Virus record (IMG/VR): IMGVR_UViG_3300031413_000001 | Strand: one strand, 5' to 3' | Length of the DNA stretch: 64,000 nt | Source of the DNA: a virus | Taxonomy: Duplodnaviria; Heunggongvirae; Uroviricota; Caudoviricetes | Shown here: positions 1-64,000 of the stretch, in pieces | How the letters are laid out: every line of letters starts with the position of its first letter | Position numbering within the stretch: the stretch's first letter is position 1 | Program-made: the position numbers and the translations under genes | Notes under the pieces: model-generated | Database searches by the model: none | What the model saw: only the letters and a program-made list of their open reading frames with translations | Told to the model about the DNA's origin: nothing

Positions 1-101
1 CCGATCTCCTCAAGTGCGTGTTCATTATTTAAGAGCGGTTTTCACTCTCGAAAAAGCACGGTTAAGCCGCTTGACAAAAGAATGTCTGGTGTTAGACAGA
101 C

Positions 102-737
102 ATGATGACCGAAGAAACAACCACCGATGTGATGCAGCACCCCATAGTCGTGAAGGCTATGGCGTTCATGATCAACGCTCACCGCAACCACGCGCTGAAG
201 CCTGATCCTGAGCTGGGTGGCCAGCGTCGCAAGTACAGCAAGGCTCACTACGAGGTTCATCCCATCCAGGTGGCCAAGATGATCGCAAAGTCGCGGGACA
301 ATGATCCGGTGACCGTCGCGGTCGCGCTGCTCCACGATGTGGTTGAGGATACGACCACGACCGGCCAGCATATCGGTGAGGCGTTCAAGGAGTTTGGCAG
401 CGAGGTTTGCGCCTCGATCATCGCCGGGGTCTATGAGTGCAGCGACGTTTCCAAGTTGGAGGATGGCAACCGGGCGTTCCGGCGCAATCTCGACAAGGAG
501 CATGCCTGGCTTGCAACGGCGGAGCGGAAGTCGGTCAAGCTCGCAGACATCAAGAGCAACTTGCCCAGCATCGTCGCTCATGATCCGGGCTTTGCTCGGA
601 AGTGGGTGCAGGAAAAGGCAGATGTGTTGCCCGGGTTGACCGAGGGTGATCCCCAGTTGTTCCAGGATGTCAAGGCGATGATCGAGAAGTTCTTCGCCCG
701 ACAGCCGGTCAAGGATCCCGCGTGGGAGTTGGTCTGA
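102..737 (+). CDS. HD-domain hydrolase, RelA/SpoT/Mesh1-like (small alarmone hydrolase)
   Basis: HPxxV...ALLHDVVEDT...VKLAD..SN motifs of the HD_4 family. Confidence 0.85.
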   Translation: MMTEETTTDVMQHPIVVKAMAFMINAHRNHALKPDPELGGQRRKYSKAHYEVHPIQVAKMIAKSRDNDPVTVAVALLHDVVEDTTTTGQHIGEAFKEFGSEVCASIIAGVYECSDVSKLEDGNRAFRRNLDKEHAWLATAERKSVKLADIKSNLPSIVAHDPGFARKWVQEKADVLPGLTEGDPQLFQDVKAMIEKFFARQPVKDPAWELV

Positions 738-1006
738 TGGCCAGTCGTCGTTACAGTGAGCAGGAAGAGAATCTCACCGAGTACCGTGGCTTCCAGGCCA
801 GCTACTCTTGCCCTTGGATGGTAATCTATCCCCGAGGCAACCGGAAGCGCCTCGATATCGCGCAGGTGCGTGACTACGAGAAGAGTGAATGGGACCTGGC
901 TTCGAGCGAGACATTCATCTACGAAGAGGATGCCCGCGAGTACATGCAGGATCTTGCCAACGAGAATGGTCTCCGCGGCGAAGGCACCAGGGCCTATCTG
1001 GACTAG
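737..1006 (+). CDS. hypothetical protein
   Basis: TGATG coupling with upstream gene. Confidence 0.75.
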   Translation: MASRRYSEQEENLTEYRGFQASYSCPWMVIYPRGNRKRLDIAQVRDYEKSEWDLASSETFIYEEDAREYMQDLANENGLRGEGTRAYLD

Positions 1007-1016
1007 GAGAGATCGA

Positions 1017-1280
1017 ATGATTAGCCTGAGCTATCCCCTGACGGGTGATGAAGAGCCCAACGAGGAACTGGAAGATGAACTCGATCGTCTGATGGGCGAC
1101 AGCGACTACGGCCGCTGCGGCGATGGCGGAGTCTCGGGAGAGGTTCGCGAAGTCGAGTACGAGGGCGATACCGGTCAGGACGATCGGGACTTCAAGGACC
1201 TGACATTCCTCCACCAGCAGATCCTGGATCTGGATCCTCGCATCAAGTGGGAAATCTACGCCGACGAGGAAGACGATTGA
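1017..1280 (+). CDS. acidic hypothetical protein
   Basis: AGGAGAGATCGA RBS before ATG 1017. Confidence 0.75.
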   Translation: MISLSYPLTGDEEPNEELEDELDRLMGDSDYGRCGDGGVSGEVREVEYEGDTGQDDRDFKDLTFLHQQILDLDPRIKWEIYADEEDD

Positions 1281-1555
1281 TGGTGATCGAGGATCTTTAC
1301 CGTAAGTTCAACGAACTGATGAACAAGCGGAACTATCCTCGGGTTGCCTACGTTGATCGCGTTCCGCCCCAGCGAGTCCTAGACAGTTGGTGTGAGGACA
1401 TGAACATGTACAAGCCATTCAAAGACGAGCAGTGGACGCTGGTTGGCGAGGACCCCAAACTCTGCCGCCAACTTTGTGTAATGGCCATGTGTATCAAGAT
1501 CGCAAAAGAGCAGGGCATGGCCGCCGCAACCCTCTACAAGCTTCAGCAAGGATAA
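1280..1555 (+). CDS. hypothetical protein, C-terminal AxxFKL-motif family
   Basis: TGATG coupling; ends AKEQGMAAATLYKLQQG. Confidence 0.75.
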   Translation: MVIEDLYRKFNELMNKRNYPRVAYVDRVPPQRVLDSWCEDMNMYKPFKDEQWTLVGEDPKLCRQLCVMAMCIKIAKEQGMAAATLYKLQQG

Positions 1556-1558
1556 GAG

Positions 1559-1780
1559 ATGGCTGGTTGGTATCTTCTGATTGCCCTCTTGGCCTTTATG
1601 TTCCTAATGGGGGTTCGTCCCAATTTTGGGCGACTGCTGGGAACCCAGAGAAAATGGTACACCCATCCCGATTACGTGATGGTCCATGGCGCGCAATACA
1701 ATGGGCTGATAACCTATTACGTGTTCTTCGTACCCGTGTGGAAACGTGGCTTCCATCATTCAACCGGATGGTATGATTAA
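1559..1780 (+). CDS. small membrane protein
   Basis: N-terminal hydrophobic helix. Confidence 0.7.
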   Translation: MAGWYLLIALLAFMFLMGVRPNFGRLLGTQRKWYTHPDYVMVHGAQYNGLITYYVFFVPVWKRGFHHSTGWYD

Positions 1781-1841
1781 ACTGGTTGACGTAGGGATCG
1801 TTGGTGCTAACTCTGGTGTATAGGCAAACACGGAGTAGAAA
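1780..1841 (+). promoter_or_regulatory. early sigma70-type promoter/leader/RBS element (representative + copy)
   Basis: AACTGGTTGAC-spacer-GGTGCTAACTCTGGT-GTATAGGCAAAC-GGAG; recurs about 40 times in the window. Confidence 0.8.
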
Positions 1842-2066
1842 ATGTTCTCGATGATCCTGATGGCAGCAGCGGCAACGATGACCCCTGGTGCAGTGGCCCG
1901 CCACAACGCTGGTGCAGCCCAGATGGACAAGCTGATCGACCAGATCGAGACGCTCTACGAGGACGCAGATGCAACCGGGAATACGGCGCGCAGCCGAGTG
2001 GTCGAGAAGAAGACCCGGAAGCCGCTAAAGATGAGCTTTGGTCCTCAGGGCCCCAACGTCCTCTAA
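1842..2066 (+). CDS. hypothetical protein, possible signal peptide
   Basis: follows promoter element and RBS. Confidence 0.7.
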   Translation: MFSMILMAAAATMTPGAVARHNAGAAQMDKLIDQIETLYEDADATGNTARSRVVEKKTRKPLKMSFGPQGPNVL

Positions 2067-2080
2067 AGGGAGAGTCCATC

Positions 2081-2314
2081 ATGAACGCACGGCCCGAAGT
2101 CGATAAACTGGAACGACTTTCCAATGAGCTAAAGGCTCTCCGTCGTGAAGGTTACGACACCACCAATGATTCCCGCTACACCGAGATCCGTCGAGCCGGC
2201 GGATTGCTGGAGCAAAAGAGTCGTGAAGTGGATCGCGCCAAGGCTCGCGTTCGCCAGCTGGTCTCGCAGGAATTCGGTGTTGATCTTCTCAAGCTCTACA
2301 GCTTGGTGCACTGA
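2081..2314 (+). CDS. hypothetical protein
   Basis: GGGAG RBS; operon context. Confidence 0.7.
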   Translation: MNARPEVDKLERLSNELKALRREGYDTTNDSRYTEIRRAGGLLEQKSREVDRAKARVRQLVSQEFGVDLLKLYSLVH

Positions 2315-2688
2315 TGCTGGATCTTTCGCCTGAGGGCATCGCCGCCGCGGAGCAGGCGCAGATCGACCGGCTGGACCCCACGCTCAAGGGCACAACGGTA
2401 GAGCAGCTTGCCCGGGCCATCGTGGGGGCCTTTGACATGACCGACTACTGTAACGCCGGGGGCAAGGAGCCGCGTCGTACCGCACGCCGTAGGGCCGTGA
2501 TCGAAACGCGAGCCAAGCTGGTCGAGGACTTGCAAGATCCAAGGTATCCGCGTATCATGATCGAAGCAATCTTCCACGAAGCAACGCGGAAGATGGTTGA
2601 GGCCAGCGCGGCCCTCAAGGAGAGAAGTGAAAATGGCCAAGCTCTTGCAATTCCCCACTCCCAAAGGGTATCACGTCGTAAGTCTTGA
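2314..2688 (+). CDS. hypothetical protein
   Basis: TGATG coupling. Confidence 0.7.
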   Translation: MLDLSPEGIAAAEQAQIDRLDPTLKGTTVEQLARAIVGAFDMTDYCNAGGKEPRRTARRRAVIETRAKLVEDLQDPRYPRIMIEAIFHEATRKMVEASAALKERSENGQALAIPHSQRVSRRKS

Positions 2689-2881
2689 CCTCTTCCTAGA
2701 GCCCGATGGCTCGGTGCTGGCAAGGGTATCGGACATGAGCCCCAATGTGATCGAAAAGATGGGTGGGGAGGTCGCAGACAAGATGCTGAAGATCGCCACG
2801 TGGACTCAGCAAGGAGCCGAGAATCTCGCCGAACAAGCAACCGCGTTGCGTATGCCCGACGAGACTCCCGGCCCCATTTAA
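2633..2881 (+). CDS. hypothetical protein
   Basis: AGGAG upstream of ATG 2633. Confidence 0.65.
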   Translation: MAKLLQFPTPKGYHVVSLDLFLEPDGSVLARVSDMSPNVIEKMGGEVADKMLKIATWTQQGAENLAEQATALRMPDETPGPI

Positions 2882-2896
2882 CACTAGATTGTGGGT

Positions 2897-4114
2897 TTAG
2901 GGTTCCAAGCCAACAACGGTCCAGCTGAACTGGTTATTAGTACGGTCAAGACCAAACCAGACAACCTTTCCATCAATGAACTCAGGATAGGTCTGATGGA
3001 AGTTCGCGTAAGTTGTTGGCGTTCCATTTAGACTGAAGCCTGTGTTGCTGTTCTGAGAACTGGCAGCACTCTGCTCACTCATGTTCTGATCCACTCGACG
3101 GATAACCTTGAACCTGTGAGGAAAGTTCACTGGATTGCTCAGGGAGTTGCGAGTCATCTTCAACACATAGTCAGTGGTCAGTGGCAACAAGTAGTGACCC
3201 GCAGTATCAATAGCGGTCACGTTGGTAAAGCCACTGGAACCTAGGCTGATAAAGCTGCCAGCCGTGTAATCAATGGAAACCCACGCGATGCTGTAATTGC
3301 TGGTCAAGTATGCCATGCGGTCACCAGGAAGGGGTACCATGTCGCCTAGACCAATATTAGCAGTTGTCACGGGTAGTTTGTTCCATGGAACTTGAACGGC
3401 ACCAGTTTGGTTGTTGATTACCACACCAGTTGCACCGCGAAGTTCGCCCACACCACTACTGAAGTAGCGATGCTGAATTAGTGTTAGATCACGTCCAGGA
3501 ATGGGCCTAGCGGTGATCTCGCAGTTGTTGATCAGGTTGGAAAACAAGATCGTGGGAGCAACGTCCCACGTCATTGTCTTGGTCGTGGTGTTGTAGGTTC
3601 CCTTGACACCCTGTGTTGTGCTGCTTGAAGAACCATTGGTACCCTGTGCAACATACATCACAAGGTTGTCTTTGAGCTCAACAATCTTAAAATTGGTTTG
3701 AGCAAACGTTGACAACGCGGCAGACGTGGTAGTGGTTCCAAAGCCAAACTGACCCATGTCAACGCGAGTGAATACTCCCTGCGGATCAACCTCAAAGACG
3801 TACCAGCTCATGTTGCCAGTGTAGACACCGGTCATCATCATAAACGTGGTCTGATTGATTCGAGCGCAGGTCATGTAATTGCTCTGCGTCAAAGGCATCA
3901 GTAGCTGCTGATTGGTTAGCGTGGCAGTGCCCTGACTGGTGATACCACCCGAGACGTCGATGACACTGGCCGCCAGCCAGTTGGGAGAAGTTTGATAGTA
4001 AAGCCAGACCATACGCGATGTGGACAGGCGAACCATTCCATGACCGGTCTTGTCGGTGTTGAATGAACCACCCTGAAAGGGCATTGCACCAATTGAGCGA
4101 ACTGTAGTTGCCAT
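2897..4114 (-). CDS. putative virion structural protein (beta-rich paralog 1)
   Basis: T/S/N/G-rich; paralogous to 4922-6202 and 6247-7914; in late-promoter operon. Confidence 0.6.
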   Translation of the reverse strand: MATTVRSIGAMPFQGGSFNTDKTGHGMVRLSTSRMVWLYYQTSPNWLAASVIDVSGGITSQGTATLTNQQLLMPLTQSNYMTCARINQTTFMMMTGVYTGNMSWYVFEVDPQGVFTRVDMGQFGFGTTTTSAALSTFAQTNFKIVELKDNLVMYVAQGTNGSSSSTTQGVKGTYNTTTKTMTWDVAPTILFSNLINNCEITARPIPGRDLTLIQHRYFSSGVGELRGATGVVINNQTGAVQVPWNKLPVTTANIGLGDMVPLPGDRMAYLTSNYSIAWVSIDYTAGSFISLGSSGFTNVTAIDTAGHYLLPLTTDYVLKMTRNSLSNPVNFPHRFKVIRRVDQNMSEQSAASSQNSNTGFSLNGTPTTYANFHQTYPEFIDGKVVWFGLDRTNNQFSWTVVGLEP

Positions 4115-4117
4115 CTT

Positions 4118-4918
4118 TTATCCTCCTTGATAGGTCATCCAATCGTTTGGAGCCGGCGCTGGCTGATCATAGGCATAATCAGCACTGACTGGTCGCGATG
4201 TGGATGGTGGAGCAACCGAGGTCGCCGTTGTTTCATCCCACCAGGTATTGTCCTCTGGTGTTGTTTGGTCTTGGGCATATTGAGCACTTGTGGGTGCCCC
4301 AATGTTCGTTGGTACCATTGTACCACTTGTCTCATCCCACCAGTTGTTGTTCTCTGGCGTAACCTGATCTTGTGCATACTGAGCATTGGTTGGTCGAGCA
4401 GAGTTGGTTCCAACGACCGTTCCCGTAGTCTCATCCCACCAGTTGTTATCAGTGGGTGTGGATTGACTTTGGGCATAGCGGGCACTTGTTGGTGCTGGAA
4501 CGCCGGGCGCGCTGCGAACAACCGCCGAAGTCTCGTCCCACCAAGCGTTATCGGCCGGCGGAGTGCTCTCATAGTTGTAATTACCAGCGACAAGTCTCTG
4601 GATATCGGTTGCCTGCTGGGTAGCACCGGTGATGCCCCACTGATTGATGTCTGCGGGTTGATCGGTTGCCACGTAGTTTCCAGTTGCAGGACGAACTCCC
4701 GTACCATTGACCACTCGGCCGGTGTTGTTCCAAGCCATGATATCAGCGGGTTGATCGGTTGCCGCATAGTTGCCGGTGTCGGGTCGAGAGGCTGGAGTAC
4801 TCTTGACAAAGAGGTTTGTTGCCATCCACCATTCCTGGGGACGAACAGGCTTCTTCATCGATCTGATCTTTAGGAGTGGGGGTTTCCACCCACTCCTAAC
4901 ACTTATCCTAACGCTCAT
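4118..4918 (-). CDS. tandem-repeat protein (~7 x 33 aa), putative virion protein; start may be 4825
   Basis: repeats of P-x-S/T-x-x-Y-A-x-D-Q-x-x-P-x-D-N-x-W-W-D-E-T. Confidence 0.7.
   Translation of the reverse strand: MSVRISVRSGWKPPLLKIRSMKKPVRPQEWWMATNLFVKSTPASRPDTGNYAATDQPADIMAWNNTGRVVNGTGVRPATGNYVATDQPADINQWGITGATQQATDIQRLVAGNYNYESTPPADNAWWDETSAVVRSAPGVPAPTSARYAQSQSTPTDNNWWDETTGTVVGTNSARPTNAQYAQDQVTPENNNWWDETSGTMVPTNIGAPTSAQYAQDQTTPEDNTWWDETTATSVAPPSTSRPVSADYAYDQPAPAPNDWMTYQGG
4140..4790 (-). repeat. coding tandem repeat, ~99-bp period
   Basis: recurring (T/C)TC(A/G)TCCCACCA at ~4232, 4331, 4430, 4532. Confidence 0.75.
4871..4898. terminator. perfect 10-bp hairpin (terminator or processing site)
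   Basis: TAGGAGTGGG-N8-CCCACTCCTA. Confidence 0.45.
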
Positions 4919-4921
4919 ATC

Positions 4922-6202
4922 TTACGATGCATTCTTCAAAATGTTCCAGGCCAGTTTGCCCGAAGCATCAAGTCCCCACCAAAACACATCGCCGTTTGGC
5001 AACATGCGGGGGCGACTGTCATTGTACCAAGTCTGGATCCAGGGAGCCGTTACTTCAAAGCCAGTTGCACTGATGGCGCTTCCTGGGCTCTGACTTGCCA
5101 TGTTGGCATCATCACGACGGGTGATCTTGATCTTGATATTGCCGCTGGTTGCGCTGGCAAAGTGGGTACGATCCCACAGCATCACATAGTTGGGGTCCAT
5201 TGGAAACGCCAATTGTGGATTGGGAGATTGCGTTGAAGTAAAGCTACCAAAGCCATCATTGGTCGAGGTACCCACTGTGTTAGTGGTGCCACCGCTCAAT
5301 CCATAGTAATAGTTCCAAGTCCAGGACGTGCGAGCCATACGAGTGTCGGACATCATAGCCATGTCCTGCGCCTGCGTGACAAGCGAGTTACCCAGCGAGT
5401 TCTCAAAACGTGGATAATTGGCTGCAATCGTGCCATCGGCATTGACTACCAGTGTTTGAAACTGCATCGCAGTACCATTCCAAGCAGCCAAGGTACTGGC
5501 AGTCTTAAACGTGATAGCCTTCTTGGTGCTGTTGGGAATCGCACGCCAGTAAACTTCCGCGGAGTTAGCAGATCCCGCGTTGTTGAAACCTCCTTGGGAG
5601 GTCAAGTTGCTGCTATTGAATGTTACAACCTTGGTCGTGGTGTTGTAGGTACAGACAGCAGAGACGCTAGTCACCGAGGAATTGTTGAACCCAGCAAAGA
5701 GAAACTGATTATCGGCCAGTGGCACCAGTGTCGCGATGTTGGTGAACTTTGCATTGGAAAGCTGCTGAGGGGTCAAGTAGCCGGTGGAGTTGGGAATAGA
5801 AGTCTGCACAACATCGTAGGCATCCAGATTGGTTGCCGTTCTGGTGAACACATTATCGGCGTTGATCTCAAATACTTCATAGGACCAGCTAACGCTGGTT
5901 ACGGCCTGAAGATCCATGATCATAAAGGCGTTGTCGTTTAGCCGTACCATCTGAAGACTCAAGCCCCTGTAGGTCTTCTGATCCTGCATACGCGAGACAG
6001 TGACTGTTGGTGTACCGCCATTGGCCCAGCCCTCTGGGGTATCAACAACCACAAAGTAACGCCAATCAGGTGCACTCTGACAGTAAGTCCAGATCATGCG
6101 AGTTGGGGTTAGCTGGACGGCTGCCGAATAGGGCTGCGCGGTCCTAAGTGTTCCACCATTGTAGGGAATGGCAGGAATGCTTCGTGTAATTACCTCAGCC
6201 AT
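4922..6202 (-). CDS. putative virion structural protein (beta-rich paralog 2)
   Basis: shares RSIxAxP..GG, L..xRMxW.Y.Q..P, RR.D.N and W.GLD blocks with paralog 1. Confidence 0.6.
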   Translation of the reverse strand: MAEVITRSIPAIPYNGGTLRTAQPYSAAVQLTPTRMIWTYCQSAPDWRYFVVVDTPEGWANGGTPTVTVSRMQDQKTYRGLSLQMVRLNDNAFMIMDLQAVTSVSWSYEVFEINADNVFTRTATNLDAYDVVQTSIPNSTGYLTPQQLSNAKFTNIATLVPLADNQFLFAGFNNSSVTSVSAVCTYNTTTKVVTFNSSNLTSQGGFNNAGSANSAEVYWRAIPNSTKKAITFKTASTLAAWNGTAMQFQTLVVNADGTIAANYPRFENSLGNSLVTQAQDMAMMSDTRMARTSWTWNYYYGLSGGTTNTVGTSTNDGFGSFTSTQSPNPQLAFPMDPNYVMLWDRTHFASATSGNIKIKITRRDDANMASQSPGSAISATGFEVTAPWIQTWYNDSRPRMLPNGDVFWWGLDASGKLAWNILKNAS

Positions 6203-6224
6203 ATTTTGCTCCTATTGCTTGACG

Positions 6225-6230
6225 TATTTA
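6225..6230 (-). promoter_or_regulatory. putative late promoter TAAATA
   Basis: T4-like late core ~23 nt before ATG 6202, with AGGAG RBS between. Confidence 0.55.
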
Positions 6231-6246
6231 TCTGCGTTGTTGGATA

Positions 6247-7914
6247 TTAGACTGGACGGAATTCCACCATGGAAACATAGATTCCGCCAATACCTCCCTG
6301 AACAGATCCATCGGTACTGTAACTCATTGACATGTTTATGCTGGTTCCCGAGACCGACACCTGTCTTTCCACAAAATCATTACTGAAAGATCCAGTACCT
6401 GATGCAACAGTCGATCCTCCCAGAGAGAGATTATAGGGATCATAGGTGTTTTCAGACTGAGCTAGGAAACGAATGATCGCAACACTCATTCCTGCGGGAA
6501 CCTTGAATGTGAAGCTGGTAGAATAGCTGACATTGTTTCCATGAGCGGGGGTGGCAAGTACGCCTGTTGATCCCAGCGCGGTATCGACGTAATCCAATAG
6601 CCTGAATCCTGAACCTGTTACTGTCATGTTTGCTGGTAGCTTGGTGGTGTCGTTGAAGAGGAAACGGGCATTCAAAACACGAGTTGGCTGTGGCAGTGGA
6701 TCAGTGGCCGGTGGGTTCACTGGTGCTACAGAAGTCGGCTCAAGCATGTTCAGACGATACGTTCCCGAAGACAATCCAGCCCACATCAAGTTGTTCTTAC
6801 TGGTTACAACAGGTCGCCTCTTGTCAAAGGGAAGTGTGAACTTGGTAGCGGCCGTGGAAGACGGCACCACCTTGCCCCACCAGTTATTAGCCGACCAAGT
6901 GCTAACTGTGTGAAAGTTCTTGTCTTCTCGACGAACAGCCTTCATGAACATTGAAGTATCAAGCTCTTGAAAGTATTCGCGTCGTAGCTGAAGATGATGA
7001 TCATTACCGAGTGGAACAATGATTGGTCGATACAACGTATTGTCATCATTGCTACCACTATAGTTCTGTGAGGCTGACCAGCTTTCGACGGTACCGTCCT
7101 TATTGTAATAGGTTTGACGCCCCCACTTGCTTACTACCATCCGATTGGGACCAAGGAACATTGGCTCACCATCAACGGTAAAGCGCGACCTGAGAGGGAC
7201 TCCGGTGTTGTCCATAAGCCAGATGCGAGTTGAGTAGGCGTAATAGTTGACCGTCACTGACCTGTTGACAATCATGGTATCGGTGGTGCCTGGAATCCTC
7301 TGCCATGAGATATCAGTGGTCAAATCTGTTTCACTGTCCACAGATTGACGAACCAGTGTTACCGATGCAGTGACTACTGGGGGACCAGCCGAAGCCGGAT
7401 TGAACTGATAGACAGCATAAGTGGACTGGTTGCTGGTGTTGTAGTAGGTTTGAATGAACCGAGTATCAGACAAGGGGATCAGAACGTGACTGGCATTGTA
7501 GCCATTATTCTTTGCGTTGGTGTTTGTCTGAACACTGGTATTCAACACGCGGGTGATGGTGGTCCCTGAAATCTCAAAGACTTCCAGCTTGATTGTTCCA
7601 GTGCTGCGCGGCTCACTTACCACAAAGCGGGTATCACTCAACCGGACAACACTGGCGCCATTTCCCTGAAAGGCTTCTCGATCCAGATAGCCAACCGTCC
7701 GAGTGATAGTTGGACTGGCAATGTTGGTGTCAAGGCCGTCGGGCATATCAACGACCAGAAAAGTCCTGGTGTAAAGGTCGGGTGAGACCCCGGTGATGTT
7801 ATAGAGGATCACCATCCTGTTGTCCGTTAGGCGAACATGGTTGGTAGATGTATAGGTTCCATTGAATGTTCCCTGGGCAACATTCAGCGCAATCTGACGC
7901 GAGACAATAGCCAT
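6247..7914 (-). CDS. putative virion/receptor-binding protein (paralog 3 with extra C-terminal domain)
   Basis: same core, then Pro-rich linker and a beta-rich C-terminal domain. Confidence 0.6.
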   Translation of the reverse strand: MAIVSRQIALNVAQGTFNGTYTSTNHVRLTDNRMVILYNITGVSPDLYTRTFLVVDMPDGLDTNIASPTITRTVGYLDREAFQGNGASVVRLSDTRFVVSEPRSTGTIKLEVFEISGTTITRVLNTSVQTNTNAKNNGYNASHVLIPLSDTRFIQTYYNTSNQSTYAVYQFNPASAGPPVVTASVTLVRQSVDSETDLTTDISWQRIPGTTDTMIVNRSVTVNYYAYSTRIWLMDNTGVPLRSRFTVDGEPMFLGPNRMVVSKWGRQTYYNKDGTVESWSASQNYSGSNDDNTLYRPIIVPLGNDHHLQLRREYFQELDTSMFMKAVRREDKNFHTVSTWSANNWWGKVVPSSTAATKFTLPFDKRRPVVTSKNNLMWAGLSSGTYRLNMLEPTSVAPVNPPATDPLPQPTRVLNARFLFNDTTKLPANMTVTGSGFRLLDYVDTALGSTGVLATPAHGNNVSYSTSFTFKVPAGMSVAIIRFLAQSENTYDPYNLSLGGSTVASGTGSFSNDFVERQVSVSGTSINMSMSYSTDGSVQGGIGGIYVSMVEFRPV

Positions 7915-7936
7915 TTAGTCCTCCGGATCTTCACCC

Positions 7937-7942
7937 TATTTA
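7937..7942 (-). promoter_or_regulatory. putative late promoter TAAATA
   Basis: CTAAATAG ~23 nt before ATG 7914, GGAGGA RBS. Confidence 0.55.
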
Positions 7943-8026
7943 GTCACATTCTTTTGGTCACCCTACAACAAACCTGGTTGACGGGTGTTATATAGAGTAT
8001 AGAAGATGCTTAGAAGGAGATCGAAG

Positions 8027-8317
8027 ATGAACGTTAAGCCAGAAGCAGGTGATGTATATTTCCTGGACGCAGAGCGCATTCTCGTTTATGGTCTCCAAGG
8101 CATTGCTCTAAAGCTGGGCCAGCGCAACTTGGAACGCCTTCGGACGATCTACCGAACACACGAGTGCGTAAAGGAAACTGATATGAGCGACCGACGCTTT
8201 ACGGTTGCTTATGATGAGAACTGGCAGAAGTTCCGCTTCGAAGTCGCAGGTGGCGAAACTGTCCGAGTGGAAGCATGGCAGTTGGTGCCCGATGTTTTGG
8301 AGAAGATGGCAGCGTGA
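8027..8317 (+). CDS. hypothetical protein
   Basis: GGTTGAC promoter and AAGGAGATCGAAG RBS. Confidence 0.75.
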   Translation: MNVKPEAGDVYFLDAERILVYGLQGIALKLGQRNLERLRTIYRTHECVKETDMSDRRFTVAYDENWQKFRFEVAGGETVRVEAWQLVPDVLEKMAA

Positions 8318-8589
8318 AAGTCAACGACCTACGTGAACAGTTCAAGGCCGCGTTTGAGGAGTACGTGGCCTATCGTGCTACCATGATGACCGCCAGGGAC
8401 CCCAATCGACCCAAGGGCAACATGCGGCAATGTTACCTCCATGCCAAGGAAATGCTGGATGGCAACATGCAGCCAACGACCAAATACAAGATGGTCCTGA
8501 TCCGCTTAGTGAGAACCGGCGACGTATATCTTCATGCAAAGAAGCATGGGATTCAAAGCGCCATGATGTTCAAGCTGAGCAGAGAATAG
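8314..8589 (+). CDS. hypothetical protein, C-terminal AxxFKL-motif family
   Basis: GTGA overlap; ends AKKHGIQSAMMFKLSRE. Confidence 0.75.
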   Translation: MKVNDLREQFKAAFEEYVAYRATMMTARDPNRPKGNMRQCYLHAKEMLDGNMQPTTKYKMVLIRLVRTGDVYLHAKKHGIQSAMMFKLSRE

Positions 8590-8642
8590 GTTGACGCCCT
8601 CCCCCGCTCCTCTTAAATAGAGTTGAAGCAGGGGAGGATCCA

Positions 8643-8798
8643 ATGGTCGTTTGCGTCTGTAACAACTTGAACACCGCAAAGATCACCAGCGCAAAAGCTG
8701 CTGGGATGAAGTCCCCTCATCAAGCGTACCAATGGCTTGGCTGCGCCGTCCGTTGCGGTTCCTGCTGCAAGGACGCTTGCAAAATCCTAAAGAATTGA
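8643..8798 (+). CDS. bfd: bacterioferritin-associated ferredoxin-like [2Fe-2S] protein (51 aa, not in ORF track)
   Basis: MVVCVCN...CGSC (CxC-x31-CxxC); GGAGG RBS. Confidence 0.8.
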   Translation: MVVCVCNNLNTAKITSAKAAGMKSPHQAYQWLGCAVRCGSCCKDACKILKN

Positions 8799-8829
8799 CA
8801 TAAAGGGTCCTCTTCGCTACTAGGGCGGG

Positions 8830-9198
8830 ATGACTGATATGAAAATGTACGCCATTGTGAGCAATGAGGCCGTGAAGGCCAGTGGGGGCAACCGCGGAAA
8901 AATGGGTGCCCAGATTGGTCACGCATTCGTCCACAGCATGATGGACTCCCTGATGCGCTTTCCCGCGGATGCTCAGGCTTATCTGGCAAGCGGCACGGTG
9001 GGCAAGGTTTGCCTAAAGGCCGACGAAGCGGATCTCCATGCCCTCTCGGTTCTCTACAAGAACAAGTGCGGGGTCTTTTTGGTCAAGGATGCAGGCCTCA
9101 CGGTCTTTCCCAGGCCAATGATCACTGCGGTTGGAATTGGCCCCATTCGTGTGAGCGATCGCGATCCTGTGTTGGCAGCTTTGAAGGTGTGGATATGA
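8830..9198 (+). CDS. pth2: peptidyl-tRNA hydrolase, Pth2 type
   Basis: GKMGAQIGHA, KVCLK, DAGLT, TAVGIGP motifs. Confidence 0.88.
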   Translation: MTDMKMYAIVSNEAVKASGGNRGKMGAQIGHAFVHSMMDSLMRFPADAQAYLASGTVGKVCLKADEADLHALSVLYKNKCGVFLVKDAGLTVFPRPMITAVGIGPIRVSDRDPVLAALKVWI

Positions 9199-9413
9199 AG
9201 ATTCCCAAAGATGGCTTGTTTGGAACGCTGAGCCAGCGTGAGATGCGATTGGTCATGCTGGGAAGCTGCCTGAACACCCTGCTTCTTGCAGTCTTGCCCC
9301 GAGGCATGACCCTGATCCTTTTGCCATTTGCCATCCTGCTCCTGGCTGTGATCACTATCAATCAGTACAATCGCGTGAAAAGCGGACAGGATCCCGAAGA
9401 TCGCTCTCGCTGA
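9195..9413 (+). CDS. small 2-TM membrane protein
   Basis: ATGA overlap; hydrophobic helices. Confidence 0.7.
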   Translation: MKIPKDGLFGTLSQREMRLVMLGSCLNTLLLAVLPRGMTLILLPFAILLLAVITINQYNRVKSGQDPEDRSR

Positions 9414-9474
9414 TGCAACTTCCTGGTTGTCTGTGTGTTCTACTATTATAACAGACAGCAAGGAGCGCGGCAAC

Positions 9475-9585
9475 ATGCAGAATCTTAACGCTTTCGTCAA
9501 GACCAACAAGCAGATCGCCAAGGGTGTGCAGACTCCCAACTCGGTCCTCGATGCACTGGTCGAGCAGCTTAAGAATATCCGTTGA
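9475..9585 (+). CDS. 36-aa hypothetical protein (not in ORF track)
   Basis: AAGGAG RBS; MQNLNAFVKTNKQIAKG... Confidence 0.6.
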   Translation: MQNLNAFVKTNKQIAKGVQTPNSVLDALVEQLKNIR

Positions 9586-9616
9586 CACGGTGGTGCTCTA
9601 TGTTTAGAGCTGGCAT

Positions 9617-10156
9617 ATGAGCACCACAATTGGCTTCGGCTGCGGACAGATCTACAACTTCCCAGAGATAAAGAACTTTGTGCGTCTTTATCGTGAGGAG
9701 ATGATCCGTCGAAAAATGCCCAGCACATGGCCTGACAGCGAGCACATCCATCAGGCCCATCTTTCCTACAACGACGAACCCATCACGATGATCATGTTCG
9801 CTCCGCTAAAGCTGAGCCATGACGCTGACAGTGTGGGCAAGAACGTCTACGTCGCGGGTGCCTATACGCGACCTAGTTGGCGTCGAACCGGCCTCTACAG
9901 TGATCTGGTCAACCTGATGGTTGATGAGTGGAGGCTGGAAGACTCCTATGATTGGCTTCGTGGTGGCTTTCACCTCAACAATGAAGCAAGTCGGGCCATG
10001 CAGTTAAGTCAGGGTCGGGAGTTCTACGAGGTAACTCAGGACTACCAGCGGACCCGGTTGAGCCTTCGCCCACTGGGAACCGAAGAGCCAATGTCCCAGG
10101 AAAAGCTTCGTCCCATATTGGAAAAGCTGGATAGATTATCTGGAATAACTGGTTGA
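9617..10156 (+). CDS. GNAT-family acetyltransferase
   Basis: YVAGAYTRPSWRRTGLY motif A; N.AS motif B. Confidence 0.7.
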   Translation: MSTTIGFGCGQIYNFPEIKNFVRLYREEMIRRKMPSTWPDSEHIHQAHLSYNDEPITMIMFAPLKLSHDADSVGKNVYVAGAYTRPSWRRTGLYSDLVNLMVDEWRLEDSYDWLRGGFHLNNEASRAMQLSQGREFYEVTQDYQRTRLSLRPLGTEEPMSQEKLRPILEKLDRLSGITG

Positions 10157-10205
10157 CTCCCTGTCCAGTTCTGCTAACTAGAACTGGACAAGAGGGAGAA
10201 ACAGC
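10148..10205 (+). promoter_or_regulatory. early promoter with 11-bp inverted repeat around the -10 box
   Basis: GGTTGAC...TGTCCAGTTCT-GCTAACT-AGAACTGGACA...AGGGAG. Confidence 0.8.
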
Positions 10206-10514
10206 ATGGCACGGACTTATCGGCAGCGCGATCCTGGACTGATCCGGGCAATCCGTCGCAATCGCCACAACGACACCACCGTGCAGGCATGGCGTCCCCT
10301 TGACAGCCGGTATGGTCGCCACGATCTCGCCATCCTTCGTGGACAGGATGGCGCCATCAAGATGGACAAGTGCCAGGACGCCAACATCGACAACGATGGC
10401 GGGTTCAAGCTCAACGGTCACGACTGGACCTACTTTAAGAACAACACCCGCGAGGTTCGCCGTAAGCGCCGTGAGGCAGGCAAAAAGGCTATCAGCCGCG
10501 CACTTGAGTGTTGA
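10206..10514 (+). CDS. basic hypothetical protein
   Basis: promoter and RBS; Arg-rich. Confidence 0.75.
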   Translation: MARTYRQRDPGLIRAIRRNRHNDTTVQAWRPLDSRYGRHDLAILRGQDGAIKMDKCQDANIDNDGGFKLNGHDWTYFKNNTREVRRKRREAGKKAISRALEC

Positions 10515-10558
10515 ACTGCTGATCTCCACAAACTATGGTGTGCCCATAGGAGAACAGC

Positions 10559-10939
10559 ATGATCAATTTTGCAGCCTTTGAAGCACTGATCGGATTTATC
10601 ACTGGTGAGCGAAAGCGCCAGACACAGCTTCACGAGGAATTCCTCGCATTCTTCCAGGATCTGGTCAAGATCCTCCCCGATGATCTGGCACGTGAGTTCG
10701 GCAAGGTAACGGCCCCCACGATGCACCATGGGCAAAAGCGCGACTATCTGATCGAGCTCACTGTCACTGATCTTCTGTGGTGGCGCACCATCGTGGACGA
10801 GGGTGGTCGCTTTATCGCAGGCACCGTGGCGGTTCAGCGGGATATCTGGGATCATCTGAATCGTCAGCTGCTCACAGGTTCGCTGACCGATGAGCAGCGC
10901 CTCCATCTTCTGAATCTGATGAACCAGCCCGACGACTAA
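10559..10939 (+). CDS. hypothetical protein
   Basis: AGGAG RBS. Confidence 0.75.
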   Translation: MINFAAFEALIGFITGERKRQTQLHEEFLAFFQDLVKILPDDLAREFGKVTAPTMHHGQKRDYLIELTVTDLLWWRTIVDEGGRFIAGTVAVQRDIWDHLNRQLLTGSLTDEQRLHLLNLMNQPDD

Positions 10940-10978
10940 GCGGTTGACGATCAGCCAGTCTGGGCATAGGAACTGGTT

Positions 10979-11572
10979 ATGAAAGTTACTTCCCATCTAG
11001 GCCAGCATATCAGCCCAGGCTTCCATTTGTTTGAGACGGTGCGAACCGAGATCAAGCAAGTTTGGTTCTGTGGTTTCTTGGTCTCCCATGAGGAGATCGA
11101 GATTCCAGAGGAGCATGGGCTGCATATTCCCGACCCGGGTCTTGATGGTCCGCCTGAGGATGACAACTCCTGGCCGGTTCGTGGAACGTTTACGTTTGCG
11201 GATCGGACCTGGATTGTGGTTCGAGACGATGACATCGGCTTTTGGGGATGGAATGGGCGCGAGCCCCACACCCGTCAGTCCATGCTGGAGGCCCTGGATT
11301 TCAGGCATCGCGCAGCAATGCAGGAGGGGCAGATCAAGGGGTGGTGGGACTTGGATGCAACGGGAACTGTTCCACTCCAGAAAGCAATCCAGGTCAGCAT
11401 CCAGGACATGGAAGCGCAGAACAAGCCGCTGATGGCCCACCTGATGGTGGACTTGAAGTTCTTTTCCAGCGTCAGTCAAGCAAAGAAGAATGGCTGGGAT
11501 AAGCCTCTTGAGCTTGGCCGACATGAACTCGGCCCCAAAAAGAAACGTGCCTTTGTGGAGATCATTCCCTGA
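10979..11572 (+). CDS. hypothetical protein with S4/TyrRS-C-terminal-like motif
   Basis: AHLMVDLKFFSSVSQAKKNG...LGPKKK. Confidence 0.5.
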   Translation: MKVTSHLGQHISPGFHLFETVRTEIKQVWFCGFLVSHEEIEIPEEHGLHIPDPGLDGPPEDDNSWPVRGTFTFADRTWIVVRDDDIGFWGWNGREPHTRQSMLEALDFRHRAAMQEGQIKGWWDLDATGTVPLQKAIQVSIQDMEAQNKPLMAHLMVDLKFFSSVSQAKKNGWDKPLELGRHELGPKKKRAFVEIIP

Positions 11573-12060
11573 TGGTCAAGGAAACAATAGGCGGCAGAGG
11601 AGATCCCAATATGGCCAGCAAACCACCCGAGAACCCGGAGTATCGCTACTATGGTGAGAACCCTCGCCGTCGTGCGCTAACAACGGGACAGGTTCGTTTC
11701 CGTCTCCAGCACCGGGGAAGCCGCGAACCACTTCTCATCCTCCAGATCGAGGAAAACCACGAGGAGCAGAAAAGTAACCGTGGGGGAACCTACTGGCGTC
11801 CCATCGAGGGCACTGCGTGGCGCGATGCCAAGCTGGAAGACCTCTCGGTCATGGATATCACCAAGCTGAACATCATCCGCGATGGTGGCGAGATGCCGGT
11901 GTGTTTCCGTCCCTTCAAGAGCTGGTTTGGCACTGAGCGGCTGATCCTTCAGATCATGCAGGGAAGTGTGGGAAGCCCCAGCTGGGTGGACGCCAAGATG
12001 CAGGATCTGCTGTTTAAGGATGGCAAGATCCTGGGCGGCATTGGGCTGGTTGCACGATGA
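11572..12060 (+). CDS. hypothetical protein with duplicated LxLQ...WxDAxxxDL domain
   Basis: two internal repeats. Confidence 0.75.
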   Translation: MVKETIGGRGDPNMASKPPENPEYRYYGENPRRRALTTGQVRFRLQHRGSREPLLILQIEENHEEQKSNRGGTYWRPIEGTAWRDAKLEDLSVMDITKLNIIRDGGEMPVCFRPFKSWFGTERLILQIMQGSVGSPSWVDAKMQDLLFKDGKILGGIGLVAR

Positions 12061-12422
12061 GCGCCAAGTGGGTACGTACCGGCAAGACTCGCCTGTTCAT
12101 GGTGTCCAGGTGGTTTCGTCGACCACTGGTTGGCCTGCAGGTTGAGTTCGTGGACGAGTCCTATTATGACAACGGCCGACGCCCAACAACTTGGGAATCA
12201 GCTGGTCTTTCGGACTTGACAGCCACCAAGGGAATAGATCCCAGGGGTCCGCAGAGCTCAATCCGCTACCGGGCTCACAAGACAGGCGTCTGGCGAAACC
12301 TCTGGCTGGTCATGCAGGTCTGTGACGATCCCGATTCCAACAAGTGGCGGGATGCGCGTGTTGAAGACCTGGGAGACTTCGCGCAAGTTTCCTGCGAAAG
12401 CTACAAGTCAGCGAAGAATTAG
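12057..12422 (+). CDS. paralog of upstream gene, duplicated LxLQ...WxDAxxxDL domain
   Basis: two internal repeats; ATGA overlap. Confidence 0.75.
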   Translation: MSAKWVRTGKTRLFMVSRWFRRPLVGLQVEFVDESYYDNGRRPTTWESAGLSDLTATKGIDPRGPQSSIRYRAHKTGVWRNLWLVMQVCDDPDSNKWRDARVEDLGDFAQVSCESYKSAKN

Positions 12423-12955
12423 CCCTCTAGAAGAGGTGGCTGAAGGGCCTGACGGTACTCAGTAAGCATTGTCCACTTGGGTGGAAGCGTGTCGCCGTGA
12501 CGGGCTTCCATCAGTGCCCACAGTGCTAGGAAGACTTGCAGGTTCAAGTCCACGTCTCGCTCACAGTAGGGAACCATCCGGGGATCAAAGCGGTAGAAAG
12601 AAAAGGGAGTGTTGAGCTTGGGAAGTCCAAGTATCTCACCCCAACTGTCCAGCTTGTGATCGCTCATCTTGGTCAGGGCTTTGCTCAGATACAGGGTGTC
12701 TAGGACTCGATCACGATCAAACGTTACTGTGCCCTCCATGATCTTTTCAATTACCCTGATGTCAAAGCTCTTGATATTGTGACCAACCAGCAATTTTGCG
12801 GCTTGCAAACGCATGATAGCCACTGCAATGCGTTCCGGACCCACAAAGCTCTCGCGCTCATAGGTGATCAAGTCGATCATGCAGATACACCAGATACGCT
12901 TGGGCTTGAAGCCGTCGCACTCCAGATCGAACAAGATGTATTCCCAGTTTGACAT
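12419..12955 (-). CDS. stand-alone DEDDy 3'-5' exonuclease (family A/T7 polymerase exo-like)
   Basis: ExoI FDLECD, ExoII GHNIKSFD, ExoIII YCERDV. Confidence 0.85.
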   Translation of the reverse strand: MSNWEYILFDLECDGFKPKRIWCICMIDLITYERESFVGPERIAVAIMRLQAAKLLVGHNIKSFDIRVIEKIMEGTVTFDRDRVLDTLYLSKALTKMSDHKLDSWGEILGLPKLNTPFSFYRFDPRMVPYCERDVDLNLQVFLALWALMEARHGDTLPPKWTMLTEYRQALQPPLLEG

Positions 12956-13003
12956 GTGTTCAGTTTACACTATGTTGCCCAGAGTGTCACTTTAGGAGTT
13001 GCA

Positions 13004-13354
13004 ATGTCGTATCCTGATTATCTGGAAGAGAAGATTCCACGTAGTGGTCGACCCTGCACCTGCGGGGCAACCTACCACAACGCGATGATTGGACGGGCCG
13101 AGACGCCTTTTGCCGACTATGCGGCTCTTCTAAGACGTCAGGGTCCCAAAAATTACCAGCTGGCATCGTCGATCGAAAAGTTCTACGGCGAGCAACAAAG
13201 TCATGTGTTCTTTGACTTCTTCCCAGCGGCCGCTGCAACCTATCGGATCGATCAGAGAACCAGTGCACCAATATCTGGGTGGCAACTCGACCAAGACCGT
13301 CGATGCCGGGATGGTCAGATCTACGACAAATGGGGCTATGTTCTCCGTGAGTAG
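13004..13354 (+). CDS. hypothetical protein
   Basis: AGGAG RBS before ATG 13004. Confidence 0.7.
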   Translation: MSYPDYLEEKIPRSGRPCTCGATYHNAMIGRAETPFADYAALLRRQGPKNYQLASSIEKFYGEQQSHVFFDFFPAAAATYRIDQRTSAPISGWQLDQDRRCRDGQIYDKWGYVLRE

Positions 13355-13889
13355 AAACTACACCACAAAGGGTGGATGGCGCCATTTTCGTGAGCGACTT
13401 CAGGAACGCTATGAGCTGCAGATTCCCTATGAGGAGTGGAAGCTTCTAGGCCATCAGATGCAAAATGGTGCCGGCTACGTCAGTAGGAACAGCTTGACCA
13501 AAAGCTGGTGGATACTTCAAACAAGCGCAGGACAAATCTTTGCGCTCCACGACAGCAAGACCAAATGCTTTATCAGCGTGATGCCCCTGGAGATGCTCCG
13601 GAGTGCCATAGACGGTTCGCCACGTGCCCGAAAGTATCTGGGCTTGACAGAAGTCAATGGCAAGCATAGGAAATGGTATGCAAGACACACCGGACAAGCC
13701 TATGAAGAGCGACCCTGGGTCCCCAAAGGAGCCAGAAAGCTGGAGCCAGTATTGCTCGAGGATGTACCGGGAGGATCCTCACGGGATCAGTCCACAAAGC
13801 GTGGAAGTGGACGAGGCAACCCGTGGCTACTGGTCGGCGGGCTTACGCTGGCCGGATGGTTCCTCGGTCGAAGGTATCGTCTATTTTAA
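13347..13889 (+). CDS. hypothetical protein
   Basis: GTG overlapping upstream stop; HFRERLQERY motif. Confidence 0.6.
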   Translation: MSRNYTTKGGWRHFRERLQERYELQIPYEEWKLLGHQMQNGAGYVSRNSLTKSWWILQTSAGQIFALHDSKTKCFISVMPLEMLRSAIDGSPRARKYLGLTEVNGKHRKWYARHTGQAYEERPWVPKGARKLEPVLLEDVPGGSSRDQSTKRGSGRGNPWLLVGGLTLAGWFLGRRYRLF

Positions 13890-14040
13890 CTTTGGCGCAG
13901 CTATCAAGGCTGCCCGTCGTTATGGCTTCCTGCTGCCGGAGGTCAACGTTGCCAATCACGCTCGACTGAAGGCAATCCGTGAAGCTGGCGAGCCCGAGCC
14001 TTTTGTGGAGCCCAGTAAGCGAAAGAAGTCCAGTGACTGA
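13702..14040 (+). CDS. hypothetical protein (start uncertain)
   Basis: fills gap to next gene; overlaps previous ORF. Confidence 0.5.
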   Translation: MKSDPGSPKEPESWSQYCSRMYREDPHGISPQSVEVDEATRGYWSAGLRWPDGSSVEGIVYFNFGAAIKAARRYGFLLPEVNVANHARLKAIREAGEPEPFVEPSKRKKSSD

Positions 14041-14269
14041 GAGGCCAGTAGCTGAACAGCCTGGCTTTCACAGGATAGAGACAAGATCACTGGATCGTTG
14101 GGAGATCGAAGAACTCTTTGAGTTCTTGACAGGACTGCCCAATACCAAGTGGACGCAAACGGACATTGCGATCTCCAAGGATCGAATGATGACCTCGCGG
14201 AAGGGAACCATTGTTCTCTACGAAGACCAGCGTGACGAAGCAATCTACGCCAAATTGAAATGGGGATAA
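14033..14269 (+). CDS. hypothetical protein, C-terminal AxxFKL-motif family
   Basis: ends EDQRDEAIYAKLKWG. Confidence 0.7.
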   Translation: MTERPVAEQPGFHRIETRSLDRWEIEELFEFLTGLPNTKWTQTDIAISKDRMMTSRKGTIVLYEDQRDEAIYAKLKWG

Positions 14270-14272
14270 GCG

Positions 14273-14608
14273 ATGGTGATGACAGCCCGCGACAAGGAAC
14301 TGGCCCTCAAGTTTATCGAGAACAGTGATCCACCCAACCCCACTGAGTACCAAGAGCCAATGGGATGGACTGGCAGCTTCAACTGGTACAATGGCTATGA
14401 TGGAAGCCAGTTCCACAAGATCACTGCGTCCTATGGTGATCTTGTTTACCGGGAGGACGAGGGTCTCAAGTACAATGGCATCTACTTGGATCTCTCCTGG
14501 TGGATGAGGTGCCGTGTCTATTGGGCAGCCAAGCGTTACGCGGAGTTTGGCCGTGCGATTGAGCACGACATTTTCGAAGCAGCTCGTCAGGCCGCGATCG
14601 CCGAATAA
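14273..14608 (+). CDS. hypothetical protein
   Basis: operon context. Confidence 0.7.
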   Translation: MVMTARDKELALKFIENSDPPNPTEYQEPMGWTGSFNWYNGYDGSQFHKITASYGDLVYREDEGLKYNGIYLDLSWWMRCRVYWAAKRYAEFGRAIEHDIFEAARQAAIAE

Positions 14609-14658
14609 TTGGTTGACTGGCTGGATCCTGGCACTACGTTGAAACAAAGGAGATCGAC

Positions 14659-15021
14659 ATGAGCACTGAGTTCGATATCAAACAGTTTCTGTGGTTCAAG
14701 GACGAGGCCAAGAACTCGGACAAGATCTGGGGCTACGTGGAAGTCGCGGGCAAGATCTACAACTTCTGGGGTCGGCGCGCCGATCTCGATGGCAAGAAGA
14801 AGCTGACCTTCAAGCGGTGGCCGGGTGTCTGGGGCGCATATGATGCGAGCTCCAAGGCCAGCGAGAAGAAGCGGAAGGGCTACCGTGAGGTCGACATCTC
14901 GAAGACCGACGACGGCGACTATCCGGGCATCGAGGCTTGCTATGCGGGCTTCACGAAGAGCTTCAAGAACCAGCTGACGTTTGCGCGTCTGGCCGGCACG
15001 GTCTTCGGCGAGGAAGTCTAA
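14659..15021 (+). CDS. WGR-domain protein
   Basis: SDKIWG...FWGRR...K.RKGY. Confidence 0.75.
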   Translation: MSTEFDIKQFLWFKDEAKNSDKIWGYVEVAGKIYNFWGRRADLDGKKKLTFKRWPGVWGAYDASSKASEKKRKGYREVDISKTDDGDYPGIEACYAGFTKSFKNQLTFARLAGTVFGEEV

Positions 15022-15207
15022 ATGGCCGAGGAGATCACTGCGGCTCGCTTTCGCGCTGCGGTTGGTCGCGAGCCAGAAAACGATGACCTGTCCCGCAGTA
15101 ATTGCTCAGAGCGAGGTGATGATGGTCACTGGTGTTGCGGCTGGGATCATGCGGCCAATCTTCCGGTGTTCATGACTGGAACAACCATCTACCGACTGGA
15201 AAAGTAA
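15022..15207 (+). CDS. small Cys-containing hypothetical protein
   Basis: GREPENDDLSRSNC..G..GHWCCGW. Confidence 0.7.
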   Translation: MAEEITAARFRAAVGREPENDDLSRSNCSERGDDGHWCCGWDHAANLPVFMTGTTIYRLEK

Positions 15208-15392
15208 TGCTTTGGGGACTGACATACCATACTATTCAAATGGTATTGGCTTTTCTGTTCGTGTTTCTCGCCGGCGCCCAAATGGAGCGCGGACGAGTGG
15301 CAACCAGCTTGTTACTCTTAGTTGTGGGAATCTTGACCTTTCTGGCCGAGGTTTCCACCTTTCTAGTCTTCATTGGACCACTGATAGCCTGA
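15207..15392 (+). CDS. small membrane protein
   Basis: TAATG coupling; 2 TM. Confidence 0.65.
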   Translation: MLWGLTYHTIQMVLAFLFVFLAGAQMERGRVATSLLLLVVGILTFLAEVSTFLVFIGPLIA

Positions 15393-15598
15393 TGAAACGA
15401 TCAACCATAGAAACAATCAGTCAGAGTCTCAAGGTCGTAGGAACCATAGTGGTTGCCCTCATGGCTATTTGGTTACTGACAGACGATGTTCAGCCCAACT
15501 ATGTCCAGGGACGGATGATCATGGGCTTTCTAATGATCATCCTGGGCTACTTGATAGATATCAAGTACCTATTGGAAGATCGAAACAACACGAGGTAA
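15392..15598 (+). CDS. small membrane protein
   Basis: TGATG coupling; 2 TM. Confidence 0.65.
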   Translation: MKRSTIETISQSLKVVGTIVVALMAIWLLTDDVQPNYVQGRMIMGFLMIILGYLIDIKYLLEDRNNTR

Positions 15599-15602
15599 CC
15601 CA

Positions 15603-15992
15603 GTGAGCGATCCAATCAACAATTCGGAGCGGCGACCAGTCCGCATCTTGACCGCGATGCCCAGCGACACCAACCCAGATGGTGACATCTTTGGTGGATG
15701 GCTGATGAGCCAGATGGATCTCGCGGCCGCTGCGGTTACCAAGCGCCGCGCTGGTGGTCGGACTGTAACGGTGGCCGTTGAGGGATTCAAGTTCATGGCT
15801 CCCGTGAAGGTTGGCGACGAGGTTGTCATCTACGCGGACATCAAACAGACTGGTCGTTCCTCGATGCACTGCATGGTCTGCACCTATGCACTCGCAGGCT
15901 GCACCGGAGTGGCCACCAAGGTCTGCGAAGCCATGTATGTTTTCGTCCACATCGACGAGAATGGCAAGAGCAAGAGGCTTCCTGAGGAATGA
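15603..15992 (+). CDS. yciA: acyl-CoA thioesterase (YciA-like hotdog fold)
   Basis: MPSDTNPDGDIFGGWLMSQMDLAA; PVKVGD. Confidence 0.88.
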   Translation: MSDPINNSERRPVRILTAMPSDTNPDGDIFGGWLMSQMDLAAAAVTKRRAGGRTVTVAVEGFKFMAPVKVGDEVVIYADIKQTGRSSMHCMVCTYALAGCTGVATKVCEAMYVFVHIDENGKSKRLPEE

Positions 15993-16222
15993 CGCACAAG
16001 ACCATCTGGGTACTGGAGCATCTTCTCTTTGGGGCATTTGTTCTCTTCGTCACCCTCTTGCCAGCGATCGTCAGTCAGATTTACAAAGCATGGGCGTTGG
16101 GTGGTCGAAGTGCCCTTCATCCTGCGGAATACAAGAAGATTGAGAACCGTGAGTTCCTGATCTTTGTTGTTGGCTACCTGCTGCTGGTGATCATCTTTCT
16201 CTACACGGCAGCACCCAACTAA
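15989..16222 (+). CDS. small membrane protein
   Basis: ATGA overlap; 2 TM. Confidence 0.7.
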   Translation: MTHKTIWVLEHLLFGAFVLFVTLLPAIVSQIYKAWALGGRSALHPAEYKKIENREFLIFVVGYLLLVIIFLYTAAPN

Positions 16223-16261
16223 AGGCTAGACAGGCAGGCACTTTGGTGCAACTACTGGACT

Positions 16262-17542
16262 ATGACAGTAGTGACACGCTTTGCGCCAAGTCCAACTGGC
16301 TACCTTCATATCGGAGGAGCCCGTACGGCACTCTTCAACTGGCTCTATGCTCGGCATATGGGTGGAAAGTTCCTGATCCGCATTGAGGACACCGACAAGG
16401 AACGGAACACTCCCGATGCCATCGAGGCAATCTTCACCGGGCTGGCCTGGCTGGGTCTAGATCCCGACGAGGATATCGTGCTGCAGAGCAGGAATGCCGC
16501 CCGTCACGTCGAGGTAGCCAATCAGCTGATCGACCAGGGCATGGCCTATTATGATCCCAACAACGTCAATGAAGAGGGACAGGGGGCTGTCCGGATTCGT
16601 GGTATCAAGGGCGAGCAGACCATCGAGGACTTGGTACAAGGCACGGTAACGTGGCGCCAGGATATCGATGACTTTGTGATTCTCCGAAGCGATGGAACGC
16701 CAACCTACATGCTGGCAGTGGTTGTGGATGATCACGACATGGGTGTCACTCATGTGATTCGCGGTGACGACCATCTGAACAATGCCTTCCGTCAGCTGAG
16801 CATCTACAAGGCAATGGGCTGGCCCATTCCCCAGTATGGTCACATTCCCCTGATTCACGGCGAGGATGGCAAAAAACTCAGCAAGCGAACCGGCGCGGCA
16901 TCGGTTGACGAGTACCGGATGGACATGGGCATCCTGGCACCCGCGATGGTCAACTACCTGGCACGACTGGGCTGGGGACATGGCAACGATGAGCTGTTCA
17001 CGATGGATCAAGCCATTGAGTGGTTTGACATCAAGGACGTGGGCAAGGGTGCAGCTCGTCTGGACAGGAAAAAGCTGGCCAGCATCAATGGCCACTACAT
17101 CAGGAACACGGAGCCCGAAATCCTTGCAAGGAACTGGGTTGGACCGCTTCTGCATGAGCAGGGCATTGACTGGGACGATGCCATGCTCGTTGGGGCAATG
17201 GCGGCGCTCCGTGAGCGTTCCACGGACCTCAACGCTTTAGCGAAGGGAACCCAGTTTCTCTGGGACCTGCGACCCATCTTCATCGAGGAAAAGGCTCGCG
17301 AAAAGCTAGACGGCAAGATCCTCGAGGAACTGGATGAGCTGCTGGTTAGTGTGCCCTGGGACAAGGATCACCTGGAGCATCGTGTCAAGGCCTACGCGGA
17401 CGTGATGGGTCACAAGCTGGGAGTGGTAGCCGGTGTCCTCAGGGCAGCACTGACTGGTAGCACAATCAGTCCGCCGATCTTTGATGTAATGGTCCTCCTG
17501 GGAATGGAGCAGACCCTGGGTCGCATGAGGGATGCCAAGTAA
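16262..17542 (+). CDS. gltX: glutamate--tRNA ligase
   Basis: RFAPSPTGYLHIGG, RIEDTD, RGDDH, KLSKR; C-terminal anticodon domain. Confidence 0.95.
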   Translation: MTVVTRFAPSPTGYLHIGGARTALFNWLYARHMGGKFLIRIEDTDKERNTPDAIEAIFTGLAWLGLDPDEDIVLQSRNAARHVEVANQLIDQGMAYYDPNNVNEEGQGAVRIRGIKGEQTIEDLVQGTVTWRQDIDDFVILRSDGTPTYMLAVVVDDHDMGVTHVIRGDDHLNNAFRQLSIYKAMGWPIPQYGHIPLIHGEDGKKLSKRTGAASVDEYRMDMGILAPAMVNYLARLGWGHGNDELFTMDQAIEWFDIKDVGKGAARLDRKKLASINGHYIRNTEPEILARNWVGPLLHEQGIDWDDAMLVGAMAALRERSTDLNALAKGTQFLWDLRPIFIEEKAREKLDGKILEELDELLVSVPWDKDHLEHRVKAYADVMGHKLGVVAGVLRAALTGSTISPPIFDVMVLLGMEQTLGRMRDAK

Positions 17543-17886
17543 TGGACGTCTTTGATACAAACAAAAAGTGGATCACGATTGGTCTGGAGGTTTCCTACAG
17601 ATACGGGGACAAGATGCGCTTTGCCACTGTCACCGATATCACAACGGATGGTCGTCTTTATTGTGATGACAACTTGCTGGAACTTCTCCCCGATGAAGTC
17701 ACCATTGTGGAAGAGGATCCAGTGGAGCGCCTGGAAGCTGACATGCGCCGATATATCTATGACAAAACGCCCGACCGTCGCATCGCTTGCTTGACAGCAT
17801 TCCAGGAGCGAATGGGCTTGAAGCCCTGGTCGGAACGTGAAGAAGAAAAAGCTGCTGCTCGTCGAAAGGAACTGGGTTTTGATTGA
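17542..17886 (+). CDS. hypothetical protein
   Basis: TAATG coupling. Confidence 0.7.
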   Translation: MDVFDTNKKWITIGLEVSYRYGDKMRFATVTDITTDGRLYCDDNLLELLPDEVTIVEEDPVERLEADMRRYIYDKTPDRRIACLTAFQERMGLKPWSEREEEKAAARRKELGFD

Positions 17887-18409
17887 GACAACTTCGGGCT
17901 ATCAGATGATCGTGGAACACTATGGTGACCGGACAACCCGGCGGTCCCTGGTTCCATTGATCAATCACATCCACGAGGGGCTGGAGATCCTAGACCGGCT
18001 AGAGGCTGACCTGACAACCAAGGAAGCCTACGCCGTTCATCCACTGTTTCAGGCCGACGATGACCTACGGGCCAACTTCACCAAGATTGACCGCCTGGAC
18101 AACATGGTCGCTGCCTATGCGATGGAATACCGCAACGTTGCCAATGACTTCCTGAGCAATCAGGTCGCAACTGGTCCAAATGCCTGGGGACGTGAGGAAA
18201 CCTATCCTCTGAAGCCTCTTCGTCTGTCACCCATCCCAGCAGTCAACAACATGCTGATTGCCGACAAGGTGCAGAACCGGAAGGACTTTATTGCCTTTCA
18301 TCAGCCCACCCACCCGCGGTCTCGAGAGCTTACGTTCTACTTTGAGCACTGGCTCAAGCGACTGGGCGTCAGTGAGGAACGCTATCAGGAACTAATCGAC
18401 GGTTTATAA
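17879..18409 (+). CDS. hypothetical protein, degenerate HD-like fold (start uncertain)
   Basis: NHIHEG...VHPLFQ...MLIADKVQN spacing parallels HD hydrolases. Confidence 0.55.
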   Translation: MIETTSGYQMIVEHYGDRTTRRSLVPLINHIHEGLEILDRLEADLTTKEAYAVHPLFQADDDLRANFTKIDRLDNMVAAYAMEYRNVANDFLSNQVATGPNAWGREETYPLKPLRLSPIPAVNNMLIADKVQNRKDFIAFHQPTHPRSRELTFYFEHWLKRLGVSEERYQELIDGL

Positions 18410-18426
18410 GAATTTGAGGAATATTC

Positions 18427-19047
18427 ATGCGTAACTGGCGAGTACGAACACGAGCGCAGCACAAGGCGCGCTTTCATGCTTGGAAGAACAGTGATAGCGA
18501 TCATTTCAGCTGGGAAGCGCCCTGGTCTCCCATCTGGCGATCTCAATATACTCGCCGGTGGAAGCGGGACATCAAGCATGTCAAGGAAGGCTTGGCCAAG
18601 TTCGCTGAGTTCCCCTACTATGAGGACTGCAGGTATCATGTCTGCCGTCAGACCAATATCGAGGCTGATCACAACTATGGTCGCATTGACATTGAGGGCG
18701 AGAGCCTGATCAACGGTACGCCATCCAATTGCTCCTATGAGCATTGTGGGATCGTTCACCTGACCAAGGAAGATGGCGAGGAGCGCGCAGCTTTCGTGAA
18801 GGCAATGGGCATGATGCCCTACCAGCTCAAGTATGTCTATGGCATTCCTGAGGACAGGGAAAAGCTGATGCAGAGTCTCCGCTACTCGCTGGGTCTGGAG
18901 CGCGTCTGGAACTTCAACGAGAATGGCGGAACGCAAGAGATCACTGACGAGGGCAAAGCCTGGCTGTTTGACGAGACTGGCGTCACCTATGATGACTTGA
19001 AGCCCATGGAGCAGGAAGAGATGCAAAAGGCCCTGGCTGAATCGTGA
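18427..19047 (+). CDS. hypothetical protein
   Basis: GAGGA RBS. Confidence 0.75.
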   Translation: MRNWRVRTRAQHKARFHAWKNSDSDHFSWEAPWSPIWRSQYTRRWKRDIKHVKEGLAKFAEFPYYEDCRYHVCRQTNIEADHNYGRIDIEGESLINGTPSNCSYEHCGIVHLTKEDGEERAAFVKAMGMMPYQLKYVYGIPEDREKLMQSLRYSLGLERVWNFNENGGTQEITDEGKAWLFDETGVTYDDLKPMEQEEMQKALAES

Positions 19048-19235
19048 GGGACCTGGTCAAGAGCTTTCTGGTAACGCTGGTCATCCTAGCGTTGACAGCT
19101 TGCGTCTGTGGTCTTGCGTGGTATGCCAGCCAGCATCCCCTGTGGGCTACCAGTACGCTGATGCCCATCTTGGGCGTTTTGTTCGTGCTGGGCATCTGGG
19201 GAATGGTCCACACAACAATCAAGCTGGACAAATAA
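19044..19235 (+). CDS. small membrane protein
   Basis: GTGA overlap; 2 TM. Confidence 0.7.
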   Translation: MRDLVKSFLVTLVILALTACVCGLAWYASQHPLWATSTLMPILGVLFVLGIWGMVHTTIKLDK

Positions 19236-19237
19236 TC

Positions 19238-19570
19238 GTGTTCTACTATCTGGACAAGGACAAGAAAGTCCAGCAAGTCAAGGGAAACTTTCTAAAACAC
19301 ATCATTGAGAACGGTAACAACTCTCGGATAGTTGGTCGCACGGAAACCATTCTAGGCGTCCATGTGTCAACGGTTTTCCTGGGATCAAATGTTGGAATAT
19401 ACGATGAAAGTCCCAAGTATTTTGAAACCATGATCACCAGTGAGCGAACCGAAGTCTTGTACAGAGACGTTGTGGAGCGGTATGCGACTTGGGATGACGC
19501 CCTTGCAGGACATGCAAAATGGTGCAATGAAGTGGTAGCTATCGTGTTATCGGAGGACACCAATGATTGA
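19238..19570 (+). CDS. hypothetical protein
   Basis: VSTVFLG...FETMI...RYATWDDALAGH, typical small phage family. Confidence 0.7.
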   Translation: MFYYLDKDKKVQQVKGNFLKHIIENGNNSRIVGRTETILGVHVSTVFLGSNVGIYDESPKYFETMITSERTEVLYRDVVERYATWDDALAGHAKWCNEVVAIVLSEDTND

Positions 19571-19904
19571 ACTGTGGAGTGCGGAGCAACTCAAGGATGA
19601 GATCTCCGATTTTATCGCCAAGGACATGGGCCTCTACATCAAGAATCTGCAGGGGCAGGGTGCTGATGTGGTTGGCCTGGATCTGGGCGGCTTCGTGGTC
19701 ATCGAGTACCACTACATTCCCGCAGAGAGCATCCGAATGGTTCTCCAAGTCAAGGGCAAGAGCCTGATCATGGAGGTCTATCAGGATCAGGACGGTGTCC
19801 GGCGGACTCAGCTGTTCAAGCGAAAGCGTATGATCCCAGTGATCGATTACGTGGATCTCAAGACCAAGCAAGCCGATCCCGGCGAATCAACGATGTTTGG
19901 TTGA
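19563..19904 (+). CDS. hypothetical protein
   Basis: GGAGG RBS. Confidence 0.7.
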   Translation: MIELWSAEQLKDEISDFIAKDMGLYIKNLQGQGADVVGLDLGGFVVIEYHYIPAESIRMVLQVKGKSLIMEVYQDQDGVRRTQLFKRKRMIPVIDYVDLKTKQADPGESTMFG

Positions 19905-19956
19905 CACACAGGATCCTGGCGCTACACCAGCTGGGAATCAACAGGAGATCGGCACT

Positions 19957-21861
19957 ATGAGTGCAAGCGACGATATCAAGGATGCAATCGTCAATTATTT
20001 CGATTGCACGGACGTCAAGGGAAACAAGGCAGCCGACTGGAAGCGCCGCGACAAGCGGACTCTGGCAAGTGGGCATGATTTCCGGGAGTTCCACAACGCC
20101 AAGCTGAATCGCACTGTCTATACGCTGGGCGACGACGAAGACTGTCAGATCCTGGAAAAGGATCAGTGGATCTATGGGTTCAGCGACGCAGCGGATCTGG
20201 GCGAAGACGGCAGCTTCGTGCTTTCGTTCGAACCACTCGATCGCTTTCTCCGGTGCGCTCGACTATACGACCAGCATCAGCAGGATGGTCTGGTTGCCCT
20301 GATGGGACTTCCAGCGAACCTCGACGAGGTGTGCGAGAATCAGTTCATCGCCAGTCACAACGACTACAATGAGCTCACGATCCATATGACGCTGAAGAAG
20401 GCCGGCTTCAAGTTCTCGCGTGAGCTGACCGACTGGCTGATGGCACACAAGGCGCCAACCACGCCGGCCCCCGGTCCTGATCTCTCGATCGTTCCCGCGG
20501 TCCTCGACCCCAACTACAGCGCACCACTTCAGCCGGCTTCGAGCAGTCCTGCTCCGGCGGCAAGCGGTGTGATCACCAAGTTCGCCAACAAGAATCCCGG
20601 TCAGGTAGCAGCGGCAGCCCAGGCAACGCATCAGGCACAACAGGCCTCGATGATGGCAGCAATCGGTCAGATGGCTGGTCAGCTGGGCGCAACCGGTGGC
20701 GTGCAGATTGGCAGCACCCATATCCCGGCCACGCCGGCTGCGAATCCAATGGCACAGCTCAACAAGATCCTGGCAGCACAGGGAACCAAGGTGGTCGGCG
20801 TTGGCCCCGGTGGCACGATGACGCCGTTGAATGGTATCCCTCCGCTTCCGCCCAGCGGTCTCTTCAACAGCCCTGGGATGCAGGCCGCGATGCCCATCAT
20901 GAGCGGTGGCTACCCCGAGTTGGTGAACCTTCAGCCTGCAGTCCAGGCAGCGTTCATCAGCCAGCGGATCATGGGTCACATGGGTCTCGACCAGGCCAAC
21001 ACTGCATGGGACGATGACGCGGCGATCAACGCGCAATTCCAGTCCGGTGTCGACGAAATCGAAATCGAGCGCAGCCACGCAATCTGGTTGCTCTATGAGA
21101 TCTACGACGATGGGTCGAGCAATCCCCTAATCGACTTTTTCCTCTCCGACGATGAGGAACTGAGCGAGCATTTGGGCGCCGTACTGGACATGGACGAGGA
21201 TGACCAGTACATCAGCATCCGCGATGATGATCAGGCATATCCCGCGCCCTATGATCTTCCCGTTCCCCAGCCGGCTCCCTATGTTGCTCCTCCAATGCCA
21301 CCGGGCTTTGGTGGCGGCGGTCGGGCAGCCCCAATGGTTGGCCCAGCGTCCATGAATGCAAGGGCGGGCAGCTTTGCCCCACTGCCAGCAGCACCGCCGG
21401 CCGTTGTTCCACCGGCTCCTCCGGTGGGTGCAGCCAGTGCCTACATCAACAGCGATAGCGGCGACAAGTGGGCGGAGTTCTGCGGCGAGGTCTGGAACAC
21501 GTTCAGTGCCAACAAGGCCAACCTTCCCCTCGACCTCACGTGGTCGGATCGCTATCGTCCCCGCGATGCACAGATCACCGGACTGGGCTACAAGTTTGTC
21601 CGCCGGGAGTTCACGGGCATCGTGATGCAGATGGGCTATCTGGATCGTGAAGGCAACTTGCTGGAGACCATCGACCTCCCCGGTGATGTCTTGAGCGAGG
21701 TGCTCAAGGAGTGGGGCGGCGACTGGAACATCGACGACATCACGCAGATGATCCACAAGCGGAAGGGTGAGAATCCCGAGACGGGCTTCAGCTACTCCAG
21801 CGAGGGCTTGTTCGACGAGGTCAAGGCATACCTGGACGGCGAAGGTTGGAAGGAAGCATAA
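19957..21861 (+). CDS. large hypothetical protein with P/A/G/Q low-complexity linkers
   Basis: promoter element and AGGAGATC RBS before ATG 19957. Confidence 0.8.
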   Translation: MSASDDIKDAIVNYFDCTDVKGNKAADWKRRDKRTLASGHDFREFHNAKLNRTVYTLGDDEDCQILEKDQWIYGFSDAADLGEDGSFVLSFEPLDRFLRCARLYDQHQQDGLVALMGLPANLDEVCENQFIASHNDYNELTIHMTLKKAGFKFSRELTDWLMAHKAPTTPAPGPDLSIVPAVLDPNYSAPLQPASSSPAPAASGVITKFANKNPGQVAAAAQATHQAQQASMMAAIGQMAGQLGATGGVQIGSTHIPATPAANPMAQLNKILAAQGTKVVGVGPGGTMTPLNGIPPLPPSGLFNSPGMQAAMPIMSGGYPELVNLQPAVQAAFISQRIMGHMGLDQANTAWDDDAAINAQFQSGVDEIEIERSHAIWLLYEIYDDGSSNPLIDFFLSDDEELSEHLGAVLDMDEDDQYISIRDDDQAYPAPYDLPVPQPAPYVAPPMPPGFGGGGRAAPMVGPASMNARAGSFAPLPAAPPAVVPPAPPVGAASAYINSDSGDKWAEFCGEVWNTFSANKANLPLDLTWSDRYRPRDAQITGLGYKFVRREFTGIVMQMGYLDREGNLLETIDLPGDVLSEVLKEWGGDWNIDDITQMIHKRKGENPETGFSYSSEGLFDEVKAYLDGEGWKEA

Positions 21862-22127
21862 TGGGCAAGAAGAAAAAGGCCGAACGGCAACCGCTCAAGG
21901 TCTATGGTCAGCTGGTCGGCGACGGCGATGTTGAGGAGGGTGTCAAGCCCGTTCTGCTGGAGGAGGTTTGCTTTCTCGCTGACCCCAAGATGCTCCGCAA
22001 GATTGCCAAGCATTTGAAGGAATCTGCGAAGATTCTGGAAAAATGGGATCATCACCATATGAACAACCACAAGCATGGTGTGGAGATCATCGTTCTCCGT
22101 CCCGAGCATATGGCACCCCTTGACTGA
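21861..22127 (+). CDS. hypothetical protein
   Basis: TAATG coupling. Confidence 0.7.
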   Translation: MGKKKKAERQPLKVYGQLVGDGDVEEGVKPVLLEEVCFLADPKMLRKIAKHLKESAKILEKWDHHHMNNHKHGVEIIVLRPEHMAPLD

Positions 22128-22354
22128 TGGAAATTGCCCACTATTTTGAGAACCCACCGGACTACGTTTTCAAGGTCCGTGGCTCGCGGGAGGAACTAGA
22201 GGAGTTGGAACAACGCTTCTGGAAGATCTCGGTGAGCATGATAGCGGGCAATCCATTGTTAGCCATTCTCAAAGATGGCGTGCCGACCTTCCAGACCAGC
22301 TACAGTTTCAGTGATCCCAAGGAAGCGATGATGTTTCGGCTAGCCGTCATCTAA
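22127..22354 (+). CDS. hypothetical protein, C-terminal AxxFKL-motif family
   Basis: ends FSDPKEAMMFRLAVI. Confidence 0.75.
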   Translation: MEIAHYFENPPDYVFKVRGSREELEELEQRFWKISVSMIAGNPLLAILKDGVPTFQTSYSFSDPKEAMMFRLAVI

Positions 22355-22416
22355 GCGGTTGATTTGCGGAACCCTGGTGCTAATGCTGGTTACAGTTAGG
22401 CAACCAGGAGACCACT

Positions 22417-23676
22417 ATGAAGCGGATTCTACTTGCAATGGCCGCGCTCGCGCTGACGACGCCGGCCTTTGCTGCAATCCCCAATCCCCCGCCCCTTGAT
22501 CCCACCAAAAGTGTGGTCGATGGAGCCAACATCCTCGATGACGCGCAGGAAGCTGCTCTCGAGGCGCAGACGCGGCAGATCTACGATGCCACGCATCACC
22601 ACATCGTCGTTCTGACCACTCCCACGATGAAGGGTTACAGTGGCGTTGAGTACGGCAACAATGCCTTCCGCTACTATAAGATCGGCAACCGGACGCGAAA
22701 CGATGGCGTCCTGCTTCTGGTCAGCATGAGCAACCCACGGCGGCTCCAGATCGTTCCCGGCTATGGTCTGGAAGGTGAGCTCACGGATGCGCGGTCTGTG
22801 GAGATCACCGAGGCGATGAAGCCGGTGATGAAGTCCGGTGATTATGGGGCGGCAATCAGCCAGGGCGTCGATCAAATCGGCACGACGATCACCAAGGAAG
22901 TGGTCACGCCCCAGCAACTGGCGGCCACGGCTCCTGGTACGCAGACGGCTGTGGAAAAGGCCGAGAGCAGCGACACGTGGCTTACCATTCTGGCGATCTT
23001 CCTGGTCCTCGGTCTGGCCTGGCTGGCCTTCTACTTGTTCATCCAGCGTCCCAAGCATCTAAAGGCCAAGGCGCTTCTGCTCCGCATCAACGGTCTGATC
23101 AGCGATGGCAAGACTTATGAATACAGGGACGACCTGATCAACGCACAACTCAAGTACCAGCAGGCGCTGGAACTCGATCCCAGCAATGAGACGATCCAGT
23201 ACAAGCTCTCTTCCGTAGCGCGGGACATTCAGCGCAAAAAGGATGAGGCAATCGCGGCGGCCGCTCGTGCAGTCGAGGCAGCAAAGCCCAAGCCCAAGCC
23301 AATGGTCGTGGAGCGAGTTCGGGAAACGTTCACCAAGCCTTCGCCATCGGTTGGCAGGACGCCAACGGCAGCGCGCAACTACAGCCCGCCACCCGCTCCT
23401 CCCAAGCGCGATACTGGGCCATCAGCGGCAGCACTGGCAGCGGCTGCCGAGGAACAGCGGCGACGCGACCGAAAGCGCCAGCAGGATCGTGATGACGAGG
23501 ATCGCCGTCAGCGCCAGCGCGAGGATGATGATCGCCGGTCGCGTGATAGCTGGTCGTCCAGCAGCTCGTCGAGCAGCAGCTCAAGCTCATCGTCCAGCAA
23601 CGATTACTCCAGCCCTTCGCCCAGCTTCGACAGCGGTGGCTCCTCGGGCGGAGGTGGTGGTGGCTCCGACTGGTAA
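22417..23676 (+). CDS. TPM-domain membrane protein (YgcG-like) with TPR-like and S/G-rich tail
   Basis: signal peptide; VVDGANIL, GVLLLVS, GYGLEG.LTD; TM; AL.LDP.N. Confidence 0.85.
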   Translation: MKRILLAMAALALTTPAFAAIPNPPPLDPTKSVVDGANILDDAQEAALEAQTRQIYDATHHHIVVLTTPTMKGYSGVEYGNNAFRYYKIGNRTRNDGVLLLVSMSNPRRLQIVPGYGLEGELTDARSVEITEAMKPVMKSGDYGAAISQGVDQIGTTITKEVVTPQQLAATAPGTQTAVEKAESSDTWLTILAIFLVLGLAWLAFYLFIQRPKHLKAKALLLRINGLISDGKTYEYRDDLINAQLKYQQALELDPSNETIQYKLSSVARDIQRKKDEAIAAAARAVEAAKPKPKPMVVERVRETFTKPSPSVGRTPTAARNYSPPPAPPKRDTGPSAAALAAAAEEQRRRDRKRQQDRDDEDRRQRQREDDDRRSRDSWSSSSSSSSSSSSSSSNDYSSPSPSFDSGGSSGGGGGGSDW

Positions 23677-23701
23677 ACAGTCAAGGAAACGTCAAGACCA
23701 A

Positions 23702-23725
23702 GGGGAGCAGCGAGGGTTGCTCCCC
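23702..23725 (+). terminator. stem-loop, putative terminator
   Basis: GGGGAGCAGC-GAGG-GTTGCTCCCC. Confidence 0.5.
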
Positions 23726-23753
23726 ACCCATTTGAGTAACGGAAGAAGCATCT

Positions 23754-24014
23754 GTGGTCACTTTCAAAAGCACAATGAGCAACTGGTCCAACGACGGATC
23801 CACTTGGGTATGGTGCGAGGGCACGATGCGCGATCTGGAATCCGTAAAGGAACAAGTCCTTGGGCGCCAGTGGTCCGAGAAGGTGGAAGTGGGTCTAGCA
23901 GAGCCCAGCAGTGGTCGCCACGACTACGCGGGACCATTTGCTGATCGTCCCCACTACATGGCATTCGTCTTTTACTGCAAACAGGACGCCACTCTCTTCA
24001 AGCTGAGTTACTGA
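23754..24014 (+). CDS. hypothetical protein, C-terminal AxxFKL-motif family
   Basis: ends FYCKQDATLFKLSY. Confidence 0.75.
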   Translation: MVTFKSTMSNWSNDGSTWVWCEGTMRDLESVKEQVLGRQWSEKVEVGLAEPSSGRHDYAGPFADRPHYMAFVFYCKQDATLFKLSY

Positions 24015-24325
24015 TGCGCTTTACCCGGATGCAAAAGGTGGACGAGCTCACGTGGATCCACATCGAAGGATCCGCGGAAGAGATCGCTAGGGCTGAGCAG
24101 TGGGTCAAGACCAGTGCGACCATGTGGGTAATGGACTATCCAGTGGTCACCAAGGCATTCCTGCCCGATGGTTCTCCCGCTAGTGGCAACATGACTTCCT
24201 TTATCTTGTCCATGATCAAGCAAGGCAAGAAGTCCTCGGTTGTCAGCAACATGACGATCATCCACGAGAAGAAGTTCTGCTTCAAAGATCCCGGTGACGC
24301 GCTCCGGTTCAAACTGTCCATGTGA
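24014..24325 (+). CDS. hypothetical protein, C-terminal AxxFKL-motif family
   Basis: ends FKDPGDALRFKLSM. Confidence 0.75.
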   Translation: MRFTRMQKVDELTWIHIEGSAEEIARAEQWVKTSATMWVMDYPVVTKAFLPDGSPASGNMTSFILSMIKQGKKSSVVSNMTIIHEKKFCFKDPGDALRFKLSM

Positions 24326-24364
24326 ATAGTGACGCGCAGGGTTATGCCCGCGTAATGTCACTGC

Positions 24365-24625
24365 ATGAAGATCAAGACCTATGCCGAACCTGGTAGCACC
24401 CTTGCGTTTGCATATGGCAACGAGACCGCCCACCACTGGATTATTGACGTGGACGGCGAGGAATATGTAGAGCTGATAACGAGGCTCAAAGACACCAAGT
24501 GGAACAAACAAGTAGCTTGGTATCCCAAGTTCTTTCCCAGTGATGTCTATGGGAAGACTGATCTGGAAGCCCACATCATAGCCTACGACGATCGAGACGC
24601 GACGCTTTTACGTTTGTCGCTGTAG
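24365..24625 (+). CDS. hypothetical protein, C-terminal AxxFKL-motif family
   Basis: ends YDDRDATLLRLSL. Confidence 0.75.
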   Translation: MKIKTYAEPGSTLAFAYGNETAHHWIIDVDGEEYVELITRLKDTKWNKQVAWYPKFFPSDVYGKTDLEAHIIAYDDRDATLLRLSL

Positions 24626-24633
24626 GAGGCTCG

Positions 24634-25263
24634 ATGGAAACTCAGTTTACAAAGAAGATCTATTACAAGAAGTATGACCACCGCCTGGTCATCAATGCTA
24701 GGACTTGTGGCTACCGGGAACCAGTAATCAAGCCAACCGCTGAAACAGTGGAGTGGCTGCTGAATAAGCGTTTTCCTGACGGCGGATGGCGCACGGTAAG
24801 CACCTACAGCTATGTTCACAAGAGCCAGCAATGCTCAGTGTTCTTCAAGGATCCAGTGGTCTTTGAATACTTGAAGGAACAAGTTGGTGAGGACTTTATC
24901 AGTGTACTGGAAAAGCCACTGAGTGCAGAGCACACGCAGATGCTGGAAAGCAACGACAAGCTGATCACTCGAAAGCAACTGTTCTACAGCAAGTATAGGA
25001 TGTGCCTACGAGTAAGCCACACTCGCCTAAGCTACTGGCAGACCAGCAGCGAGAACGTTCGTGAGATGCAGGCTTGGTGCAAGGAACAGTTTGGCGACGA
25101 CCAGGAACGCTGCATGATGAGCGGCTGGTCGCGCGGTAACTTTTACTTCAAGGACCCCAAGGACGCCCTACTGTTCAAGCTGACTTGGGGTGGGCAGGAT
25201 GTCAAGACCGAACGTGTTATCACTGTTGCGGAACTTGAAGCAGCGAAGGTTTCAGAGGCCTGA
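24634..25263 (+). CDS. hypothetical protein, AxxFKL-motif family (two-domain)
   Basis: FYFKDPKDALLFKLTWG near C-terminus; VFFKDP in first half. Confidence 0.8.
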   Translation: METQFTKKIYYKKYDHRLVINARTCGYREPVIKPTAETVEWLLNKRFPDGGWRTVSTYSYVHKSQQCSVFFKDPVVFEYLKEQVGEDFISVLEKPLSAEHTQMLESNDKLITRKQLFYSKYRMCLRVSHTRLSYWQTSSENVREMQAWCKEQFGDDQERCMMSGWSRGNFYFKDPKDALLFKLTWGGQDVKTERVITVAELEAAKVSEA

Positions 25264-25506
25264 CATACGCCTCATGATCACGGTGTCCTCGGGAAACAGC
25301 CCGAGGACGTCCGTCTCGACTACTTGATAACGCTCTTGCAGCCTTGCATACTCGGGCAGCTTGGCACGTTCATCGGCACGATCCTTGGCCGTGTTGACGT
25401 CCTTTAAGCTGGCATAAACGCCCTTGAACTCTGTGATGCGATCGGGTTCATTGAACGGATGGCTGTAGTCTTCTAGATAGTGGCGGAGGAGTACGAACAC
25501 CTTCAT
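25252..25506 (-). CDS. hypothetical protein
   Basis: GAGGAG RBS; strand convergence point. Confidence 0.7.
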   Translation of the reverse strand: MKVFVLLRHYLEDYSHPFNEPDRITEFKGVYASLKDVNTAKDRADERAKLPEYARLQERYQVVETDVLGLFPEDTVIMRRMSGL

Positions 25507-25637
25507 GCGTTCAACTCCTCTTCCAACTGGTCAGCGGCTTCCGACCATGCACGACCAGCGCCACTGTCGCCAATGCTCCAGCTATAATCGGACTGCTCAC
25601 GCCACTTGGTGATCAGAGCTTTGATCTGCTCCTCCAT
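25503..25637 (-). CDS. 44-aa hypothetical protein (not in ORF track)
   Basis: MEEQIKALITKWREQS...; coupled at both ends. Confidence 0.6.
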   Translation of the reverse strand: MEEQIKALITKWREQSDYSWSIGDSGAGRAWSEAADQLEEELNA

Positions 25638-25885
25638 TAACGGCGACCCGTGAGGTTTTTGTTTGCCAGTCGGCGGAGTTCCGCGAGATCCCCGGACGCG
25701 CTTGCAGCGCGCACCTCACGGCGATGGGTGTTTTCCTTGATGGAAACTCGGCGGCGATTGTCGACCCCAACTGCTCGGGCAGCTTCGTTCATTACGCGGA
25801 TGAGACCCTCACCGTCGAGCGTGGGGTCACACATGCGATCCACCATCGACTTCATCTCTTCCATGCTGATAAGACGCGCTGCCAT
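25637..25885 (-). CDS. hypothetical protein
   Basis: promoter element and AGGAGATCGA RBS. Confidence 0.75.
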   Translation of the reverse strand: MAARLISMEEMKSMVDRMCDPTLDGEGLIRVMNEAARAVGVDNRRRVSIKENTHRREVRAASASGDLAELRRLANKNLTGRR

Positions 25886-25948
25886 TTTCGATCTCCTGCT
25901 CAACTCGTATTTCTGTCCTAGCAGAACTGGACACGCTGTCAACCAGTT

Positions 25949-26659
25949 TTAGAATTCTTTGGTGACACCTAAAACGAATTCAACCGCTGGAGTCTGACGT
26001 GTTAGACCAATGTTGGCATTGATATCAAACTCCACACTTTTGGATGCCGTGTAGGCGAGAGTGAAATCTGCACTGCTCTGCGTCTCACCCCGTTGATGCT
26101 GGATCATGTATTCCACAGTACCACTAATGGGTCCGTGGAGTATCTGGTTGACACCTAGAAATGTGCCTCCCAGCAGATACTGGCCCTTGACCGCATAGGG
26201 CGTAAGATAAAACTGCGTCCGGGGAGTGATATCGTAGGTGCTCCCAAAGGCAATTCCGGGAATCAATCGACCAGCGGAAAGCTTCGAGGAGCCCGTTGGC
26301 AACTGAATACTGGGCTGGACTGCTAGGCTGAAGTCACCTTCTACAAGACGCTTCCGGTAGCTTAGGCGGAGATCACCACGGCCCTGAGCAAAGCTCTTAC
26401 GTACCATGGGGCTCATGGCCAGCTGAACTTCCGATGTGTCATCTAGACCCAGCCGGACAACCGCATCAGCAATCAAACGGGTATCATCGGCATCCTGGAA
26501 CCAGTCAAGGAGACCAATCTCAACTTGAATGTGTCCGGGATCAACGGTGCAGGGCTGAAACGCCCCACGATCGGGACAAAGTGGCTTGAGTTCCTGTGCG
26601 GCCACTGGGCTCGCAAGGAACGTGCCGGTTATGAAAAGTAGTCGCGAAATGCTTGCCAT
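25949..26659 (-). CDS. outer-membrane beta-barrel 'transporter' (Phenol_MetA_deg-like)
   Basis: signal peptide; LCPDRG...PCTVDPGHIQVEIG; LPTG; C-terminal F. Confidence 0.75.
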   Translation of the reverse strand: MASISRLLFITGTFLASPVAAQELKPLCPDRGAFQPCTVDPGHIQVEIGLLDWFQDADDTRLIADAVVRLGLDDTSEVQLAMSPMVRKSFAQGRGDLRLSYRKRLVEGDFSLAVQPSIQLPTGSSKLSAGRLIPGIAFGSTYDITPRTQFYLTPYAVKGQYLLGGTFLGVNQILHGPISGTVEYMIQHQRGETQSSADFTLAYTASKSVEFDINANIGLTRQTPAVEFVLGVTKEF

Positions 26660-26844
26660 GAACAAACCGCGATCCAGCTGACCAATGCCAGGGCGATGAA
26701 CACCACACCAAGGTAGGCCATCCAGACAATCAGCTTTCCGATGAGCATGATGATACCAATGAGGAGGGCGAGGCCTACGACTACAAAGGTACACACAATG
26801 CAGATTGCGACGAATAAGAAAGCAAGTCCCACGAAAGCGTCCAC
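26629..26844 (-). CDS. small membrane protein
   Basis: almost entirely hydrophobic; GGAG RBS. Confidence 0.65.
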   Translation of the reverse strand: MDAFVGLAFLFVAICIVCTFVVVGLALLIGIIMLIGKLIVWMAYLGVVFIALALVSWIAVCSWQAFRDYFS

Positions 26845-26845
26845 A

Positions 26846-27280
26846 TCAAATCTCCGACAACTGATGCACCATTGCTACCAGTCGATCATTGCCCGGCCGG
26901 GGTCCCTGGCTTTCAGAGAACGGCTCAAAGGCTTTGAACTTACTATGCAGTATCTGACCCATGCTGTCACGTTTTATGAACGCCATGATCTTCACTGGAC
27001 CCCACTTGTTGGTCTTCATGTAGCGCATCATAGGATCCAGCGTGTAGCCTTCACCAGCGGGTTCAAAAGCGTTGTCGGTGTAGTCCTTCCGATCGTAGAA
27101 CTTTTCCAGGAACACCGTGTGGAGAAGCGTCTCTTCCTGGCGGCCCTTTTGAATTACACGACCCAGAAAGCTACGAATCTCGGGCCGCACCGGTATTACT
27201 TTGGTCCAGCACTGGATTCCTTCATTGACGCGCTCGCAATGTAGAACACCGCGATGGTCTTGGAATACAGCCCACACCAT
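26846..27280 (-). CDS. hypothetical protein
   Basis: GAGGA RBS before ATG 27280. Confidence 0.7.
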   Translation of the reverse strand: MVWAVFQDHRGVLHCERVNEGIQCWTKVIPVRPEIRSFLGRVIQKGRQEETLLHTVFLEKFYDRKDYTDNAFEPAGEGYTLDPMMRYMKTNKWGPVKIMAFIKRDSMGQILHSKFKAFEPFSESQGPRPGNDRLVAMVHQLSEI

Positions 27281-27281
27281 T

Positions 27282-27446
27282 TTATTCCTCGATCCGCCAG
27301 TTGACAACGGGGTCCAGGAGACTGGCCGTTGCAGTGCTGATTGCCGCTGCCCGTGCGATGGGATCCTGCGTGGCATCGAACTCGATGGGGAAAGTATGTT
27401 CTTTCCGATGACGACCCTTTTTGGTCACCATGATCAGCTTTGCCAT
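27282..27446 (-). CDS. hypothetical protein
   Basis: AGGAG RBS. Confidence 0.6.
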   Translation of the reverse strand: MAKLIMVTKKGRHRKEHTFPIEFDATQDPIARAAAISTATASLLDPVVNWRIEE

Positions 27447-27463
27447 CACGTTTCTCCTATGCA

Positions 27464-27495
27464 GGGGGAGGGGAGAGGAGATCATCCCCTCCCCC
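27464..27495 (-). terminator. 11-bp stem-loop after 27501-27818
   Basis: GGGGGAGGGGA...TCCCCTCCCCC. Confidence 0.5.
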
Positions 27496-27500
27496 GCCGA

Positions 27501-27818
27501 TCAGTTTGCGGTGACCGAAGCTGCGATGTTCTCGGTGCTCGGCACGACATCGTACCAGCCATACTTGGGGTTCGCCAGTGCGACCTTGCTGCCGGCTTCC
27601 AGGTGACCAGCGAATGCCGACCGCAGACCGAGCCGACGACCGTTGCCCTTGACCGAGAGATTGGCGACCTGCTCGTCCTTGGGGAGATTCACTAGCGAGG
27701 TGCGATCGGTGAAGCGAATCTGCAGAGTCTCACCGCGCATCCGAATCCGAGCCTTGGTAGCCGAACCGACGAGTGCCAGGGTTGCTGCTGCATTGATGTT
27801 CAGATTCTTGTAGGACAC
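27501..27818 (-). CDS. hypothetical protein
   Basis: GAGGAGATCGA RBS; promoter element upstream. Confidence 0.75.
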   Translation of the reverse strand: MSYKNLNINAAATLALVGSATKARIRMRGETLQIRFTDRTSLVNLPKDEQVANLSVKGNGRRLGLRSAFAGHLEAGSKVALANPKYGWYDVVPSTENIAASVTAN

Positions 27819-27954
27819 GATTTCGATCTCCTCGTTATGCCCAGGACAACTGCTGCCCTGTCCTCAACACACCTAATGCCGTCCTGGTTTACGTCAACCG
27901 CTTTTTTCACACCAGGAAATTTTTGTTCACTAAATAGAGCAAGAGGAGAAACCG

Positions 27955-28485
27955 ATGGACAATCTCGAGAACACCGCAAAGGCCGTTGCAGGCTTGAGCG
28001 AAGAACTGGCCGAGACGATCCGCGCCTGTGCGGTAACCAAGATCTTGGACCGTATCGGGGAACTCCCAGACGAGCACTTCCTACATATCGCAGCCCTGGC
28101 ATCACAGATCTGCGAAACGCCCGTCGCGGCCGTCAGCTTGATTGATGACGAACGTACAATCTACAAAGCACTTCTAACGGGCAGTCCCAACCCCGATCTT
28201 CGCTATTGTCGCGAGGAAACGTTCTGCAACCTGTTGACGAGAAGCCCCGACCAGCCCGTGATCATCTATGATGCACAAGCGGACTCACAGGTCTGCGGGC
28301 TTCCATTCGTCGATGGAACCTACGATTATCTGAGATTTTATTCTGGATTGTCGCTGACGACGAGCGAGGGATACAGCGTGGGCACCATTTGCGTTGCCGA
28401 CCGTATCCCTCGTAGGTTGCGAAAAGATCAGGAAGCCGCGTTGTATCGGCTTCGTGACCTAACGCTAAAGCTGATGGGCGTTTAA
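27955..28485 (+). CDS. stand-alone GAF-domain protein
   Basis: ASQICETPVAAVSLID, REETFC, RFYSG, GTICVAD..PR.L; TAAATA at 27931. Confidence 0.88.
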   Translation: MDNLENTAKAVAGLSEELAETIRACAVTKILDRIGELPDEHFLHIAALASQICETPVAAVSLIDDERTIYKALLTGSPNPDLRYCREETFCNLLTRSPDQPVIIYDAQADSQVCGLPFVDGTYDYLRFYSGLSLTTSEGYSVGTICVADRIPRRLRKDQEAALYRLRDLTLKLMGV

Positions 28486-28850
28486 GCCATCATCAGCAGT
28501 TCTTCGGTCTCCTGACGAATATCCGAAGTCATCATGCGGGCCAGCGCGTGAAGGTAGCCAAAGCGCGCAGCCTGGCGCCACGCATCATTGACATCCAGAC
28601 GAACCGGAAACACCTTGACCGCGTCGGCGGCCGTCAGGTCGTTATCCTCGGCGTCGAGACCATCACCGTTGAAAACCAGGAACTCCGTGGGAACAGTCGG
28701 ACCAGCCGGCTGGCAGACCGTAACGAGAATCTCGCCACCGCACTTGATCTGGAGCATGTTCTCGCAGTCGTGCGTTTCGGTCGTCAGCGCATAGTTGCGG
28801 CGTGCAATTTCGTTCTGCGTGTTCTGGTAGTCGTTTGCTGCGATGGACAT
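28482..28850 (-). CDS. hypothetical protein
   Basis: promoter element and AGGAG RBS. Confidence 0.75.
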   Translation of the reverse strand: MSIAANDYQNTQNEIARRNYALTTETHDCENMLQIKCGGEILVTVCQPAGPTVPTEFLVFNGDGLDAEDNDLTAADAVKVFPVRLDVNDAWRQAARFGYLHALARMMTSDIRQETEELLMMA

Positions 28851-28917
28851 TTGGTGTCTCCTGTCTGCGTTTCCAATACTTCCTATAAAGAGGAGTAATT
28901 GGTACGTCAACCAGGAT

Positions 28918-29364
28918 TTACTCTTTTCCGTCGAGAATATTCCGCACCCTCTGTGCCAGCTCTTCAACCTGATAGGGCTTAGCCAACATGCTGAAGCCAT
29001 CCTGGTTCTTGCTGCCGTCGAGCATGCCTGCTCCGTATCCGCTGCAAAGCAGGATCTTGACGTCCGGCATCACTTCCATGACTTTCCGCGCAAGTTCCAC
29101 GCCATTCATACCACCCGGCAACACAATGTCGCAGCACATGATAGCAGGCTTGAAACCGCCGACCAGCTTTTGGATGGCCTCATTGGCGTTCAGGGCGCCC
29201 TTGACCGTATAGCCATAATCCTCGAGAACGTCCATTGCGAACTCAAGGATCATGGGCTCGTCATCAACGATCATGACGTTTTCGGTGCCCGTGTTGGGCT
29301 TCTTTGTTTCTGCTTTGGCGGCAAGCTGCTGGAGCCCAGCCGCAATACTGGTTAGGTCGTCCAT
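28918..29364 (-). CDS. single-domain response regulator (receiver of hybrid-kinase type)
   Basis: IVDDE, phospho-Asp DIVLPGGMNG, SGY, KPY. Confidence 0.9.
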   Translation of the reverse strand: MDDLTSIAAGLQQLAAKAETKKPNTGTENVMIVDDEPMILEFAMDVLEDYGYTVKGALNANEAIQKLVGGFKPAIMCCDIVLPGGMNGVELARKVMEVMPDVKILLCSGYGAGMLDGSKNQDGFSMLAKPYQVEELAQRVRNILDGKE

Positions 29365-29453
29365 TCTCAATCCCCTAGGAGTTAACCCATTATGGTACAA
29401 CTCCGCTCAACAATCAATAACTGTTGTACTTAGCGGATTGAGAATGTTGCGGT

Positions 29454-29900
29454 TTACCGCTTAGAACGAGGACGAGGGGGAGTCGGAATGTATGTCGATC
29501 CCCCCATTTTGGGATGAGTATAACCATTAGGAGTGAATGGGGGGATCTTTGCAGCTTCTTGAGCAATAAAGGCCGCACGACCGGCCTGTGCCCACCCAAT
29601 GTAAGCATCCCAGACGCTTTGCACCAGGTTGTTGGTTGCCTGTCGAAGCGACACCGGCTCGTCGGAAAAGCCCAGTGCCTCGAGGACGAACTGGTCACGA
29701 ACCCTGTCGAGCATCTCGAAGAAATCGTCCTGTGTCCGGGTCGTCTTATCCGAGATCAGCTTGGCGTTGTCGTCAGCACCCTGTGCGGTTGCGCGAATCA
29801 GGTACTCGGCTTCCGGGCCCATGCCGTTGAACTGTTTGCCCGATGCAAGGATGCGGATCATGTAGTCTGCGGCGTAGATCTTCGTCTGGTCAATGTCCAC
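29454..29900 (-). CDS. hypothetical protein
   Basis: promoter element and RBS. Confidence 0.75.
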   Translation of the reverse strand: MDIDQTKIYAADYMIRILASGKQFNGMGPEAEYLIRATAQGADDNAKLISDKTTRTQDDFFEMLDRVRDQFVLEALGFSDEPVSLRQATNNLVQSVWDAYIGWAQAGRAAFIAQEAAKIPPFTPNGYTHPKMGGSTYIPTPPRPRSKR

Positions 29901-29966
29901 GTGCTGTCTCCTGTTTGCCTATAAACCAGAGTTAGCACCATGGGACTGCACGTCAACCGCTTTTTA
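29901..29966 (-). promoter_or_regulatory. early promoter/leader/RBS element (representative - copy)
   Basis: AAAAAGCGGTTGAC-spacer-GGTGCTAACTCTGGTTTATAGGCAAACAGGAG. Confidence 0.8.
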
Positions 29967-31211
29967 CCAGTCGCTGCTCGAACCGCTGCTGTCATAGCTG
30001 CTCCCGCTGTAGCTGCTATATTCGTAGCCACGATTGTCTGTGAAGTTGCTCTGTCCACGAACCTTGGCCTTGGCAGCTTGGAGCAAGCGATCCTGCGCCA
30101 ATTTTTGCTGGCGGCGATTCTCGTCAACGTATGCCTGCTGCTCAGCAAGTCGAGCGGCCTGCTTCTTTGCTGCAAGCCACAAGTTGGCTTCCTGTGCGGT
30201 TGGAAAGCCAGCGACCTCGTCGCCATACTGCACCATGACCAGATCGTGATGATCAAAGTTCTTTGCAATGGAGTACTCGTACTCTGCATAGTCCTGGGCC
30301 TGCTCGGCATCAAGACGATCAAGCTCTGCGAGTATCTCGTCAATGACCATTTCGGCATTCTTCTGCCGATGCTTGGCCGCGATCTCTTCGGCAGTTGCCT
30401 GACGAATTCCTGGGAAGCCAGTGACACCCTGGGGACCAACAGTCGGCGGAGGCAGAAGGCTCTGATCGACCAGCTCATCAGTCGAGAGGGGAATATAAAC
30501 CTTGGGCTGATAGTTCTCAGGAACAGTCCACCAGTCGGGAGCCAGCGTGGGCTCAGCGAGGATGCCACGAGGATTAAGCCAGAAGGCATCCGGGGTCATC
30601 CAATACAGATCATTGTTTTTGCGCTGCTGGGCTTCACTCCAGTAGGGGTTGACTTTGGGCTCCGGCTTTAGGACGATTGGTTCGCGAGGCTCCAGGATCT
30701 TAGTGATCGCTTCATCGATCTCCTTTTGACCATTCTGAAAGCCCTCAAGCCACTTCTTGTCCCGTGCGGCCCTGATCTCGTCACGATGCGTCCAAACGTA
30801 CCAGAACTTGCTGGCCGTGACCATCAGACCATCGCGGCCCAGGTTGATGTCCATTTGGTCCTCGACCACAACGGGGAGGTTGATCTTGGGGGCCTTGACC
30901 TCTGGGAGATTCTCAACCAGCGCCTTGCGGTACAGCTCACCCTTGCCAGTAAGCCAGTAGCGACCGTCCTCACGAACGCTCACGATGTTGAGGCGCTTCA
31001 TGTTCTTCATGGACTCAACTTCGCCACGAGGATCATAGAGATGTGCGCGGATCACGTAGCTTCGAACGTTGTCGGGCCAGGCTCCTGCGACGCCTTCTGC
31101 ATTTTGGATCAGGTCGATCTGATAGTCCGAGAGGCCAAGATCGGCCATCTGCAACCAGGTGTTCTGGTAGCGCACTGCCCTGACCGTTTCTCCTGCATCA
31201 ATATGCGACAC
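29964..31211 (-). CDS. hypothetical protein with coiled-coil and S-rich C-terminus
   Basis: AGGAG RBS; 415-aa ORF. Confidence 0.8.
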   Translation of the reverse strand: MSHIDAGETVRAVRYQNTWLQMADLGLSDYQIDLIQNAEGVAGAWPDNVRSYVIRAHLYDPRGEVESMKNMKRLNIVSVREDGRYWLTGKGELYRKALVENLPEVKAPKINLPVVVEDQMDINLGRDGLMVTASKFWYVWTHRDEIRAARDKKWLEGFQNGQKEIDEAITKILEPREPIVLKPEPKVNPYWSEAQQRKNNDLYWMTPDAFWLNPRGILAEPTLAPDWWTVPENYQPKVYIPLSTDELVDQSLLPPPTVGPQGVTGFPGIRQATAEEIAAKHRQKNAEMVIDEILAELDRLDAEQAQDYAEYEYSIAKNFDHHDLVMVQYGDEVAGFPTAQEANLWLAAKKQAARLAEQQAYVDENRRQQKLAQDRLLQAAKAKVRGQSNFTDNRGYEYSSYSGSSYDSSGSSSDW

Positions 31212-31265
31212 CGTTGAACTCCTACTGCCCTCTATTCATCCACTTTATAACCTGGTTTCCAGTGT

Positions 31266-31928
31266 TCAACCGAAAAATACCAGTTCAAAGCGACGAACGA
31301 GGTCTTCATGGCCAGCAGCACGAATCAGCTTGATGACCTTTTCTTCAACGCCCTTGTACTTGCTATGAAGGACGCTCACAACCTTTAGACCTGTAGTGGG
31401 AGCCTCGGTCAAGCGCACGATTGCATCATCGGGGAACGGTACAACGCCAGCACGACATAGAGACCATGCCGCGCTGAGCAGCGCGCAGGTATGCTCCTCC
31501 CGATCATCCCACACGTTCTTGAGCCCGATGCGATCACCCATTGGGCTCTCAAACATCAGGACCTTTTTGTTTTCCTTTCGAATGGTCTGCCAGCTAAGAT
31601 ACTTCTGTGGAAGCTGACTTATGATCAGATCAGCCACGGGCGCCATCTTGCCCTCAAAGACCACAAAGTCAGGAGCAAGGCCACGCCGCAGAATGCAGCG
31701 GATAAACTCCGTGACGTCCAGGGTATTGGCCTTGACATGCAGCTCATCGATCAGGATAGCACTGACAACCAGCCCCGAGGGATCACTGTTCTTGTCCAGA
31801 TAGTCCTTCATGACGTCCAGGCTTTGGTGTTGCTCATCGCCAAACACCTCGTCGGCATAGATGTGCGCGAACTCCACGAACATGTCGGGGACTGGCAAGT
31901 TCCGCAGACCTGGAAGATGACTTCCCAT
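31266..31928 (-). CDS. hypothetical protein, SCO2522-like / HUP-fold candidate
   Basis: VEFAHIY, ILIDE, CALLSAAW.L.R.G, SVL..KY..VE..V. Confidence 0.45.
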   Translation of the reverse strand: MGSHLPGLRNLPVPDMFVEFAHIYADEVFGDEQHQSLDVMKDYLDKNSDPSGLVVSAILIDELHVKANTLDVTEFIRCILRRGLAPDFVVFEGKMAPVADLIISQLPQKYLSWQTIRKENKKVLMFESPMGDRIGLKNVWDDREEHTCALLSAAWSLCRAGVVPFPDDAIVRLTEAPTTGLKVVSVLHSKYKGVEEKVIKLIRAAGHEDLVRRFELVFFG

Positions 31929-32140
31929 CAGAGACTCCACATGATCCAGAGGGGCCACAACACCACGACCAAGAAGACCAGGAACCAGATGGGGATAAAC
32001 TGTCGGGGCTTCCAACGCATATTTTTGGGAACACCATCGGACCACCAGATAAACAGCACGAACACAATGGCCGTGAGTCCAGTCAGTAGAACACCGGTGA
32101 TGCCGTGGACGAGGTTCATCAAAGTGATTGTAATGCTCAT
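31928..32140 (-). CDS. small membrane protein
   Basis: 2 TM; TGATG coupling. Confidence 0.7.
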   Translation of the reverse strand: MSITITLMNLVHGITGVLLTGLTAIVFVLFIWWSDGVPKNMRWKPRQFIPIWFLVFLVVVLWPLWIMWSL

Positions 32141-32178
32141 ATGTTCTGAGTAACACCAGTTCGCAGCATGTCAACCAA

Positions 32179-32475
32179 TCAACGGAAGACTGGCTTTTGA
32201 GTCCGATCAAACCAAGTCAGCTTGAACAGCATGGCATCACTGGCGTCCTGTATGTAAAAGGGCCGGACACTGCCTCCCTGGTTTGCACCCCATGTCCAGT
32301 TGCCCTGGAGCGTATCGTCGCACCACTCCAAGATGTCATGCTTCTCGTCCGAGACTCTGACAACCCGACCATCCCGCTTTCGTCTGTATTGTGTGGGGAT
32401 CGGTACGTGGAAGACATGCCACTCCAAGCACTTTAGACTAAATGGACTTGGCTGACTCATCTTTTTCCACAACAT
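32179..32475 (-). CDS. hypothetical protein, AxxFKL-motif family
   Basis: EWC...FYIQDASDAMLFKLTWF. Confidence 0.75.
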   Translation of the reverse strand: MLWKKMSQPSPFSLKCLEWHVFHVPIPTQYRRKRDGRVVRVSDEKHDILEWCDDTLQGNWTWGANQGGSVRPFYIQDASDAMLFKLTWFDRTQKPVFR

Positions 32476-32734
32476 GCTCTAGGAACGCCATCCTGAATAG
32501 CATGGCTTGCTCACGATCCTCAATAAAGAACCCAACATGCCAGGCCGTATAGAACGTCCACTCGCAGGTCAAGACGTCGGTTGCCCAACGTCCTGCCTTT
32601 CCACCAGCCGTGTGGTGAATGACGACCCGATGCCAGCCCATCTTTTGAGCTGGGTTGTTCTCCGGCTTTCCTCCCAGGAGCTCGTGAAGGGGACCAAAGT
32701 TTTTGGGCTGGCTCAAATCGCTCCATGCTCCCAT
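32438..32734 (-). CDS. hypothetical protein, AxxFKL-motif family
   Basis: FFIEDREQAMLFRMAF. Confidence 0.7.
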   Translation of the reverse strand: MGAWSDLSQPKNFGPLHELLGGKPENNPAQKMGWHRVVIHHTAGGKAGRWATDVLTCEWTFYTAWHVGFFIEDREQAMLFRMAFLEHVVEKDESAKSI

Positions 32735-33129
32735 GCGTCAATGACGGGCGCCGGGCTAAAGCGGCGCTTGAACTCCGCCTTGACGGCCTCGGCCTCGCTC
32801 TCGGCCTCCATCTTGGCCATGAAGCGGTTGTACGCCGCCTGCTCGTTGAAGCGCTCGGCGATCGTCAGGGTGTCAAAGACCTGACCATGCTTCTGGTTCA
32901 AGTAAGCGAGGCGATTGGCGCGGGCTGCTGCCTCTTCCTTCTCGGACTGCGCGAACTGCTCCTCGTAGGTGTCGAAGAAGTGGAGCATGGACTCCACACT
33001 GTGGCCGCGGGGGCGGAAGCCGTTGATCCCCTTGTAGAGATCGCTGTAGGCCTCCTGAAAGGTCATCGTGGCCATGTCGGCCAGGGTGAGGGTGCGGGTG
33101 ACGCCGTTGTCGTTGAACTGAAGACCCAT
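32713..33129 (-). CDS. hypothetical protein
   Basis: YSDLYK..NGFRPR; promoter element and RBS. Confidence 0.75.
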   Translation of the reverse strand: MGLQFNDNGVTRTLTLADMATMTFQEAYSDLYKGINGFRPRGHSVESMLHFFDTYEEQFAQSEKEEAAARANRLAYLNQKHGQVFDTLTIAERFNEQAAYNRFMAKMEAESEAEAVKAEFKRRFSPAPVIDAWEHGAI

Positions 33130-33203
33130 TTGATTCACTCCTCTGCCCGGCAACAGCGCCGATGTTCTGGATTTAACACCAGGAACCCAGTTGTCAACCA
33201 GGT

Positions 33204-33716
33204 TTAATCGTCCCAGTCTAAATCAGGAGCCACGGCCTTGTAGGCATCCCGGAACGTCTTGACCTGCATGATGGGATGCTTCAGGATCACTTCACGGACC
33301 GGCTTGGGCTCCTCTTTGAAGCCCGCTATGCTGCCGAGGAACGTGTTGACGCCCTGGCCCTCCACGACCCAGCGAGTCCGCGTAACAACGATGTAGTCGC
33401 CGCGCTTTCGCACCAGATAGTAGGCCTGATCGCGGTCACGATTGCGCTCGTGCCAGAAATACTTGCCACGCGCACCGAAGTCGCTGAGCAGCTTTCCGCC
33501 GTTGGCGCCGGCCACGTTGTCGAGCAGATAAAAGAAGGCCGACGTGGGATTCCGGACCAGATCGGGCCGACCCCAGAGACTGGCCGTGCGACGAGGACGC
33601 TTGTCACGATAGCTGGACGAGGTCATGCCCGACTTCCGAAGCGACCGCTGCCACTGCTTCTCGCGGTGCTTTTCGTACTGTGCCAGGGTCATCTGCCAGA
33701 GGCGTTGCTTACCCAT
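33204..33716 (-). CDS. hypothetical protein
   Basis: GAGGAG RBS. Confidence 0.7.
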   Translation of the reverse strand: MGKQRLWQMTLAQYEKHREKQWQRSLRKSGMTSSSYRDKRPRRTASLWGRPDLVRNPTSAFFYLLDNVAGANGGKLLSDFGARGKYFWHERNRDRDQAYYLVRKRGDYIVVTRTRWVVEGQGVNTFLGSIAGFKEEPKPVREVILKHPIMQVKTFRDAYKAVAPDLDWDD

Positions 33717-33836
33717 CGATCTGCTCCTCGTAATTGGGATTGACGATCAGAACAACGGCGCCCCACCGCTTGGTTGCTCGTGCCAGGGCCAGTTCCAGGC
33801 CGCTCATTTGGTTGAAGAGGAAGAAAGCCGTTCTCC

Positions 33837-34403
33837 TTAGTTAAAGTTGGGTTTGGCAAAAATGGTCTTGACATCGTTGACGACCCGATCCCGGTGCTCG
33901 TCATAGCGACGCTTAAACTCGCCCATGTCCTCGCGGTGGATTCGAACTGCATGATAGTCCGATGCGTCCAGGGGACGAGTCTTGCCCCAGGGCTTTCCAT
34001 TGTTGAAGCGGAGTCCCTCACCGAGTGCAGGATAGCCCTCAAGGCGTCCGTCGATGTAGCGCGAGCCATACTGGCACTGTTGGCCGAGAACGCTGCGCGA
34101 GAAGTCGCCGAATGGGCTGTAGCCGTCATCGTGGAACTCGTCGTGGACGATGTCGCAAAGCACGACACCCTGCATCATCGTGGGATCATCGGCCGTCTGC
34201 ATGGGCTCCCGCATCCGGACGATTCCTCGAACGGAAAACTGCGCGAGGCATCGACGATCGAGCCAGCACTGGTTGAAGCTGACCTTTTCGTGGCGGCCGC
34301 AAAGCCAATCAACCACCTCGCCATCCGAGTCCGTAACATAGAACATGCCACCGTTCTCATTGTAGTGGAGATCGAGGTCTTGACCATTGTAACGAATCTT
34401 CAC
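33837..34403 (-). CDS. hypothetical protein
   Basis: promoter element, AGGAGATCGA, GTG start. Confidence 0.75.
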   Translation of the reverse strand: MKIRYNGQDLDLHYNENGGMFYVTDSDGEVVDWLCGRHEKVSFNQCWLDRRCLAQFSVRGIVRMREPMQTADDPTMMQGVVLCDIVHDEFHDDGYSPFGDFSRSVLGQQCQYGSRYIDGRLEGYPALGEGLRFNNGKPWGKTRPLDASDYHAVRIHREDMGEFKRRYDEHRDRVVNDVKTIFAKPNFN

Positions 34404-34452
34404 ACTCGATCTCCTTTTGTTCCGATAAACCAGGACTAGCAGGCTTTTCCTG

Positions 34453-34794
34453 TTAGTCAACCATGCTTTGCAGGAAAGCGTTGATGCCAGCGTCCTTCAG
34501 GACCTTGGCGTAAGCGCGGCTTGCTGCCTCGCGAACCTCGATCGACTGCCAGGCCACGCAACCCGCTGGGTACGTTACCTCGGGGCGAACCTCGTAGCCA
34601 CCGTTGTAGCTCTTATCGCCCAGGTTGTTGTCCTTCAGGAACTTGACGAACGGACCGCGCGCCGGGCGAATCTTCACCCATGCAAACCCACAGCATCCGA
34701 ACATATTGCTGGACTCGCCATACTTGGCGATCAGGTCGTCGACTGCCTTCTGGGCTGCCGTGGTTGCTTCCGTGTGGAGTGCCTGTGCGTCCAT
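34453..34794 (-). CDS. hypothetical protein
   Basis: CGFAWVKI.PARG..V..LK, common phage early family. Confidence 0.75.
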   Translation of the reverse strand: MDAQALHTEATTAAQKAVDDLIAKYGESSNMFGCCGFAWVKIRPARGPFVKFLKDNNLGDKSYNGGYEVRPEVTYPAGCVAWQSIEVREAASRAYAKVLKDAGINAFLQSMVD

Positions 34795-34851
34795 GTTCAA
34801 TCTCCGATCTGCGTTTCCGATGTACCAGAGTTAGCACCAGTATCCCGTGCG

Positions 34852-35163
34852 TCAACCAGACTTTTCAGTTATCTCGTCAAAGGCTTCCTTGATATGAACC
34901 TCGATGCGAAGGCGCCAATCAAGAGAGTTGGCGAGGTGCTTGGGGAAACTGTTCGCCGCCTCAATCAGCCGGTACTGTTCGCCATCGTGACGGAACAGAA
35001 GCTCATGCTGGGGCTTCTTGCTTTTCAGAAAACGCTGAATGCGGACGCGGTACTCCGGCGCATCCTTGGTGTCCGTTGGGGATAGGTTTGCAACCCAGAC
35101 CAGCCCTGCTCCTGCAAGACTGGTCCAGATTGCGTAGGGAAGCTGGAGCGGCGGAGGCGTCAT
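34852..35163 (-). CDS. hypothetical protein
   Basis: ATGA overlap. Confidence 0.6.
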   Translation of the reverse strand: MTPPPLQLPYAIWTSLAGAGLVWVANLSPTDTKDAPEYRVRIQRFLKSKKPQHELLFRHDGEQYRLIEAANSFPKHLANSLDWRLRIEVHIKEAFDEITEKSG

Positions 35164-35555
35164 GCCAGCGCCATTTCCACGTAGCTCATATCAACGATGG
35201 GCTCGGGCGGCTTCGTCGTGATCGTGATGAAAATGTCGGCCGGCGAACCATCCTTCCGTACAGTGTGATCGACCAGGAAGCCGGGGCTGCAACCGCACGA
35301 GCAGCCGGCCTTCTGCGACCACCGGATCTTGCCTTCGAGCTCCGGATGCTGCTCGAGGACGATGGCCTTGTAACGTGCGCTGGGACGCTGGCGGCGCTCC
35401 ATCAGATTCTCGATGATCGTCTCGCCGTCTTCGAAAACGTACACCTTGCTGTTGCTGTAATAGCGACGCATTGCATACGAACCGCGACCTCCGCGCTCGC
35501 TACGTGGGTAGCTGCGAGCCTGCGTTTTGTCTTCCTTGATCCGAACCAGCGCCAT
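35160..35555 (-). CDS. hypothetical protein with WSQKAGCSCGCSPGF motif
   Basis: promoter element and RBS. Confidence 0.75.
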   Translation of the reverse strand: MALVRIKEDKTQARSYPRSERGGRGSYAMRRYYSNSKVYVFEDGETIIENLMERRQRPSARYKAIVLEQHPELEGKIRWSQKAGCSCGCSPGFLVDHTVRKDGSPADIFITITTKPPEPIVDMSYVEMALA

Positions 35556-35630
35556 GTGACCAACTCCTGTGTGCGTTTCCTATGTACCAGAATTAGCACC
35601 AAACAGGAACACGTCAACCAGGTTTTTACC

Positions 35631-35843
35631 TTATTTTCCACCAAATATTCTGGGCAGTCCCATTACGCTCTCAAGCGCGATGTCGGTGTATTTGCCGGCA
35701 TCCCGTAAACCAACGCTTGTCAGCAATTCAGGAAAGGTCACATCATACGCGCGGAGACGCAGGGCATCGCCGGTCAAGCCCTTGAATGTCCCCGCATCTC
35801 GATGAAGTTCCAAGATGGCATCAGCGGTGTTTTGAGCGTTCAT
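35631..35843 (-). CDS. hypothetical protein
   Basis: ATGA overlap with NMNAT fusion. Confidence 0.65.
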   Translation of the reverse strand: MNAQNTADAILELHRDAGTFKGLTGDALRLRAYDVTFPELLTSVGLRDAGKYTDIALESVMGLPRIFGGK

Positions 35844-37555
35844 ACCACATCCAACAAAGCGTCGACGTGCCAGCGGCAAAAGTCCTCCATGGCGCCATCC
35901 TTGCCCCAGCCAATGCTGTTGGCCAGTTCCTGCAGGTCCAGTGAGCCATCCCTGATCAGGATCCCACTGTCGGTGAAGAAGCGGACGTTGGCCTGCCAGA
36001 TCACACGACTAAGTTCCATTTCGGCCGAGGGCGGAATCTTTGCCCGACTGCGAAGGCTCACATAGGGAAGCGCATATGGTGCGCGGCCTCGTTGACCACC
36101 ATTGAGCACAACGGAAAGCCCACCCATGTGACTTCCAACGATAAAGTCCCTCAGGTCCACCACATCATAGTAGGCGTCGTCCTTGTAGTCTGCAAAGTCC
36201 GAGAGAAGGATCACATCCGTGATGTTGATGCGATCGCCCAGTCTCATCCGTGCGCTGTTGATGGTCTCACCAGTCACGCTGTCATCTTCGACCAGCACGT
36301 AATCGCCGTCCGGGATGCTGTCCGCCTGTTCCTGCAAGCTGTCGAAGCCAAAGCGCGTATCGCGGAACAATGCCGAGAACTGTGAGCTGCTCTGACTGAA
36401 GTAGCGAGTGCTGTCCAGGTGGTGTACGCCCTGGTAATGGAAGAATGGATCTAAGCTGATCACCTTCCGATCACCGATCAGCCAAGTGGCCTTTTCCTTC
36501 TGCTCACTTACCGGCAGGAGATGGACTTTGTGATTTCCGCCTGCACCTTTGAACAAGTGTGCGATTGCAAGCCGAATTGCGCTCTGAAGCTGAACCCGAC
36601 GCTTTGTGAGCTCCTCACGACCGCCCGGCATCCTATTTGCCCAGCCGACGATTGCCTCGTCTTCCTCGTTGCGGATCAAGTAGGGAAGATTTCCTGTGTC
36701 CTGGTTCTTGTATTCCTGGAAATACTTGGCAACCCGGGGGTTCAAGTGATGATGCTCACCCTCGCGTACCAGCTTGCTCGACACTTCACTCCGCGTTACC
36801 TGTACGCTTGGAATACCAGTTTCCTGGAAGCCACTGTTGTCGGAGCCGTAGACGTAAAAGACATCAAAGATCTGTCCCAAGTTCTGGGACAAGTATGCTT
36901 CCATCCGGCGAGCAACCGCCGTGAAGTTTACCTCGCCCGGCATGTAGCGGGCAGCCCAGGGATCGACCTCAAGCCAGTCGCTGTCCTGCGTTGCGAGCTC
37001 CACCATTGCGATACGATGGACTGCCGAAATACCAGCCGTTCCGTTGTACTTTTGGCTAACGTAGCTGTCATGTCCTGGGGCGAAGAAGCCGCCCATTACT
37101 TGAAAGCCCTGGCCCTCAACGATCTCACGAGCGCGCTCCATCATTGCGATGTGCCCGTTGTGGATGGGAGCCATTCCGCCAGTTGTGATCAGGACTGCCC
37201 TGCGACCACCATTGTTTCCGCCGATCAGCTTGAGCAGGTTGTTGCGAACCTTCTGAAGCGACGTGGTCTGAAACGTTGGATTGTAGGTTCTATATTGCTC
37301 AACCAACTTGGGGAGCCCGTCGTCGAAGAATCCTGCGTTGAACAGGTCCTTGGTGTCGTGACGGAAGTCATAGACCTCACGGTACGTGGGATCGCTGAGT
37401 GCTTTCCAAGCGTACCGCTGATCGTCCGTTAGCACCTTGCCCGAACCAGCTTCTTCGATCTCTTCCCGCGTTGCTACGCGATGAAGGCCCAGCAGATTAT
37501 AAAGATCCGCTTCCGGTCGGTGGGCTGTTATGCCGCATGAATAAGTGTCCGTCAT
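35840..37555 (-). CDS. fusion: J-domain remnant + NMN/NaMN adenylyltransferase + type I PRTase-like domain
   Basis: TTGGMAPIHNGH (HxGH), HRIAMVELATQDSDWLEVDPW, YGSD; YVLVEDDSVTGETI PRPP-loop; LYNLLG...ALSDP..R..YD. Confidence 0.8.
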   Translation of the reverse strand: MTDTYSCGITAHRPEADLYNLLGLHRVATREEIEEAGSGKVLTDDQRYAWKALSDPTYREVYDFRHDTKDLFNAGFFDDGLPKLVEQYRTYNPTFQTTSLQKVRNNLLKLIGGNNGGRRAVLITTGGMAPIHNGHIAMMERAREIVEGQGFQVMGGFFAPGHDSYVSQKYNGTAGISAVHRIAMVELATQDSDWLEVDPWAARYMPGEVNFTAVARRMEAYLSQNLGQIFDVFYVYGSDNSGFQETGIPSVQVTRSEVSSKLVREGEHHHLNPRVAKYFQEYKNQDTGNLPYLIRNEEDEAIVGWANRMPGGREELTKRRVQLQSAIRLAIAHLFKGAGGNHKVHLLPVSEQKEKATWLIGDRKVISLDPFFHYQGVHHLDSTRYFSQSSSQFSALFRDTRFGFDSLQEQADSIPDGDYVLVEDDSVTGETINSARMRLGDRINITDVILLSDFADYKDDAYYDVVDLRDFIVGSHMGGLSVVLNGGQRGRAPYALPYVSLRSRAKIPPSAEMELSRVIWQANVRFFTDSGILIRDGSLDLQELANSIGWGKDGAMEDFCRWHVDALLDVV

Positions 37556-37596
37556 GCCACCCACTTTGCACCAGTCTGGAGACCAGTCAACCAGCT

Positions 37597-38013
37597 TTAT
37601 AGGTTTTGGAAGAGCTCATCACCATGCTCACACTGGATATTGCTATCCGTGATCTTCTGGCCAGCAGCCTTGAGAGCCTCGTTGCGGCGACTGACTTCCT
37701 CGGCAGTGTTGAACAGTCGGAGCGATTCCTTGCCCAGGTCGTGGACTTCCCGGATCGTGAGCTTTTTGTCGCCCAGCGCCTTGGCCGTCATCAGGCTCAG
37801 GTCGGGGCAAGCGCCGGTGTAGGTCTGGGTATAGGACTCGCCGTCACCATACTCCTTGGTTTCCGTTTCGTTGAAGACCCGCTTGGCGTCATAGTAATAA
37901 CGCATGGGCGCTTCGCGGTCGGGAAACAGAACGTACTCGGGGGTAATGATATAACCCCAAGCGGCCACGCAGCCGACCATTATGCCGATGCCGATCGACT
38001 TTCCAATGCTCAT
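37597..38013 (-). CDS. membrane-anchored hypothetical protein
   Basis: N-terminal TM; ATGA overlap. Confidence 0.7.
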   Translation of the reverse strand: MSIGKSIGIGIMVGCVAAWGYIITPEYVLFPDREAPMRYYYDAKRVFNETETKEYGDGESYTQTYTGACPDLSLMTAKALGDKKLTIREVHDLGKESLRLFNTAEEVSRRNEALKAAGQKITDSNIQCEHGDELFQNL

Positions 38014-38249
38014 CCCAGTGCCTTCATCAGGAGTTGATAGACGCGAGCCTGCGGGCTGTCGGGGTAGGCGTGGTCGATTGCCATACCGCAGCGACCAGTC
38101 CGATGACACATCGCCGCCCACAGTGCTTCATCGAGGCGCTGGTTGCTTTCGATCTTGGCTTCCGGGGTGGGGTTCCACTCCTTTCCGCCTGCCTTCATCT
38201 GCGCGTACAGGTTTGTGAATTCCTCGCGCTCGTCAGGGGTCAAGGCCAT
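38010..38249 (-). CDS. hypothetical protein
   Basis: operon context. Confidence 0.7.
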   Translation of the reverse strand: MALTPDEREEFTNLYAQMKAGGKEWNPTPEAKIESNQRLDEALWAAMCHRTGRCGMAIDHAYPDSPQARVYQLLMKALG

Positions 38250-38447
38250 TTACTTTCCCTTCTCGTCTTTGGATCCCGAAAAATACAGGAGGATCAGGAA
38301 GATGATGATCGACACCGGGAGGGTAGCGACCGTGTTGCGGGTTCCCTCGTCCCAGTGACCGATGTTCCAATCACCGGCGTTGATCATTCCCAGTGCGATA
38401 GCGATGCCCTGCATGATCGCAAAGAGGAGAAGAATGGCCTTGCCCAT
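38250..38447 (-). CDS. small membrane protein
   Basis: 2 TM. Confidence 0.7.
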   Translation of the reverse strand: MGKAILLLFAIMQGIAIALGMINAGDWNIGHWDEGTRNTVATLPVSIIIFLILLYFSGSKDEKGK

Positions 38448-38647
38448 CAGAAAATACCAGTCCAGTTTTCCGTGGGGCCGAGCACCTTACGAAGACAGGA
38501 GCGACTTTCATCGTCCAGCTTGATGGAGCTCACTTCCCGCGTGGTCATGTCCTCGACCTGGAGGTACATATAGCCATCGTGGTTGCTGGTACCCACCGTG
38601 AACCGATGGGTCTCGCTGATTGCCGAGTTTGCGATCTTTAACGTCAT
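38447..38647 (-). CDS. hypothetical protein
   Basis: AGGAGATCGA RBS. Confidence 0.7.
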   Translation of the reverse strand: MTLKIANSAISETHRFTVGTSNHDGYMYLQVEDMTTREVSSIKLDDESRSCLRKVLGPTENWTGIF

Positions 38648-38678
38648 GCTCGATCTCCTAACAGGAACTGGCCCAGTG

Positions 38679-38984
38679 TCAACCGTGTTCTTCGGTCCAC
38701 CGCTTCAAGTAGTCGTCGAGGTCGGTCCGACTGGTCACCGGCTTGCTGGCGAACGGATCGGGACGCCACTGGGGATCGTTGGAGAGAACGAGGATGCAGT
38801 TGTCGATCGCACCCTCAGGGCTCAGAAAGCAGTCATCGCTGAGCTGATCGCCGTTGGGCAGCTTGGCTGACCACGACCAGCCCGAGATACCGCTGACGAA
38901 CATGATGTCAACGCCCAGATGCTTGTCGCGAACGTCCTGGAACCGTGGATCATTCTGCTCGCACGGATTGTAGGTCTGAATCAC
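38679..38984 (-). CDS. hypothetical protein
   Basis: AAGGAGG RBS, GTG start. Confidence 0.7.
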   Translation of the reverse strand: MIQTYNPCEQNDPRFQDVRDKHLGVDIMFVSGISGWSWSAKLPNGDQLSDDCFLSPEGAIDNCILVLSNDPQWRPDPFASKPVTSRTDLDDYLKRWTEEHG

Positions 38985-39163
38985 TTCTTTGCCTCCTTGC
39001 TCCGGAGTTCGGCCTGACGCCAACCCCTCTGAAAATCCTTGGCCGCTGCACTGTCACCATATGGGTGGAAGTCAACGTCCTCGCCAGCTTCGAACGCTTC
39101 GCGCCCCTCGACCTCGTTGACATTAAAGCCAATCGGTAGCAGCCATATTGGGGTACGCTTCAT
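38981..39163 (-). CDS. hypothetical protein
   Basis: GGAG RBS; G..AF.AG....PY......F..GW motif. Confidence 0.65.
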   Translation of the reverse strand: MKRTPIWLLPIGFNVNEVEGREAFEAGEDVDFHPYGDSAAAKDFQRGWRQAELRSKEAKK

Positions 39164-39221
39164 GTTCAATCTCCAACCAGTATCACTTCTAAATAGCGAA
39201 CACTGGTGAGAGTTCAACCTT

Positions 39222-39587
39222 TTATTTGAAACGCCGATCAATGATTGCGCTGGCTAGATCATTGTAATAGCCGTTGTGGCCATCCAGATCGTAGAGGTAC
39301 CAGCCCGTTCGGTTGAGCCAACGATCCAGATCAGGATTGCCCACGTGCTCAATGAACAGTGGAAGACGGGGCTTCCAGTCCTCACAAAAGCGCGTGAATA
39401 TTCCCTGCCGCTGAAGATGCTGGGGGAGGGTGATGTTTGCCAGTGTGATCACACCCTTCCAGCGGATCGACCGCCGAACGTAGATCTCCAACCCGCTTGC
39501 CTCTGATGTCCACTCACAGTGTAGGCGGGCCATGCCCTCTGCGGGCTCCAGGGCGTATTCCTCGAAGCGTCTGAGTCCGTAGGTCAT
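39222..39587 (-). CDS. GNAT-like protein
   Basis: LANITLPQHLQRQGIFT motif A. Confidence 0.55.
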   Translation of the reverse strand: MTYGLRRFEEYALEPAEGMARLHCEWTSEASGLEIYVRRSIRWKGVITLANITLPQHLQRQGIFTRFCEDWKPRLPLFIEHVGNPDLDRWLNRTGWYLYDLDGHNGYYNDLASAIIDRRFK

Positions 39588-39991
39588 CCGATTGTCACCG
39601 ATACGTCGAAGCGAGTACGCTCACCCATGTCGCCCTTGAACGTGATGCTATCCCACCAGTCCTCGGTGTCGCTGAAGCTGTACTTTCGGCTTGCCCTGAG
39701 GTTGGTGTGAAAGATCTCGGGCTTTCGCAGCTTGTCCTCCACGACTTCAACCAAGAGGTGCCGAATGTAGCTGTAGGAAAACTCATCGACCTTATGCAGG
39801 AGTTCCGTGTCGATCAGGAGGTGAAAGTCCCGCATGACCATGGGCTCATCGTATTCGAAACCATCGCCATCATCGTACATGGTCCAGTTCTCGTGCCACT
39901 CCAGGACTGGATAGTGACCGAATGCCACGAGGAACATCTGCCGGAGAACCTCGGGTTCAACTTCCAAAGCCTGATTGTAAGTTAGCGCCAC
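39584..39991 (-). CDS. hypothetical protein
   Basis: promoter element, AGGGAG, GTG start. Confidence 0.7.
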   Translation of the reverse strand: MALTYNQALEVEPEVLRQMFLVAFGHYPVLEWHENWTMYDDGDGFEYDEPMVMRDFHLLIDTELLHKVDEFSYSYIRHLLVEVVEDKLRKPEIFHTNLRASRKYSFSDTEDWWDSITFKGDMGERTRFDVSVTIG

Positions 39992-40049
39992 GATGTTCTC
40001 CCTAGCCGTTGTCCCAGCCCTAACACCAGAGCTGGGACAGTCAACCAGT

Positions 40050-40811
40050 TTATACCAGGAGATTGACGTACATCTTCTGGATGCGGGGCCAAGCCACCGA
40101 CTTGCTGGGGTTAAAGCGCATCTTGTCCACGACCAGGATACGTCGCGCATAGCCGAGCACTACGTCAGTGGGAGCCTCGTCGAGCAGCTTGGTCAGGAAA
40201 CCGTCGATCTCTTCGTCGGTAGCCGTTCCGGCCTTGCTGGAATTGGCCAGTTCCAGATAGCGCGCTTCCGTTTCGCCGTTGTGCCAGTTTCCCAGGAGCT
40301 CATACGTTGCATTGGCCTGCGCGACACGATCGGCCTCTTCCTGACGAGCGGTCTCCTTGATGTCGCGACGGATGCTCTCGATCCGCTCCTTGGTGTGCTC
40401 CATCAGGGCGCTCTGGAATGCCTCGTAGGTGTCGACGGCCGATCCCTCGTCCTGGATCGCGAAGCCCTGGTCCTCGTCCTGCCATGCTTCCCAGAGGGTG
40501 ACGAGATTGTCGGGGATGAACGTAACGTAGCGGGTGGAACCCATATGGCAGCCGCGCGCATACTCATCATAGGAGAACGTTACGCGGAAGCCACGATCAA
40601 GTGCCTCGCGCTGGAGCCGAATGTCCTCGATGGTTCCCTGATGCTCGCCCCACCGACGACCATCGCTCTCGAAGCTCTTGTTGAAGTGCGTCTTGACCGC
40701 CTCTTCCACGGGATAGTTGCGCTCTGCGCCGGCGATCAGAACAGCGATCGTTTCCAGAACCGTCTGGGGATCACGCTCGCGCTCCACAATCTTAAACAGC
40801 TGACTCGTCAT
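40050..40811 (-). CDS. hypothetical protein
   Basis: AGGAGATCGA RBS. Confidence 0.75.
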   Translation of the reverse strand: MTSQLFKIVERERDPQTVLETIAVLIAGAERNYPVEEAVKTHFNKSFESDGRRWGEHQGTIEDIRLQREALDRGFRVTFSYDEYARGCHMGSTRYVTFIPDNLVTLWEAWQDEDQGFAIQDEGSAVDTYEAFQSALMEHTKERIESIRRDIKETARQEEADRVAQANATYELLGNWHNGETEARYLELANSSKAGTATDEEIDGFLTKLLDEAPTDVVLGYARRILVVDKMRFNPSKSVAWPRIQKMYVNLLV

Positions 40812-40821
40812 ATTCGATCTC

Positions 40822-41010
40822 CTATGCAGCGTTGACCTGGAAGCCGTAGCCCTTGCCAGATTCAACAAACAGCCGACCCGCGACCTCGGCGGATTCTGCA
40901 GTGGGAAAGGAGGCCGCTTTGCTAAAGTAGCGGTTCTTCTTGCCCTGGTTGTCGAGATAGAACTCTTCGTTTTTCTTGGAGAACTTCCCCATTACTTCAA
41001 CGACGAACAT
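40822..41010 (-). CDS. hypothetical protein
   Basis: promoter element and RBS. Confidence 0.7.
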   Translation of the reverse strand: MFVVEVMGKFSKKNEEFYLDNQGKKNRYFSKAASFPTAESAEVAGRLFVESGKGYGFQVNAA

Positions 41011-41064
41011 TCCACTCTCCTCTGCATTTCCGATGTTCTGGATGTAACACCACCCACCCTGCTG

Positions 41065-41394
41065 TCAACCAGGTAGATAGGCTGGCAGCTTTTCCTTGAG
41101 GAGGCGGACCAACTCAGGGTCCATGCGCTCATACTCATCAGGAACATTGAGGACAACCTGTCGCTTGCCATGGAGCGCCCGTTTGAGCGCCTTGCGTCCA
41201 GTTGCTGTCTTCCGATGGTGTTGCTCCATGAAGACCACCACGTCGGCCCATTCCACCATCTCAGGATTCAGGACCACCACTGCATCAAGGTCGGTGCCTG
41301 CGCTGCGGGTCTCCACAGTGGACGAAGCAAACACTTCCTCACCAGTCTTGCTGCGAAGCTTGTTCTGGCTACATACAAAAAGAAGCTTGGTCAC
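41065..41394 (-). CDS. low-molecular-weight protein-tyrosine-phosphatase-like protein
   Basis: LFVCSQNKLRS (CX5R), SAGT, WAD, VPD.Y..MDP.L. Confidence 0.85.
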   Translation of the reverse strand: MTKLLFVCSQNKLRSKTGEEVFASSTVETRSAGTDLDAVVVLNPEMVEWADVVVFMEQHHRKTATGRKALKRALHGKRQVVLNVPDEYERMDPELVRLLKEKLPAYLPG

Positions 41395-41455
41395 CGGGTG
41401 TCTCCTGTTCCACTATGCTTTCCTTTTAGCAGAACAGGACACAGTGTCAACCAGG

Positions 41456-41698
41456 TTATCGCTTCTGCGAGGCCTTCTCGGCCTTTTTGATCTCCGCCAC
41501 CCATTCGTTCTCACGATTGCTCAGCCAGGTGCAAAAGCCCACGGAGAAGAACAGGACCACGTAGCCGAAGAAGCCAGTCAGGCCTTCGGGATTCTGAGGC
41601 GTGACCCAAAAGCTGTTGATGCTGTGGTTGGTCGTTACGGCAACGAAGCCGTAAAAGAGAGCGTTGATCCAGACGTTCATCGTCAGGGGACGGCTCAT
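41456..41698 (-). CDS. small membrane protein
   Basis: 2 TM. Confidence 0.6.
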   Translation of the reverse strand: MSRPLTMNVWINALFYGFVAVTTNHSINSFWVTPQNPEGLTGFFGYVVLFFSVGFCTWLSNRENEWVAEIKKAEKASQKR

Positions 41699-41709
41699 CC
41701 ACTGGTGGA

Positions 41710-41910
41710 TCAAAGCTCGTTTTCCTTGTACCAGCCCCACTCGGCGTTGCTCAGGGTCTTCATGACCTCGATGAACTTCTTCACGGCCTGTTTGGCCTCC
41801 ACGGCGGGGATTACCCCGTTATCGTTGGCCGAGAGTGCTGCGGCGTAGGTTCGCGCATACACGTCTGCGACCATCTTGTCCTTGGCAATGATTGCCTCAC
41901 GACCGTCCAT
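41710..41910 (-). CDS. hypothetical protein
   Basis: promoter element and AGGAGG. Confidence 0.7.
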   Translation of the reverse strand: MDGREAIIAKDKMVADVYARTYAAALSANDNGVIPAVEAKQAVKKFIEVMKTLSNAEWGWYKENEL

Positions 41911-41973
41911 TGGGACCTCCTTTTGTTTCCGATAAAACTGTCCTAACACCAGGACAGGTGGATGCAACCGCTT

Positions 41974-42237
41974 TTACGCGGTGTAAATCTCGGCCAGGAT
42001 ATCGTCGACCATCCGGTTGGGCTCACTGTCGCAGGCACCCAAGTGGATGAACTCGTTCATCGCGGTGTTCATTGCGCGCCACACGCTGCTGGGACTGGAG
42101 CCCTCCATGTTGACAGCCGCTTCCAGGGCCTGGTTCAGATGCTTGGCCGCCGTGTCGCGACCCTTGTTTCCGTACAGGTCCCAATCGTCGGCCGTGAACG
42201 TTGCCTTGATGGTCGTCTTCTTCGTCAGTCCGCGCAT
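41974..42237 (-). CDS. hypothetical protein
   Basis: single-gene cassette. Confidence 0.75.
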   Translation of the reverse strand: MRGLTKKTTIKATFTADDWDLYGNKGRDTAAKHLNQALEAAVNMEGSSPSSVWRAMNTAMNEFIHLGACDSEPNRMVDDILAEIYTA

Positions 42238-42304
42238 TGCCGATCTCCACGTTGTCTGCCTATGTTCTGGTTGTAACACCAGAACACCCAGGGTCAACCA
42301 GTTT

Positions 42305-42577
42305 TCAGAAGAAAGTCACATTCTCCGGACCAAAGTGGAGGACGATTTCACCGACCTGTGCATCAGTGAATGGCTTGCCAGCGTTGGGGTCCACGCCATC
42401 GCAAACGTAGTAGATGCCCTCGTGGAGAACTGCGATATCGCCCTTCAGGGGACCGCCCCACATATCTTCGCAGAATTCCTTGGCGTCTTCGATCGTCTTG
42501 CCACCAGTGCCCAGCGTGAACTCAACGGCCTCGCCGGTGAATTCCATGCCATCGCGATCCGTCGTTACCTGTGCCAT
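42305..42577 (-). CDS. acidic hypothetical protein
   Basis: single-gene cassette. Confidence 0.75.
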   Translation of the reverse strand: MAQVTTDRDGMEFTGEAVEFTLGTGGKTIEDAKEFCEDMWGGPLKGDIAVLHEGIYYVCDGVDPNAGKPFTDAQVGEIVLHFGPENVTFF

Positions 42578-42655
42578 GTTTCGATCTCCTGCTGCGCGCT
42601 TGCGCTGTTTGCCTATGTTCTGGTTTTACAACCTGGACGCTGCGCGTCAACCGCT

Positions 42656-42919
42656 TTATGCAGCGGTGAGCAGCTTTTCATCCATGTAGCCTAGACCATC
42701 TGCAGGCCGACCACGAACCATGTAGAAAGTGCCGTCCGGCTGAACGATGGGAGCGTGGACCTTGTAGCCCCATGCCATCACGGCAGTGTTCACAGCCGCT
42801 GTCTGATGCTTGGTGTGACAATGTCCACCAACCTGGCACCACGTCCGACGACCATCAATGCGGCCTTCGACTTCCACGCCATGCTTGGTGAACTTGACTT
42901 TTTGACCGTTCTCGAACAT
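42656..42919 (-). CDS. hypothetical protein
   Basis: single-gene cassette. Confidence 0.75.
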   Translation of the reverse strand: MFENGQKVKFTKHGVEVEGRIDGRRTWCQVGGHCHTKHQTAAVNTAVMAWGYKVHAPIVQPDGTFYMVRGRPADGLGYMDEKLLTAA

Positions 42920-42980
42920 TGCTTGCTCCTGCTTGCCTATGTTCTGGTTTTAGCAGAACTGGACAGCAGGGCAACCAGTT

Positions 42981-43178
42981 TTAGTCCTCTTTGGGCAGAA
43001 AACTCACGATCTCGCGAGCAGCCTGGATCTCGCCCTGATCCTCGCCACGCGAATAGGCGTCGTCGATGTTGCCGCCCACGTAGCTATTCAGGTCGAAGTC
43101 ATCGTCCTCATAGTCCATTGCCTTGGCGGCCAGCTTCTTCATACGAGCAACGAACTCGTCCGGGACTTCGATCATCAT
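42981..43178 (-). CDS. hypothetical protein
   Basis: AGGAG RBS; GGNIDDAYSRG motif. Confidence 0.7.
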   Translation of the reverse strand: MMIEVPDEFVARMKKLAAKAMDYEDDDFDLNSYVGGNIDDAYSRGEDQGEIQAAREIVSFLPKED

Positions 43179-43189
43179 GGTCTTCTCTC

Positions 43190-43384
43190 CTAGCGATTTG
43201 CGCGACGACTTGCGCGACGGATGCGATTCCTTGCCCGTTCCGGCTTGGCACGACGCTGCCACAAGAGGAACTTAGCACGGCGTGCTCGCTCCAGGGCTAT
43301 AGCGGAATTGACCTCCGACTTGAAATCACGGATCATCTCGTCGCTCATGCTACCCGAGGTGTCGAGGTAGAATGGAATGTTCAT
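43190..43384 (-). CDS. short protein starting with a VWA MIDAS fragment
   Basis: FYLDTSGSMSDE...FKSEV. Confidence 0.55.
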   Translation of the reverse strand: MNIPFYLDTSGSMSDEMIRDFKSEVNSAIALERARRAKFLLWQRRAKPERARNRIRRASRRANR

Positions 43385-43641
43385 CAGCCGATGACCTTTG
43401 CGCCATCGACACCGTACGTCCAGTGGCCCTTCAGGCTCTCGCGCATCACGAGGTAGCGATCGGCCTCGTCCTCGCTCATGCCGCGGCTCATCAGGTCACC
43501 GGCGTCCTCACCGTCCGTGAGGTCCATGAATGCGTTGAGGAGTTCCTGAACGGAAACGCCCGTGCCAACCTTGAGCACGCCGTCGAACATGATCTCTGCG
43601 GTGGGGAGAACTTCGCCTACCAGCTGAACTGTCGTCTTCAT
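43384..43641 (-). CDS. hypothetical protein
   Basis: promoter element and RBS. Confidence 0.75.
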   Translation of the reverse strand: MKTTVQLVGEVLPTAEIMFDGVLKVGTGVSVQELLNAFMDLTDGEDAGDLMSRGMSEDEADRYLVMRESLKGHWTYGVDGAKVIG

Positions 43642-43707
43642 CTTCGATCTCCTGTCTTCGTTTCCTATAACTCTGGTGTAGCGGATTCCACACCAGAGTC
43701 AACCGCC

Positions 43708-43866
43708 TTATTCGCCGATGATCAGCGCGCCATCCTGCGTGAGCGTTGCATCTTCGGCCTGGGTGAGACGATCGTCTTCACCTGCGATGGTGATCGCCAT
43801 GTCCAGCTGGATCTCATCCATGTTGTCGATGATTGCCTTCAGCATCCGCGGGGTCAGTACGCTCAT
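43708..43866 (-). CDS. hypothetical protein
   Basis: single-gene cassette. Confidence 0.7.
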   Translation of the reverse strand: MSVLTPRMLKAIIDNMDEIQLDMAITIAGEDDRLTQAEDATLTQDGALIIGE

Positions 43867-43933
43867 CTTCGATCTCCTAGTTGTTTGCCTACAACCCAGA
43901 GTTAGCACATTCTAACTCTGGGTCAACCGCTTT

Positions 43934-44266
43934 TTAGTGCCGCGTGTTGATCGCACCACGTGCCATTGCGCTGTAATACTGCGAGGGCATGTCGGCCTTC
44001 AGACGGGGCGTCAGCATCGCCATGTAGTTGCCGCCCATCGTCTCGTAGCCCTTTGCCAGCTTGCTACGCAGGAGATCGGCGGGGACGCCGTTGATCTCGG
44101 TCTTGAACTTCAGCGCGCCGTTGCGACGACCCCAGAAGCGAACCAGCGTGTTGCCGATCTTCGCCAGACCCCAGACCTTGTCGTTCTGCGCTGCGCCGCC
44201 GCGAATGCCGCGCTTGCCCTCGTTGTAAAAGTGCGCTGCTGCGATGATTTCGATCTGTGCGGCCAT
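43934..44266 (-). CDS. WGR-domain protein
   Basis: NDKVWG...FWGRR...KLAKGY. Confidence 0.7.
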   Translation of the reverse strand: MAAQIEIIAAAHFYNEGKRGIRGGAAQNDKVWGLAKIGNTLVRFWGRRNGALKFKTEINGVPADLLRSKLAKGYETMGGNYMAMLTPRLKADMPSQYYSAMARGAINTRH

Positions 44267-44356
44267 TTTCTGCTCCTGCTGTGTGCGTTTCCGATAAACA
44301 GACAATAGCACCAGAGTTTGGCCGCGCAACCGCTTTTTAACCAGAGTTTGAACTTT

Positions 44357-45283
44357 TTATCGACGATGCGTTGCTGCTACCCTCATTGGAACTGCCTGAC
44401 TGGTCCGCGTCTTGTAGCGGATGCTGATCGTCATGGTCACCTGCCGGGTGTTGGCACGACGGGCAATCTTCCGAGCCTTCTTCAGCCGGCGGTTCGCTGC
44501 ATCATCACGCGCCTTCAGCTTTCGCTCACGTGTGGTCATCTCGCGGTAAAAGATGTGGTCACCGATCTGCCCCACGACCGTCATATCATAGCGCCATTTG
44601 GGCTTGACTGCCGGTGTGTGATAGTAGGTTGCCCCACCGGTGTTGTCCGTGTTGTCGCCGTTCCACACCAGCTTTGCATCCTTTTGAATGCTGCGCCAGA
44701 GGATCTTCTCGGGATGATCTTCGGGAAGCTGGAGCATGTTGAAGAACGCAACCCGCTGACTGTCGTCGTTCCGGTTCCATGCGCTGTACTGCCAGGGCTT
44801 GTGACACACTCCCCGGAGACCGATGCCAAACATCCGCTTGTTGGCCAGGACACGATTCTTGATAACGTGCATGACTGCGAGGCGACCGGGACGCTTTTGA
44901 TTCCGCGCTTCCATCCAGGTCGTGACCGCCAGTGGCGTCTCGTTGATGGGGCCGCTGTAGGTGTCGCGAGGAATACGGTGACGGCGGATACGAATCTTGG
45001 TCCGCTTCCGGTGAACCTTGGCCTTGGCGTGCGAGGTGTGGGCTTTGCTGTGAATGGACGGACGATGCTGCGCCGCCGGTGCACTGGCAATCAAGCCAGC
45101 GGCCAGGATACCAGCGATCATGGGCTTGGTGCCACGGCTGACGATCTCTTCTGCGAGAACCTCGCTGGGCTGTGGGCGATGGAAGGTGTGCCGCATTGTC
45201 TCACGCGCACCGGGGATTTGGGTTGACCATTCGTCTTCCGACATCAGGTCGGACGTGAAGGCAATGGTCTGATTAACTGACAT
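44357..45283 (-). CDS. cell wall hydrolase, SleB/Hydrolase_2 family
   Basis: WMEAR, AVMHVIKNRV, QYS.WN, GATYYH, IGDHIFY. Confidence 0.88.
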   Translation of the reverse strand: MSVNQTIAFTSDLMSEDEWSTQIPGARETMRHTFHRPQPSEVLAEEIVSRGTKPMIAGILAAGLIASAPAAQHRPSIHSKAHTSHAKAKVHRKRTKIRIRRHRIPRDTYSGPINETPLAVTTWMEARNQKRPGRLAVMHVIKNRVLANKRMFGIGLRGVCHKPWQYSAWNRNDDSQRVAFFNMLQLPEDHPEKILWRSIQKDAKLVWNGDNTDNTGGATYYHTPAVKPKWRYDMTVVGQIGDHIFYREMTTRERKLKARDDAANRRLKKARKIARRANTRQVTMTISIRYKTRTSQAVPMRVAATHRR

Positions 45284-45360
45284 TCTATTCGATCTCCAAG
45301 AACATTGTTCTACGTCTATGCAACAATATCCTTAAAGAAGCGTTTGCGAGTTGTCAAATC

Positions 45361-45705
45361 CTAGACAGTCTCGCGCCAGTTGTCACCAAAGCCGCGACGA
45401 CCGCCACTCTTTATGGCGTAGCTGGCAACCTCCCGGGCATACCTGCAACCCTCACTGCCAGCGGAAAAGCTCACGCAGACAGCAGGTCGCTTCCGGTATA
45501 TCGTGCAGCCCACACAAGCGCCAATGGTTCCCTCGAGTGCTTGGCAGCGTCCACCGAGGTGCCGTTTGAGAAAGCCACCAGTGACCATACGCTTGGGAGT
45601 GGAGTCCTCGGGCGTCACAGAAACTTTGCCGGCCACGACGCAACATGCGCCGCAAGCCTGGCAATCATATGGACCCTCTGGGGGAAGTGCGTCAGACTTC
45701 TGCAT
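45361..45705 (-). CDS. YkgJ/CxxCxxCC Fe-S/Zn cluster protein
   Basis: CQACGACC...C.AL...CTIY..RP.VC. Confidence 0.85.
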   Translation of the reverse strand: MQKSDALPPEGPYDCQACGACCVVAGKVSVTPEDSTPKRMVTGGFLKRHLGGRCQALEGTIGACVGCTIYRKRPAVCVSFSAGSEGCRYAREVASYAIKSGGRRGFGDNWRETV

Positions 45706-45934
45706 AAAGACGCACCGTTACGTTACCGCCAGGCGAAAAATAATCGTATGCCTGACCGTCGAGATTTTCGGCCGTCTCGATGTTGGGGAGAAAAAGCTTC
45801 ATGCGACCCGTCAGCGCGCTCTTGATGTAAAAGCCCGAGAGGGGAAAGCCGTGAATCTTAAGATCGTCCAGAAAGCTAACGCCCTCATTGGACTTCCACT
45901 TAAAGTCCTGGCTCTTAAAAGTCCGCATCGTCAT
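45692..45934 (-). CDS. hypothetical protein
   Basis: promoter element and RBS. Confidence 0.7.
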   Translation of the reverse strand: MTMRTFKSQDFKWKSNEGVSFLDDLKIHGFPLSGFYIKSALTGRMKLFLPNIETAENLDGQAYDYFSPGGNVTVRLYAEV

Positions 45935-46009
45935 CGCCTGTTCTCCGCTGCCTATACACCAGAGTTAGCAGAAACTGGAACACTGTCAACCAGTTTTATT
46001 CAGTCACAG

Positions 46010-46172
46010 GCAGAAACGGGAGGGACAAGCCCTCCCGATGACCGCAGTTGATCTCAGGATTATCTCCCGGAAGCCATATCCGGGGCCTGAGGACCGCTAA
46101 CAAAACCACGCTGCCCTTTTTCTGGAATCGGGCTCTTTATGCCGGGCTGTAAACAATACCGAGCGTCTTGTT
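46010..46172 (-). ncRNA. candidate structured small RNA
   Basis: own promoter (-35 ~46202, -10 ~46182), no AGGAG RBS, nested helices, terminal 8-bp hairpin. Confidence 0.4.
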
Positions 46173-46339
46173 ACCAGTTGTTTAGCACTCTGGTTGGGCA
46201 CGTCAACCAGAGATTTAGGGTTGTTGATTTATCCAAGCTTCACGCGCTCCACGTGTGGCAAAACGACGGCTCAGATTTCCTTGCCGGGCAAAGTAGTGGT
46301 TTCCCTCGGTGGTCAGGGTCCAGCCCTTGTAGACAACCA

Positions 46340-46693
46340 TCAGTCGTCCACCCCTGCGCCCCAGTATTGGTCATGGATGCTGTCATTCTTATCGTGACAG
46401 AACAAGCGGGTCTTCTTGACCATGGCGGACCAATCATCCCAGACCAAGTCTAGCTCAACCGTGTCATCGCCATCTTTGGGCGGAACGCTCTCGAGAAGGA
46501 TACTGAGCTCCTCGACTTCCTTGATCTTCCACTTGCTGTCCTTGGGCGAGAAGCCCGCCTCCAGCCATACCTGGCCAGTTGCGGGTTCTGTTTCCTCAGC
46601 CTTGCGCCAAAGGTACAAGCGATAAGGAATGCGCCAATATTTCCATGCTGCCCACCCGGCGGTGGTCAATGTTCCAAATGTAATCAGCGCCAT
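46340..46693 (-). CDS. hypothetical protein
   Basis: GGAGG RBS. Confidence 0.7.
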   Translation of the reverse strand: MALITFGTLTTAGWAAWKYWRIPYRLYLWRKAEETEPATGQVWLEAGFSPKDSKWKIKEVEELSILLESVPPKDGDDTVELDLVWDDWSAMVKKTRLFCHDKNDSIHDQYWGAGVDD

Positions 46694-46741
46694 TCTGCCC
46701 TCCAAACCAACCCATTACTTATGGATTGGCCGGGGGCAGTT

Positions 46742-47404
46742 TTAGCGGTTGGCTGAGGGGATTGTTGGGCTCACTGCGCCCTGGCGAGGGTTGGGGATCG
46801 CTGGATCCAGCGGAGTAAGGGCCGGATCTTTGAACTCCGGGGTGTTGCGAATCTTCATCGCATTGCCCAGCATGGCATAGGGAGCCAGCGTACCATCGGC
46901 CAGCTTGTACCGGCCCTTGGTGTTGCTGCCCGGACATGCGAAGCCAGTTGCGCTGTAGAAGGCGTCAGCGTTCATTGGGTTGCGGCTGTCTCGATCTTGG
47001 CAGAGGCGTGTGACTGCGACGCCCGAGAGTCCAAGCGCAAACCACGCTGCTGCGTCGCTTCTCCGCGTACAGTCCTGGTCATTCTTGCCGATGTTGATGT
47101 TGAAGCCGATGGGGCCACCTGCGCCCCCCACACCAGTACCAACCAAGCATGGGTTAGCACCAGCAAAGTAACTGCCACTAACACTCGGAGTCGTGTAGGT
47201 GTGGCCGCTATAGTTGACATCCTGCTTTTGCGGGACATTGGTCTGGGGACCTGTGATTGCTTGAACGTTCACTACGTTCGTTGCTTGGCTGGTACCAGTT
47301 GTGCTGTTGGTACCCGGTGTGGAACCATTGGCGTTTCCGTCTGTGGTCTGTGCCAGAGCCGGACCGCTGAGCAACATGCTCAACAATAGAATGAGTTTAC
47401 GCAT
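46742..47404 (-). CDS. secreted protein with Cys-containing domain
   Basis: Sec signal (ALA-Q); NPC..G.G.GG...DQDC.RR...LCQD. Confidence 0.75.
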   Translation of the reverse strand: MRKLILLLSMLLSGPALAQTTDGNANGSTPGTNSTTGTSQATNVVNVQAITGPQTNVPQKQDVNYSGHTYTTPSVSGSYFAGANPCLVGTGVGGAGGPIGFNINIGKNDQDCTRRSDAAAWFALGLSGVAVTRLCQDRDSRNPMNADAFYSATGFACPGSNTKGRYKLADGTLAPYAMLGNAMKIRNTPEFKDPALTPLDPAIPNPRQGAVSPTIPSANR

Positions 47405-47435
47405 CTCTCTCCCCTTAGTTTCACGGATTAAAAGT

Positions 47436-47460
47436 TGGGAGGGGTTTTAGGCCCCTCCCA
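47436..47460 (-). terminator. intrinsic terminator-like hairpin between the two secreted genes
   Basis: TGGGAGGGG-N7-CCCCTCCCA, then ACTTTT on - strand. Confidence 0.55.
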
Positions 47461-47470
47461 GGGAGTTGGC

Positions 47471-48121
47471 TCAGTTGGTCGACTCGTCGCTATGCGAGTT
47501 GCTGGCGCTGTTGGAGTTGCTGTTGCTGGCCGAGAAGTCCTGGAAGGACGACTGGGCGGCCTGGTAGTTGGAGTAGTTGGAGGCCTGGTTGGCATAGCCA
47601 GTCTCGTTCTGGTAAGCCGTGTAGCCACCGTCGACGCGAACCGAGAAGGCCGAACCGCCATTGCTCTGACCGAACGTCTGGACCGAAGCCTGGAACGCGC
47701 CGCCATTGTCAACGGTGCCCGTTGCGAAGCCCGAGTGGTTGCTGGTCGTTGTGGTCTCGAACGGTGTCACGCTGGTCTGGCTGTATGCCGTGCCATTGCT
47801 CTCGAAGCGCGCGAACGCATCATTGGCCGAACCGCCCAACGTGGTGTTGAAACCCGATGCGGACGAACCGATCGTGTTGCCGTTGCCGTTGAACGTGCCG
47901 TTGATGTTGGCCGACTGGCCGGCGTTGTTGGTGCCGCCCTGATTGGAGAAGCCCATCGTGCTGAAGGCGTTCTGACCATTGTTGATGGTCGTCGTCGAGG
48001 CCTGTGAACCGCTCTGCGATGCGCTGTTGCTGTTCGACTGTGTGTTGGACTGTGCCGAAGCTGCGCCCGAAACCGTCAGTGCCAGCGCCGCAACGGCGCC
48101 CATAAAGATGTGCTTCATCAT
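47471..48121 (-). CDS. secreted S/N/G/Q/T-rich low-complexity protein (amyloid/curlin-like composition)
   Basis: Sec signal (ASA-Q); few charged residues; periodic F. Confidence 0.75.
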   Translation of the reverse strand: MMKHIFMGAVAALALTVSGAASAQSNTQSNSNSASQSGSQASTTTINNGQNAFSTMGFSNQGGTNNAGQSANINGTFNGNGNTIGSSASGFNTTLGGSANDAFARFESNGTAYSQTSVTPFETTTTSNHSGFATGTVDNGGAFQASVQTFGQSNGGSAFSVRVDGGYTAYQNETGYANQASNYSNYQAAQSSFQDFSASNSNSNSASNSHSDESTN

Positions 48122-48145
48122 CGATCTCCTATGGCCTAACAAAGC

Positions 48146-48161
48146 GTTAAGCTGCTATTAA
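48146..48161 (-). promoter_or_regulatory. CtrA-box consensus TTAA-N7-TTAAC
   Basis: TTAATAGCAGCTTAAC on - strand, between TTGACA (~48183-48188) and the RBS. Confidence 0.55.
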
Positions 48162-48279
48162 GCTGCGACAGTTCTGCAGGGCTGTCAAACAAAAATCGCA
48201 ACTATCTTTGAAGTAAAGTGTTGCTCGACTTTTGCGGTTGCAACATAGGAGAGTAGGTTACTTACAAGCTACGCCTGCA

Positions 48280-48438
48280 TCAATCCCAAAAGTCGATGCC
48301 GTTCATGAGCAGAACGATCACCACTGCGATGAGAAGCGGAATCCAACAGGCGAGCCAACCAAAGGCCGTGATGGCGAAAAGCGCCTTGATTGCTGTTACG
48401 ACGATGCTGGCAATGACGCCGAGGAAGATGAGAAACAT
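48280..48438 (-). CDS. small membrane protein
   Basis: 2 TM. Confidence 0.65.
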   Translation of the reverse strand: MFLIFLGVIASIVVTAIKALFAITAFGWLACWIPLLIAVVIVLLMNGIDFWD

Positions 48439-48439
48439 C

Positions 48440-49207
48440 TCAGGCAAGGGGAACCCTTTCAAACAAAATGTCGGTGCGGATGATGATCTTCTCAGGATCA
48501 CCGGCTACCAGTGGCTCGCTGTCGTGGAGCATACGATGCGGGAACAATAGCGCGGAACCTTCCTGTGGTGCCACGCGAAGGGCTACCTCATCCTCTCGAG
48601 CACTGCGATCCCAGTCCGAGAAGTTGTATTCCCACATGGGCTTTCCCACTTGCTCGTCGTGGATGAATCGTGTCGCGCCATGCTCGTTAGTGGTCAAGTA
48701 GATGACCAGCGTTTCCAGGGTCCTGATCTCACGGCTTTGACGAAACGTCTCGTCATAGTGGGCAACCAGCTTTCCGCCTTCCGCATAACGAATGTAACGG
48801 AATAGCGGAGATACCCCAATGGGGCGCCATACGGGGTAGCCGTCGTGATCGGTGGGCGAGGTAGCATCGCAAAGCATCCGGTCGCCATAGAAGGGCCGCA
48901 AGCGTTCCCAGATGCGTTCCGCCAGCGCGGGGTTCCAGTTGGAAAGCCTGTAGTTTCCGATCTCATTGTAGGTGTGGTCGGCTTTGCCATCCAATCCCAC
49001 TGCCAGCCACTTGTTCTTGTCCAGCTGTTCCCGGAGCGTCGCGGTGATCTGCCAGCCCAGCAGGTTGTCGACTACTTCGACGGAATAGGAAGTGCCGGGA
49101 ACGTTCTCGAAGGTCCGGCCAGGCAAAACGCCCCAGCTATCGTCGATGGAAGCCTGCGCGGCATCATCGAGTTCGAAGTGGTTTACAAAGTTGGACTTGT
49201 CAACCAT
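48440..49207 (-). CDS. 2OG-Fe(II) dioxygenase (prolyl-4-hydroxylase-like)
   Basis: R.IRY..GG.L.AHYD...YL...GAT.F...F.H...HD...K..IRTD. Confidence 0.85.
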   Translation of the reverse strand: MVDKSNFVNHFELDDAAQASIDDSWGVLPGRTFENVPGTSYSVEVVDNLLGWQITATLREQLDKNKWLAVGLDGKADHTYNEIGNYRLSNWNPALAERIWERLRPFYGDRMLCDATSPTDHDGYPVWRPIGVSPLFRYIRYAEGGKLVAHYDETFRQSREIRTLETLVIYLTTNEHGATRFIHDEQVGKPMWEYNFSDWDRSAREDEVALRVAPQEGSALLFPHRMLHDSEPLVAGDPEKIIIRTDILFERVPLA

Positions 49208-49400
49208 TGTCGTCCTCCAGAACTTCCAGGTCCTCTGCATTGTAAGGACCAAACATCCTGTCATCCTCAGGATCCTGGACGCTCAGGTCAACTCGGAGCC
49301 AACCATCATCGAACAGCACGGCCTCACCAACGAAGCCAGTGCAGCCATCGGTGCACCTGATTATCTTGACCTTTTGGCCATCAAGTTCCTGATTGTCCAA
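49200..49400 (-). CDS. hypothetical protein
   Basis: AAGGAGG RBS, TTG start. Confidence 0.65.
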   Translation of the reverse strand: MDNQELDGQKVKIIRCTDGCTGFVGEAVLFDDGWLRVDLSVQDPEDDRMFGPYNAEDLEVLEDDNG

Positions 49401-49569
49401 CTCGTTGCCTCCTTGCAGCCAATATCAGGATCAGCTGGTCGGACAGCTTTTCGGCGTCCTCGTACCTGATCTTACTGGCTATCTGTATAGGGCCTTCCTG
49501 GATTGTCAACAGGATATTTTCCTCGTTGAGATCCGAGGCGTTGACATTGACGGGCCGGGGACGGGGCAT
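49381..49569 (-). CDS. hypothetical protein
   Basis: TGATG coupling. Confidence 0.6.
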   Translation of the reverse strand: MPRPRPVNVNASDLNEENILLTIQEGPIQIASKIRYEDAEKLSDQLILILAARRQRVGQSGT

Positions 49570-49727
49570 CAGTCCTGGAGACGACCGATTGGATCCATCA
49601 TGCCGCAAAGCCGAAGCCATGCGCGATGGCTCTTGGCAGCCGCAGCATCAGCGGCCTTCTGTGCTTCCACCTTTCGTGCTGCTTCGCGCATTTCGATCTC
49701 TGCGATAACCTGTCCGTACTGGCTCAT
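49569..49727 (-). CDS. hypothetical protein
   Basis: TAATG coupling to nadE. Confidence 0.6.
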   Translation of the reverse strand: MSQYGQVIAEIEMREAARKVEAQKAADAAAAKSHRAWLRLCGMMDPIGRLQD

Positions 49728-50755
49728 TATGCCCTCCAGGGAGTGTTGTTCCAGCCACCAGTAACACCACAATCCAGGATGTCAAGGTGGACAGCGGGCG
49801 ACCGACCCAGATACTTGTGAGCGTTGTACTTGTGCATACGCTCCAGGTTCTCGCTGTATTCCTCCCACTGTGCCTGGGCTGCTGGGAGATTGTTGCCGAT
49901 GCTCAGGCAGCGCGTGACATCATAGACCACACTGTCGACGCCACCATAGGCAAGCTGTCGAGCACCAGCGCGCTTGAACTCCATGTAGAGCTCCACGAAA
50001 TCATATGGAGCGCCGAACACAACCTCGTCAGTCGTCGCATCATACATATCGCCAGTTGGGGCGCGATTTAGGACTTCCTCGGGAACACCCAGGAAACGAC
50101 CCAGATCGTAGATCTCGCTCTTGTAAGCATCGCTGATCAGCTGAACGTCGACCATGCCATCGCTAGCCTTGCCGAAATAGCCGAGGTAGCCGCCCTCCGA
50201 AAGGTTGGTCGTGCCGATCATCAGGCCAGGCTGACCCTGTGCTGCCAGGATGCTGGTAACATAATAGTAAGCCGGCGTCCGCGCGTAGCTGGTTGCCTGA
50301 CCAGCGCACCACAGTTCCTTTTCATCGCTGGGATACCCGACTGCGCTCTCGACCTCTGCGATCAATGGACCGGTGATTCGGCTCATATTGATCACTGCGG
50401 CCTTGACCCCAAAAGCCTCGCAGACTTCCTGTGCGAGCCGCGTGGCCTGCCTCTGGCCCGTAACCCCTGGGTTGACGTTGTCGGGCATTGTGATTGCCAC
50501 GATACGTTCGATGGGGCTGTCATCGGCCCGAGCGGCCATTTCCACGAGGCCGAGAACGACCGCGCTGTCGATGCCGCCCGACACTGCGACGACGGCGGAC
50601 TTGAGCCCTGCCTGACGATAGTAGTCGTTGAGGAGAATGGTCTTTCGTTCGATGTAGTCCTCGACCACGAAGTTCCGTGCCTCGCGGACAATTTCCAGTG
50701 CCCTCTTGAGCGCGGGCTCCATGACCATGTTGGTCTTTTCGTTACGAATTTCCAA
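49727..50755 (-). CDS. nadE: NH3-dependent NAD+ synthetase
   Basis: SGGIDS PP-loop, GTTNLSE, GYFGKASDG, KSEIY.L...LGVP, APTGD. Confidence 0.9.
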   Translation of the reverse strand: MEIRNEKTNMVMEPALKRALEIVREARNFVVEDYIERKTILLNDYYRQAGLKSAVVAVSGGIDSAVVLGLVEMAARADDSPIERIVAITMPDNVNPGVTGQRQATRLAQEVCEAFGVKAAVINMSRITGPLIAEVESAVGYPSDEKELWCAGQATSYARTPAYYYVTSILAAQGQPGLMIGTTNLSEGGYLGYFGKASDGMVDVQLISDAYKSEIYDLGRFLGVPEEVLNRAPTGDMYDATTDEVVFGAPYDFVELYMEFKRAGARQLAYGGVDSVVYDVTRCLSIGNNLPAAQAQWEEYSENLERMHKYNAHKYLGRSPAVHLDILDCGVTGGWNNTPWRA

Positions 50756-50820
50756 TTTCGATCTCCTGTTGTTCCATTCAACATAGTGCCAGACTGGAAC
50801 GCGTCAACCAGTTTAGTCAC

Positions 50821-50857
50821 AAAAAAGCGCGCTAGTTTCCCAGCGCGCTCTCTTTTG
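50821..50857 (-). terminator. intrinsic terminator
   Basis: AGCGCGCT-N8-AGCGCGCT (self-complementary arms) followed by T-run on - strand. Confidence 0.7.
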
Positions 50858-50858
50858 C

Positions 50859-51206
50859 TTAACGCGTCTTAAGCCACTTTGTGCGCTGCTTAATTGCTTT
50901 TTTGTAAGCTGCAATAACTTTGCTGTTGTTGCCCTTAAGTTCCATCGCTTCATAAACAAAAGCGCGCCCAGTCAACTCCAGTTCATCGTTAGTCATGTTG
51001 TACACTGTTTCAGGATCATGTCCCAGTGCTTTCATGTCTGCTTCAAACGTGTCGTCAAGCTCATCGTTTGTTACGTCAACGCTTGCGTACTCATTGTTGT
51101 TGTGCAGCGTCAAGTCTGATGCCCAGTTGTGCAGCGTGTCGTCATTGAAAGTGTTTGCAGTCTGGATTGCAGCGCGCACAACAAGCGTGTTTTCGATCTT
51201 GCTCAT
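50859..51206 (-). CDS. acidic hypothetical protein, atypical composition
   Basis: own promoter and terminator; coding strand has 2 CC sites in 348 nt. Confidence 0.8.
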   Translation of the reverse strand: MSKIENTLVVRAAIQTANTFNDDTLHNWASDLTLHNNNEYASVDVTNDELDDTFEADMKALGHDPETVYNMTNDELELTGRAFVYEAMELKGNNSKVIAAYKKAIKQRTKWLKTR

Positions 51207-51407
51207 TTTGTAGTCCTTTGTTTGTTTGCTTCCGATAAACAGACATTAGCATAAAACTGGAAACGCGCAAGCAAAAAAGTACTCAGTTTCAAAAATAATT
51301 GAGCTAAAAATGCGCGCAAAATTGCCCTTTTTGAGTAAAACTGGTTGCAGTAACTCTGGTTTATGCTAATGTCTTTTTATCGGAAACGCACAAAGCGGAG
51401 TAACAAA
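51207..51407. promoter_or_regulatory. AT-rich divergent promoter pair with A/T tracts
   Basis: both carry TTATGCTAATGTCT-x-TTTATCGGAA. Confidence 0.75.
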
Positions 51408-51791
51408 ATGCACTTAGAGATCGACGCAAAAGCAAAGAAGGCTATTAACAAGACTTTGAAGGCTTTTGGTCTGCGGATCACTTTGGGGCAGGGTTCGACG
51501 ACGCGCTACATGATACAGCGAAAGCGCATGATCACGAACAGCTATGGTGCGAAACCGGGTAGCTGGTACGCTGTTGGTCTTGCATACGGCGAGCAGCTGG
51601 TAAACGTGCTAAAAGATGGCACGATGGCAATTAAGAAGACTGGCGACAATGGCTGGTATTTGGATCGGAAGGACTTTGGGGACGTTTGGGGCCCGGTCGA
51701 GATCGAGGAACGCGCGATGCTGGTCATCGAGCTAACGCTGCTGGTAATGCAGTATGGGCAGCTCGAGGGGCAGGAGGAACTGACCTACTAA
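51408..51791 (+). CDS. hypothetical protein, atypical composition
   Basis: GGAG RBS; coding strand CC at 3 sites only. Confidence 0.8.
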   Translation: MHLEIDAKAKKAINKTLKAFGLRITLGQGSTTRYMIQRKRMITNSYGAKPGSWYAVGLAYGEQLVNVLKDGTMAIKKTGDNGWYLDRKDFGDVWGPVEIEERAMLVIELTLLVMQYGQLEGQEELTY

Positions 51792-51951
51792 GGAATAAAG
51801 ATCGCGGTGATGATTTTGGTGTCGGGGTCAATGGCAACAAAGGCCCCGATATTTGTACCTGGTTCACGATTGAGCAGGCTGTCGGGGGCCACATCGCCCA
51901 CGCGAAGTGGAATGCTCCGCGACCTCCTGAATAGGCCCTTGATCCAGCCGA

Positions 51952-52185
51952 TCATGCGTTCAGCTTCTGAGCCAGTTCCTCGGCCGTGGTGCCATCCTCA
52001 TACGAGGTGCCCAGAGCTTCCAGACCATAGGCGTGCATGGTCTGAACCGCTGCATCGTTGCCCTGCTGGTTGAGCTGACCCAGACGTTCCATTACGAGAA
52101 CGCGCCACTTGGTGAAAGCGGTTGTGCTCTTGTTCTTGTCGTAGCCCGGCTCTTCTTCATGGTGCCACAGATTGATCGCCATCAT
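51952..52185 (-). CDS. hypothetical protein
   Basis: AAGGAGATCGA RBS. Confidence 0.7.
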   Translation of the reverse strand: MMAINLWHHEEEPGYDKNKSTTAFTKWRVLVMERLGQLNQQGNDAAVQTMHAYGLEALGTSYEDGTTAEELAQKLNA

Positions 52186-52339
52186 CGATCTCCTTTAAGT
52201 CTGTTCGTATTGCCAGATATGCCGAGAGGGCAAGGGCTCTGAAATTGATGTGACGGAAGATGCGATCAGGAAGACCAGTCTCGGCCTCCTCTCGCATCCT
52301 CTCTGCCATCCGATCTATGATGTCGGATTGCCTTGACAT
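52157..52339 (-). CDS. hypothetical protein
   Basis: TGATG coupling. Confidence 0.55.
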   Translation of the reverse strand: MSRQSDIIDRMAERMREEAETGLPDRIFRHINFRALALSAYLAIRTDLKEIDDGDQSVAP

Positions 52340-52656
52340 CAGCGTCGCTTCCGACCCTTGCCAAAGATCGTGTCAAAGGCACCGCCCTCGCCGAAGATCT
52401 TGCCCATTCCCTCGTCCATCTGCGCGAAGCCCTCGTCCATGTCGCGATCACTGGGACGACGGAGACCAGCGTTGTGGGCTTCCAGCATCTTGTTGTGCTC
52501 AGCGACCTTGGCCTTCAGATGGGCCAGATCAGCTTTGGCTTGCGCGCCCTCGACCAGAAGCTTGTGGATTTCTCCCAGCCACTTTCGCTTGACGGTCAGG
52601 CTTGATTCGGGATCGCCGAACGTGACTGCCTTCAGGGTAGCCATGTCAACGGCCAT
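52339..52656 (-). CDS. hypothetical protein
   Basis: AGGAGATCGA RBS. Confidence 0.7.
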   Translation of the reverse strand: MAVDMATLKAVTFGDPESSLTVKRKWLGEIHKLLVEGAQAKADLAHLKAKVAEHNKMLEAHNAGLRRPSDRDMDEGFAQMDEGMGKIFGEGGAFDTIFGKGRKRR

Positions 52657-52913
52657 TATTCGATCTCCTGCAAGTATCCATCAGTGGTAACATTCCACTG
52701 CTTGAACACACTGTTGTCTGGATTGAGGATTGTCAACCGCATCTGACCATGATAGTTGTTCATGGTGTCGGCCAGAACACCCAGGGCCTCAATGGGCTCA
52801 TGGTCGATGGCATCCGTATCAACGCCAGTATCGTGGCTGATGATACGAACATCGTTGCTGCTGAGTCCAAGTGCCTGACGGACTGCCCAAAAGGGCGGAA
52901 GCTTCTCAGTCAA
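52656..52913 (-). CDS. hypothetical protein
   Basis: AAGGAGATCGA then TTG. Confidence 0.65.
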   Translation of the reverse strand: MTEKLPPFWAVRQALGLSSNDVRIISHDTGVDTDAIDHEPIEALGVLADTMNNYHGQMRLTILNPDNSVFKQWNVTTDGYLQEIE

Positions 52914-53232
52914 TGGTTCGATCTCCTTCCACACTGTCCTTGTAACGCCGAGCCCACTTCTGGCACTTGGCAAGAAGGATAGCGGTGATTTCCTCGTCGG
53001 TTGTCTCAGGACGGAATACAAAGATTGTGTCCAGCATACAAGCAATCACATCAATTGCTTCGCCGACCACACCATCGGGGCCACCGGGGCGGGCCTCATA
53101 GTAGTGTCCCAGTTCCTCGTCCAGCTCGACCATTTCCCGCTGACCATGCTGATAGATATCAAAGAGGGTCCGGCCGTTGTTGATCTCGCGGGCAAAATGC
53201 CGGACGATGTCAATGGGATTGTTGGTGTCCAT
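52906..53232 (-). CDS. MazG-like all-alpha NTP pyrophosphohydrolase
   Basis: EMVELDEE...GEAIDVIAC.LD (ExxE...ExxD); K..KW. Confidence 0.7.
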   Translation of the reverse strand: MDTNNPIDIVRHFAREINNGRTLFDIYQHGQREMVELDEELGHYYEARPGGPDGVVGEAIDVIACMLDTIFVFRPETTDEEITAILLAKCQKWARRYKDSVEGDRTID

Positions 53233-53393
53233 TAGGCGACCTTTCTGAATCGTTTGGCCTTGAGGGCTGCATCACGCTTGCCCTCGGCATACTTGAGCAT
53301 TTCCCACAACTCTCGGGTCCGGTAATCAGTACACCGCTCAACCCAGTCTTCGTAGGTCATCGTGTCTACAGGGTGCCGGGGTCCAACTGCCAT
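53232..53393 (-). CDS. hypothetical protein
   Basis: GAGGAG RBS. Confidence 0.65.
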   Translation of the reverse strand: MAVGPRHPVDTMTYEDWVERCTDYRTRELWEMLKYAEGKRDAALKAKRFRKVA

Positions 53394-53482
53394 CGTGATC
53401 TCCTCTGATCTCCACACTAGCAGGACTGGGCGCCAGGGCAACCAGTTATTGAAACGTGGCGGAAACCTGCTATAAGGGAGGA

Positions 53483-53824
53483 ATGGCAGAGATGACTCCC
53501 AATGAACGAGCCTTTATCACAATCTCGGATGAACTCCGGCGGCTGGAAAACAGCCTCGTGGTAATGGAAGTCCTGAAAAAGACCGTTGTTCGAATGGATC
53601 AGTGGACCAAGACCAACTTGGCTGATGTCGACCACAACCATGTATTCACAGCGGAAATGGAGGGCTGGCTAAAGGTTATCCCCTACATCTGTGACGACGG
53701 ATCCAAGATCAGGGAAAAGGCCGACACGGCTGCTACTCGGATTGAAGAGCTGAAAAAGCTTCAGGAAGTATTCTTGAAGGGTGGCAACATCGTGGCAGCC
53801 AAGCTGTCCGGAGTCATGGACTAA
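53483..53824 (+). CDS. hypothetical protein
   Basis: GGGAGG RBS; TTGAAA/TATAAG upstream. Confidence 0.7.
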   Translation: MAEMTPNERAFITISDELRRLENSLVVMEVLKKTVVRMDQWTKTNLADVDHNHVFTAEMEGWLKVIPYICDDGSKIREKADTAATRIEELKKLQEVFLKGGNIVAAKLSGVMD

Positions 53825-54039
53825 ACGGCGTTGCCGGTTTCCTGCATGGTCACGACTACTTCAACGTAACGGCGCACCAGGCGTGCAACCTTGGCCTTTT
53901 GCGCTTCCGCGAGCGTTTCAAACGTGTCAGCGGCCTCCATGCGGTCCACCGAGTCCTTGGCAGTCCAGGATCCCCGCTTTACCTTGGAGCCACGGCGATA
54001 CCACAGGTTGTCGTAGTATTCAATGATCCAGCGGTTCAC
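53821..54039 (-). CDS. hypothetical protein
   Basis: GTGA overlap. Confidence 0.65.
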   Translation of the reverse strand: MNRWIIEYYDNLWYRRGSKVKRGSWTAKDSVDRMEAADTFETLAEAQKAKVARLVRRYVEVVVTMQETGNAV

Positions 54040-54224
54040 TCACCATACTCAGCACGGATGGCCGAGATCAGGCGGCTCAGCACATCCCTGATATTCTCGG
54101 GGTCAGCGCCACCAGCCAGCATGTCATCGGAGATTTCCAGCAGGATCTCTTGCGTGGCAGAAGTCCACCAGCCGCCCTCGGGTTCCAGCTGGCCGACGAT
54201 GAATGCCGCAGTACTCGTTGCCAT
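54036..54224 (-). CDS. hypothetical protein
   Basis: TAATG coupling. Confidence 0.65.
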   Translation of the reverse strand: MATSTAAFIVGQLEPEGGWWTSATQEILLEISDDMLAGGADPENIRDVLSRLISAIRAEYGE

Positions 54225-54685
54225 TAGTCTCGACCACCCTTTGCACAAACTGGTCCCAACCCGCTAGCGATGGATTCCGGCACAGTCAATGCCTTGCGGC
54301 ACTTTCCACACTTTCCCTGGTGCCAGATCTCAACGCGCTCCAACACCTTCTCGTTCATGATGTTGCTGAACAACCATTCGAGCCCCTGAACGCTGGGAGC
54401 CGTCTGGGAAACTTTGGCCTTGGCCCCGCCGTAACGGTAGCTGGCAAAGTCCGTATCGGCGCCCTTGCCAAACATGATGCCAAAATAGGCGTAGCTGTTG
54501 GTGTTGTCGGGGCCGTTGAGAAGCTGGACGAAATATGGGTTCTTGGCGCCCTCTGCGCGGGGCTTCCGAATGCGATACGTGAAGCGAGTTCCCGTCCGCT
54601 TACTGACCACGGTGAACACGGCGTTGCCCGCCAGAGCAAACTTACGAAAAGCTGCCATGTTGCTGAACGTTCCGCCGTGTGCCAT
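54224..54685 (-). CDS. DUF6011-like zinc-finger protein
   Basis: GKCGKCRKALTVPESIASGLGPVC. Confidence 0.75.
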   Translation of the reverse strand: MAHGGTFSNMAAFRKFALAGNAVFTVVSKRTGTRFTYRIRKPRAEGAKNPYFVQLLNGPDNTNSYAYFGIMFGKGADTDFASYRYGGAKAKVSQTAPSVQGLEWLFSNIMNEKVLERVEIWHQGKCGKCRKALTVPESIASGLGPVCAKGGRD

Positions 54686-54746
54686 TCTAGATCTCCTCGT
54701 TTCCGATGTTCTGGATCTAACACCAGAGTTTGGTAGGGCAACCGCT

Positions 54747-54914
54747 TTATGCGGCCACCCACCGAATCTCGTGGCGATCACGATCAATCGACATTAGGAA
54801 CTTTTCCGCCGCATCGCTAGGCTCGCCGTACTTGTTGAACTTGAAGACCTTTTCGTTGTTCCAATGCGCTTCGTTGCTGGAATTGCGCGACCGAGTCTGC
54901 AGCATCTTCTTCAC
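54747..54914 (-). CDS. 55-aa hypothetical protein (not in ORF track)
   Basis: single-gene cassette; GAGGAGATCGAAC-GTG. Confidence 0.7.
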   Translation of the reverse strand: MKKMLQTRSRNSSNEAHWNNEKVFKFNKYGEPSDAAEKFLMSIDRDRHEIRWVAA

Positions 54915-54977
54915 GTTCGATCTCCTCGTTTCCGATGTACCAGTCCTAGCAGAACTGGTGAGGAGATCAACCGCTTT

Positions 54978-55307
54978 TTAGCCTCGCATCAACTGATATC
55001 GGGCCAGTGTGTCGACCATTGCCTCCATGGACCAGTCGGCGCGCTCCATCAGTTCAAAGACCGCTTCCTGATCGGCCATGCGGGCCAGGTAGTTGTCCAG
55101 TGCGCGAGAAAGTTCGATCTGCCGCTCACCGGGCTCCATCAGGAGAACATGATTGGTTGGAAGCAGCTGGAGTTCTTCGCCCATCTGCGCGGCCCTGGTG
55201 TTGTAATAGACGCGATGGAGAACCTCGTGGTTGATGATGAACAGTTTGTCCTTGGAGGGCAGCTTGGCCCACGAGACGCCCTTGATGTTGATGGTGTTCT
55301 TGTCCAT
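54978..55307 (-). CDS. hypothetical protein with HExxH motif
   Basis: FIINHEVLH. Confidence 0.65.
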   Translation of the reverse strand: MDKNTINIKGVSWAKLPSKDKLFIINHEVLHRVYYNTRAAQMGEELQLLPTNHVLLMEPGERQIELSRALDNYLARMADQEAVFELMERADWSMEAMVDTLARYQLMRG

Positions 55308-55364
55308 GGTCGATCTCCTTCCCACACCAGTTAGCACTCTGGACATGGAAATCAACCAAAGAAA

Positions 55365-55390
55365 TGGCGCGAAGTTTTACCCTCGCGCCA
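55365..55390 (-). terminator. stem-loop terminator
   Basis: TGGCGCGA-N10-TCGCGCCA, then TTTCTTT on - strand. Confidence 0.6.
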
Positions 55391-55397
55391 GTTTCTC

Positions 55398-55559
55398 TTA
55401 GTGCTTGGCGGTCGTCGTGGTGTTGGTCGTGGCGACCGTGCCGTTGTCCAGAACCTGGGTCGTCGAGGTCGAGTTGTTGGTGACCGCGTCATCGCGACCA
55501 TCGCAAGCTGCGAGTGCGAGAGCCGAAACCAGACCAGCGACGAGAACAATCTTCTTCAT
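55398..55559 (-). CDS. small Thr-rich lipoprotein (53 aa, not in ORF track)
   Basis: MKKIVLVAGLVSALALAA-C lipobox; AGGAG RBS. Confidence 0.75.
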   Translation of the reverse strand: MKKIVLVAGLVSALALAACDGRDDAVTNNSTSTTQVLDNGTVATTNTTTTAKH

Positions 55560-55623
55560 ATAAAACTCCTAGACCAACCATTGGTACTGGACACCATAGC
55601 GCCTAGTTCCTGTGCGTCAATAT

Positions 55624-55923
55624 CTACCTGCAGGGAATGTAGCGGATAATCCACTTGGGGTAACCCTCGGGAGTCATCACAATGTCGGGGACCGCCCTGG
55701 CATCGTTGCCCGTCTCGACCCAACCTGCGCCATAGCAGTTGTCGCAGATTGCCCGCTTGCTTCTCATGCTCACGAGGTCGATTTCCGCATTCCATTGACC
55801 GTGGCCATGACACACTGGGCACCTAGCATCCAGGGCACCGTTGCGTGGTACCAGTGATATGTTGAACAGCGCGTATGGGTCCTCGGGACCAGTGCAGAGC
55901 ACAATGTTGCTGGCATGTGCCAT
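55624..55923 (-). CDS. CxxCxGxG zinc-finger protein
   Basis: CPVCHGHG and CDNCYGAG. Confidence 0.7.
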   Translation of the reverse strand: MAHASNIVLCTGPEDPYALFNISLVPRNGALDARCPVCHGHGQWNAEIDLVSMRSKRAICDNCYGAGWVETGNDARAVPDIVMTPEGYPKWIIRYIPCR

Positions 55924-56062
55924 CAAAAACGTTCCTTTGTGCAAGAGAATTGCTCACCAATCACAATGCAGATTTCCGACCCTGTGTGAATGGTCGGAGC
56001 ACCCGCCGAGGTCTCGGCTGCTAAGATGAAAACCAGGCCGGCTAGACAACGAGCAGCGTGAA

Positions 56063-56260
56063 TCAATCGTACTCTCCCTCGTCTTCATTGGACAGCCGGA
56101 TACGCTCGATATCTGCGTCAATGAACTTGGCCGCGTCCTCACTATGGGCAAATCCGCCACACTTGATCAGGATATCACTGTGTGGCTCCAGAACCGCCCA
56201 GGTATCCGACCGCTTTATGTAGCGGATCGCATAGTTGCGATAAATCATGTCCGCGCTCAT
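56063..56260 (-). CDS. hypothetical protein
   Basis: ATGA overlap. Confidence 0.65.
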   Translation of the reverse strand: MSADMIYRNYAIRYIKRSDTWAVLEPHSDILIKCGGFAHSEDAAKFIDADIERIRLSNEDEGEYD

Positions 56261-56532
56261 TGTGCTGCAATCCCCAGTTCATAGAGGAGACGATCGATCT
56301 GCTGCGGACCACCAAGCGACCAGCCGCTGTTGCCGGAGCCATGCTCAACCCAAACATTCACCTTGTCGGTGACCAGCTTTTGACTGTAGCCGCCATCACT
56401 TACCATCACCTTGATCCCGCAGTATTCCCACGTATCGGTGCTGCTGAGCACTGGTCGAGAGTGCTGACCAAGCTGTCGAACACGAGAAACAATGGCTTCG
56501 ACTTTGCTATGAAGGTTTGCGTTGATGATCAT
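56257..56532 (-). CDS. hypothetical protein
   Basis: promoter element and RBS. Confidence 0.75.
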   Translation of the reverse strand: MIINANLHSKVEAIVSRVRQLGQHSRPVLSSTDTWEYCGIKVMVSDGGYSQKLVTDKVNVWVEHGSGNSGWSLGGPQQIDRLLYELGIAAQ

Positions 56533-56589
56533 CTAGTGTCTCCTGCTGTTACACCAGAGTTAGCACCAACGCCCCCAGTGTCAACCAGT

Positions 56590-57102
56590 TTAGTAGATGC
56601 CTTCGATGTAGGGCTCATCGTCAACCACTTCCACTCGATCACCCTTTTGCGTGGCTGCGAAGAGAAGTGCCGCAAACGCCTTGGGCAAGCGGATACAGCC
56701 GTGGCTTGCAGGATAGCCGGGAAGGTTTCCTGCGTGAAGGGCGATGCCGTCCCAGGTCAGCCGCTGCATGAATGGCATGGGAGCGTTGGCGTATTTGTTG
56801 CTCCGATGCGTGGCCGCCTTCTGCAGGATGTTGAACACCCCGGTGGGCGTTTCCTTGCCCGGTTTTCCCGACGAGATCGTAGACAGTCCGATCAGCATAT
56901 CGCCGCGATAGACTTGAGCCATCTGCGTGGCGAGATTTACCCGAACGTACACGGCACCATCGACCATCGTATCGTCGTTCCAGTAAAACTGACCGGCTCG
57001 AAGAATGGAAACATCGGAGACTTCAGCAGTTCCTGTGATGTCCTGCGCGCTTGCGACCAGGGGTGCCATCGAAAGTGCCATTGCTGCGAGGAAAAGTTTC
57101 AT
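56590..57102 (-). CDS. L,D-transpeptidase (YkuD family)
   Basis: signal peptide; TPTGVF, MPFMQRL, ALHAG, SHGCIRL. Confidence 0.92.
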   Translation of the reverse strand: MKLFLAAMALSMAPLVASAQDITGTAEVSDVSILRAGQFYWNDDTMVDGAVYVRVNLATQMAQVYRGDMLIGLSTISSGKPGKETPTGVFNILQKAATHRSNKYANAPMPFMQRLTWDGIALHAGNLPGYPASHGCIRLPKAFAALLFAATQKGDRVEVVDDEPYIEGIY

Positions 57103-57170
57103 CTAGTGTCTCCGTTGCCGTTACACCAGGATTTAGCAGTCCAGTCCTGGCAGTCAACCACTCAGGATGT

Positions 57171-57536
57171 CTAGCCGTACATTTTTAGGATCTTGGCTGC
57201 CACGTCGCGGACCTTTTGCTCATCCTCACTGACATGATGCTCTGTCATTGCCCGCTTGACAAGTCGTACCTCTGGTCGATTGAGGCGCCACTTTCCTGCC
57301 TGATAGATGGCATGGTAGTCCTGTAGACTATCAGTGTTCCACTTGACCGAGATACCAATGTTCAGATTTGCGACCCAGAGCGACACGCCGCTGGGATGAT
57401 ACCAGACGTATTGGGTCTTTTGCCAGTCTTTGTTTATTTCCAGCAGGCGAACAATCAGCATGACGTCCTCCCTCACCGCCCCGAAACTCAGGGTAGTGAA
57501 GAAGTTCTTGCACCGATGACCAAACCTTACGCCCAC
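57171..57536 (-). CDS. hypothetical protein
   Basis: operon context. Confidence 0.65.
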   Translation of the reverse strand: MGVRFGHRCKNFFTTLSFGAVREDVMLIVRLLEINKDWQKTQYVWYHPSGVSLWVANLNIGISVKWNTDSLQDYHAIYQAGKWRLNRPEVRLVKRAMTEHHVSEDEQKVRDVAAKILKMYG

Positions 57537-57538
57537 TG

Positions 57539-57823
57539 TTACCCTCTGACTTCCTCGATCAGAAAGCGCCCGTCATCCAGCTTGTGGTAGAACGTGCGCG
57601 TACGGAGCCTGGAGAGCAGCCGCTTCATGACCATCTTTGGAGCAATGTAAAGCCCAAAGAAGAAACTCGCAAGTGCGATCACAACAACGATGCCCATCAG
57701 ATAATCTCCCGGTGCAAAACAAAGAAGGGCCGCTGCGAGGGTGATCAACGGACCACCCAGCGCAACGCCTGCGCACCACATCTGGATAGCAGCATCCAGA
57801 ATGTTTGCAACCAGAGTTTTCAC
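57539..57823 (-). CDS. membrane protein
   Basis: 2 TM; GTGA overlap. Confidence 0.7.
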   Translation of the reverse strand: MKTLVANILDAAIQMWCAGVALGGPLITLAAALLCFAPGDYLMGIVVVIALASFFFGLYIAPKMVMKRLLSRLRTRTFYHKLDDGRFLIEEVRG

Positions 57824-58395
57824 ATCCGCTCGTTTATTTTGTCGGCGAAGTCGGGGTCGATCGTGAGGAGTGGATGCCCCAGGGACTCCAGATACGTGTC
57901 GCGGAACTTGGTGCTGTCATCGTTGATGATGTCAGCGCACGTGCCGCAGTAATACTTCCGAGTGCTGTGGTTGAACCAGTACGCACCAGGAGCCTGACAG
58001 GCCGTCCGATTGCAACGCTGGCCCTTTTCGCCCTTGCCCTCGAGTTCGGCCTTGTTGGTCTCCAGGTTGTCGACGTATGCCTGGCTCATGTACTTGGGCA
58101 GCGTGTAGCCGTTGACCTTGTGGCGCTCATTGTCGCGAGCCCTTGCGCGATTCATCGCCTCGACGATCGCGTCGCCGGCCTGATCGCTACGCGAGGGGAG
58201 ATCGTAATAGGAATGCGCTGGGGTGGACTCTGCGACCGCCTTAGCTGCGCGAAGATCCTCAACGCTCTCAAAGCTCTGTCGAAGGCCATCCATCCGACGC
58301 GAGAGCGCACCCATCTGACGACGTGCTTCCTTCCGAGTGTCCGACTGCTCGCGAAGTGCCTTGAAGGACTTGGGTGCTTTTATCTTGTAGCCCAC
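57820..58395 (-). CDS. hypothetical protein with Cys4 motif
   Basis: CNRTACQ...YYCGTCA. Confidence 0.75.
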   Translation of the reverse strand: MGYKIKAPKSFKALREQSDTRKEARRQMGALSRRMDGLRQSFESVEDLRAAKAVAESTPAHSYYDLPSRSDQAGDAIVEAMNRARARDNERHKVNGYTLPKYMSQAYVDNLETNKAELEGKGEKGQRCNRTACQAPGAYWFNHSTRKYYCGTCADIINDDSTKFRDTYLESLGHPLLTIDPDFADKINERM

Positions 58396-58458
58396 GCTCG
58401 ATCTCCTTTTTGTTCCGATAAACCAGGAATAGCACCAGTGTAGGGCGCGTCAACCAGT

Positions 58459-58686
58459 TTAATTGAGCGAGGAAAGTTTATCGCCGTTGTAGCGATCCTC
58501 ACCAACGATATCGCCGTTCATGTTGGTGTAGTAGGCTTCGATCACGACCTGGTCGCTGTCAACCTCAACCACATAGACGTCGAGATCTTCCTCCCACGCG
58601 ATCTCGTTGGCGCGCTTTGCTGCATCGCCTAAGACCTCGTAGGGGCCAGTCAGATCACCTGGTGTGGGAGCATAGATCCAGAACAT
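58459..58686 (-). CDS. acidic hypothetical protein
   Basis: GGAG RBS. Confidence 0.7.
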   Translation of the reverse strand: MFWIYAPTPGDLTGPYEVLGDAAKRANEIAWEEDLDVYVVEVDSDQVVIEAYYTNMNGDIVGEDRYNGDKLSSLN

Positions 58687-58690
58687 CGCC

Positions 58691-59218
58691 TTACTCCAGG
58701 AAAAGGTAGCCGTTGTTGACTTCAGCGATCATATCATCGTGGTCGGGTGCATCTTCTGCATTGCCGTCATCCATGGCCTGATCGTACTCGTCTTCCTGGA
58801 TGACGCGAAAGCCCGCAAGAGTGGATGCTTCGTCGTGGTCCTGTGGGAAAAAGGTCACGTCCCAGTTACCGTTGAAGTGGCCGTTGGTGTAGATGTCGAG
58901 TGCGATCTGGGTGCGAAATGCCGAATAGTCACCGTGGTTTGCGGCGGCCATTGCCTCGATGATGCTGTCCGCACCTCTGAGCTCTTGTTCGTCGGGCTGT
59001 GCTGGCATGTTATCTTCCTCGCTTTCGTCAAAGCCGATCAGTGGGACCGGAGGTTCTGGGATGGGTTCACGCGCAATCGCTTCGTCCCAAATTGCTTGGA
59101 CGGCTGCGCGCGTTTCGTCGCTGATCGTTTTTGGATCAAAGGGAGGGGCGGGCTCGACCTTGATCGTGCCATCGAGGATGCCTTGGATTCTTGCGATAGT
59201 TTCCGGCTTCAGCGCCAT
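58691..59218 (-). CDS. highly acidic hypothetical protein
   Basis: promoter element and RBS. Confidence 0.75.
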   Translation of the reverse strand: MALKPETIARIQGILDGTIKVEPAPPFDPKTISDETRAAVQAIWDEAIAREPIPEPPVPLIGFDESEEDNMPAQPDEQELRGADSIIEAMAAANHGDYSAFRTQIALDIYTNGHFNGNWDVTFFPQDHDEASTLAGFRVIQEDEYDQAMDDGNAEDAPDHDDMIAEVNNGYLFLE

Positions 59219-59280
59219 GATCGATCTCCCTAGTTGTTGCTCCTGTTCCTAACACCAGAACAGGAGCCTGCAACCACTTT

Positions 59281-59505
59281 TTACAGCGAATCGACGTCGT
59301 CACCGTTGAACGTGCTGTCCATGACCAGCGTGTCAATATCGGTCAGGATCCAGGTGTTTTCCACCAGGTCGCGAGCGTTGATTTCGAGAAGATAGATGAT
59401 GCAGCCCGGTTCGTTGACGAACTCATGCTTGCAGACCTTGAGGGCGCCCTCCTTGCTATCGCGCTGCTCGAACATTCCCTCGGTGGTGTAAGCAATATAC
59501 CGCAT
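59281..59505 (-). CDS. hypothetical protein
   Basis: single-gene cassette. Confidence 0.7.
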   Translation of the reverse strand: MRYIAYTTEGMFEQRDSKEGALKVCKHEFVNEPGCIIYLLEINARDLVENTWILTDIDTLVMDSTFNGDDVDSL

Positions 59506-59573
59506 GCCAAACTCCTGCTAGTTCCTATAAAGAGACACTAGCAGGGTTGTCCAGAGTTGCAACCACAAAGGAG

Positions 59574-59930
59574 TTAATCTTTGGGCTTGAACGTTTCGAT
59601 GACCTTGGAGTTCTGCGCGATGATCGCCCCCTGGGCGCTCTGGCTGACGCAGCCCATATCGTAGTCGGGATATGGCGCACCGTTGCTCATCTTCACACCC
59701 TGAACGGGAATCCACGAGCCACCGGCCTTGACGCACTCCACCTTTTGACCAGCGGTGATCTGAGTGTCGGCTCGCTTCTGATCCGCATCCTTCATCCGAC
59801 TGTCGGCGCAGGAGAATGTGAGACAGCCCAGGACCGTCACAATGCCCACGATCAATGCGCTCATGCCCCAGCGGAACTGGGTCATCTCCACCTTGGAGGC
59901 GATGTTTTCGTCTGTGTATCCGTCTGCCAT
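59574..59930 (-). CDS. membrane-anchored hypothetical protein
   Basis: single TM; C...GG.W motif. Confidence 0.7.
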   Translation of the reverse strand: MADGYTDENIASKVEMTQFRWGMSALIVGIVTVLGCLTFSCADSRMKDADQKRADTQITAGQKVECVKAGGSWIPVQGVKMSNGAPYPDYDMGCVSQSAQGAIIAQNSKVIETFKPKD

Positions 59931-59931
59931 A

Positions 59932-60951
59932 TCAGTCCCACAATCCCATTGCTGCTTTTACATTGTTCATGGTGTCTAGGGCAACCAGTCTAGGTCCACC
60001 AAAGGAACTGGTCGAGAACTCCAAGTGATCCTCGACCTGACGATCGCTCAGCTGCGAGAATGCTTCCTTGATGGGTTCCAGAAGCGAGATCGTCGCGTCA
60101 GTCAGTGCCGACTTGAGTGCGCCGTTGCCCTTTCCGCCCAGGTCCCGCAGGACTTCCTCGACCTTCCGGTCTTGAATGCCCGCGAGAAGCGAAACGAGAT
60201 TGCTTACCGCTACCCGGCCCTCTAAGCCCTCAGGTTCGCTGGGCAGAGCTGTGACACTATCGGCGACCGCTGCTCGATACTTTTTGCTGATCATCACGTC
60301 AGTGTCCAGAAGGTTGATGCGCGAGCTGTCATTGGGCTCGCTCTTGCTCATCTTCTTCATTGGATCCTGAAGACTCATCACCCGCGCGTTGATCGGCGGA
60401 ACCAGTGCCTGTGGCAGCTTGAACGTCTGCCCAAAGTCCGCGTTGAACTTTTCGGCAATGTCCCGGGTCAGTTGCAGGTGCTGGCTCTGATCATCGCCAA
60501 CGGGCACCAGATCAGCACCGTAGAGCAGAATATCGGCCGCTTGGAGCACTGGGTATGCGAACAGCCCGGCGCTCACGCTGGTGCCCGCTCCACCCTTGTC
60601 TTTGAACTGCGTCATCCTGTTGAGCCAGCCCATTCGTGCCGTGCCCATTAGGAGCCACTGAAGTTCGGTGTGCTGGGGAACGGTTGACTGACGGAACAGA
60701 TACGTGGAGCCGTTGGGCCACATCAAGTCATCGTCGGCCAGACCACAGGCCATCAGCAGTCGTGCGATGTTCTTCACACTGGCTGCGAGGTCCGAGGGCT
60801 TTTGATAGACCGTGATGGCGTGGAGGTCGGCCAGCATCAGGTAACTGGTATGACCCTGCCGAGCAAGTTCAACCCAGTTTTTCACTGCACCTAGGTAGTT
60901 TCCCAGATGCAGTGAGCCGGTGGTCTGAACTCCGGAAACGATTGTGCTCAT
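59932..60951 (-). CDS. trpS: tryptophan--tRNA ligase
   Basis: SGVQTTGSLHLGNY, ADLHAIT, YPVLQAADILLY, VPVGDDQ, KMSKS. Confidence 0.95.
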   Translation of the reverse strand: MSTIVSGVQTTGSLHLGNYLGAVKNWVELARQGHTSYLMLADLHAITVYQKPSDLAASVKNIARLLMACGLADDDLMWPNGSTYLFRQSTVPQHTELQWLLMGTARMGWLNRMTQFKDKGGAGTSVSAGLFAYPVLQAADILLYGADLVPVGDDQSQHLQLTRDIAEKFNADFGQTFKLPQALVPPINARVMSLQDPMKKMSKSEPNDSSRINLLDTDVMISKKYRAAVADSVTALPSEPEGLEGRVAVSNLVSLLAGIQDRKVEEVLRDLGGKGNGALKSALTDATISLLEPIKEAFSQLSDRQVEDHLEFSTSSFGGPRLVALDTMNNVKAAMGLWD

Positions 60952-61643
60952 TCGGGAAAGTCCACATCCAGAACGTCGAGTTCATCGTAGTCGATCCACT
61001 TGCCGGCCAGAAGCGGCCAGAACAGCTTGTTCAGCTCACGCTCCGACTTTTCACGAATCAGCTCGTAGACTTCCTCGATGGTCGTCTCGGCGTTGAGTTC
61101 GTTACCGATGCCAGTGAGGAAGACGCCGACCTGCGGCAGAGTTCCCGTCTTGGCGTCGACCATCACGCGATTGATCAGAAGATTGGCGGCCGTGTTCCAG
61201 TGATAAAAGGAAAAGCCCTCCTCGTCCTTTCGATCCTGCCCGGTCTTGTGATGACCACGTGCGATCAGAAAGGCCATCCAGGCGGTCGTGAACTTGAGTT
61301 CCTCGAGCGGACGTTCCGAATACCACTCCGGCGATACGTAGATCTTGTCACCGTCGAAGCTGATTGATCCCGAACCATACGTGGGCACGATGGGATAGGT
61401 GGTCAGCGCCTGCCGATAGATCGAGACTGGATTGCTGAACATGGGGTGATTGGCGAACAAGCTGTCTTGTGCGATGGCAAAACGATCCATCGCATATTCG
61501 GCCTCCTCACCGCCCGCCGGAGTCATCCGATTCTGATGTGCAGCTTCCTCTTCCTCGGGAGTCATCTGCACTGCGATACCCAGGGCGATGTTCTTGACAT
61601 CCTGCCGGATCTTGTTGAGTTCGTCTTCCGATAGTTTTGCCAC
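60948..61643 (-). CDS. DUF2201_N-like metallopeptidase homolog lacking HExxH
   Basis: P.F...DG.KIY...EE..F..A-(WMAFL)..H...WN.AA...IN...EEVYE. Confidence 0.6.
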   Translation of the reverse strand: MAKLSEDELNKIRQDVKNIALGIAVQMTPEEEEAAHQNRMTPAGGEEAEYAMDRFAIAQDSLFANHPMFSNPVSIYRQALTTYPIVPTYGSGSISFDGDKIYVSPEWYSERPLEELKFTTAWMAFLIARGHHKTGQDRKDEEGFSFYHWNTAANLLINRVMVDAKTGTLPQVGVFLTGIGNELNAETTIEEVYELIREKSERELNKLFWPLLAGKWIDYDELDVLDVDFPE

Positions 61644-61760
61644 GTTCGATCTCCTACCAGCCCCCTGGGGCTTTTCCACTTGGTGTGAATAGCACAATTA
61701 GGACGAGGATCAAGAGAAAACCTCCCAATCCTATTATGACGCCAATCCAGTGATCATGTG

Positions 61761-62066
61761 TCATACGCGGATATAATCCTTTGGACGGTACTCACGACCG
61801 TTTGGATAGCGGTCGAGACCAAGAAGCTTCCACTCCTCTTCCGTCAAAAGCGTCCTGGCCTTGGCGAAAGCTGCCTCGGTTGGTGGATGAGTGTGAGTTT
61901 TCTTCTGCTCTTCTTCCAGCTTAGCCTGAACATAGTCTTCGCAATACTCAGTGCCAAAACTTGCGTAATTGTTGGCACCACAGTGATCGCAATAGCTCGA
62001 CGGATCGTAACCCATCTGACTGGCACGCCACTTGTGAGGAGTCTTGGGAAACAGGTTGTCTACCAC
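61761..62066 (-). CDS. hypothetical protein
   Basis: CxxC; LT.EE..LLGL tail. Confidence 0.65.
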   Translation of the reverse strand: MVDNLFPKTPHKWRASQMGYDPSSYCDHCGANNYASFGTEYCEDYVQAKLEEEQKKTHTHPPTEAAFAKARTLLTEEEWKLLGLDRYPNGREYRPKDYIRV

Positions 62067-62410
62067 TGCCCGTGTGCCTCGCTGGAAAAGGGATGAGTAC
62101 GCGCCTCATGCTCATGTCGCTGGCAATACCATTCGATACCACCGGCCCCGATCGCGCCATTGATCGCGGGCTCGCCACACGTATCGCAGAACTTATACTT
62201 CATGGGCGAACGACCATCGTGGCGGGGATATTTCTTGCTGGGCTTGCTATTGCCGACGTGACCGGGGCCTGATGCGCCGCCGCTCTGAACCTGTTTGATG
62301 GCCTTGCAGGACTTGCTGCAAAACTGTGCCCATCCACGTGCGCGATCTGCCGTCCTAGCCTGGAAAGGCTGCTGACACCGCTTGCACGAATATGTTGCCG
62401 TTGACGCCAC
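62060..62410 (-). CDS. zinc-finger protein
   Basis: CKRC..PF.AR.AD..RGW..FCSKSC; CDTC...YC..H. Confidence 0.7.
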   Translation of the reverse strand: MASTATYSCKRCQQPFQARTADRARGWAQFCSKSCKAIKQVQSGGASGPGHVGNSKPSKKYPRHDGRSPMKYKFCDTCGEPAINGAIGAGGIEWYCQRHEHEARTHPFSSEAHGQW

Positions 62411-62469
62411 GCTTGCCTCCTCTTGTGTGTGTCCAACTATGGAGCCAAGAGTGGAAGCTGTCAACCAGT

Positions 62470-62655
62470 TTAATAGCCGCCCTGTGCTTCCCAGCGGCGA
62501 TGTTCCTCTTCCTCGCGAATGCGGGCAACCCGCTTGATCAGGATCAGGTCGATGATTGCCAGGACGCCCTTGCCTTCCAGCTTTTGGAAGCCAGTTTCCT
62601 TCAGAAATTCCGCTTCCTCGTTGGCACTAAAGTCCAGCTTGGTTGCACGGGTCAC
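62470..62655 (-). CDS. hypothetical protein
   Basis: GTGA overlap. Confidence 0.65.
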   Translation of the reverse strand: MTRATKLDFSANEEAEFLKETGFQKLEGKGVLAIIDLILIKRVARIREEEEHRRWEAQGGY

Positions 62656-63077
62656 GATATCAGTTCCTTTCTATGCAGGAGTTCTGCCAGTTTGTCCTGG
62701 GAGACCTGCGCCATCTGTTGATGACCCAGCGAACCAGGGTTGAGCTTTACCTTTTCCTCGGCCTCATGGGCTTCCTTGCGGGCGACCGCGATCTCTTTGT
62801 CGAGTTGGATCTGGGCACCAAAACGAGGAGCGGGAGGCGGACCATTGAACTGCTTCATGGCCAGGCGCTCGGTAAAGGGCGTGTAGGTTGCGAGTGTCAG
62901 GTCGCCACGGACGATGAAAGCGAGGTTGGCACCATAGTGGTACCACCGATTGCCGGCCACGACCTTTTGACGGAACACATCCTTTAGATGCTCGGGCTGT
63001 TTGTCCCAGTCAGGGGTACGTTTGGGCGTACCCTCGCTGAGCTTGTCGAATATTGCCCTGGCCGTTGCCTCGATCAC
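62652..63077 (-). CDS. hypothetical protein
   Basis: GGAG RBS; GTGA overlap. Confidence 0.65.
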   Translation of the reverse strand: MIEATARAIFDKLSEGTPKRTPDWDKQPEHLKDVFRQKVVAGNRWYHYGANLAFIVRGDLTLATYTPFTERLAMKQFNGPPPAPRFGAQIQLDKEIAVARKEAHEAEEKVKLNPGSLGHQQMAQVSQDKLAELLHRKELIS

Positions 63078-63676
63078 ACTAGCTCTCCAAAGAGGATATC
63101 GACCTGTGCAGCATCTTGGAAGAGAAAGCAAACGATAAAGCGGTTATCCTTTTCACCATCGGCCTTGTAAAACGTCACGCTCTCCAGACCACCACCGCTG
63201 AAAGTGCTGCGAGGTTCCAGATCGTACTTTGCCTCAATGTCCAGGACAAAGTTCCGCGCATCACGGTGATTGGTCTGCATCGACGTATAGGCGTTGAGCG
63301 ACTTGCGGAAGTTGACCGGCGGGGTTGGCTTGGGCTCACGCTCACCGACCAGCGCGATGCGCGAGAGAAAACGCTCGCCATAGGGCTGACCAGGGTCGAG
63401 CATGATGATGATCTGGTTGCGGAAGCGAAGCTGATCGAAGTGGCGCGTCCACTCCGTTTCATGCTCGGGCCAGAAGTCGACCAGGACGGTGATCTCCTTG
63501 TCGTTGATTGCATCCAGGGCCTTGGCACCCAGCATCCGATACTTGATGTCGGGGCCTATAATCGACTCCACGGTGGACGTCCGATCATCGCCCCAGATGC
63601 CGATCACGATGGGCGAACCACTTGCCGGACGCTTGCACATCTTGCGGACTAGTTCGATCTGTTCCTGGTCAATCAC
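63074..63676 (-). CDS. hypothetical protein
   Basis: promoter element and AGGAG. Confidence 0.75.
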   Translation of the reverse strand: MIDQEQIELVRKMCKRPASGSPIVIGIWGDDRTSTVESIIGPDIKYRMLGAKALDAINDKEITVLVDFWPEHETEWTRHFDQLRFRNQIIIMLDPGQPYGERFLSRIALVGEREPKPTPPVNFRKSLNAYTSMQTNHRDARNFVLDIEAKYDLEPRSTFSGGGLESVTFYKADGEKDNRFIVCFLFQDAAQVDILFGELV

Positions 63677-63736
63677 TGCCTGTCTCCTGCATCTGTTGTC
63701 CTGGAATTAGCACCAGGAATCCACAGGGCAACCAGA

Positions 63737-64000
63737 TTATTCAGTGGGTTCCTCGGGCATCAAGTCCTTGACCAGAACATGCTTGATATTCTTCACCGCA
63801 GTTTCGTTGAACTCCTCGAGTACCTCGGGACCAAAGACCAGCTTGCCAGGATAGCCCTCGCGGGGCATCTTTCCACCACGCATCAGCGTAACGTGGGGCC
63901 GTAGGATGTTTGAATGATCCATTGTGGGCAGGAGTGCTGCGAGCTCCTCGTGGCGTTCCTTGACTGCGGGATGGCCGAAGCTGATAGCTTTCGCGATGTA
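63737..64000 (-). CDS. partial (C-terminal half) 2H phosphoesterase, Acb1/T4 gp57B-like
   Basis: frame open to window edge: ...ERHEEL...DH...RPHVTL...GKLVFGPEVLEEF. Confidence 0.6.
   Translation of the reverse strand, partial: YIAKAISFGHPAVKERHEELAALLPTMDHSNILRPHVTLMRGGKMPREGYPGKLVFGPEVLEEFNETAVKNIKHVLVKDLMPEEPTE

Follow-up and report, generated by a model that had tools for sequence, protein, structure and literature searches.

The window, a stretch of 64,000 nucleotides, is part of a ~460 kb jumbo phage of the T4-capsid type from plant-surface metagenomes and is ~95% identical to the IMG/VR record G001. The original prediction had described at least ten dispersed small proteins that share only a C-terminal motif (F-x-D-x-x-D-A-x-x-F-K-L). 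The ten peptide strings were present exactly as quoted, all at or near the C-termini of open reading frames (ORFs); the coordinates given with them mark ORF starts on the plus strand or low ends on the minus strand, not the positions of the motifs. The ten ORFs are listed here.

1247..1555, plus strand: conserved, real ORF, not a family member; end ...AAATLYKLQQG; hhalign probability 3.8%, profile E 7.1
8275..8589, plus strand: separate small-protein family; 10 columns match the family profile; dN/dS 0.27
13979..14269, plus strand: family member, 96 aa, GTG start; domain ~14030-14266; end ...AIYAKLKWG; profile E 6.9e-6
22127..22354, plus strand: family member, 75 aa; end ...FSDPKEAMMFRLAVI; profile E 9.9e-7; dN/dS 0.10
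23754..24014, plus strand: family member, 86 aa, tandem gene 1; profile E 3.6e-8; dN/dS 0.04
24014..24325, plus strand: family member, 103 aa, tandem gene 2; profile E 1.2e-5; dN/dS 0.13
24365..24625, plus strand: divergent family member, 86 aa, tandem gene 3; end ...AYDDRDATLLRLSL; matched through a profile of its orthologues
24634..25263, plus strand: long family member, 209 aa, tandem gene 4; profile E 2.9e-20; dN/dS 0.04
32179..32475, minus strand: family member, 98 aa; near-consensus end ...DAMLFKLTWF with an 11-residue tail; profile E 1.8e-17
32438..32734, minus strand: family member, 98 aa; profile E 6.7e-10; identical to its G001 orthologue

The family, an unnamed 'FKLTW' helix-strand-strand-helix family, was defined by an iterated profile (A1 / it5). 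At E ≤ 1e-3 this profile matched 99 ORFs in G001 and seven in the window, the latter with E-values from 1.2e-5 to 2.9e-20. A loose form of the motif was found in the last 22 residues of 12 window ORFs versus 3.2 ± 1.6 in shuffled sequences, so that a handful of chance matches to the motif were to be expected. The original prediction had allowed for a similarity short of statistical significance; all seven members lie at E ≤ 1.2e-5, and a control set of 6,538 ORFs, reversed or shuffled, gave no match to the same profile at E ≤ 1e-3. An eighth member was added by profile-profile comparison: 24365-24625 as a single sequence did not match the family (E 11), and together with its G006 and G002 orthologues 50 columns were aligned to it (hhalign probability 91.6%, E 8e-7). 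Thus, eight of the ten claimed members stand. The ending of 1247-1555 is a chance resemblance, as indicated by the hhalign probability given above. The protein encoded by 8275-8589 belongs to a conserved family of its own, with two paralogues per related genome and a conserved end (...YYHAKKHGxQSAMLLKLS); as an eight-sequence profile it aligned to the FKLTW family over a 10-residue helix only (10 columns, probability 58-79%), and in the alignment with its own orthologues the first-helix Trp and the first-strand aromatic residue of the FKLTW family are both absent.

The four-gene tandem at 23.7-25.3 kb was confirmed. Family genes occur in tightly packed, operon-like arrays and as scattered singles; genes within arrays overlap by 1 or 4 nt, the stop codon of 23754-24014 overlaps the start of 24014-24325, and the 3' end of 32438-32734 overlaps the start of 32179-32475. 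Scans for promoters and terminators gave nothing above shuffled expectation. In the long member 24634-25263 the canonical domain comprises residues ~129-192 (25006-25209), followed by a C-terminal tail of 17 residues; a second stretch, residues 33-74, matches the profile weakly, and a second, degenerate copy of the domain seems to make up the N-terminal half. Full-length relatives of this protein are P0037 and P0039, and an orthologue is present in G003. Parts of the region, 24980-25193 among them, are represented in metatranscriptome contigs of 88-99% likeness; since these contigs may stem from DNA carry-over and carry no expression level, they were not used as evidence of expression.

The family is far larger than the ten proteins first noticed. 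A profile-based genome-wide count gave ~100 copies per genome; by independent count the numbers were 100 in G001, 82 in G002, 88 in G003, 83 in G004 and 64 in G006, and three complete relatives have 82-88 copies each. The cultured Sinorhizobium phage Phosso encodes 60 copies, Atu_ph07 five with weak matches, and a few prophages one to three each. T4, XacN1, phiM12 and phiCbK gave no match to the family profile, tblastn with single members against GenBank phages found Phosso alone, and weakly, and word-index protein searches returned almost nothing. In public protein data the profile matched at most 4,244 clusters, an upper estimate since the top match of this large search, P0001, is a bacterial repeat protein of 1,882 aa that aligned over the first-helix region only and is probably a false positive. 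The expansion to 60-100 copies per genome is found in one clade of ~440-470 kb phages of the T4-capsid type, and among the phage gene-family expansions that we found in the literature it is apparently the largest. The closest case was described in Bacillus phage G, where a zinc-ribbon domain is present in ~35 copies, an expansion called 'unprecedented' (Iyer et al. 2021, PMC7824862). Both are small domains without known function that were multiplied in a jumbo phage genome, and the phage G copies were proposed to be specific factors (PMC7824862). The family described here differs in its fold, in the absence of metal ligands, in a copy number two to three times higher and in being expanded clade-wide with syntenic orthologues, and prophages also have single copies.

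What the eight members have in common is a whole fold of ~50-65 residues, not the C-terminal motif only. The domain was modelled by AlphaFold with a pLDDT of 82 as helix 15-29, strand 36-39, strand 45-48 and helix 51-61; in the full-length model of 32179-32475 residues 46-92 form the same helix-strand-strand-helix arrangement with confidence and residues 1-40 are of low confidence. The first helix carries a near-invariant Trp (W-L/C) and the first strand an aromatic residue, both seen in the alignments of the window members; the domain ends with a hydrophobic strand (F-x-F), a turn and, at or close to the C-terminus, the helix A-x-x-F-K-L-x-W. Among the 99 G001 members W24 is conserved in 99%, an aromatic residue at position 38 in 99%, F54 in 78%, A60 in 92%, F63 in 94%, K64 in 90%, L65 in 95% and an aromatic residue at position 67 in 95%. 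Conserved positions are hydrophobic or aromatic almost throughout, with K64 as the only strongly conserved polar residue, and the loops have an information content near zero. According to the model, the motif corresponds to the last strand and the final amphipathic helix of the domain.

The family proteins are small (median 96 aa in G001), and a membrane-like segment was predicted in one of the 99. Their charge varies widely: the pI quartiles are 4.9, 6.5 and 8.9, and net charges range from -13 to +11. None of the ten window proteins or of all 97 aligned domains matched Pfam-A above cut-off or PHROGs at E ≤ 0.01, a description of the family was not found in the literature, Pfam or PHROGs, and the best E-value in a sequence search of the PDB was 0.24. 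The closest neighbours in structure and features are without exception uncharacterised phage proteins. Among solved structures the best Foldseek neighbours were TFIIH p8/Tfb5 and the C-terminal domain of p52/Tfb2 (PDB 3DGP and TFIIH cryo-EM structures). These are small two-layer alpha/beta domains with a similar order of elements, and they are known to act in pairs of like domains. With E 0.4-2, probability ≤ 0.72 and TM 0.46-0.55 the match is weak, it is without sequence similarity, and with VIA-align its Z of 4.7 is level with that of many unrelated alpha/beta domains (Z ≤ 5.9); as modelled, the likeness appears to be one of common arrangement, not of membership.

Each copy is maintained at the protein level. 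dN/dS of the window members against their G001 orthologues is 0.04-0.17, the same as in neighbouring genes, with 0.17 and no indels in 13979-14269; no sign of positive selection was seen between these two close relatives, and, judged by these ratios, the family genes are under purifying selection. Reciprocal-best, syntenic orthologues in the distant relative G003 were found for 48 of the 99 G001 members. Their median identity is 38.6% versus 52.9% for other genes; the family orthologues diverge faster than the remaining genes. These findings bear on the notion that the similarity means nothing at the protein level and reflects a chance motif, a DNA repeat at gene ends (recombination or terminator) or neutral junk duplicates. 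One of the ten proteins, 1247-1555, is indeed a chance match, and array genes are preceded by an excess of 7-mers that come from the sequence coding for the motif; however, these 7-mers belong to the 3' end of the gene before, so that a separate DNA element was dismissed. Third positions within the motif coding DNA are identical at a frequency of 0.50 and every synonymous codon is used, showing that the motif is conserved as protein and not as DNA. Together with the empty controls, and with purifying selection and syntenic orthologues of ~38% identity, by which each copy is seen to be maintained, this makes the notion hardly credible; for eight of the ten proteins it is already refuted.

The prediction had further proposed a constant docking helix on variable recognition modules, a repertoire of adaptors for one hub (phage scaffold, protease or RNAP). 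In such a model all members would attach through the C-terminal element to one hub, such as a phage-encoded Clp-type unfoldase/protease, the polymerase or a scaffold, and the choice of cargo or target would lie with the variable N-terminal part. Indeed, the domain nearly always closes the protein (in G001 the stop codon follows within three residues in 84 of 99 cases), the 90% conserved Lys sits inside an otherwise hydrophobic helix, the variable tails of low confidence are what would be expected of peptide-like recognition elements, and additional N- or C-terminal segments occur in a few members, among them a piece of the capsid protein. Further, several Clp proteins are present in relatives of the clade, according to the annotation of Atu_ph07 and to the six Clp ORFs in the genome of AP-J-162 (PMC11242549). 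However, the constant part is the strand-plus-helix core of a domain and not a detachable docking helix; conservation spans ~50 residues of one domain that is compact in the model, mostly with residues of the buried type (W, F, L, A). The supposed modules are mostly N-terminal tails of ~10-45 residues, and in prophages with one to three copies no sign of a co-occurring hub was seen. A motif buried at the core of a small common fold, with no shared partner, had been named as the outcome that speaks against docking; its fold-core half comes close to what the model suggests. A fold core alone explains neither the invariant Lys in a hydrophobic helix nor why the domain sits so strictly at the C-terminus. 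Two helices and a two-stranded sheet are small for a stable monomer, and the domain may in fact exist as an oligomer or in a complex, which would fit better to a shared partner. On balance, we regard docking onto one hub as unlikely.

Another reading is that the members are virion-associated, i.e. internal head, decoration or assembly proteins and not cytoplasmic effectors. One member contains a ~40-50-residue copy of the N-terminal arm of the capsid protein, 57% identical to residues 81-120 of the phage's own capsid protein and kept in G001, G003 and Phosso; this link would then reflect co-assembly. In an ESM Atlas cluster of look-alikes 13% of the members have Gp23 matches. Against this, the capsid segment is limited to one orthologous group and one further Phosso ORF, the window arrays lie amid accessory genes and not in structural modules, and the relatives in Atu_ph07, a phage whose particles were studied by mass spectrometry according to PMC11242549, are annotated as hypothetical and not as structural proteins. 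A virion role is thus improbable. The variable N-terminal parts as such are not fragments of other phage proteins: the capsid segment is the only gene match, and outside the domain the remaining 98 members in G001 matched no other phage protein except for one 20-residue stretch in another member.

The capsid-arm segment aligns to residues 88-131 of T4 gp23, a region that we take to include the Gol peptide, the trigger of the Lit abortive-infection protease. The domain might serve as a display scaffold for a repertoire of decoys, in which each member offers a variable short peptide or surface resembling an epitope of the phage or host and so helps to blind protein-sensing bacterial immunity; the capsid-arm member would be the clearest example. 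We consider this a long shot; if true, at least a tenth of the genes of a giant phage would form a counter-surveillance library.

The reading that we favour, by a narrow measure of confidence, is that this previously unnamed family has diversified, on one scaffold without enzymatic activity, into a set of binding proteins that probably serve to take over the host or to counter its defences. The proteins are small, soluble, phage-specific and of a single domain, with a short variable N-terminal tail and then the ~50-residue domain, usually at the C-terminus. The strand and helix of the motif would form a hydrophobic core with the invariant first-helix Trp and the first-strand aromatic residue, and on this stable scaffold the variable surfaces of the paralogues would bind different targets, making them accessory host-interaction proteins. 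We infer a binder scaffold from the lack of conserved catalytic or metal residues, the varied charge, the hypervariable loops and tails and the conservation of each paralogue, i.e. from the lack of an active site and the evolutionary pattern. Of the original prediction it is borne out that these small phage proteins form a real, dispersed, partly tandem and strongly diversified family, and a diversified anti-defence family is the direction favoured by this reasoning.

Arn and IPI* of T4-type phages are small, soluble, non-enzymatic accessory proteins for counter-defence that are made early or injected. By analogy, the family may work like proteins of this type. T4 Arn is among its structural neighbours (VIA-align Z 4.8); the two are not homologous, and T4 encodes no member of the family. 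A DNA mimic of the Arn/Ocr type was rejected, since a uniformly strong negative charge is absent and the pI is above 8 in 32 of 99 members. Giant eukaryotic viruses have multigene families of ankyrin, MORN, BTB and F-box proteins that resemble the family described here: a small interaction scaffold is diversified into tens or hundreds of copies and organised in arrays, and the viruses concerned are the largest of their kind; the phage family differs in its bacterial hosts, its new non-repeat fold and its one domain per gene.

For most giant-phage genes no function is known. In this clade 60-100 genes per genome, roughly 8-15% of all genes as estimated from the gene density of Phosso, derive from one unnamed domain, and naming the family would provide an annotation for thousands of 'hypothetical' phage proteins. 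Since Phosso is cultured and its host is genetically tractable, the family is open to study. Should all members dock onto one machine, they would constitute a new kind of phage adaptor system; if the copies are binders directed at the host or its defences, they would be the largest such phage repertoire known to us and a new scaffold for protein engineering.

The window has a G+C content of about 55%, many short ORFs and no tRNA genes. It aligns end to end with the reverse strand of the IMG/VR phage record G001 (302,031-239,470), most blocks being about 90-97% identical. Whole G001 (416,714 bp, about 90% complete) and the complete, more distant relative G003 (462,455 bp) were used as proxies for the window's complete genome. 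G001 and its relatives encode a major capsid protein of the T4 gp23 type, and the public runs containing window DNA are phyllosphere and plant metagenomes. Four short stretches (15176-15409, 19579-19809, 25898-26666 and 29454-29907) are swapped or skipped in related strains from other plant metagenomes; they coincide with gaps in the G001 map and appear to be hot spots at which close relatives replace small genes.

The original prediction had grouped at least ten small proteins by a C-terminal motif, (F-x-D-x-x-D/E)-A-x-x-F-K/R-L. All ten peptide strings were found in the window; the positions reported with them correspond to ORF starts or low ends, not to the motifs. The ten proteins are:

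1247-1555 (+), candidate, rejected
8275-8589 (+), member of a different small-protein family
13979-14269 (+), family member
22127-22354 (+), family member
23754-24014 (+), family member, first tandem gene
24014-24325 (+), family member, second tandem gene
24365-24625 (+), family member, third tandem gene
24634-25263 (+), family member, fourth tandem gene
32179-32475 (-), family member
32438-32734 (-), family member

When the last 22 residues were scanned with a loosely defined regular expression of the motif, 12 window ORFs matched versus 3.2 +/- 1.6 in shuffles; the signal is therefore real, yet a few chance look-alikes are expected. A seed profile built on the C-terminal 24 residues of eight of the ten proteins retrieved dozens more ORFs from G001, and the match was always at the ORF C-terminus. 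The profile was then iterated with 70-residue extensions at a threshold of E<=1e-3 and converged with 99 G001 ORFs and 7 window ORFs retained, while reversed or shuffled versions of 6,538 ORFs gave no match at E<=1e-3. Seven of the ten proteins matched this profile (E 1.2e-5 to 2.9e-20). The third tandem gene failed as a single sequence; combined with its orthologues from two related phages, it matched over 50 columns (probability 91.6%, E 8e-7). Membership thus held for eight proteins and was rejected for 1247-1555 (profile comparison probability 3.8%); it was not supported for 8275-8589, whose likeness is limited to a 10-residue terminal helix. The latter belongs to a conserved small-protein family of its own, with two adjacent paralogues each in the related phages G002, G003 and G004, invariant D-L-R and M-R motifs and an ending (...YYHAKKHGxQSAMLLKLS) that resembles only the last helix of the family studied here, which we call FKLTW. 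The estimate of at least ten copies, real for eight, greatly understated the scale, which is about 100 in G001.

Column statistics of the 99 G001 members also contradict the view that similarity is restricted to the C-terminal motif. The first helix carries a Trp conserved to 99% (context W-L/C), and about 14 positions further on comes a position that is aromatic in 99% of members. Next are a hydrophobic F-x-F strand, in most cases an Asp and a turn, and the helix A-(M/L)-(L/M)-F-K-L-x-W, after which G-G and the stop codon often come. The Lys (90%) is the sole strongly conserved polar residue, and the loops carry almost zero information. Synonymous codons vary freely inside the motif, showing that conservation acts on the protein and not on a DNA repeat. 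AlphaFold gave a confident helix-strand-strand-helix domain for the alignment of 97 family sequences (pLDDT 82); in a 98-residue member modelled at full length, residues 46-92 were confident and the first 40 residues were of low confidence. The median protein has 96 aa with 19 residues (median) ahead of the profile start, the domain ends within 3 residues of the stop codon in 84 of 99 members, isoelectric points range from acidic to basic and a membrane-like segment was seen in one of 99. In the 209-aa protein 24634-25263, residues 33-74 give a weak second profile match containing ...FFKDP... followed by a different helix, which looks like a tandem duplication; this architecture recurs in the metagenomic proteins P0037 and P0039 and in G003. 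The proposed constant docking helix on variable recognition modules is not supported as stated, since what is constant is an entire domain and what varies is mostly a short tail, and the mechanistic proposal as a whole is only partly supported. A partner shared by all members, the hub of that proposal, retains a low probability: the strict C-terminal position of the domain and the invariant Lys are left unexplained by a fold core, and the sheet is so small that a partner may be needed.

The family was then counted in related and in reference phages.

Copies of the FKLTW family per phage
G001: 100 copies
G002, G003 and G004 (complete relatives, 436-465 kb): 82, 88 and 83 copies
G006 (related phage, 182 kb fragment): 64 copies
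Sinorhizobium phage Phosso (cultured, 469 kb): 60 copies, every one annotated as hypothetical
Agrobacterium phage Atu_ph07: 5 weak matches

No matches were found in T4, XacN1, phiM12 and phiCbK. A large array of two convergent arms holds 49 genes in G001 and 39 in G003, a second array holds 13 and 12, and the remaining copies are found in many small groups or singly. The layouts are similar in both phages, and array genes are tightly packed, each overlapping its neighbour by 1 or 4 nt. About 30 IMG/VR contigs, several longer than 270 kb, contain the exact peptide AMLFKLTW, as do prophage regions of a Rhizobium (2 profile matches) and a Novosphingobium genome (3); in a sample of 200 additional alphaproteobacterial genomes, matches at E<=1e-5 were limited to 2. 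When the family profile was run against 1.84 billion representative proteins, 4,244 clusters passed E<=1e-3; proteins of 55-110 aa predominated, and some had two domains. This count is an upper estimate, since the top match, the 1,882-aa bacterial surface-repeat protein P0001 (repeats E-L-x-D-W-L-x-x-N-G-G, then W-S-N), matches the profile solely in the first-helix region and is probably a false positive by convergence.

Between the window and G001, the eight members showed no indels, and their dN/dS values (0.04-0.17 where substitutions permit an estimate) lay within the spread of values for 21 neighbouring genes. In a comparison with the distant G003, 48 of the 99 G001 members had reciprocal-best orthologues that outscored any paralogue and were collinear within the arrays. 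Paralogues of one genome were mostly only 24-45% identical and about ten pairs look recent, suggesting some turnover. Taken together, these data indicate that the expansion is old and that individual copies are maintained. Median identity was 38.6% for member orthologues and 52.9% for the other reciprocal-best pairs, which include small proteins; thus, the family evolves faster than the remaining proteome.

Pfam-A (above threshold) and PHROG gave no match for the ten proteins or for any of the 97 aligned domains. Foldseek gave only weak matches to solved structures (best: TFIIH p8/p52 C-terminal pairing domains, E 0.4), in an exhaustive structural alignment many small alpha/beta domains of unrelated kinds scored at Z <= 5.9, and neighbours in a viral structure library and the ESM Atlas were uncharacterised phage proteins. 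Full-text searches for the motif returned no relevant paper, and the literature found on expanded families in jumbo phages does not describe the family. For the related Sinorhizobium jumbo phage AP-J-162, the published description counts 304 'unique' ORFs and says nothing of a paralogous family (PMC11242549). In a comparison of 224 jumbo phages, a zinc-ribbon expansion of about 35 copies in phage G was termed 'unprecedented' (PMC7824862), whereas FKLTW has 60-100 copies per genome. As a named entity, the family is new; expansion on this scale is exceptional among phages.

A side clue comes from members carrying capsid segments:

G001 162,400-162,897 (L017:2400-2894, +), outside the window, family domain followed by a copy of the capsid N-terminal arm (about 40-50 residues)
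G003 451,169-451,705 (L134:11184-11702, +), orthologue with the same extension
PV764938.1 (Phosso) 113,938-114,294 (-), 145-aa open frame with the C-terminal part of the capsid protein and a family domain

The arm copy is 57% identical to residues 81-120 of the phage's own capsid protein and aligns to T4 gp23 residues 88-131, a region that would include the Gol peptide (at about residues 93-122). The first two members match Pfam Gp23 at model positions 3-61 (E 2e-11 and 7e-15). In Phosso, where further ORFs contain capsid-protein fragments, the one joined to a family domain matches Gp23 positions 305-354 just under the cut-off and represents a second kind of capsid-fragment fusion. Gp23 matches were also present in 13% of the members of an ESM Atlas look-alike cluster. 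Activation of the Lit protease by Gol, a short peptide inside T4 Gp23, has been reported (PMC9712102, PMC12926258). Judged by sequence, at least one family member may present a capsid epitope, and the fusion motivates a reading in which the members form a decoy repertoire, displaying epitope mimics that would blind protein-sensing bacterial immunity. We consider this improbable. The capsid clue does not generalise: apart from one 20-residue match to another member, the variable parts of the other members did not match the phage's own genes. Adjacent to the capsid-segment members lie further family members, L134:10580-11197 (+) in G003 and its orthologue in G001, L017:1832-2509 (+), with C-terminal extensions of 124-138 residues. 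In G003 the extension weakly resembles the beginning of the ribonucleotide reductase barrel domain, below threshold (E 0.003); for the G001 copy Pfam gave no match, and the extension had no match among the phage's own genes.

The conserved residues are those expected for a hydrophobic core, no catalytic or metal-binding signature was found among them, and everything on the surface varies between members, yet every copy is kept. The family is therefore read as a diversified binder scaffold, that is, a stable non-enzymatic fold that would have been diversified into many binders. The genomic neighbours fit an accessory role: window members lie among non-structural genes such as 22417-23676 (+), which is located between 22127-22354 and the four-gene tandem and whose 419-aa product contains a clear TPM (phosphatase-like) domain (E 7e-33) and a possible TPR, and in one provirus a single copy adjoins an integrase and a DNA-binding protein. 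Most likely, the members of the FKLTW family are accessory proteins that act on host components or defence systems.

Follow-up and report, generated by a model that had tools for sequence, protein, structure and literature searches.

Three genes dispersed in the genome of a phage of ~460 kb, encoding an NAD-synthetase-family amidase (nadE*), a 2OG-Fe(II) oxygenase and an NMNAT fused to a type I phosphoribosyltransferase (PRT)-like domain, are scattered parts of one conserved module, which in other phages and bacteria occurs as an operon or a single protein; domain identities, intact motifs and genetic linkage are what we show here. In the window, by which we mean the whole 64,000-nucleotide stretch of this genome that was analysed, the fusion gene lies ~11 kb from the other two. 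Catalytic motifs are intact in the fusion protein, NadE* and the oxygenase alike, and existing annotations of the module genes read only 'hypothetical' or 'NaMN adenylyltransferase'. The relevant features are as follows.

35840..37555 (-): NMNAT + type I PRT-like fusion gene, 571-aa product with three domains, the N-terminal one helical
35843..36703 (-): predicted type I PRT-like domain (residues 288-574), whose PRPP loop occupies 422-434 (motif, profile, structural search)
36704..37219 (-): NMNAT domain (HIGH-type nucleotidyltransferase), residues 116-287 (Pfam, solved-structure matches, Foldseek)
37220..37555 (-): N-terminal helical domain of the fusion, ~112 residues, kept in most relatives
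37586..37594 (-): promoter-like CTGGTTGAC upstream of the fusion gene, ATG ~30 nt further on
48440..49207 (-): 2OG-Fe(II) oxygenase (PF13640), HxD...H...R motif intact, likely ATG at 49207 behind GGAGGA
49208..49726 (-): three small ORFs, overlapping or coupled, filling the interval from nadE* to the oxygenase gene, not conserved in the related locus L003
49727..50755 (-): nadE*, PP-loop amidase of the NAD-synthetase family (NH3-type), from a subfamily that is a constant companion of the fusion gene
50803..50811 (-): promoter-like CTGGTTGAC ahead of nadE*; an AGGAG ribosome-binding site and the TTG start come after it

Using the window's own proteins as queries, we examined the architecture of 214 relatives, 16 of which (metagenomic) are single polypeptides of 1131-1212 aa that join NadE, oxygenase, NMNAT and PRT-like domains, while in further relatives either the oxygenase or NadE is fused to the NMNAT and PRT-like domains. 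Because the four-domain proteins contain an oxygenase domain homologous to the product of the window gene at 48440-49207, the unit consists of three genes. The earlier note had paired the fusion gene with nadE*, and this link is borne out by co-occurrence, adjacency and fusion in relatives, but the gene content it gave was incomplete, the oxygenase having been omitted. Every one of 39 bacterial or MAG genome loci has NadE* upstream of the fusion gene at a distance of 2.5 kb or less, and in 34 of them it is on the same strand and no more than 100 bp away. Of 13 viral loci, 7 have NadE* within 2.5 kb; the oxygenase lies between the two, or is joined to NadE*, in 8 loci. Within the megaphage clade the order NadE*, oxygenase, a gap of 8-13 kb and fusion gene is conserved. 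The opposite view, that these are unrelated, ordinary auxiliary NAD genes lying 12 kb apart by chance, could appeal to the ~11 kb of unrelated genes between them and to their separate promoter-like motifs, but we consider it extremely improbable given the 39/39 adjacency, the fusions and the conserved order; the fusion and neighbourhood data already refute it.

The promoter-like element that had been noticed ahead of both nadE* and the fusion gene is confirmed at 37594-37586 and 50811-50803. The motif CTGGTTGAC occurs in 24 exact copies and in 58 copies with at most one mismatch, against 17.8 expected, and its copies share the orientation of the genes. Since the ATG of the fusion gene follows only about 30 nt past the motif, its mRNA may be leaderless. 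The ORF of this gene spans 35840-37564 (-), with an in-frame GTG at 37564 upstream of the likely start, ATG 37555, which agrees with a 571-aa database protein (P0003).

The helical N-terminal domain of the fusion protein was found by phmmer in 127 of the 214 relatives, and Pfam DnaJ matched it only below the cut-off (E 0.046). The domain that follows is an intact, predicted NMN/NaMN adenylyltransferase. Pfam CTP_transf_like covers residues 127-206 (E 6e-8), the best phmmer matches among solved structures are eukaryote-type NMNATs (NMNAT1/3, E 1e-12 to 1e-10; 1.5e-12 for 9rpk), and an AF2 model (pLDDT 93) retrieved NMNAT/NadD folds (NMNAT1/3, NadD) with Foldseek at E ~1e-7. The motifs GGxxPxHxGH (here GGMAPIHNGH) and SSKxxR are invariant across 39 homologues, including H135, G137 and H138 of the (H/T)xGH motif in the first Rossmann loop and S262, S263 and R267 of the second, ISxxxxR-type ATP motif; the score to TIGR00482, 40.7 bits, lies below the equivalog cut-off of 112. 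In the known NMNAT fusions NadR and NadM-Nudix, the partner domains act on ribose-phosphate substrates.

We assign the C-terminal domain, with moderate confidence, to a divergent type I PRT fold, because it has a conserved PRPP loop, matches base PRTs by profile and retrieves such folds by structural search. The loop motif YVLVEDDxV(T/S)GxT, with its hydrophobic run, two acidic residues and TGxT, is present in 39/39 homologues, and the domain profile matches APRT, OPRT and HGPRT at this loop (best E 0.002, with the loop aligned to APRT). In an exhaustive VIA structural search the top rows were nearly all type I PRTs, with Z of only 6-8, and it is one motif plus these scores that the assignment rests on; Foldseek against the PDB gave nothing at E<=0.001, the Pfam PRT families (PF00156, PRTase_1/2/3) gave nothing at E<=1, and in one look-alike ESM Atlas cluster the share with PF00156 is just 14%. 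PRPP synthetases also appear among the structural matches (3mbi, Z 7.2; 2c4k, Z 6.0), and the base PRTs are nearer by profile and aligned length. About 20 residues of the domain are invariant, with six arginines and several aromatics across the 'hood' region, and look like a specific active site. The earlier description of an HxGH adenylyltransferase joined to a type I PRTase-like domain at 35840-37555 is upheld by the NMNAT motifs, Pfam, Foldseek and the PRPP loop, and its expectation of a C-terminal PRTase fold by the profile and structural searches at the confidence just given. By itself the PRT-like domain has at least 1,048 cluster representatives. Its only relative in a cultured phage is gp162 of Acinetobacter phage ME3, which adjoins an NAD synthetase gene; a 2OG oxygenase gene lies ~1.3 kb upstream of gp162, and the ME3 Ter cluster is ~3.7 kb away.

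NadE* (342 aa, starting at TTG with an AGGAG ribosome-binding site before it) scores above the cut-offs of PF02540 (100.6 bits against 21) and TIGR00552 (99.9 against 63.65), has the PP-loop SGGIDS (SGGxDS) and gave no Pfam match to a glutaminase domain (CN_hydrolase, PF00795), in keeping with its first description as an NH3-dependent NAD synthetase. It belongs to a distinct subfamily whose members are 34-61% identical to one another and 21% identical to the phage's second NadE, and which has its own C-terminal motif. The closest solved structure by sequence is F. tularensis NadE (3fiu, E 1.3e-18), with a small lead over the next (E 1.3e-14). Like Francisella NadE (an NMN synthetase) with NadM, the module pairs an NH3-type NadE with an NMNAT; it differs in that identity is only ~25% and that NadE* is extended at its C-terminus by ~80 residues, which carry a conserved motif of their own.

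The genomic context of the module supports a place in NAD metabolism, as had been supposed. NrtR adjoins it in four loci (L033, L046, L062, L064), in one of which (L033) PncB and Gln-NadE lie within the same gene string or operon, and in a distantly related viral locus (L007) Nampt and a Nudix gene stand just upstream. Elsewhere in its genome, a 98%-identical relative has a PncA-like gene, PncB, a NadM-like gene and a second NadE. A type II PRTase scores above the Pfam cut-off in 5 of 6 complete carrier phages, and 4 of 5 cellular carriers have one too. Genomes G001-G005 encode PncB (G001 and G002 being the same record) and G616 also has a type II PRTase, and in close phage relatives the enzyme is PncB (441 bits to NF003704). 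With PncB or a canonical type II PRTase in the same genomes as the module, a nicotinate PRT role for the type I domain would be redundant. The suggestion that this domain replaces the canonical nicotinate PRTase is thus weakened, and the phage lineage does not require it for making NaMN. In the window itself, tblastn found no Nampt/PncB-family gene.

These observations also bear on a route resembling that of Francisella, in which PncB of phage or host would make NaMN, NadE* would convert it to NMN and the NMNAT domain would form NAD+. The C-terminal domain would then be non-catalytic or not a PRT, either sensing PRPP or a ribose-5-phosphate ligand or serving as a PRPP/ADPR-PP-type pyrophosphokinase like NARP1 Adps. 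We regard this as possible but doubtful. It would fit the coexistence of PncB or Nampt with the module, the PRPP synthetases among the structural matches and the lack of a PRPP synthetase match (Pribosyltran_N) in 4 of 5 complete megaphage relatives; F. tularensis NadE, which tops the NadE* matches, is specific for NaMN (PMC12143786), and NARP1 is a precedent for a PRT-fold enzyme misread (bioRxiv 10.1101/2024.02.11.579819). Against it, the invariant C-terminal residues resemble a specific active site, the profile search returned base PRTs and no PRPP synthetase at E<=10, the margin of 3fiu is small, and the oxygenase is left unexplained here too.

The oxygenase scores 33.8 bits to PF13640 (cut-off 27), its ORF runs to 49264, beyond the likely ATG, and its iron triad and 2OG-binding arginine (H169, D171, H243/H247, R263) are invariant in 14 sequences. 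Its presence raises a further explanation, that the product is an adenine dinucleotide of a hydroxylated or otherwise modified pyridine (or of another heterocycle), or else NAD+ made by way of an oxidative step on an unusual precursor, such as N-demethylation or ring or side-chain oxidation; a non-canonical product might serve as decoy, inhibitor or NADase-resistant cofactor. The intact oxygenase within the same polypeptide in 16 proteins is consistent with such chemistry, as are the two radical SAM, PLP-decarboxylase-like and GNAT genes that gut Clostridia-type loci have instead of an oxygenase, and the Asp/Glu-racemase-family gene immediately upstream of nadE* in 7 diverse loci. Further, the complete canonical route in the phage lineage makes plain redundancy unattractive. 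Keeping in mind, however, that the scores of the NMNAT and NadE domains are those of ordinary NAD enzymes, that the neighbours NrtR, PncB and Nampt indicate NAD itself, that loci L007 and L061-L064 have neither oxygenase nor radical SAM, and that the radical SAM clade is only one lineage (44-100% identical pairwise), we consider this explanation unlikely.

The reading we prefer, to which we give slightly less than an even chance, is that of a dispersed three-gene mobile module building a pyridine dinucleotide, and we infer its substrates, step order, product and any counter-defence role as follows. The PRT-like domain would join PRPP and a pyridine base bearing a carboxylate, either nicotinate or a near precursor of it; the fused NMNAT domain would adenylate the mononucleotide; NadE* would turn the carboxylate into the carboxamide with ATP and NH3, giving NAD+; and the oxygenase would contribute a step that needs O2 and acts on the base or on an intermediate. 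During infection the phage would use this route, next to a canonical PncA/PncB/NadM/NadE set, to raise its NAD+ supply or to rebuild it. The oxygenase, and its radical SAM and PLP-decarboxylase-like replacements, are left unexplained by this NAD+ route.

Among known systems, NARP2 consists of Nampt and the NMNAT/Nudix protein NatV, as in vibriophage KVP40. The module as proposed shares with it a phage PRT step followed by NMNAT adenylation to NAD+, but its PRT is of type I fold and NMNAT-fused, it is accompanied, always or often, by an NadE-type amidase and a 2OG oxygenase, and of the NARP2 gene pair only the NMNAT is present in the window, close relatives carrying PncB in place of Nampt. NARP1, formed by Adps (PRPS-like) and Namat without NMNAT or NadE (bioRxiv 10.1101/2024.02.11.579819), likewise uses a PRT-fold protein in an unexpected NAD+-rebuilding reaction; the module differs in having no Namat/Nampt partner and one PRT core in place of the two domains of a PRPS, and the NARP1 pair is lacking, with no Nampt/PncB-family gene in the window and no Pribosyltran_N in those 4 of 5 relatives. 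The third reconstitution pathway, NARP3 (PnuC + NadR-like; PMC13464706), resembles it in a bifunctional enzyme whose NMNAT is fused to the domain supplying its mononucleotide, but there the partner is a P-loop riboside kinase with a required transporter, whereas here it is PRT-like, and PnuC (PF04973) was not found in five relatives. Jumbo phages carry Preiss-Handler clusters, pncB-nadD-nadE, that use NadE (PMC11662467); the deamidated route ending in NadE is shared, and the phage lineage has such a cluster (PncA-like, PncB, NadM-like, NadE2), but the module stands apart from it as an additional set, distinguished by a NadE subfamily of its own and by its type I PRT-like domain and oxygenase. 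Ter-associated sets of PRTase and HAD phosphatase, linked to nucleoside-like metabolite synthesis (PMC7824862), also couple a divergent type I PRT to an enzyme working on its 5'-phosphate product; their PRTases are Pfam PRTase_2, which does not match the PRT-like domain of the module. Novelty can thus be claimed in part: NadE-using clusters and NARP3 were already published, while the combination of NadE*, oxygenase, NMNAT and PRT-like domain is unpublished in the literature searched.

It is conceivable, though we would not call it probable, that the module is a fourth phage or mobile-element route to NAD+ or an analogue, with the first type I-fold pyridine PRT, a fused NMNAT, a dedicated NadE and an oxidative step, for which aerobes would use the 2OG oxygenase and anaerobes possibly radical SAM enzymes, and which would open a precursor outside known salvage. 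NAD+ depletion is a major bacterial defence against phage, and three phage rebuilding pathways are known. The four-domain fusions indicate that amidase, oxygenase, adenylyltransferase and PRT-like enzyme share one pathway, so that the module is either a new NAD+ synthesis or a route to an unknown dinucleotide. It is widespread, and enriched in huge phages, in phage-like contigs from the gut and in CPR bacteria. A small number of recombinant proteins would suffice for a direct test, and cultured entry points are offered by Variovorax sp. WDL1 and the more distant Acinetobacter phage ME3.

The genes considered here lie on the minus strand of the window.

35840-37555, minus strand: fusion gene, encoding an N-terminal helical domain, an NMNAT domain and a C-terminal type I PRT-like domain (571 aa)
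48440-49207, minus strand: 2OG-Fe(II) oxygenase gene
49208-49726, minus strand: three short ORFs, translationally coupled, separating nadE* from the oxygenase gene
49727-50755, minus strand: nadE*, of the NH3-type NadE subfamily that partners the fusion gene

The fusion ORF begins at GTG 37564, and the corresponding database protein at ATG 37555. Its middle domain, a match to Pfam CTP_transf_like, is an NMNAT: the closest solved structures are eukaryote-type NMNATs (E 1e-12 to 1e-10), both ATP motifs are invariant across 39 homologues, and the AF2 model of the fusion protein (pLDDT 93.2, pTM 0.92) returned NMNAT and NadD as structural matches. At the N-terminus, a sub-threshold Pfam DnaJ match (E 0.046) makes a J-domain remnant a candidate reading only. 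The C-terminal domain matched no Pfam PRT model, and when its 287 residues were modelled on their own (pLDDT 95.2), Foldseek found no significant match in the PDB and a sole match in BFVD, gp162 of Acinetobacter phage vB_AbaM_ME3. The PRPP-loop motif is kept in all homologues (n=39), the domain profile aligned this loop with those of APRT, OPRT and HGPRT (best E 0.002), and in an exhaustive structural comparison nearly all top rows were type I PRTs (Z 6-8), the longest alignments being with archaeal purine PRTs. The whole domain also resembles uncharacterised ESM Atlas clusters (TM 0.8-0.88), one of which is fused to a HAD phosphatase. With moderate confidence, these results point to a divergent type I PRT fold.

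The product of 49727-50755 passes the Pfam and NCBIfam cut-offs as an NH3-type NadE and contains the PP-loop. Identity among members of its group is 34-61%, as against 21% to the second NadE of the phage, and the group has a private C-terminal motif; judged by sequence, NadE* is a separate NadE subfamily. The oxygenase, which has an intact HxD...H...R centre and found no match among solved structures by sequence, probably starts at ATG 49207, preceded by a GGAGGA site (the ORF reaches 49264). The first ATG of the three small ORFs overlaps the nadE* stop codon, and in the relative locus L003 a mere 150-bp gap takes their place. Complex prediction for the fusion protein and the oxygenase scored 0.00, which gives no verdict and is evidence neither way. 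The earlier note had read an adenylyltransferase-PRTase-like fusion and an NH3-dependent NadE from the DNA alone, and the Pfam and NCBIfam cut-offs, motifs and AF2 model bear out both; of the per-domain checks by structure prediction and HMM search that it proposed, those on the NMNAT succeeded, and those on the PRTase domain did so for the fold, at the confidence just given, and not for the Pfam models.

The PRT-like domain profile, run against 1.84 billion cluster representatives, retrieved at least 1,048 relatives, of which 511 reached E<=1e-30. The typical relative is an NMNAT fusion of ~570 aa, and a set of 1131-1212-aa proteins combines NAD_synthase, 2OG-Fe(II) oxygenase, CTP_transf_like and PRT-like domains in a single chain. 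Phmmer queries with the window NadE, the oxygenase (48440-49264) and the fusion-protein domains resolved these architectures among 214 relatives.

NadE + oxygenase + NMNAT + PRT-like: 16/214
Oxygenase + NMNAT + PRT-like: 3/214
NadE + NMNAT + PRT-like: 1/214

A scan of prokaryotes at one genome per species yielded 39 loci with the fusion gene, in gut Clostridia/Bacilli MAGs, several CPR lineages, Gaiellaceae, Kofleriaceae, an alphaproteobacterial MAG and the isolate Variovorax sp. WDL1. All 39 have, upstream and on the same strand, a NadE from the subfamily seen in the window; it is within 100 bp of the fusion gene in 34, and the oxygenase stands between the two or is fused to NadE in 8. The module genes are also adjacent in distant viral contigs (L007-L013); phages of the window's clade keep them in the order NadE, oxygenase, fusion gene, with 8-13 kb of other genes inserted. 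NadE, oxygenase and fusion genes are thus parts of a single conserved three- or four-activity module. The notion that the fusion gene and NadE belong together accordingly held, through the 39 loci and the four-domain chains, as did their NAD context, and the interpretation in the earlier note is supported in part; what that note saw was two parts of this larger module.

Of 301 genomes from Variovorax's family one has the module, as do 5 of 301 from Collierbacteria's class (E<1e-30). Its occurrence in cells is sporadic, and its behaviour is that of mobile or phage cargo. In Variovorax sp. WDL1, a gene of the Mom family (DNA adenine modification; L068 2397-3302, minus strand) lies ~2 kb upstream of the module amid hypothetical genes, which suggests a prophage or island context. 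On a separate 19-kb contig (L028, GC 42%), the gene for a 1,208-aa four-domain protein (7788-11414) has two PhyH-family oxygenase genes after it, with AAA_5, vWA and pyrophosphatase genes in the vicinity.

Gene context places the module in NAD metabolism. NrtR, a Nudix-type regulator of NAD genes, adjoins it in four loci; in L033 the gene string goes on to PncB, Gln-dependent NadE and NrtR, and in the viral locus L007 the module comes after a Nudix gene and Nampt. A gut Clostridia-type clade, a single lineage of 44-100% pairwise identity, lacks the oxygenase and has PLP-decarboxylase-like and radical SAM genes directly upstream of NadE*; a GNAT gene (fused in some) and another radical SAM gene follow downstream. 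The radical SAM and PLP-decarboxylase-like genes may be an anaerobic stand-in for the oxygenase. An Asp/Glu-racemase-family gene precedes NadE* in 7 diverse loci. By tblastn, none of these racemase-like, radical SAM and PLP-decarboxylase-like genes, nor the recurrent methyltransferase-like, 386-aa and NrtR neighbours, had a match in the window.

The identical fusion protein was found in a protein database on a 463,863-bp contig, and relatives in IMG/VR measure 416-465 kb, a number of them having terminal repeats and being rated 100% complete by CheckV; the window belongs to a very large phage genome. Past ~25 kb almost every window gene is on the minus strand. ARAGORN found no tRNA genes within the window, which also encodes the following.

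16262-17542, plus strand: aminoacyl-tRNA synthetase, class I Glu/Gln type (PF00749 and anticodon-binding domain)
22417-23676, plus strand: TPM phosphatase with TPR repeats
28918-29400, minus strand: lone response-regulator receiver
44357-45283, minus strand: SleB-type cell-wall hydrolase
54224-54787, minus strand: protein with C-terminal DUF6011
56590-57102, minus strand: YkuD L,D-transpeptidase
59932-60951, minus strand: aminoacyl-tRNA synthetase, Trp/Tyr type (PF00579), annotated as Trp-tRNA synthetase
1782, 7974, 25946, 33201, 37594, 50811, 62468: exact CTGGTTGAC sites (examples)

The promoter-like CTGGTTGAC precedes both the fusion gene and nadE*, in agreement with the promoter element reported ahead of each. 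Its exact copies in the window number 24, all oriented with the genes and ahead of many of them, and its matches with at most one mismatch number 58, against 17.8 expected; CCAG(A/T)CTGG comes after it. Since the fusion gene ATG lies ~30 nt past CTGGTTGAC, the fusion mRNA may be leaderless.

Tentatively, and at slightly less than even confidence, we favour the module as an assembly line, all of whose substrates we infer. The PRT-like domain would use PRPP to form a carboxylated pyridine mononucleotide, the fused NMNAT domain would adenylate it, NadE* would amidate the product, and the oxygenase would modify the base or an intermediate. NadR, in which an NMNAT is fused to the enzyme producing its substrate, offers an analogy for the fused PRT-like domain. 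Among solved structures, NadE* comes nearest by sequence to the NaMN-specific FtNadE (PMC12143786), and this speaks for a rather doubtful alternative, a Francisella-like route (NaMN -> NMN -> NAD+) with the C-terminal domain as a sensor or pyrophosphokinase; the profile search, however, did not reach PRPP synthetases, and we therefore confine a PRPS-like pyrophosphokinase to that route. Still less probable is a non-canonical dinucleotide product or an unusual precursor.

Among published phage NAD+ reconstitution pathways, every component of NARP1 and NARP2 (bioRxiv 10.1101/2024.02.11.579819) and of NARP3 (PMC13464706) differs from those of the module save the NMNAT. Clusters of pncB-nadD-nadE are already described in jumbo phages (PMC11662467), a survey of jumbo-phage NAD systems is without the NMNAT-PRT-like fusion (PMC7824862), and our literature search found no paper on the NadE*-oxygenase-NMNAT-PRT-like module. 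Neither the window region by megablast nor the fusion protein by tblastn matched any of 50,697 cultured-phage records; a distant viral homologue matched only ME3 gp162, a hypothetical protein and the PRT-like domain's sole relative from a cultured phage.

NC_041884.1 210251-228700: locus L069 of Acinetobacter phage vB_AbaM_ME3

There, gp162 adjoins the NAD synthetase gp163 and lies ~1.3 kb downstream of the 2OG oxygenase gp156. A macrodomain protein, gp165, is nearby, and the gp156-gp165 set is directly upstream of a Ter-like cluster (vWA, TerD-like, PRTase_2, HAD).

The proposal that the type I PRT-like domain stands in place of a canonical PRTase is weakened. With relatives G002-G005 standing in for the genome beyond the window, G002 (98% identical) carries a canonical NAD salvage cluster ~215 kb from the module (G002:C1:36992-43563, L025), comprising NadE2, PncB (441 bits, above the NCBIfam cut-off), a NadM-like NMNAT and a PncA-like isochorismatase, predicted to be a complete nicotinamide -> NAD+ route. 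This cluster adjoins a phage lysozyme and a T4 gp15-like tail-sheath stabiliser. A clear PF04095 gene is present in five of the six carrier phage genomes that are >=90% complete, with a sub-threshold match in the sixth. In the small CPR/cellular carriers, PF04095 was found in 4/5 and NadC in 3/5, one (completeness not established) having neither, and the evidence leans against small CPR genomes having no pyridine PRT other than the PRT-like domain. The type I domain is probably not a simple replacement of the canonical PRTase. Because the canonical set coexists with it, the module would have a function outside that set or form a parallel branch, and it is a new variant within the NAD salvage/reconstitution systems.

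Follow-up and report, generated by a model that had tools for sequence, protein, structure and literature searches.

Avoidance of pyrimidine-C dinucleotides on the message strand of two divergent orphan genes of a giant phage and of distantly related phage cassettes

Messages that lack a short word are known where a toxin or a host factor reads that word. ACA-less mRNAs go with MazF and GCU-poor mRNAs with MqsR, and eukaryotic viruses show depletion of dinucleotides by host factors, of CpG in the case of ZAP and of TC in the case of APOBEC3. In bacteria, the termination factor Rho has six primary binding clefts, each of which holds a 5'-YC dinucleotide (review, PMC12360218); the evolution of coding-strand composition and codon usage to avoid Rho has been shown experimentally, and synonymous recoding is enough to create Rho termination (Dierksheide et al. 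2026, PMC13323073). At the level of effectors, SisCsx1 cuts 5'-C-C-3' strongly and U-C weakly, a specificity measured in an archaeon (PMC6754442), and CmdT, the mRNA ADP-ribosyltransferase of the CmdTAC defence, modifies GA dinucleotides in single-stranded RNA (PMC11618068).

We analysed a window of 64,000 nucleotides (IMG/VR record IMGVR_UViG_3300031413_000001) whose source is a giant phage, and focused on two divergent genes, here called A and B. As in the Rho avoidance and purine bias described under runaway transcription, the loss of pyrimidine-rich words is here specific to the strand of transcription and imposed on codon choice, the messages are purine-rich (0.58-0.62) with more G than C, and the antisense is C-rich (PMC13323073). 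However, the loss is gene-specific and not genome-wide, the rule is exact to the dinucleotide, C being kept at 20-22% and standing only after purines, and in some cassettes the ban is absolute and removes proline from the proteins. MazF- and MqsR-type messages share with this locus the absence of a short word from the entire message and the logic by which an antidote's message must survive the poison, and the preference of SisCsx1 for CC over UC is the same hierarchy that we find. Unlike in the MazF and MqsR cases, the word has two letters, so that its avoidance recodes the protein, and no cognate nuclease is known for the hosts. CmdT is proof that recognition of no more than a dinucleotide, on single-stranded mRNA, is within reach of an anti-phage effector (PMC11618068). 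Its target GA, however, has a normal frequency in A and B. We know of no described analogue of CmdT that reads YC. In the ZAP and APOBEC3 cases, too, it is the reading of single-stranded nucleic acid by a host factor that has shaped the avoidance of a dinucleotide; those depletions are genome-wide and partial, whereas here single transcription units are affected, the loss can be total, and a purely mutational origin is excluded.

The divergent gene pair and its promoters

The window is crowded with small orphan ORFs, and its other genes encode NadE, a 2OG-Fe(II) oxygenase, an NMNAT-like protein, synthetases of the GluRS/GlnRS and TrpRS/TyrRS types and cell-wall hydrolases. A relative, the IMG/VR record G002 (416,714 bp, about 90% complete, 620 ORFs), carries the A/B island at approximately 98% identity, and the contigs that encode protein B reach 463,863 bp. 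Gene A (50859..51206, minus strand) encodes an orphan protein of 115 aa with one proline and gene B (51408..51791, plus strand) an orphan of 127 aa with two prolines. DNA and protein searches of the phage collection returned no match for the island, A, B, the distant A homologue P0009 or the partner gene of locus L040 described below.

The genes are separated by a spacer of 201 bp with 36% GC. The AT-rich twin promoter proposed there by the first-pass annotation is indeed present and consists of two inverted copies of one promoter/leader element. The promoter of gene A (51232..51270, minus strand), located by word search, inverted repeat I1 and alignment of upstream regions, has a -35-like TTGCGC (51270-51265), a 16-nt spacer and an extended -10, TGC-TAATGT (51251-43), after which comes a conserved promoter/leader word of 20-22 nt, TGCTAATGTCTGTTTATCGG. 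The promoter of gene B (51345..51385, plus strand), recognized from the sequence and by comparison with the relatives L001-L003, is built alike, with a -35 TTGCAG (51345-50), a 16-nt spacer, the extended -10 TGC-TAATGT (51364-72) and the same word downstream, TGCTAATGTCTTTTTATCGG. The -10 elements of both genes run into the conserved word TGCTAATGTCTKTTTATCGG, and the two copies form an inverted repeat of 35 nt. Both promoters appear to be sigma-70-like, and to judge from them A and B may be among the first-expressed genes of the phage.

The transcription start of gene A, placed from the -10 element, would give a 5' UTR at 51207..51242 (minus strand) with an AAGGA Shine-Dalgarno, as read from the sequence and the alignment of upstream regions. 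At the other end, a terminator scan, inverted repeat I3 and the sequence define a 3' UTR with an intrinsic terminator (50820..50858, minus strand); its stem is an alternating GCGCGC (AGCGCGCT...AGCGCGCT), a T run comes next on the message strand, and that strand contains neither CC nor TC in this region. A and B are self-contained expression cassettes, each with a promoter with leader word, a short 5' UTR and an ORF, to which A adds the hairpin terminator. In L001-L003 an extra gene of 90 aa lies between A and B behind a further promoter copy; the promoter of B in the window is a recombinant of the two copies that flank that gene, which therefore has been deleted in the window.

The conserved word occurs four times in the window and six times in G002, in the latter always within 30 kb. 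Besides those of A and B, the window has a third copy with one mismatch (44291..44310, minus strand), which drives a 110-aa orphan gene (43934-44266, minus strand), and a fourth, weaker copy with three mismatches (59524..59543, minus strand), which drives a 74-aa orphan gene (59281-59505, minus strand).

Loss of CC and TC from the coding strands

The coding strand of gene A holds two CC, one at the codon junction ATC|CAG and one in the Pro codon CCT (observed/expected 0.12), a recount identical to that of the first-pass annotation. In gene B, for which three sites had been counted there, four overlapping CC lie at three places, namely the Pro codon CCG, the junction GGC|CCG, which gives CCC, and an ACC (0.26); the junction CC inside CCC had been missed. 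TC is found five times in A, where about 14-15 are expected (0.33), and 12 times in B (0.76). A and B are the most CC-poor of 118 crude ORFs of the window, the next-lowest value being 0.43; their densities are 5.7 and 9.3 CC per kb, whereas no other window ORF falls below 29.8. The same holds in G002, where observed/expected CC has a mean of 0.93 (sd 0.16, 620 ORFs) and the two lowest values are those of A (0.06) and B (0.24). From the protein and the codon usage of the window, about 15 CC are expected in A and 16.5 in B, and none of 2000 simulations went as low.

In sliding 300-nt scans of the window only two segments are depleted, A on the minus strand and B on the plus strand; the bias flips strand with the gene and is tied to transcription, as had been proposed. 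The load of YC is 7 in 348 nt for A and 16 in 384 nt for B, the average being approximately 42 per 300 nt. A third low-YC spot of G002 (275.7-276.0 kb) proved to be an intergenic 12-nt tandem repeat with no gene. By purine fraction, A (0.580) ranks 12th and B (0.597) fourth of the 620 ORFs, and by C minus G gene B is the third lowest and gene A ordinary; CT and TT are somewhat enriched in both genes.

At the dinucleotide level, resampling of codons with the protein preserved put the depletion of CC ahead of that of every other dinucleotide in A, in B and in the orthologues of both (z -3.5 to -4.0), with TC next in A. Gene A uses NRC codons freely and avoids NYC codons: C is favoured at third positions after a purine (AAC 10:2, GAC 7:3, AGC 3:0) and T after a pyrimidine, with no GCC, ACC, GTC or CTC at all. 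The avoidance also crosses codon boundaries. Compared with shuffles of their own synonymous codons, junction CC number 1 against 5.0 in B (P=0.006), 1 against 5.6 in the B orthologue (P=0.004) and 0 against 2.4 in the A orthologue of L004 (P=0.015), and codons ending in a pyrimidine precede C-starting codons in only 2/18 cases in A and 4/25 in B, against 58/97 and 51/102 elsewhere.

The orthologues keep the rule. Between A and its L004 orthologue (62% identical), 13/23 conserved four-fold sites differ, and GCC or ACC is used in 0/46 Ala/Thr codons; the L004 gene, with a GC of 0.53 and a GC3 of 0.69 like its neighbours, has no CC and three TC. The B orthologue, 78% identical, retains four CC. 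Purifying selection keeps the message strand of A and B nearly CC-free, and that of A also TC-poor.

CC depletion correlates with the promoter class, although A and B alone reach extreme values. Of the 620 ORFs of G002, the four lowest in CC (0.06, 0.24, 0.41 and 0.44) all lie behind the conserved word. The 43934-44266 gene, at about 0.43, is third lowest both in the window and in G002, the 59281-59505 gene stands at 0.56 in the window and 0.44 in G002, and two other conserved-word genes of G002 stand at 0.65 and 0.67, so that the four besides A and B are mildly low in CC (0.41-0.67), with normal TC. The 90-aa gene of L001, with the same promoter, is barely depleted (0.70), and genes behind general phage promoters of the AAAGCGGTTGAC type are slightly CC-poor (0.85 vs 0.94, P=0.014). 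A CC-free zone near the 5' end, common to all promoter-word genes, was looked for and is absent.

Distant homologues and YC-free cassettes

An exhaustive HMMER search with a profile of A retrieved homologues (27-39% identity, E 1e-16 to 2e-8) from unrelated contigs of phages, 16-151 kb in length. These have 0-2 YC in 339-378 nt, with L035 and L043 higher: no CC or TC in L042 (378 nt), no CC and two TC in L040 (339 nt), one of each in L037 (363 nt), one CC and eight TC in L035 (354 nt), and seven CC and 15 TC in L043 (363 nt), where the ban is weakest. Their neighbouring genes carry 90-160 YC per kb. For L042, L040, L037 and L035 the protein and local codon usage predict 22-33 YC, and the minimum over 3000 simulations was 8-19.

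In two of these loci the ban extends over a complete unit. Neither CC nor TC occurs across 482 nt in L042 (3943-4424) or across 778 nt in L040 (4092-4869), zones that start just past the putative -10, close with the last hairpin and take in UTRs, the intergenic spacer and terminator stems of alternating GCGCGC. The L040 zone also spans a second gene, of 114 aa and net charge -22, without homology to A or B. The proteins encoded in these zones lack proline, and their serine codons are AGY, never TCN; G makes up 32-36% of the zones and C 21-22%. Directly upstream of the L040 and L042 cassettes lies a rut-like spacer, resembling a loading site of Rho, with 39-40% C and 16-17% G. An upstream architecture of the form TTGCTTGCGCG...CCAGTTT.TGCTA is common to the window, L004 and L035, with a similar one in L040 and L042, and since this promoter architecture is common across loci the unit behaves as a mobile cassette.

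The rule is therefore pyrimidine-C (YC), and not CC alone, and the window shows a partly relaxed form of it. The junctions, the orthologues at near-saturated synonymous divergence and the complete bans in distant A homologues show that what is constrained is the transcript as a whole, or else the non-template strand, and not codon usage. The A protein family carries the ban, as a cassette from promoter to terminator, in giant-phage contigs and in others of roughly 40 kb alike. This is new, as are the graded relaxation, CC being kept out first, within one lineage, and the evidence from codon junctions, which excludes causes at the codon level as well as purely mutational ones. The exclusion of a two-letter word from entire transcription units is strict enough to change the proteins, which lose proline and TCN serine, and this is among the clearest signals of selection at the nucleic-acid level that can be found in a genome. 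The ban also provides a purely computational marker for probably first-acting phage genes without a recognizable protein family.

The proteins gave few leads of their own. Pfam, PHROGs and PADLOC had no match for A, B, the L040 partner or the 43934-44266 gene, the 59281-59505 gene and the 90-aa gene were likewise without a match in Pfam, and the distant A homologues matched nothing in Pfam (P0007-P0009) or PADLOC (P0009). A sequence-profile search of the PDB with the A and B family profiles found no match, and a search of the ESM Atlas yielded no usable lead. AlphaFold2 predicted A as all-helical with a pLDDT of 81 in one confident model, the other four standing at 44-62, and Foldseek found no match for this model in PDB or BFVD at E<=0.001; the model of B (pLDDT 49) was too poor for a fold search. 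The idea that A is a DNA mimic, raised from its acidic core, is not borne out, as it has charge for its basis (net -6 in A, -16 to -19 in the distant homologues) and the model has no fold match. We infer from the cassette design, the acidity and the logic of an antidote message that A and B may serve in anti-defence or host takeover.

Candidate readers of the dinucleotide

A ban of this kind would hide the RNA from a factor of the cell that reads YC on single-stranded RNA. The most likely such reader is the termination factor Rho, to which we would give somewhat less than an even chance. Because each of its primary clefts holds a 5'-YC, a YC-free, purine-rich message would offer Rho no loading site, and such a message would be completed whether or not the ribosomes keep up with RNA polymerase. 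The small proteins encoded would probably be host-takeover or counter-defence factors, needed before anything else works, and they might act on the YC reader itself. The transcripts have features that Rho evasion would require, with few 5'-YC, a high purine content and, in the YC-free zones, more G than C; the purine ranks of A and B and the C-minus-G rank of B are in line with this, as are the rut-like C-rich spacers immediately upstream of the L040 and L042 cassettes. Rho is, moreover, near-universal, which fits one rule recurring across different phages. If Rho is the reader, phages must Rho-proof specific early messages, and the cassettes suggest where to seek anti-Rho proteins.

Several observations nevertheless sit badly with Rho. 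A cooperative binder of many sites should not demand zero YC over 778 nt, a tolerance of zero being better suited to a single-hit agent such as a nuclease or a modifier, and ribosomes should shield the coding part. The ban is strong in only two of about 600 genes of the giant phage; the four other promoter-word genes of G002 are only mildly CC-poor with normal TC, and the 90-aa gene of L001 is barely depleted behind the same promoter. Nothing links proteins A and B to Rho. A complex prediction for the A family with E. coli Rho, run without controls, scored 0.00, which speaks neither for binding nor against it.

A second reading, which we hold tentatively, is evasion by the message of a defence or toxin effector with cutting or modifying activity on single-stranded RNA at CC and, to a lesser degree, at UC; a Csx1-like HEPN RNase would be the model. 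As a single hit kills the message, the messages of antidote proteins would be written without the target. The total ban, with no YC in 482 and 778 nt, fits sensitivity to a single hit, and UTRs, spacer, hairpins and junctions are all depleted, in any reading frame, as in a message free of a cleavage word. Where the ban is only partial, avoidance is stronger for CC than for TC, both in A (0.12 vs 0.33) and B (0.26 vs 0.76) and in L035 (1 CC vs 8 TC) and L043 (7 vs 15), which matches the hierarchy of SisCsx1, and CmdT is a precedent for a defence enzyme that reads a dinucleotide in mRNA (PMC11618068). Gene specificity comes naturally, as only the antidote needs immunity, and together with zero tolerance it fits better here than under Rho. 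Anti-defence loci typically look like this, with small orphan products, strongly acidic here in the distant homologues (net -16 to -22), encoded in stand-alone cassettes behind strong promoters. The CC-specific RNase of the first-pass annotation stays among the candidates, with SisCsx1 as its precedent (PMC6754442); the word avoided is YC and not CC alone.

Against an RNase or modifier stands, in the first place, that we know of no YC-specific effector in bacteria. The specificities of HEPN enzymes vary widely, yet several phage lineages follow one and the same YC rule, which speaks for a single universal reader, and A, B and the 114-aa partner have no match in Pfam, PHROGs, PADLOC or the PDB. 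In its widest form, which is likewise no better than a tentative proposal, a widespread and undescribed bacterial effector would attack single-stranded RNA at YC, and phages of very different sizes would answer with mobile 'stealth-coded' cassettes (promoter, YC-free message and GCGCGC hairpins) that encode proline-free counter-defence proteins such as A, B and the L040 partner. If a nuclease or modifier is the reader, the cassettes point to a new immune effector and its inhibitors. With either reader, the rule can be put to direct use in the design of robustly expressed genes.

A constraint at the level of DNA is unlikely. It could take the form of a guanine modification, made by phage or host, or of a lesion, at template GG/GA that blocks host RNA polymerase, or of a single-stranded DNA enzyme, such as a cytosine deaminase, acting on YC of the non-template strand. 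In its favour, the ban keeps to one strand and to the transcription unit, which reading in the transcription bubble would equally produce, A and B have some excess of CT and TT, and G002 encodes FolE and a PTPS/QueD-like protein. However, a genome-wide threat to DNA should shape all genes and not two, and a C-to-T process leaves unexplained both the purine-ending codons before C-starting Gln, Arg and His codons and the zero YC at non-synonymous positions. On these two grounds a purely mutational footprint is excluded; that of a YC deaminase was rejected, since purines, not T, precede the C-starting codons and Pro and TCN-Ser codons are absent. G002, at 90% completeness, has no TGT/DpdA, and its sole QueC-like match is a second NadE beside NAPRTase. 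The 7-deazaguanine system, which needs DpdA (TGT family) together with the preQ0 genes for FolE, QueD, QueE and QueC, is therefore not supported in this incomplete record: it has neither a PF01702 match nor QueC, although FolE and a PTPS are present. Avoidance of a PAM, also suggested at first, fails because GG is normal on the coding strand of B (41, observed/expected 0.99; 11 and 0.54 in A), so that the other strand is full of CC.

It is very improbable that the pattern reflects translational adaptation of highly expressed early genes to the tRNA pool of the host, by which NCC and NTC codons would be avoided before the phage tRNAs are made. The slight CC poverty of genes behind general promoters would agree with this, as would the roughly 54 tRNAs encoded by the relative, a near-complete set that includes the GGN-anticodon readers of NCC codons. 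But codon junctions, 5' and 3' UTRs, intergenic spacers and terminator stems are depleted as well, and the proteins have themselves lost proline and TCN serine. What is seen at junctions and in UTRs refutes codon adaptation as a sufficient cause. The tRNA supply of the phage was considered separately and rejected, as the near-complete set of the relative shows no specific link.

Least credible of all is the recent arrival of the island from a CC-poor donor, or simply a lower GC3, the condition under which the first-pass annotation would have given up its reading: the island does have 47% GC against 55% for the window, but the GC3 of A (0.54) and B (0.66) lies inside the normal range, so neither lower GC3 nor recent transfer explains the depletion, we know of no genome with a coding-strand CC observed/expected near 0.1 that could act as donor, the L004 orthologue has no CC at a base composition like that of its neighbours, and the ban survives near-saturated synonymous divergence.

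Spacer between genes A and B and divergence of protein A

In the relatives L001-L003, a 90-aa gene with its own promoter copy sits between A and B (L001 5410-6000); this gene is absent from the window (51330-51400) and from the 416,714-bp relative G002. Compared with the relatives, the promoter of B in the window (51345-51385, forward strand) is a hybrid of two direct-repeat promoter copies, which, together with the missing gene, indicates that the latter was lost through recombination between its flanking promoters. Gene A (50859-51206, reverse strand) and its 93% orthologue (L001 6001-6348) differ by 8 amino acids and only 3 synonymous changes. The majority of the replacements fall in residues 64-76. 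The pattern suggests either that a loop is evolving rapidly or that recombination has affected a small patch.

Surroundings of the YC-free cassettes

In L040 and L042, two loci with distant homologues of A, the cassette free of YC (CC or TC) is separated from the tail-gene operon by an untranslated C-rich, G-poor stretch (L040 3640-3815; L042 3720-3825), in which C makes up 39-40% and G 16-17% of the bases (40 YC in 176 nt). These stretches resemble rut (Rho-loading) sites, at which read-through would be halted. Directly 3' of the cassette and before the next gene, three spaced copies of ATAGTTAAC, with a GTTAAC core, look like operator sites (L040 4895-4945; L042 4450-4495). The sole further low-YC spot in the G002 genome is intergenic (275,790-275,910); there the 12-nt unit GGGCACTTACAA is repeated in tandem about 11 times.

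General promoter, tRNAs and NAD genes

A promoter in general use by the phage combines AAAAGCGGTTGAC/GGTTGCA with an extended -10 (window 43650-44340 and 59200-59300; G002 228-262 kb). It heads many small-gene cassettes, often with a hairpin and the Shine-Dalgarno sequence AGGAGATCGA after it; G002 has 63 strict sites. G002 also encodes about 54 tRNAs, close to a complete set (L019 11086-11159; L030 10698-10776; L031-L032). Two of them have the CTA anticodon of amber suppressors, labelled tRNA-Pyl by ARAGORN, and hint at a possible reassignment or suppression of TAG late in infection. The giant phage has an extended NAD salvage set: a second NadE adjoins NAPRTase at G002 36,990-39,030 (L044 1270-3307), further to the window's own NadE (49727-50755) and an NMNAT-like gene.
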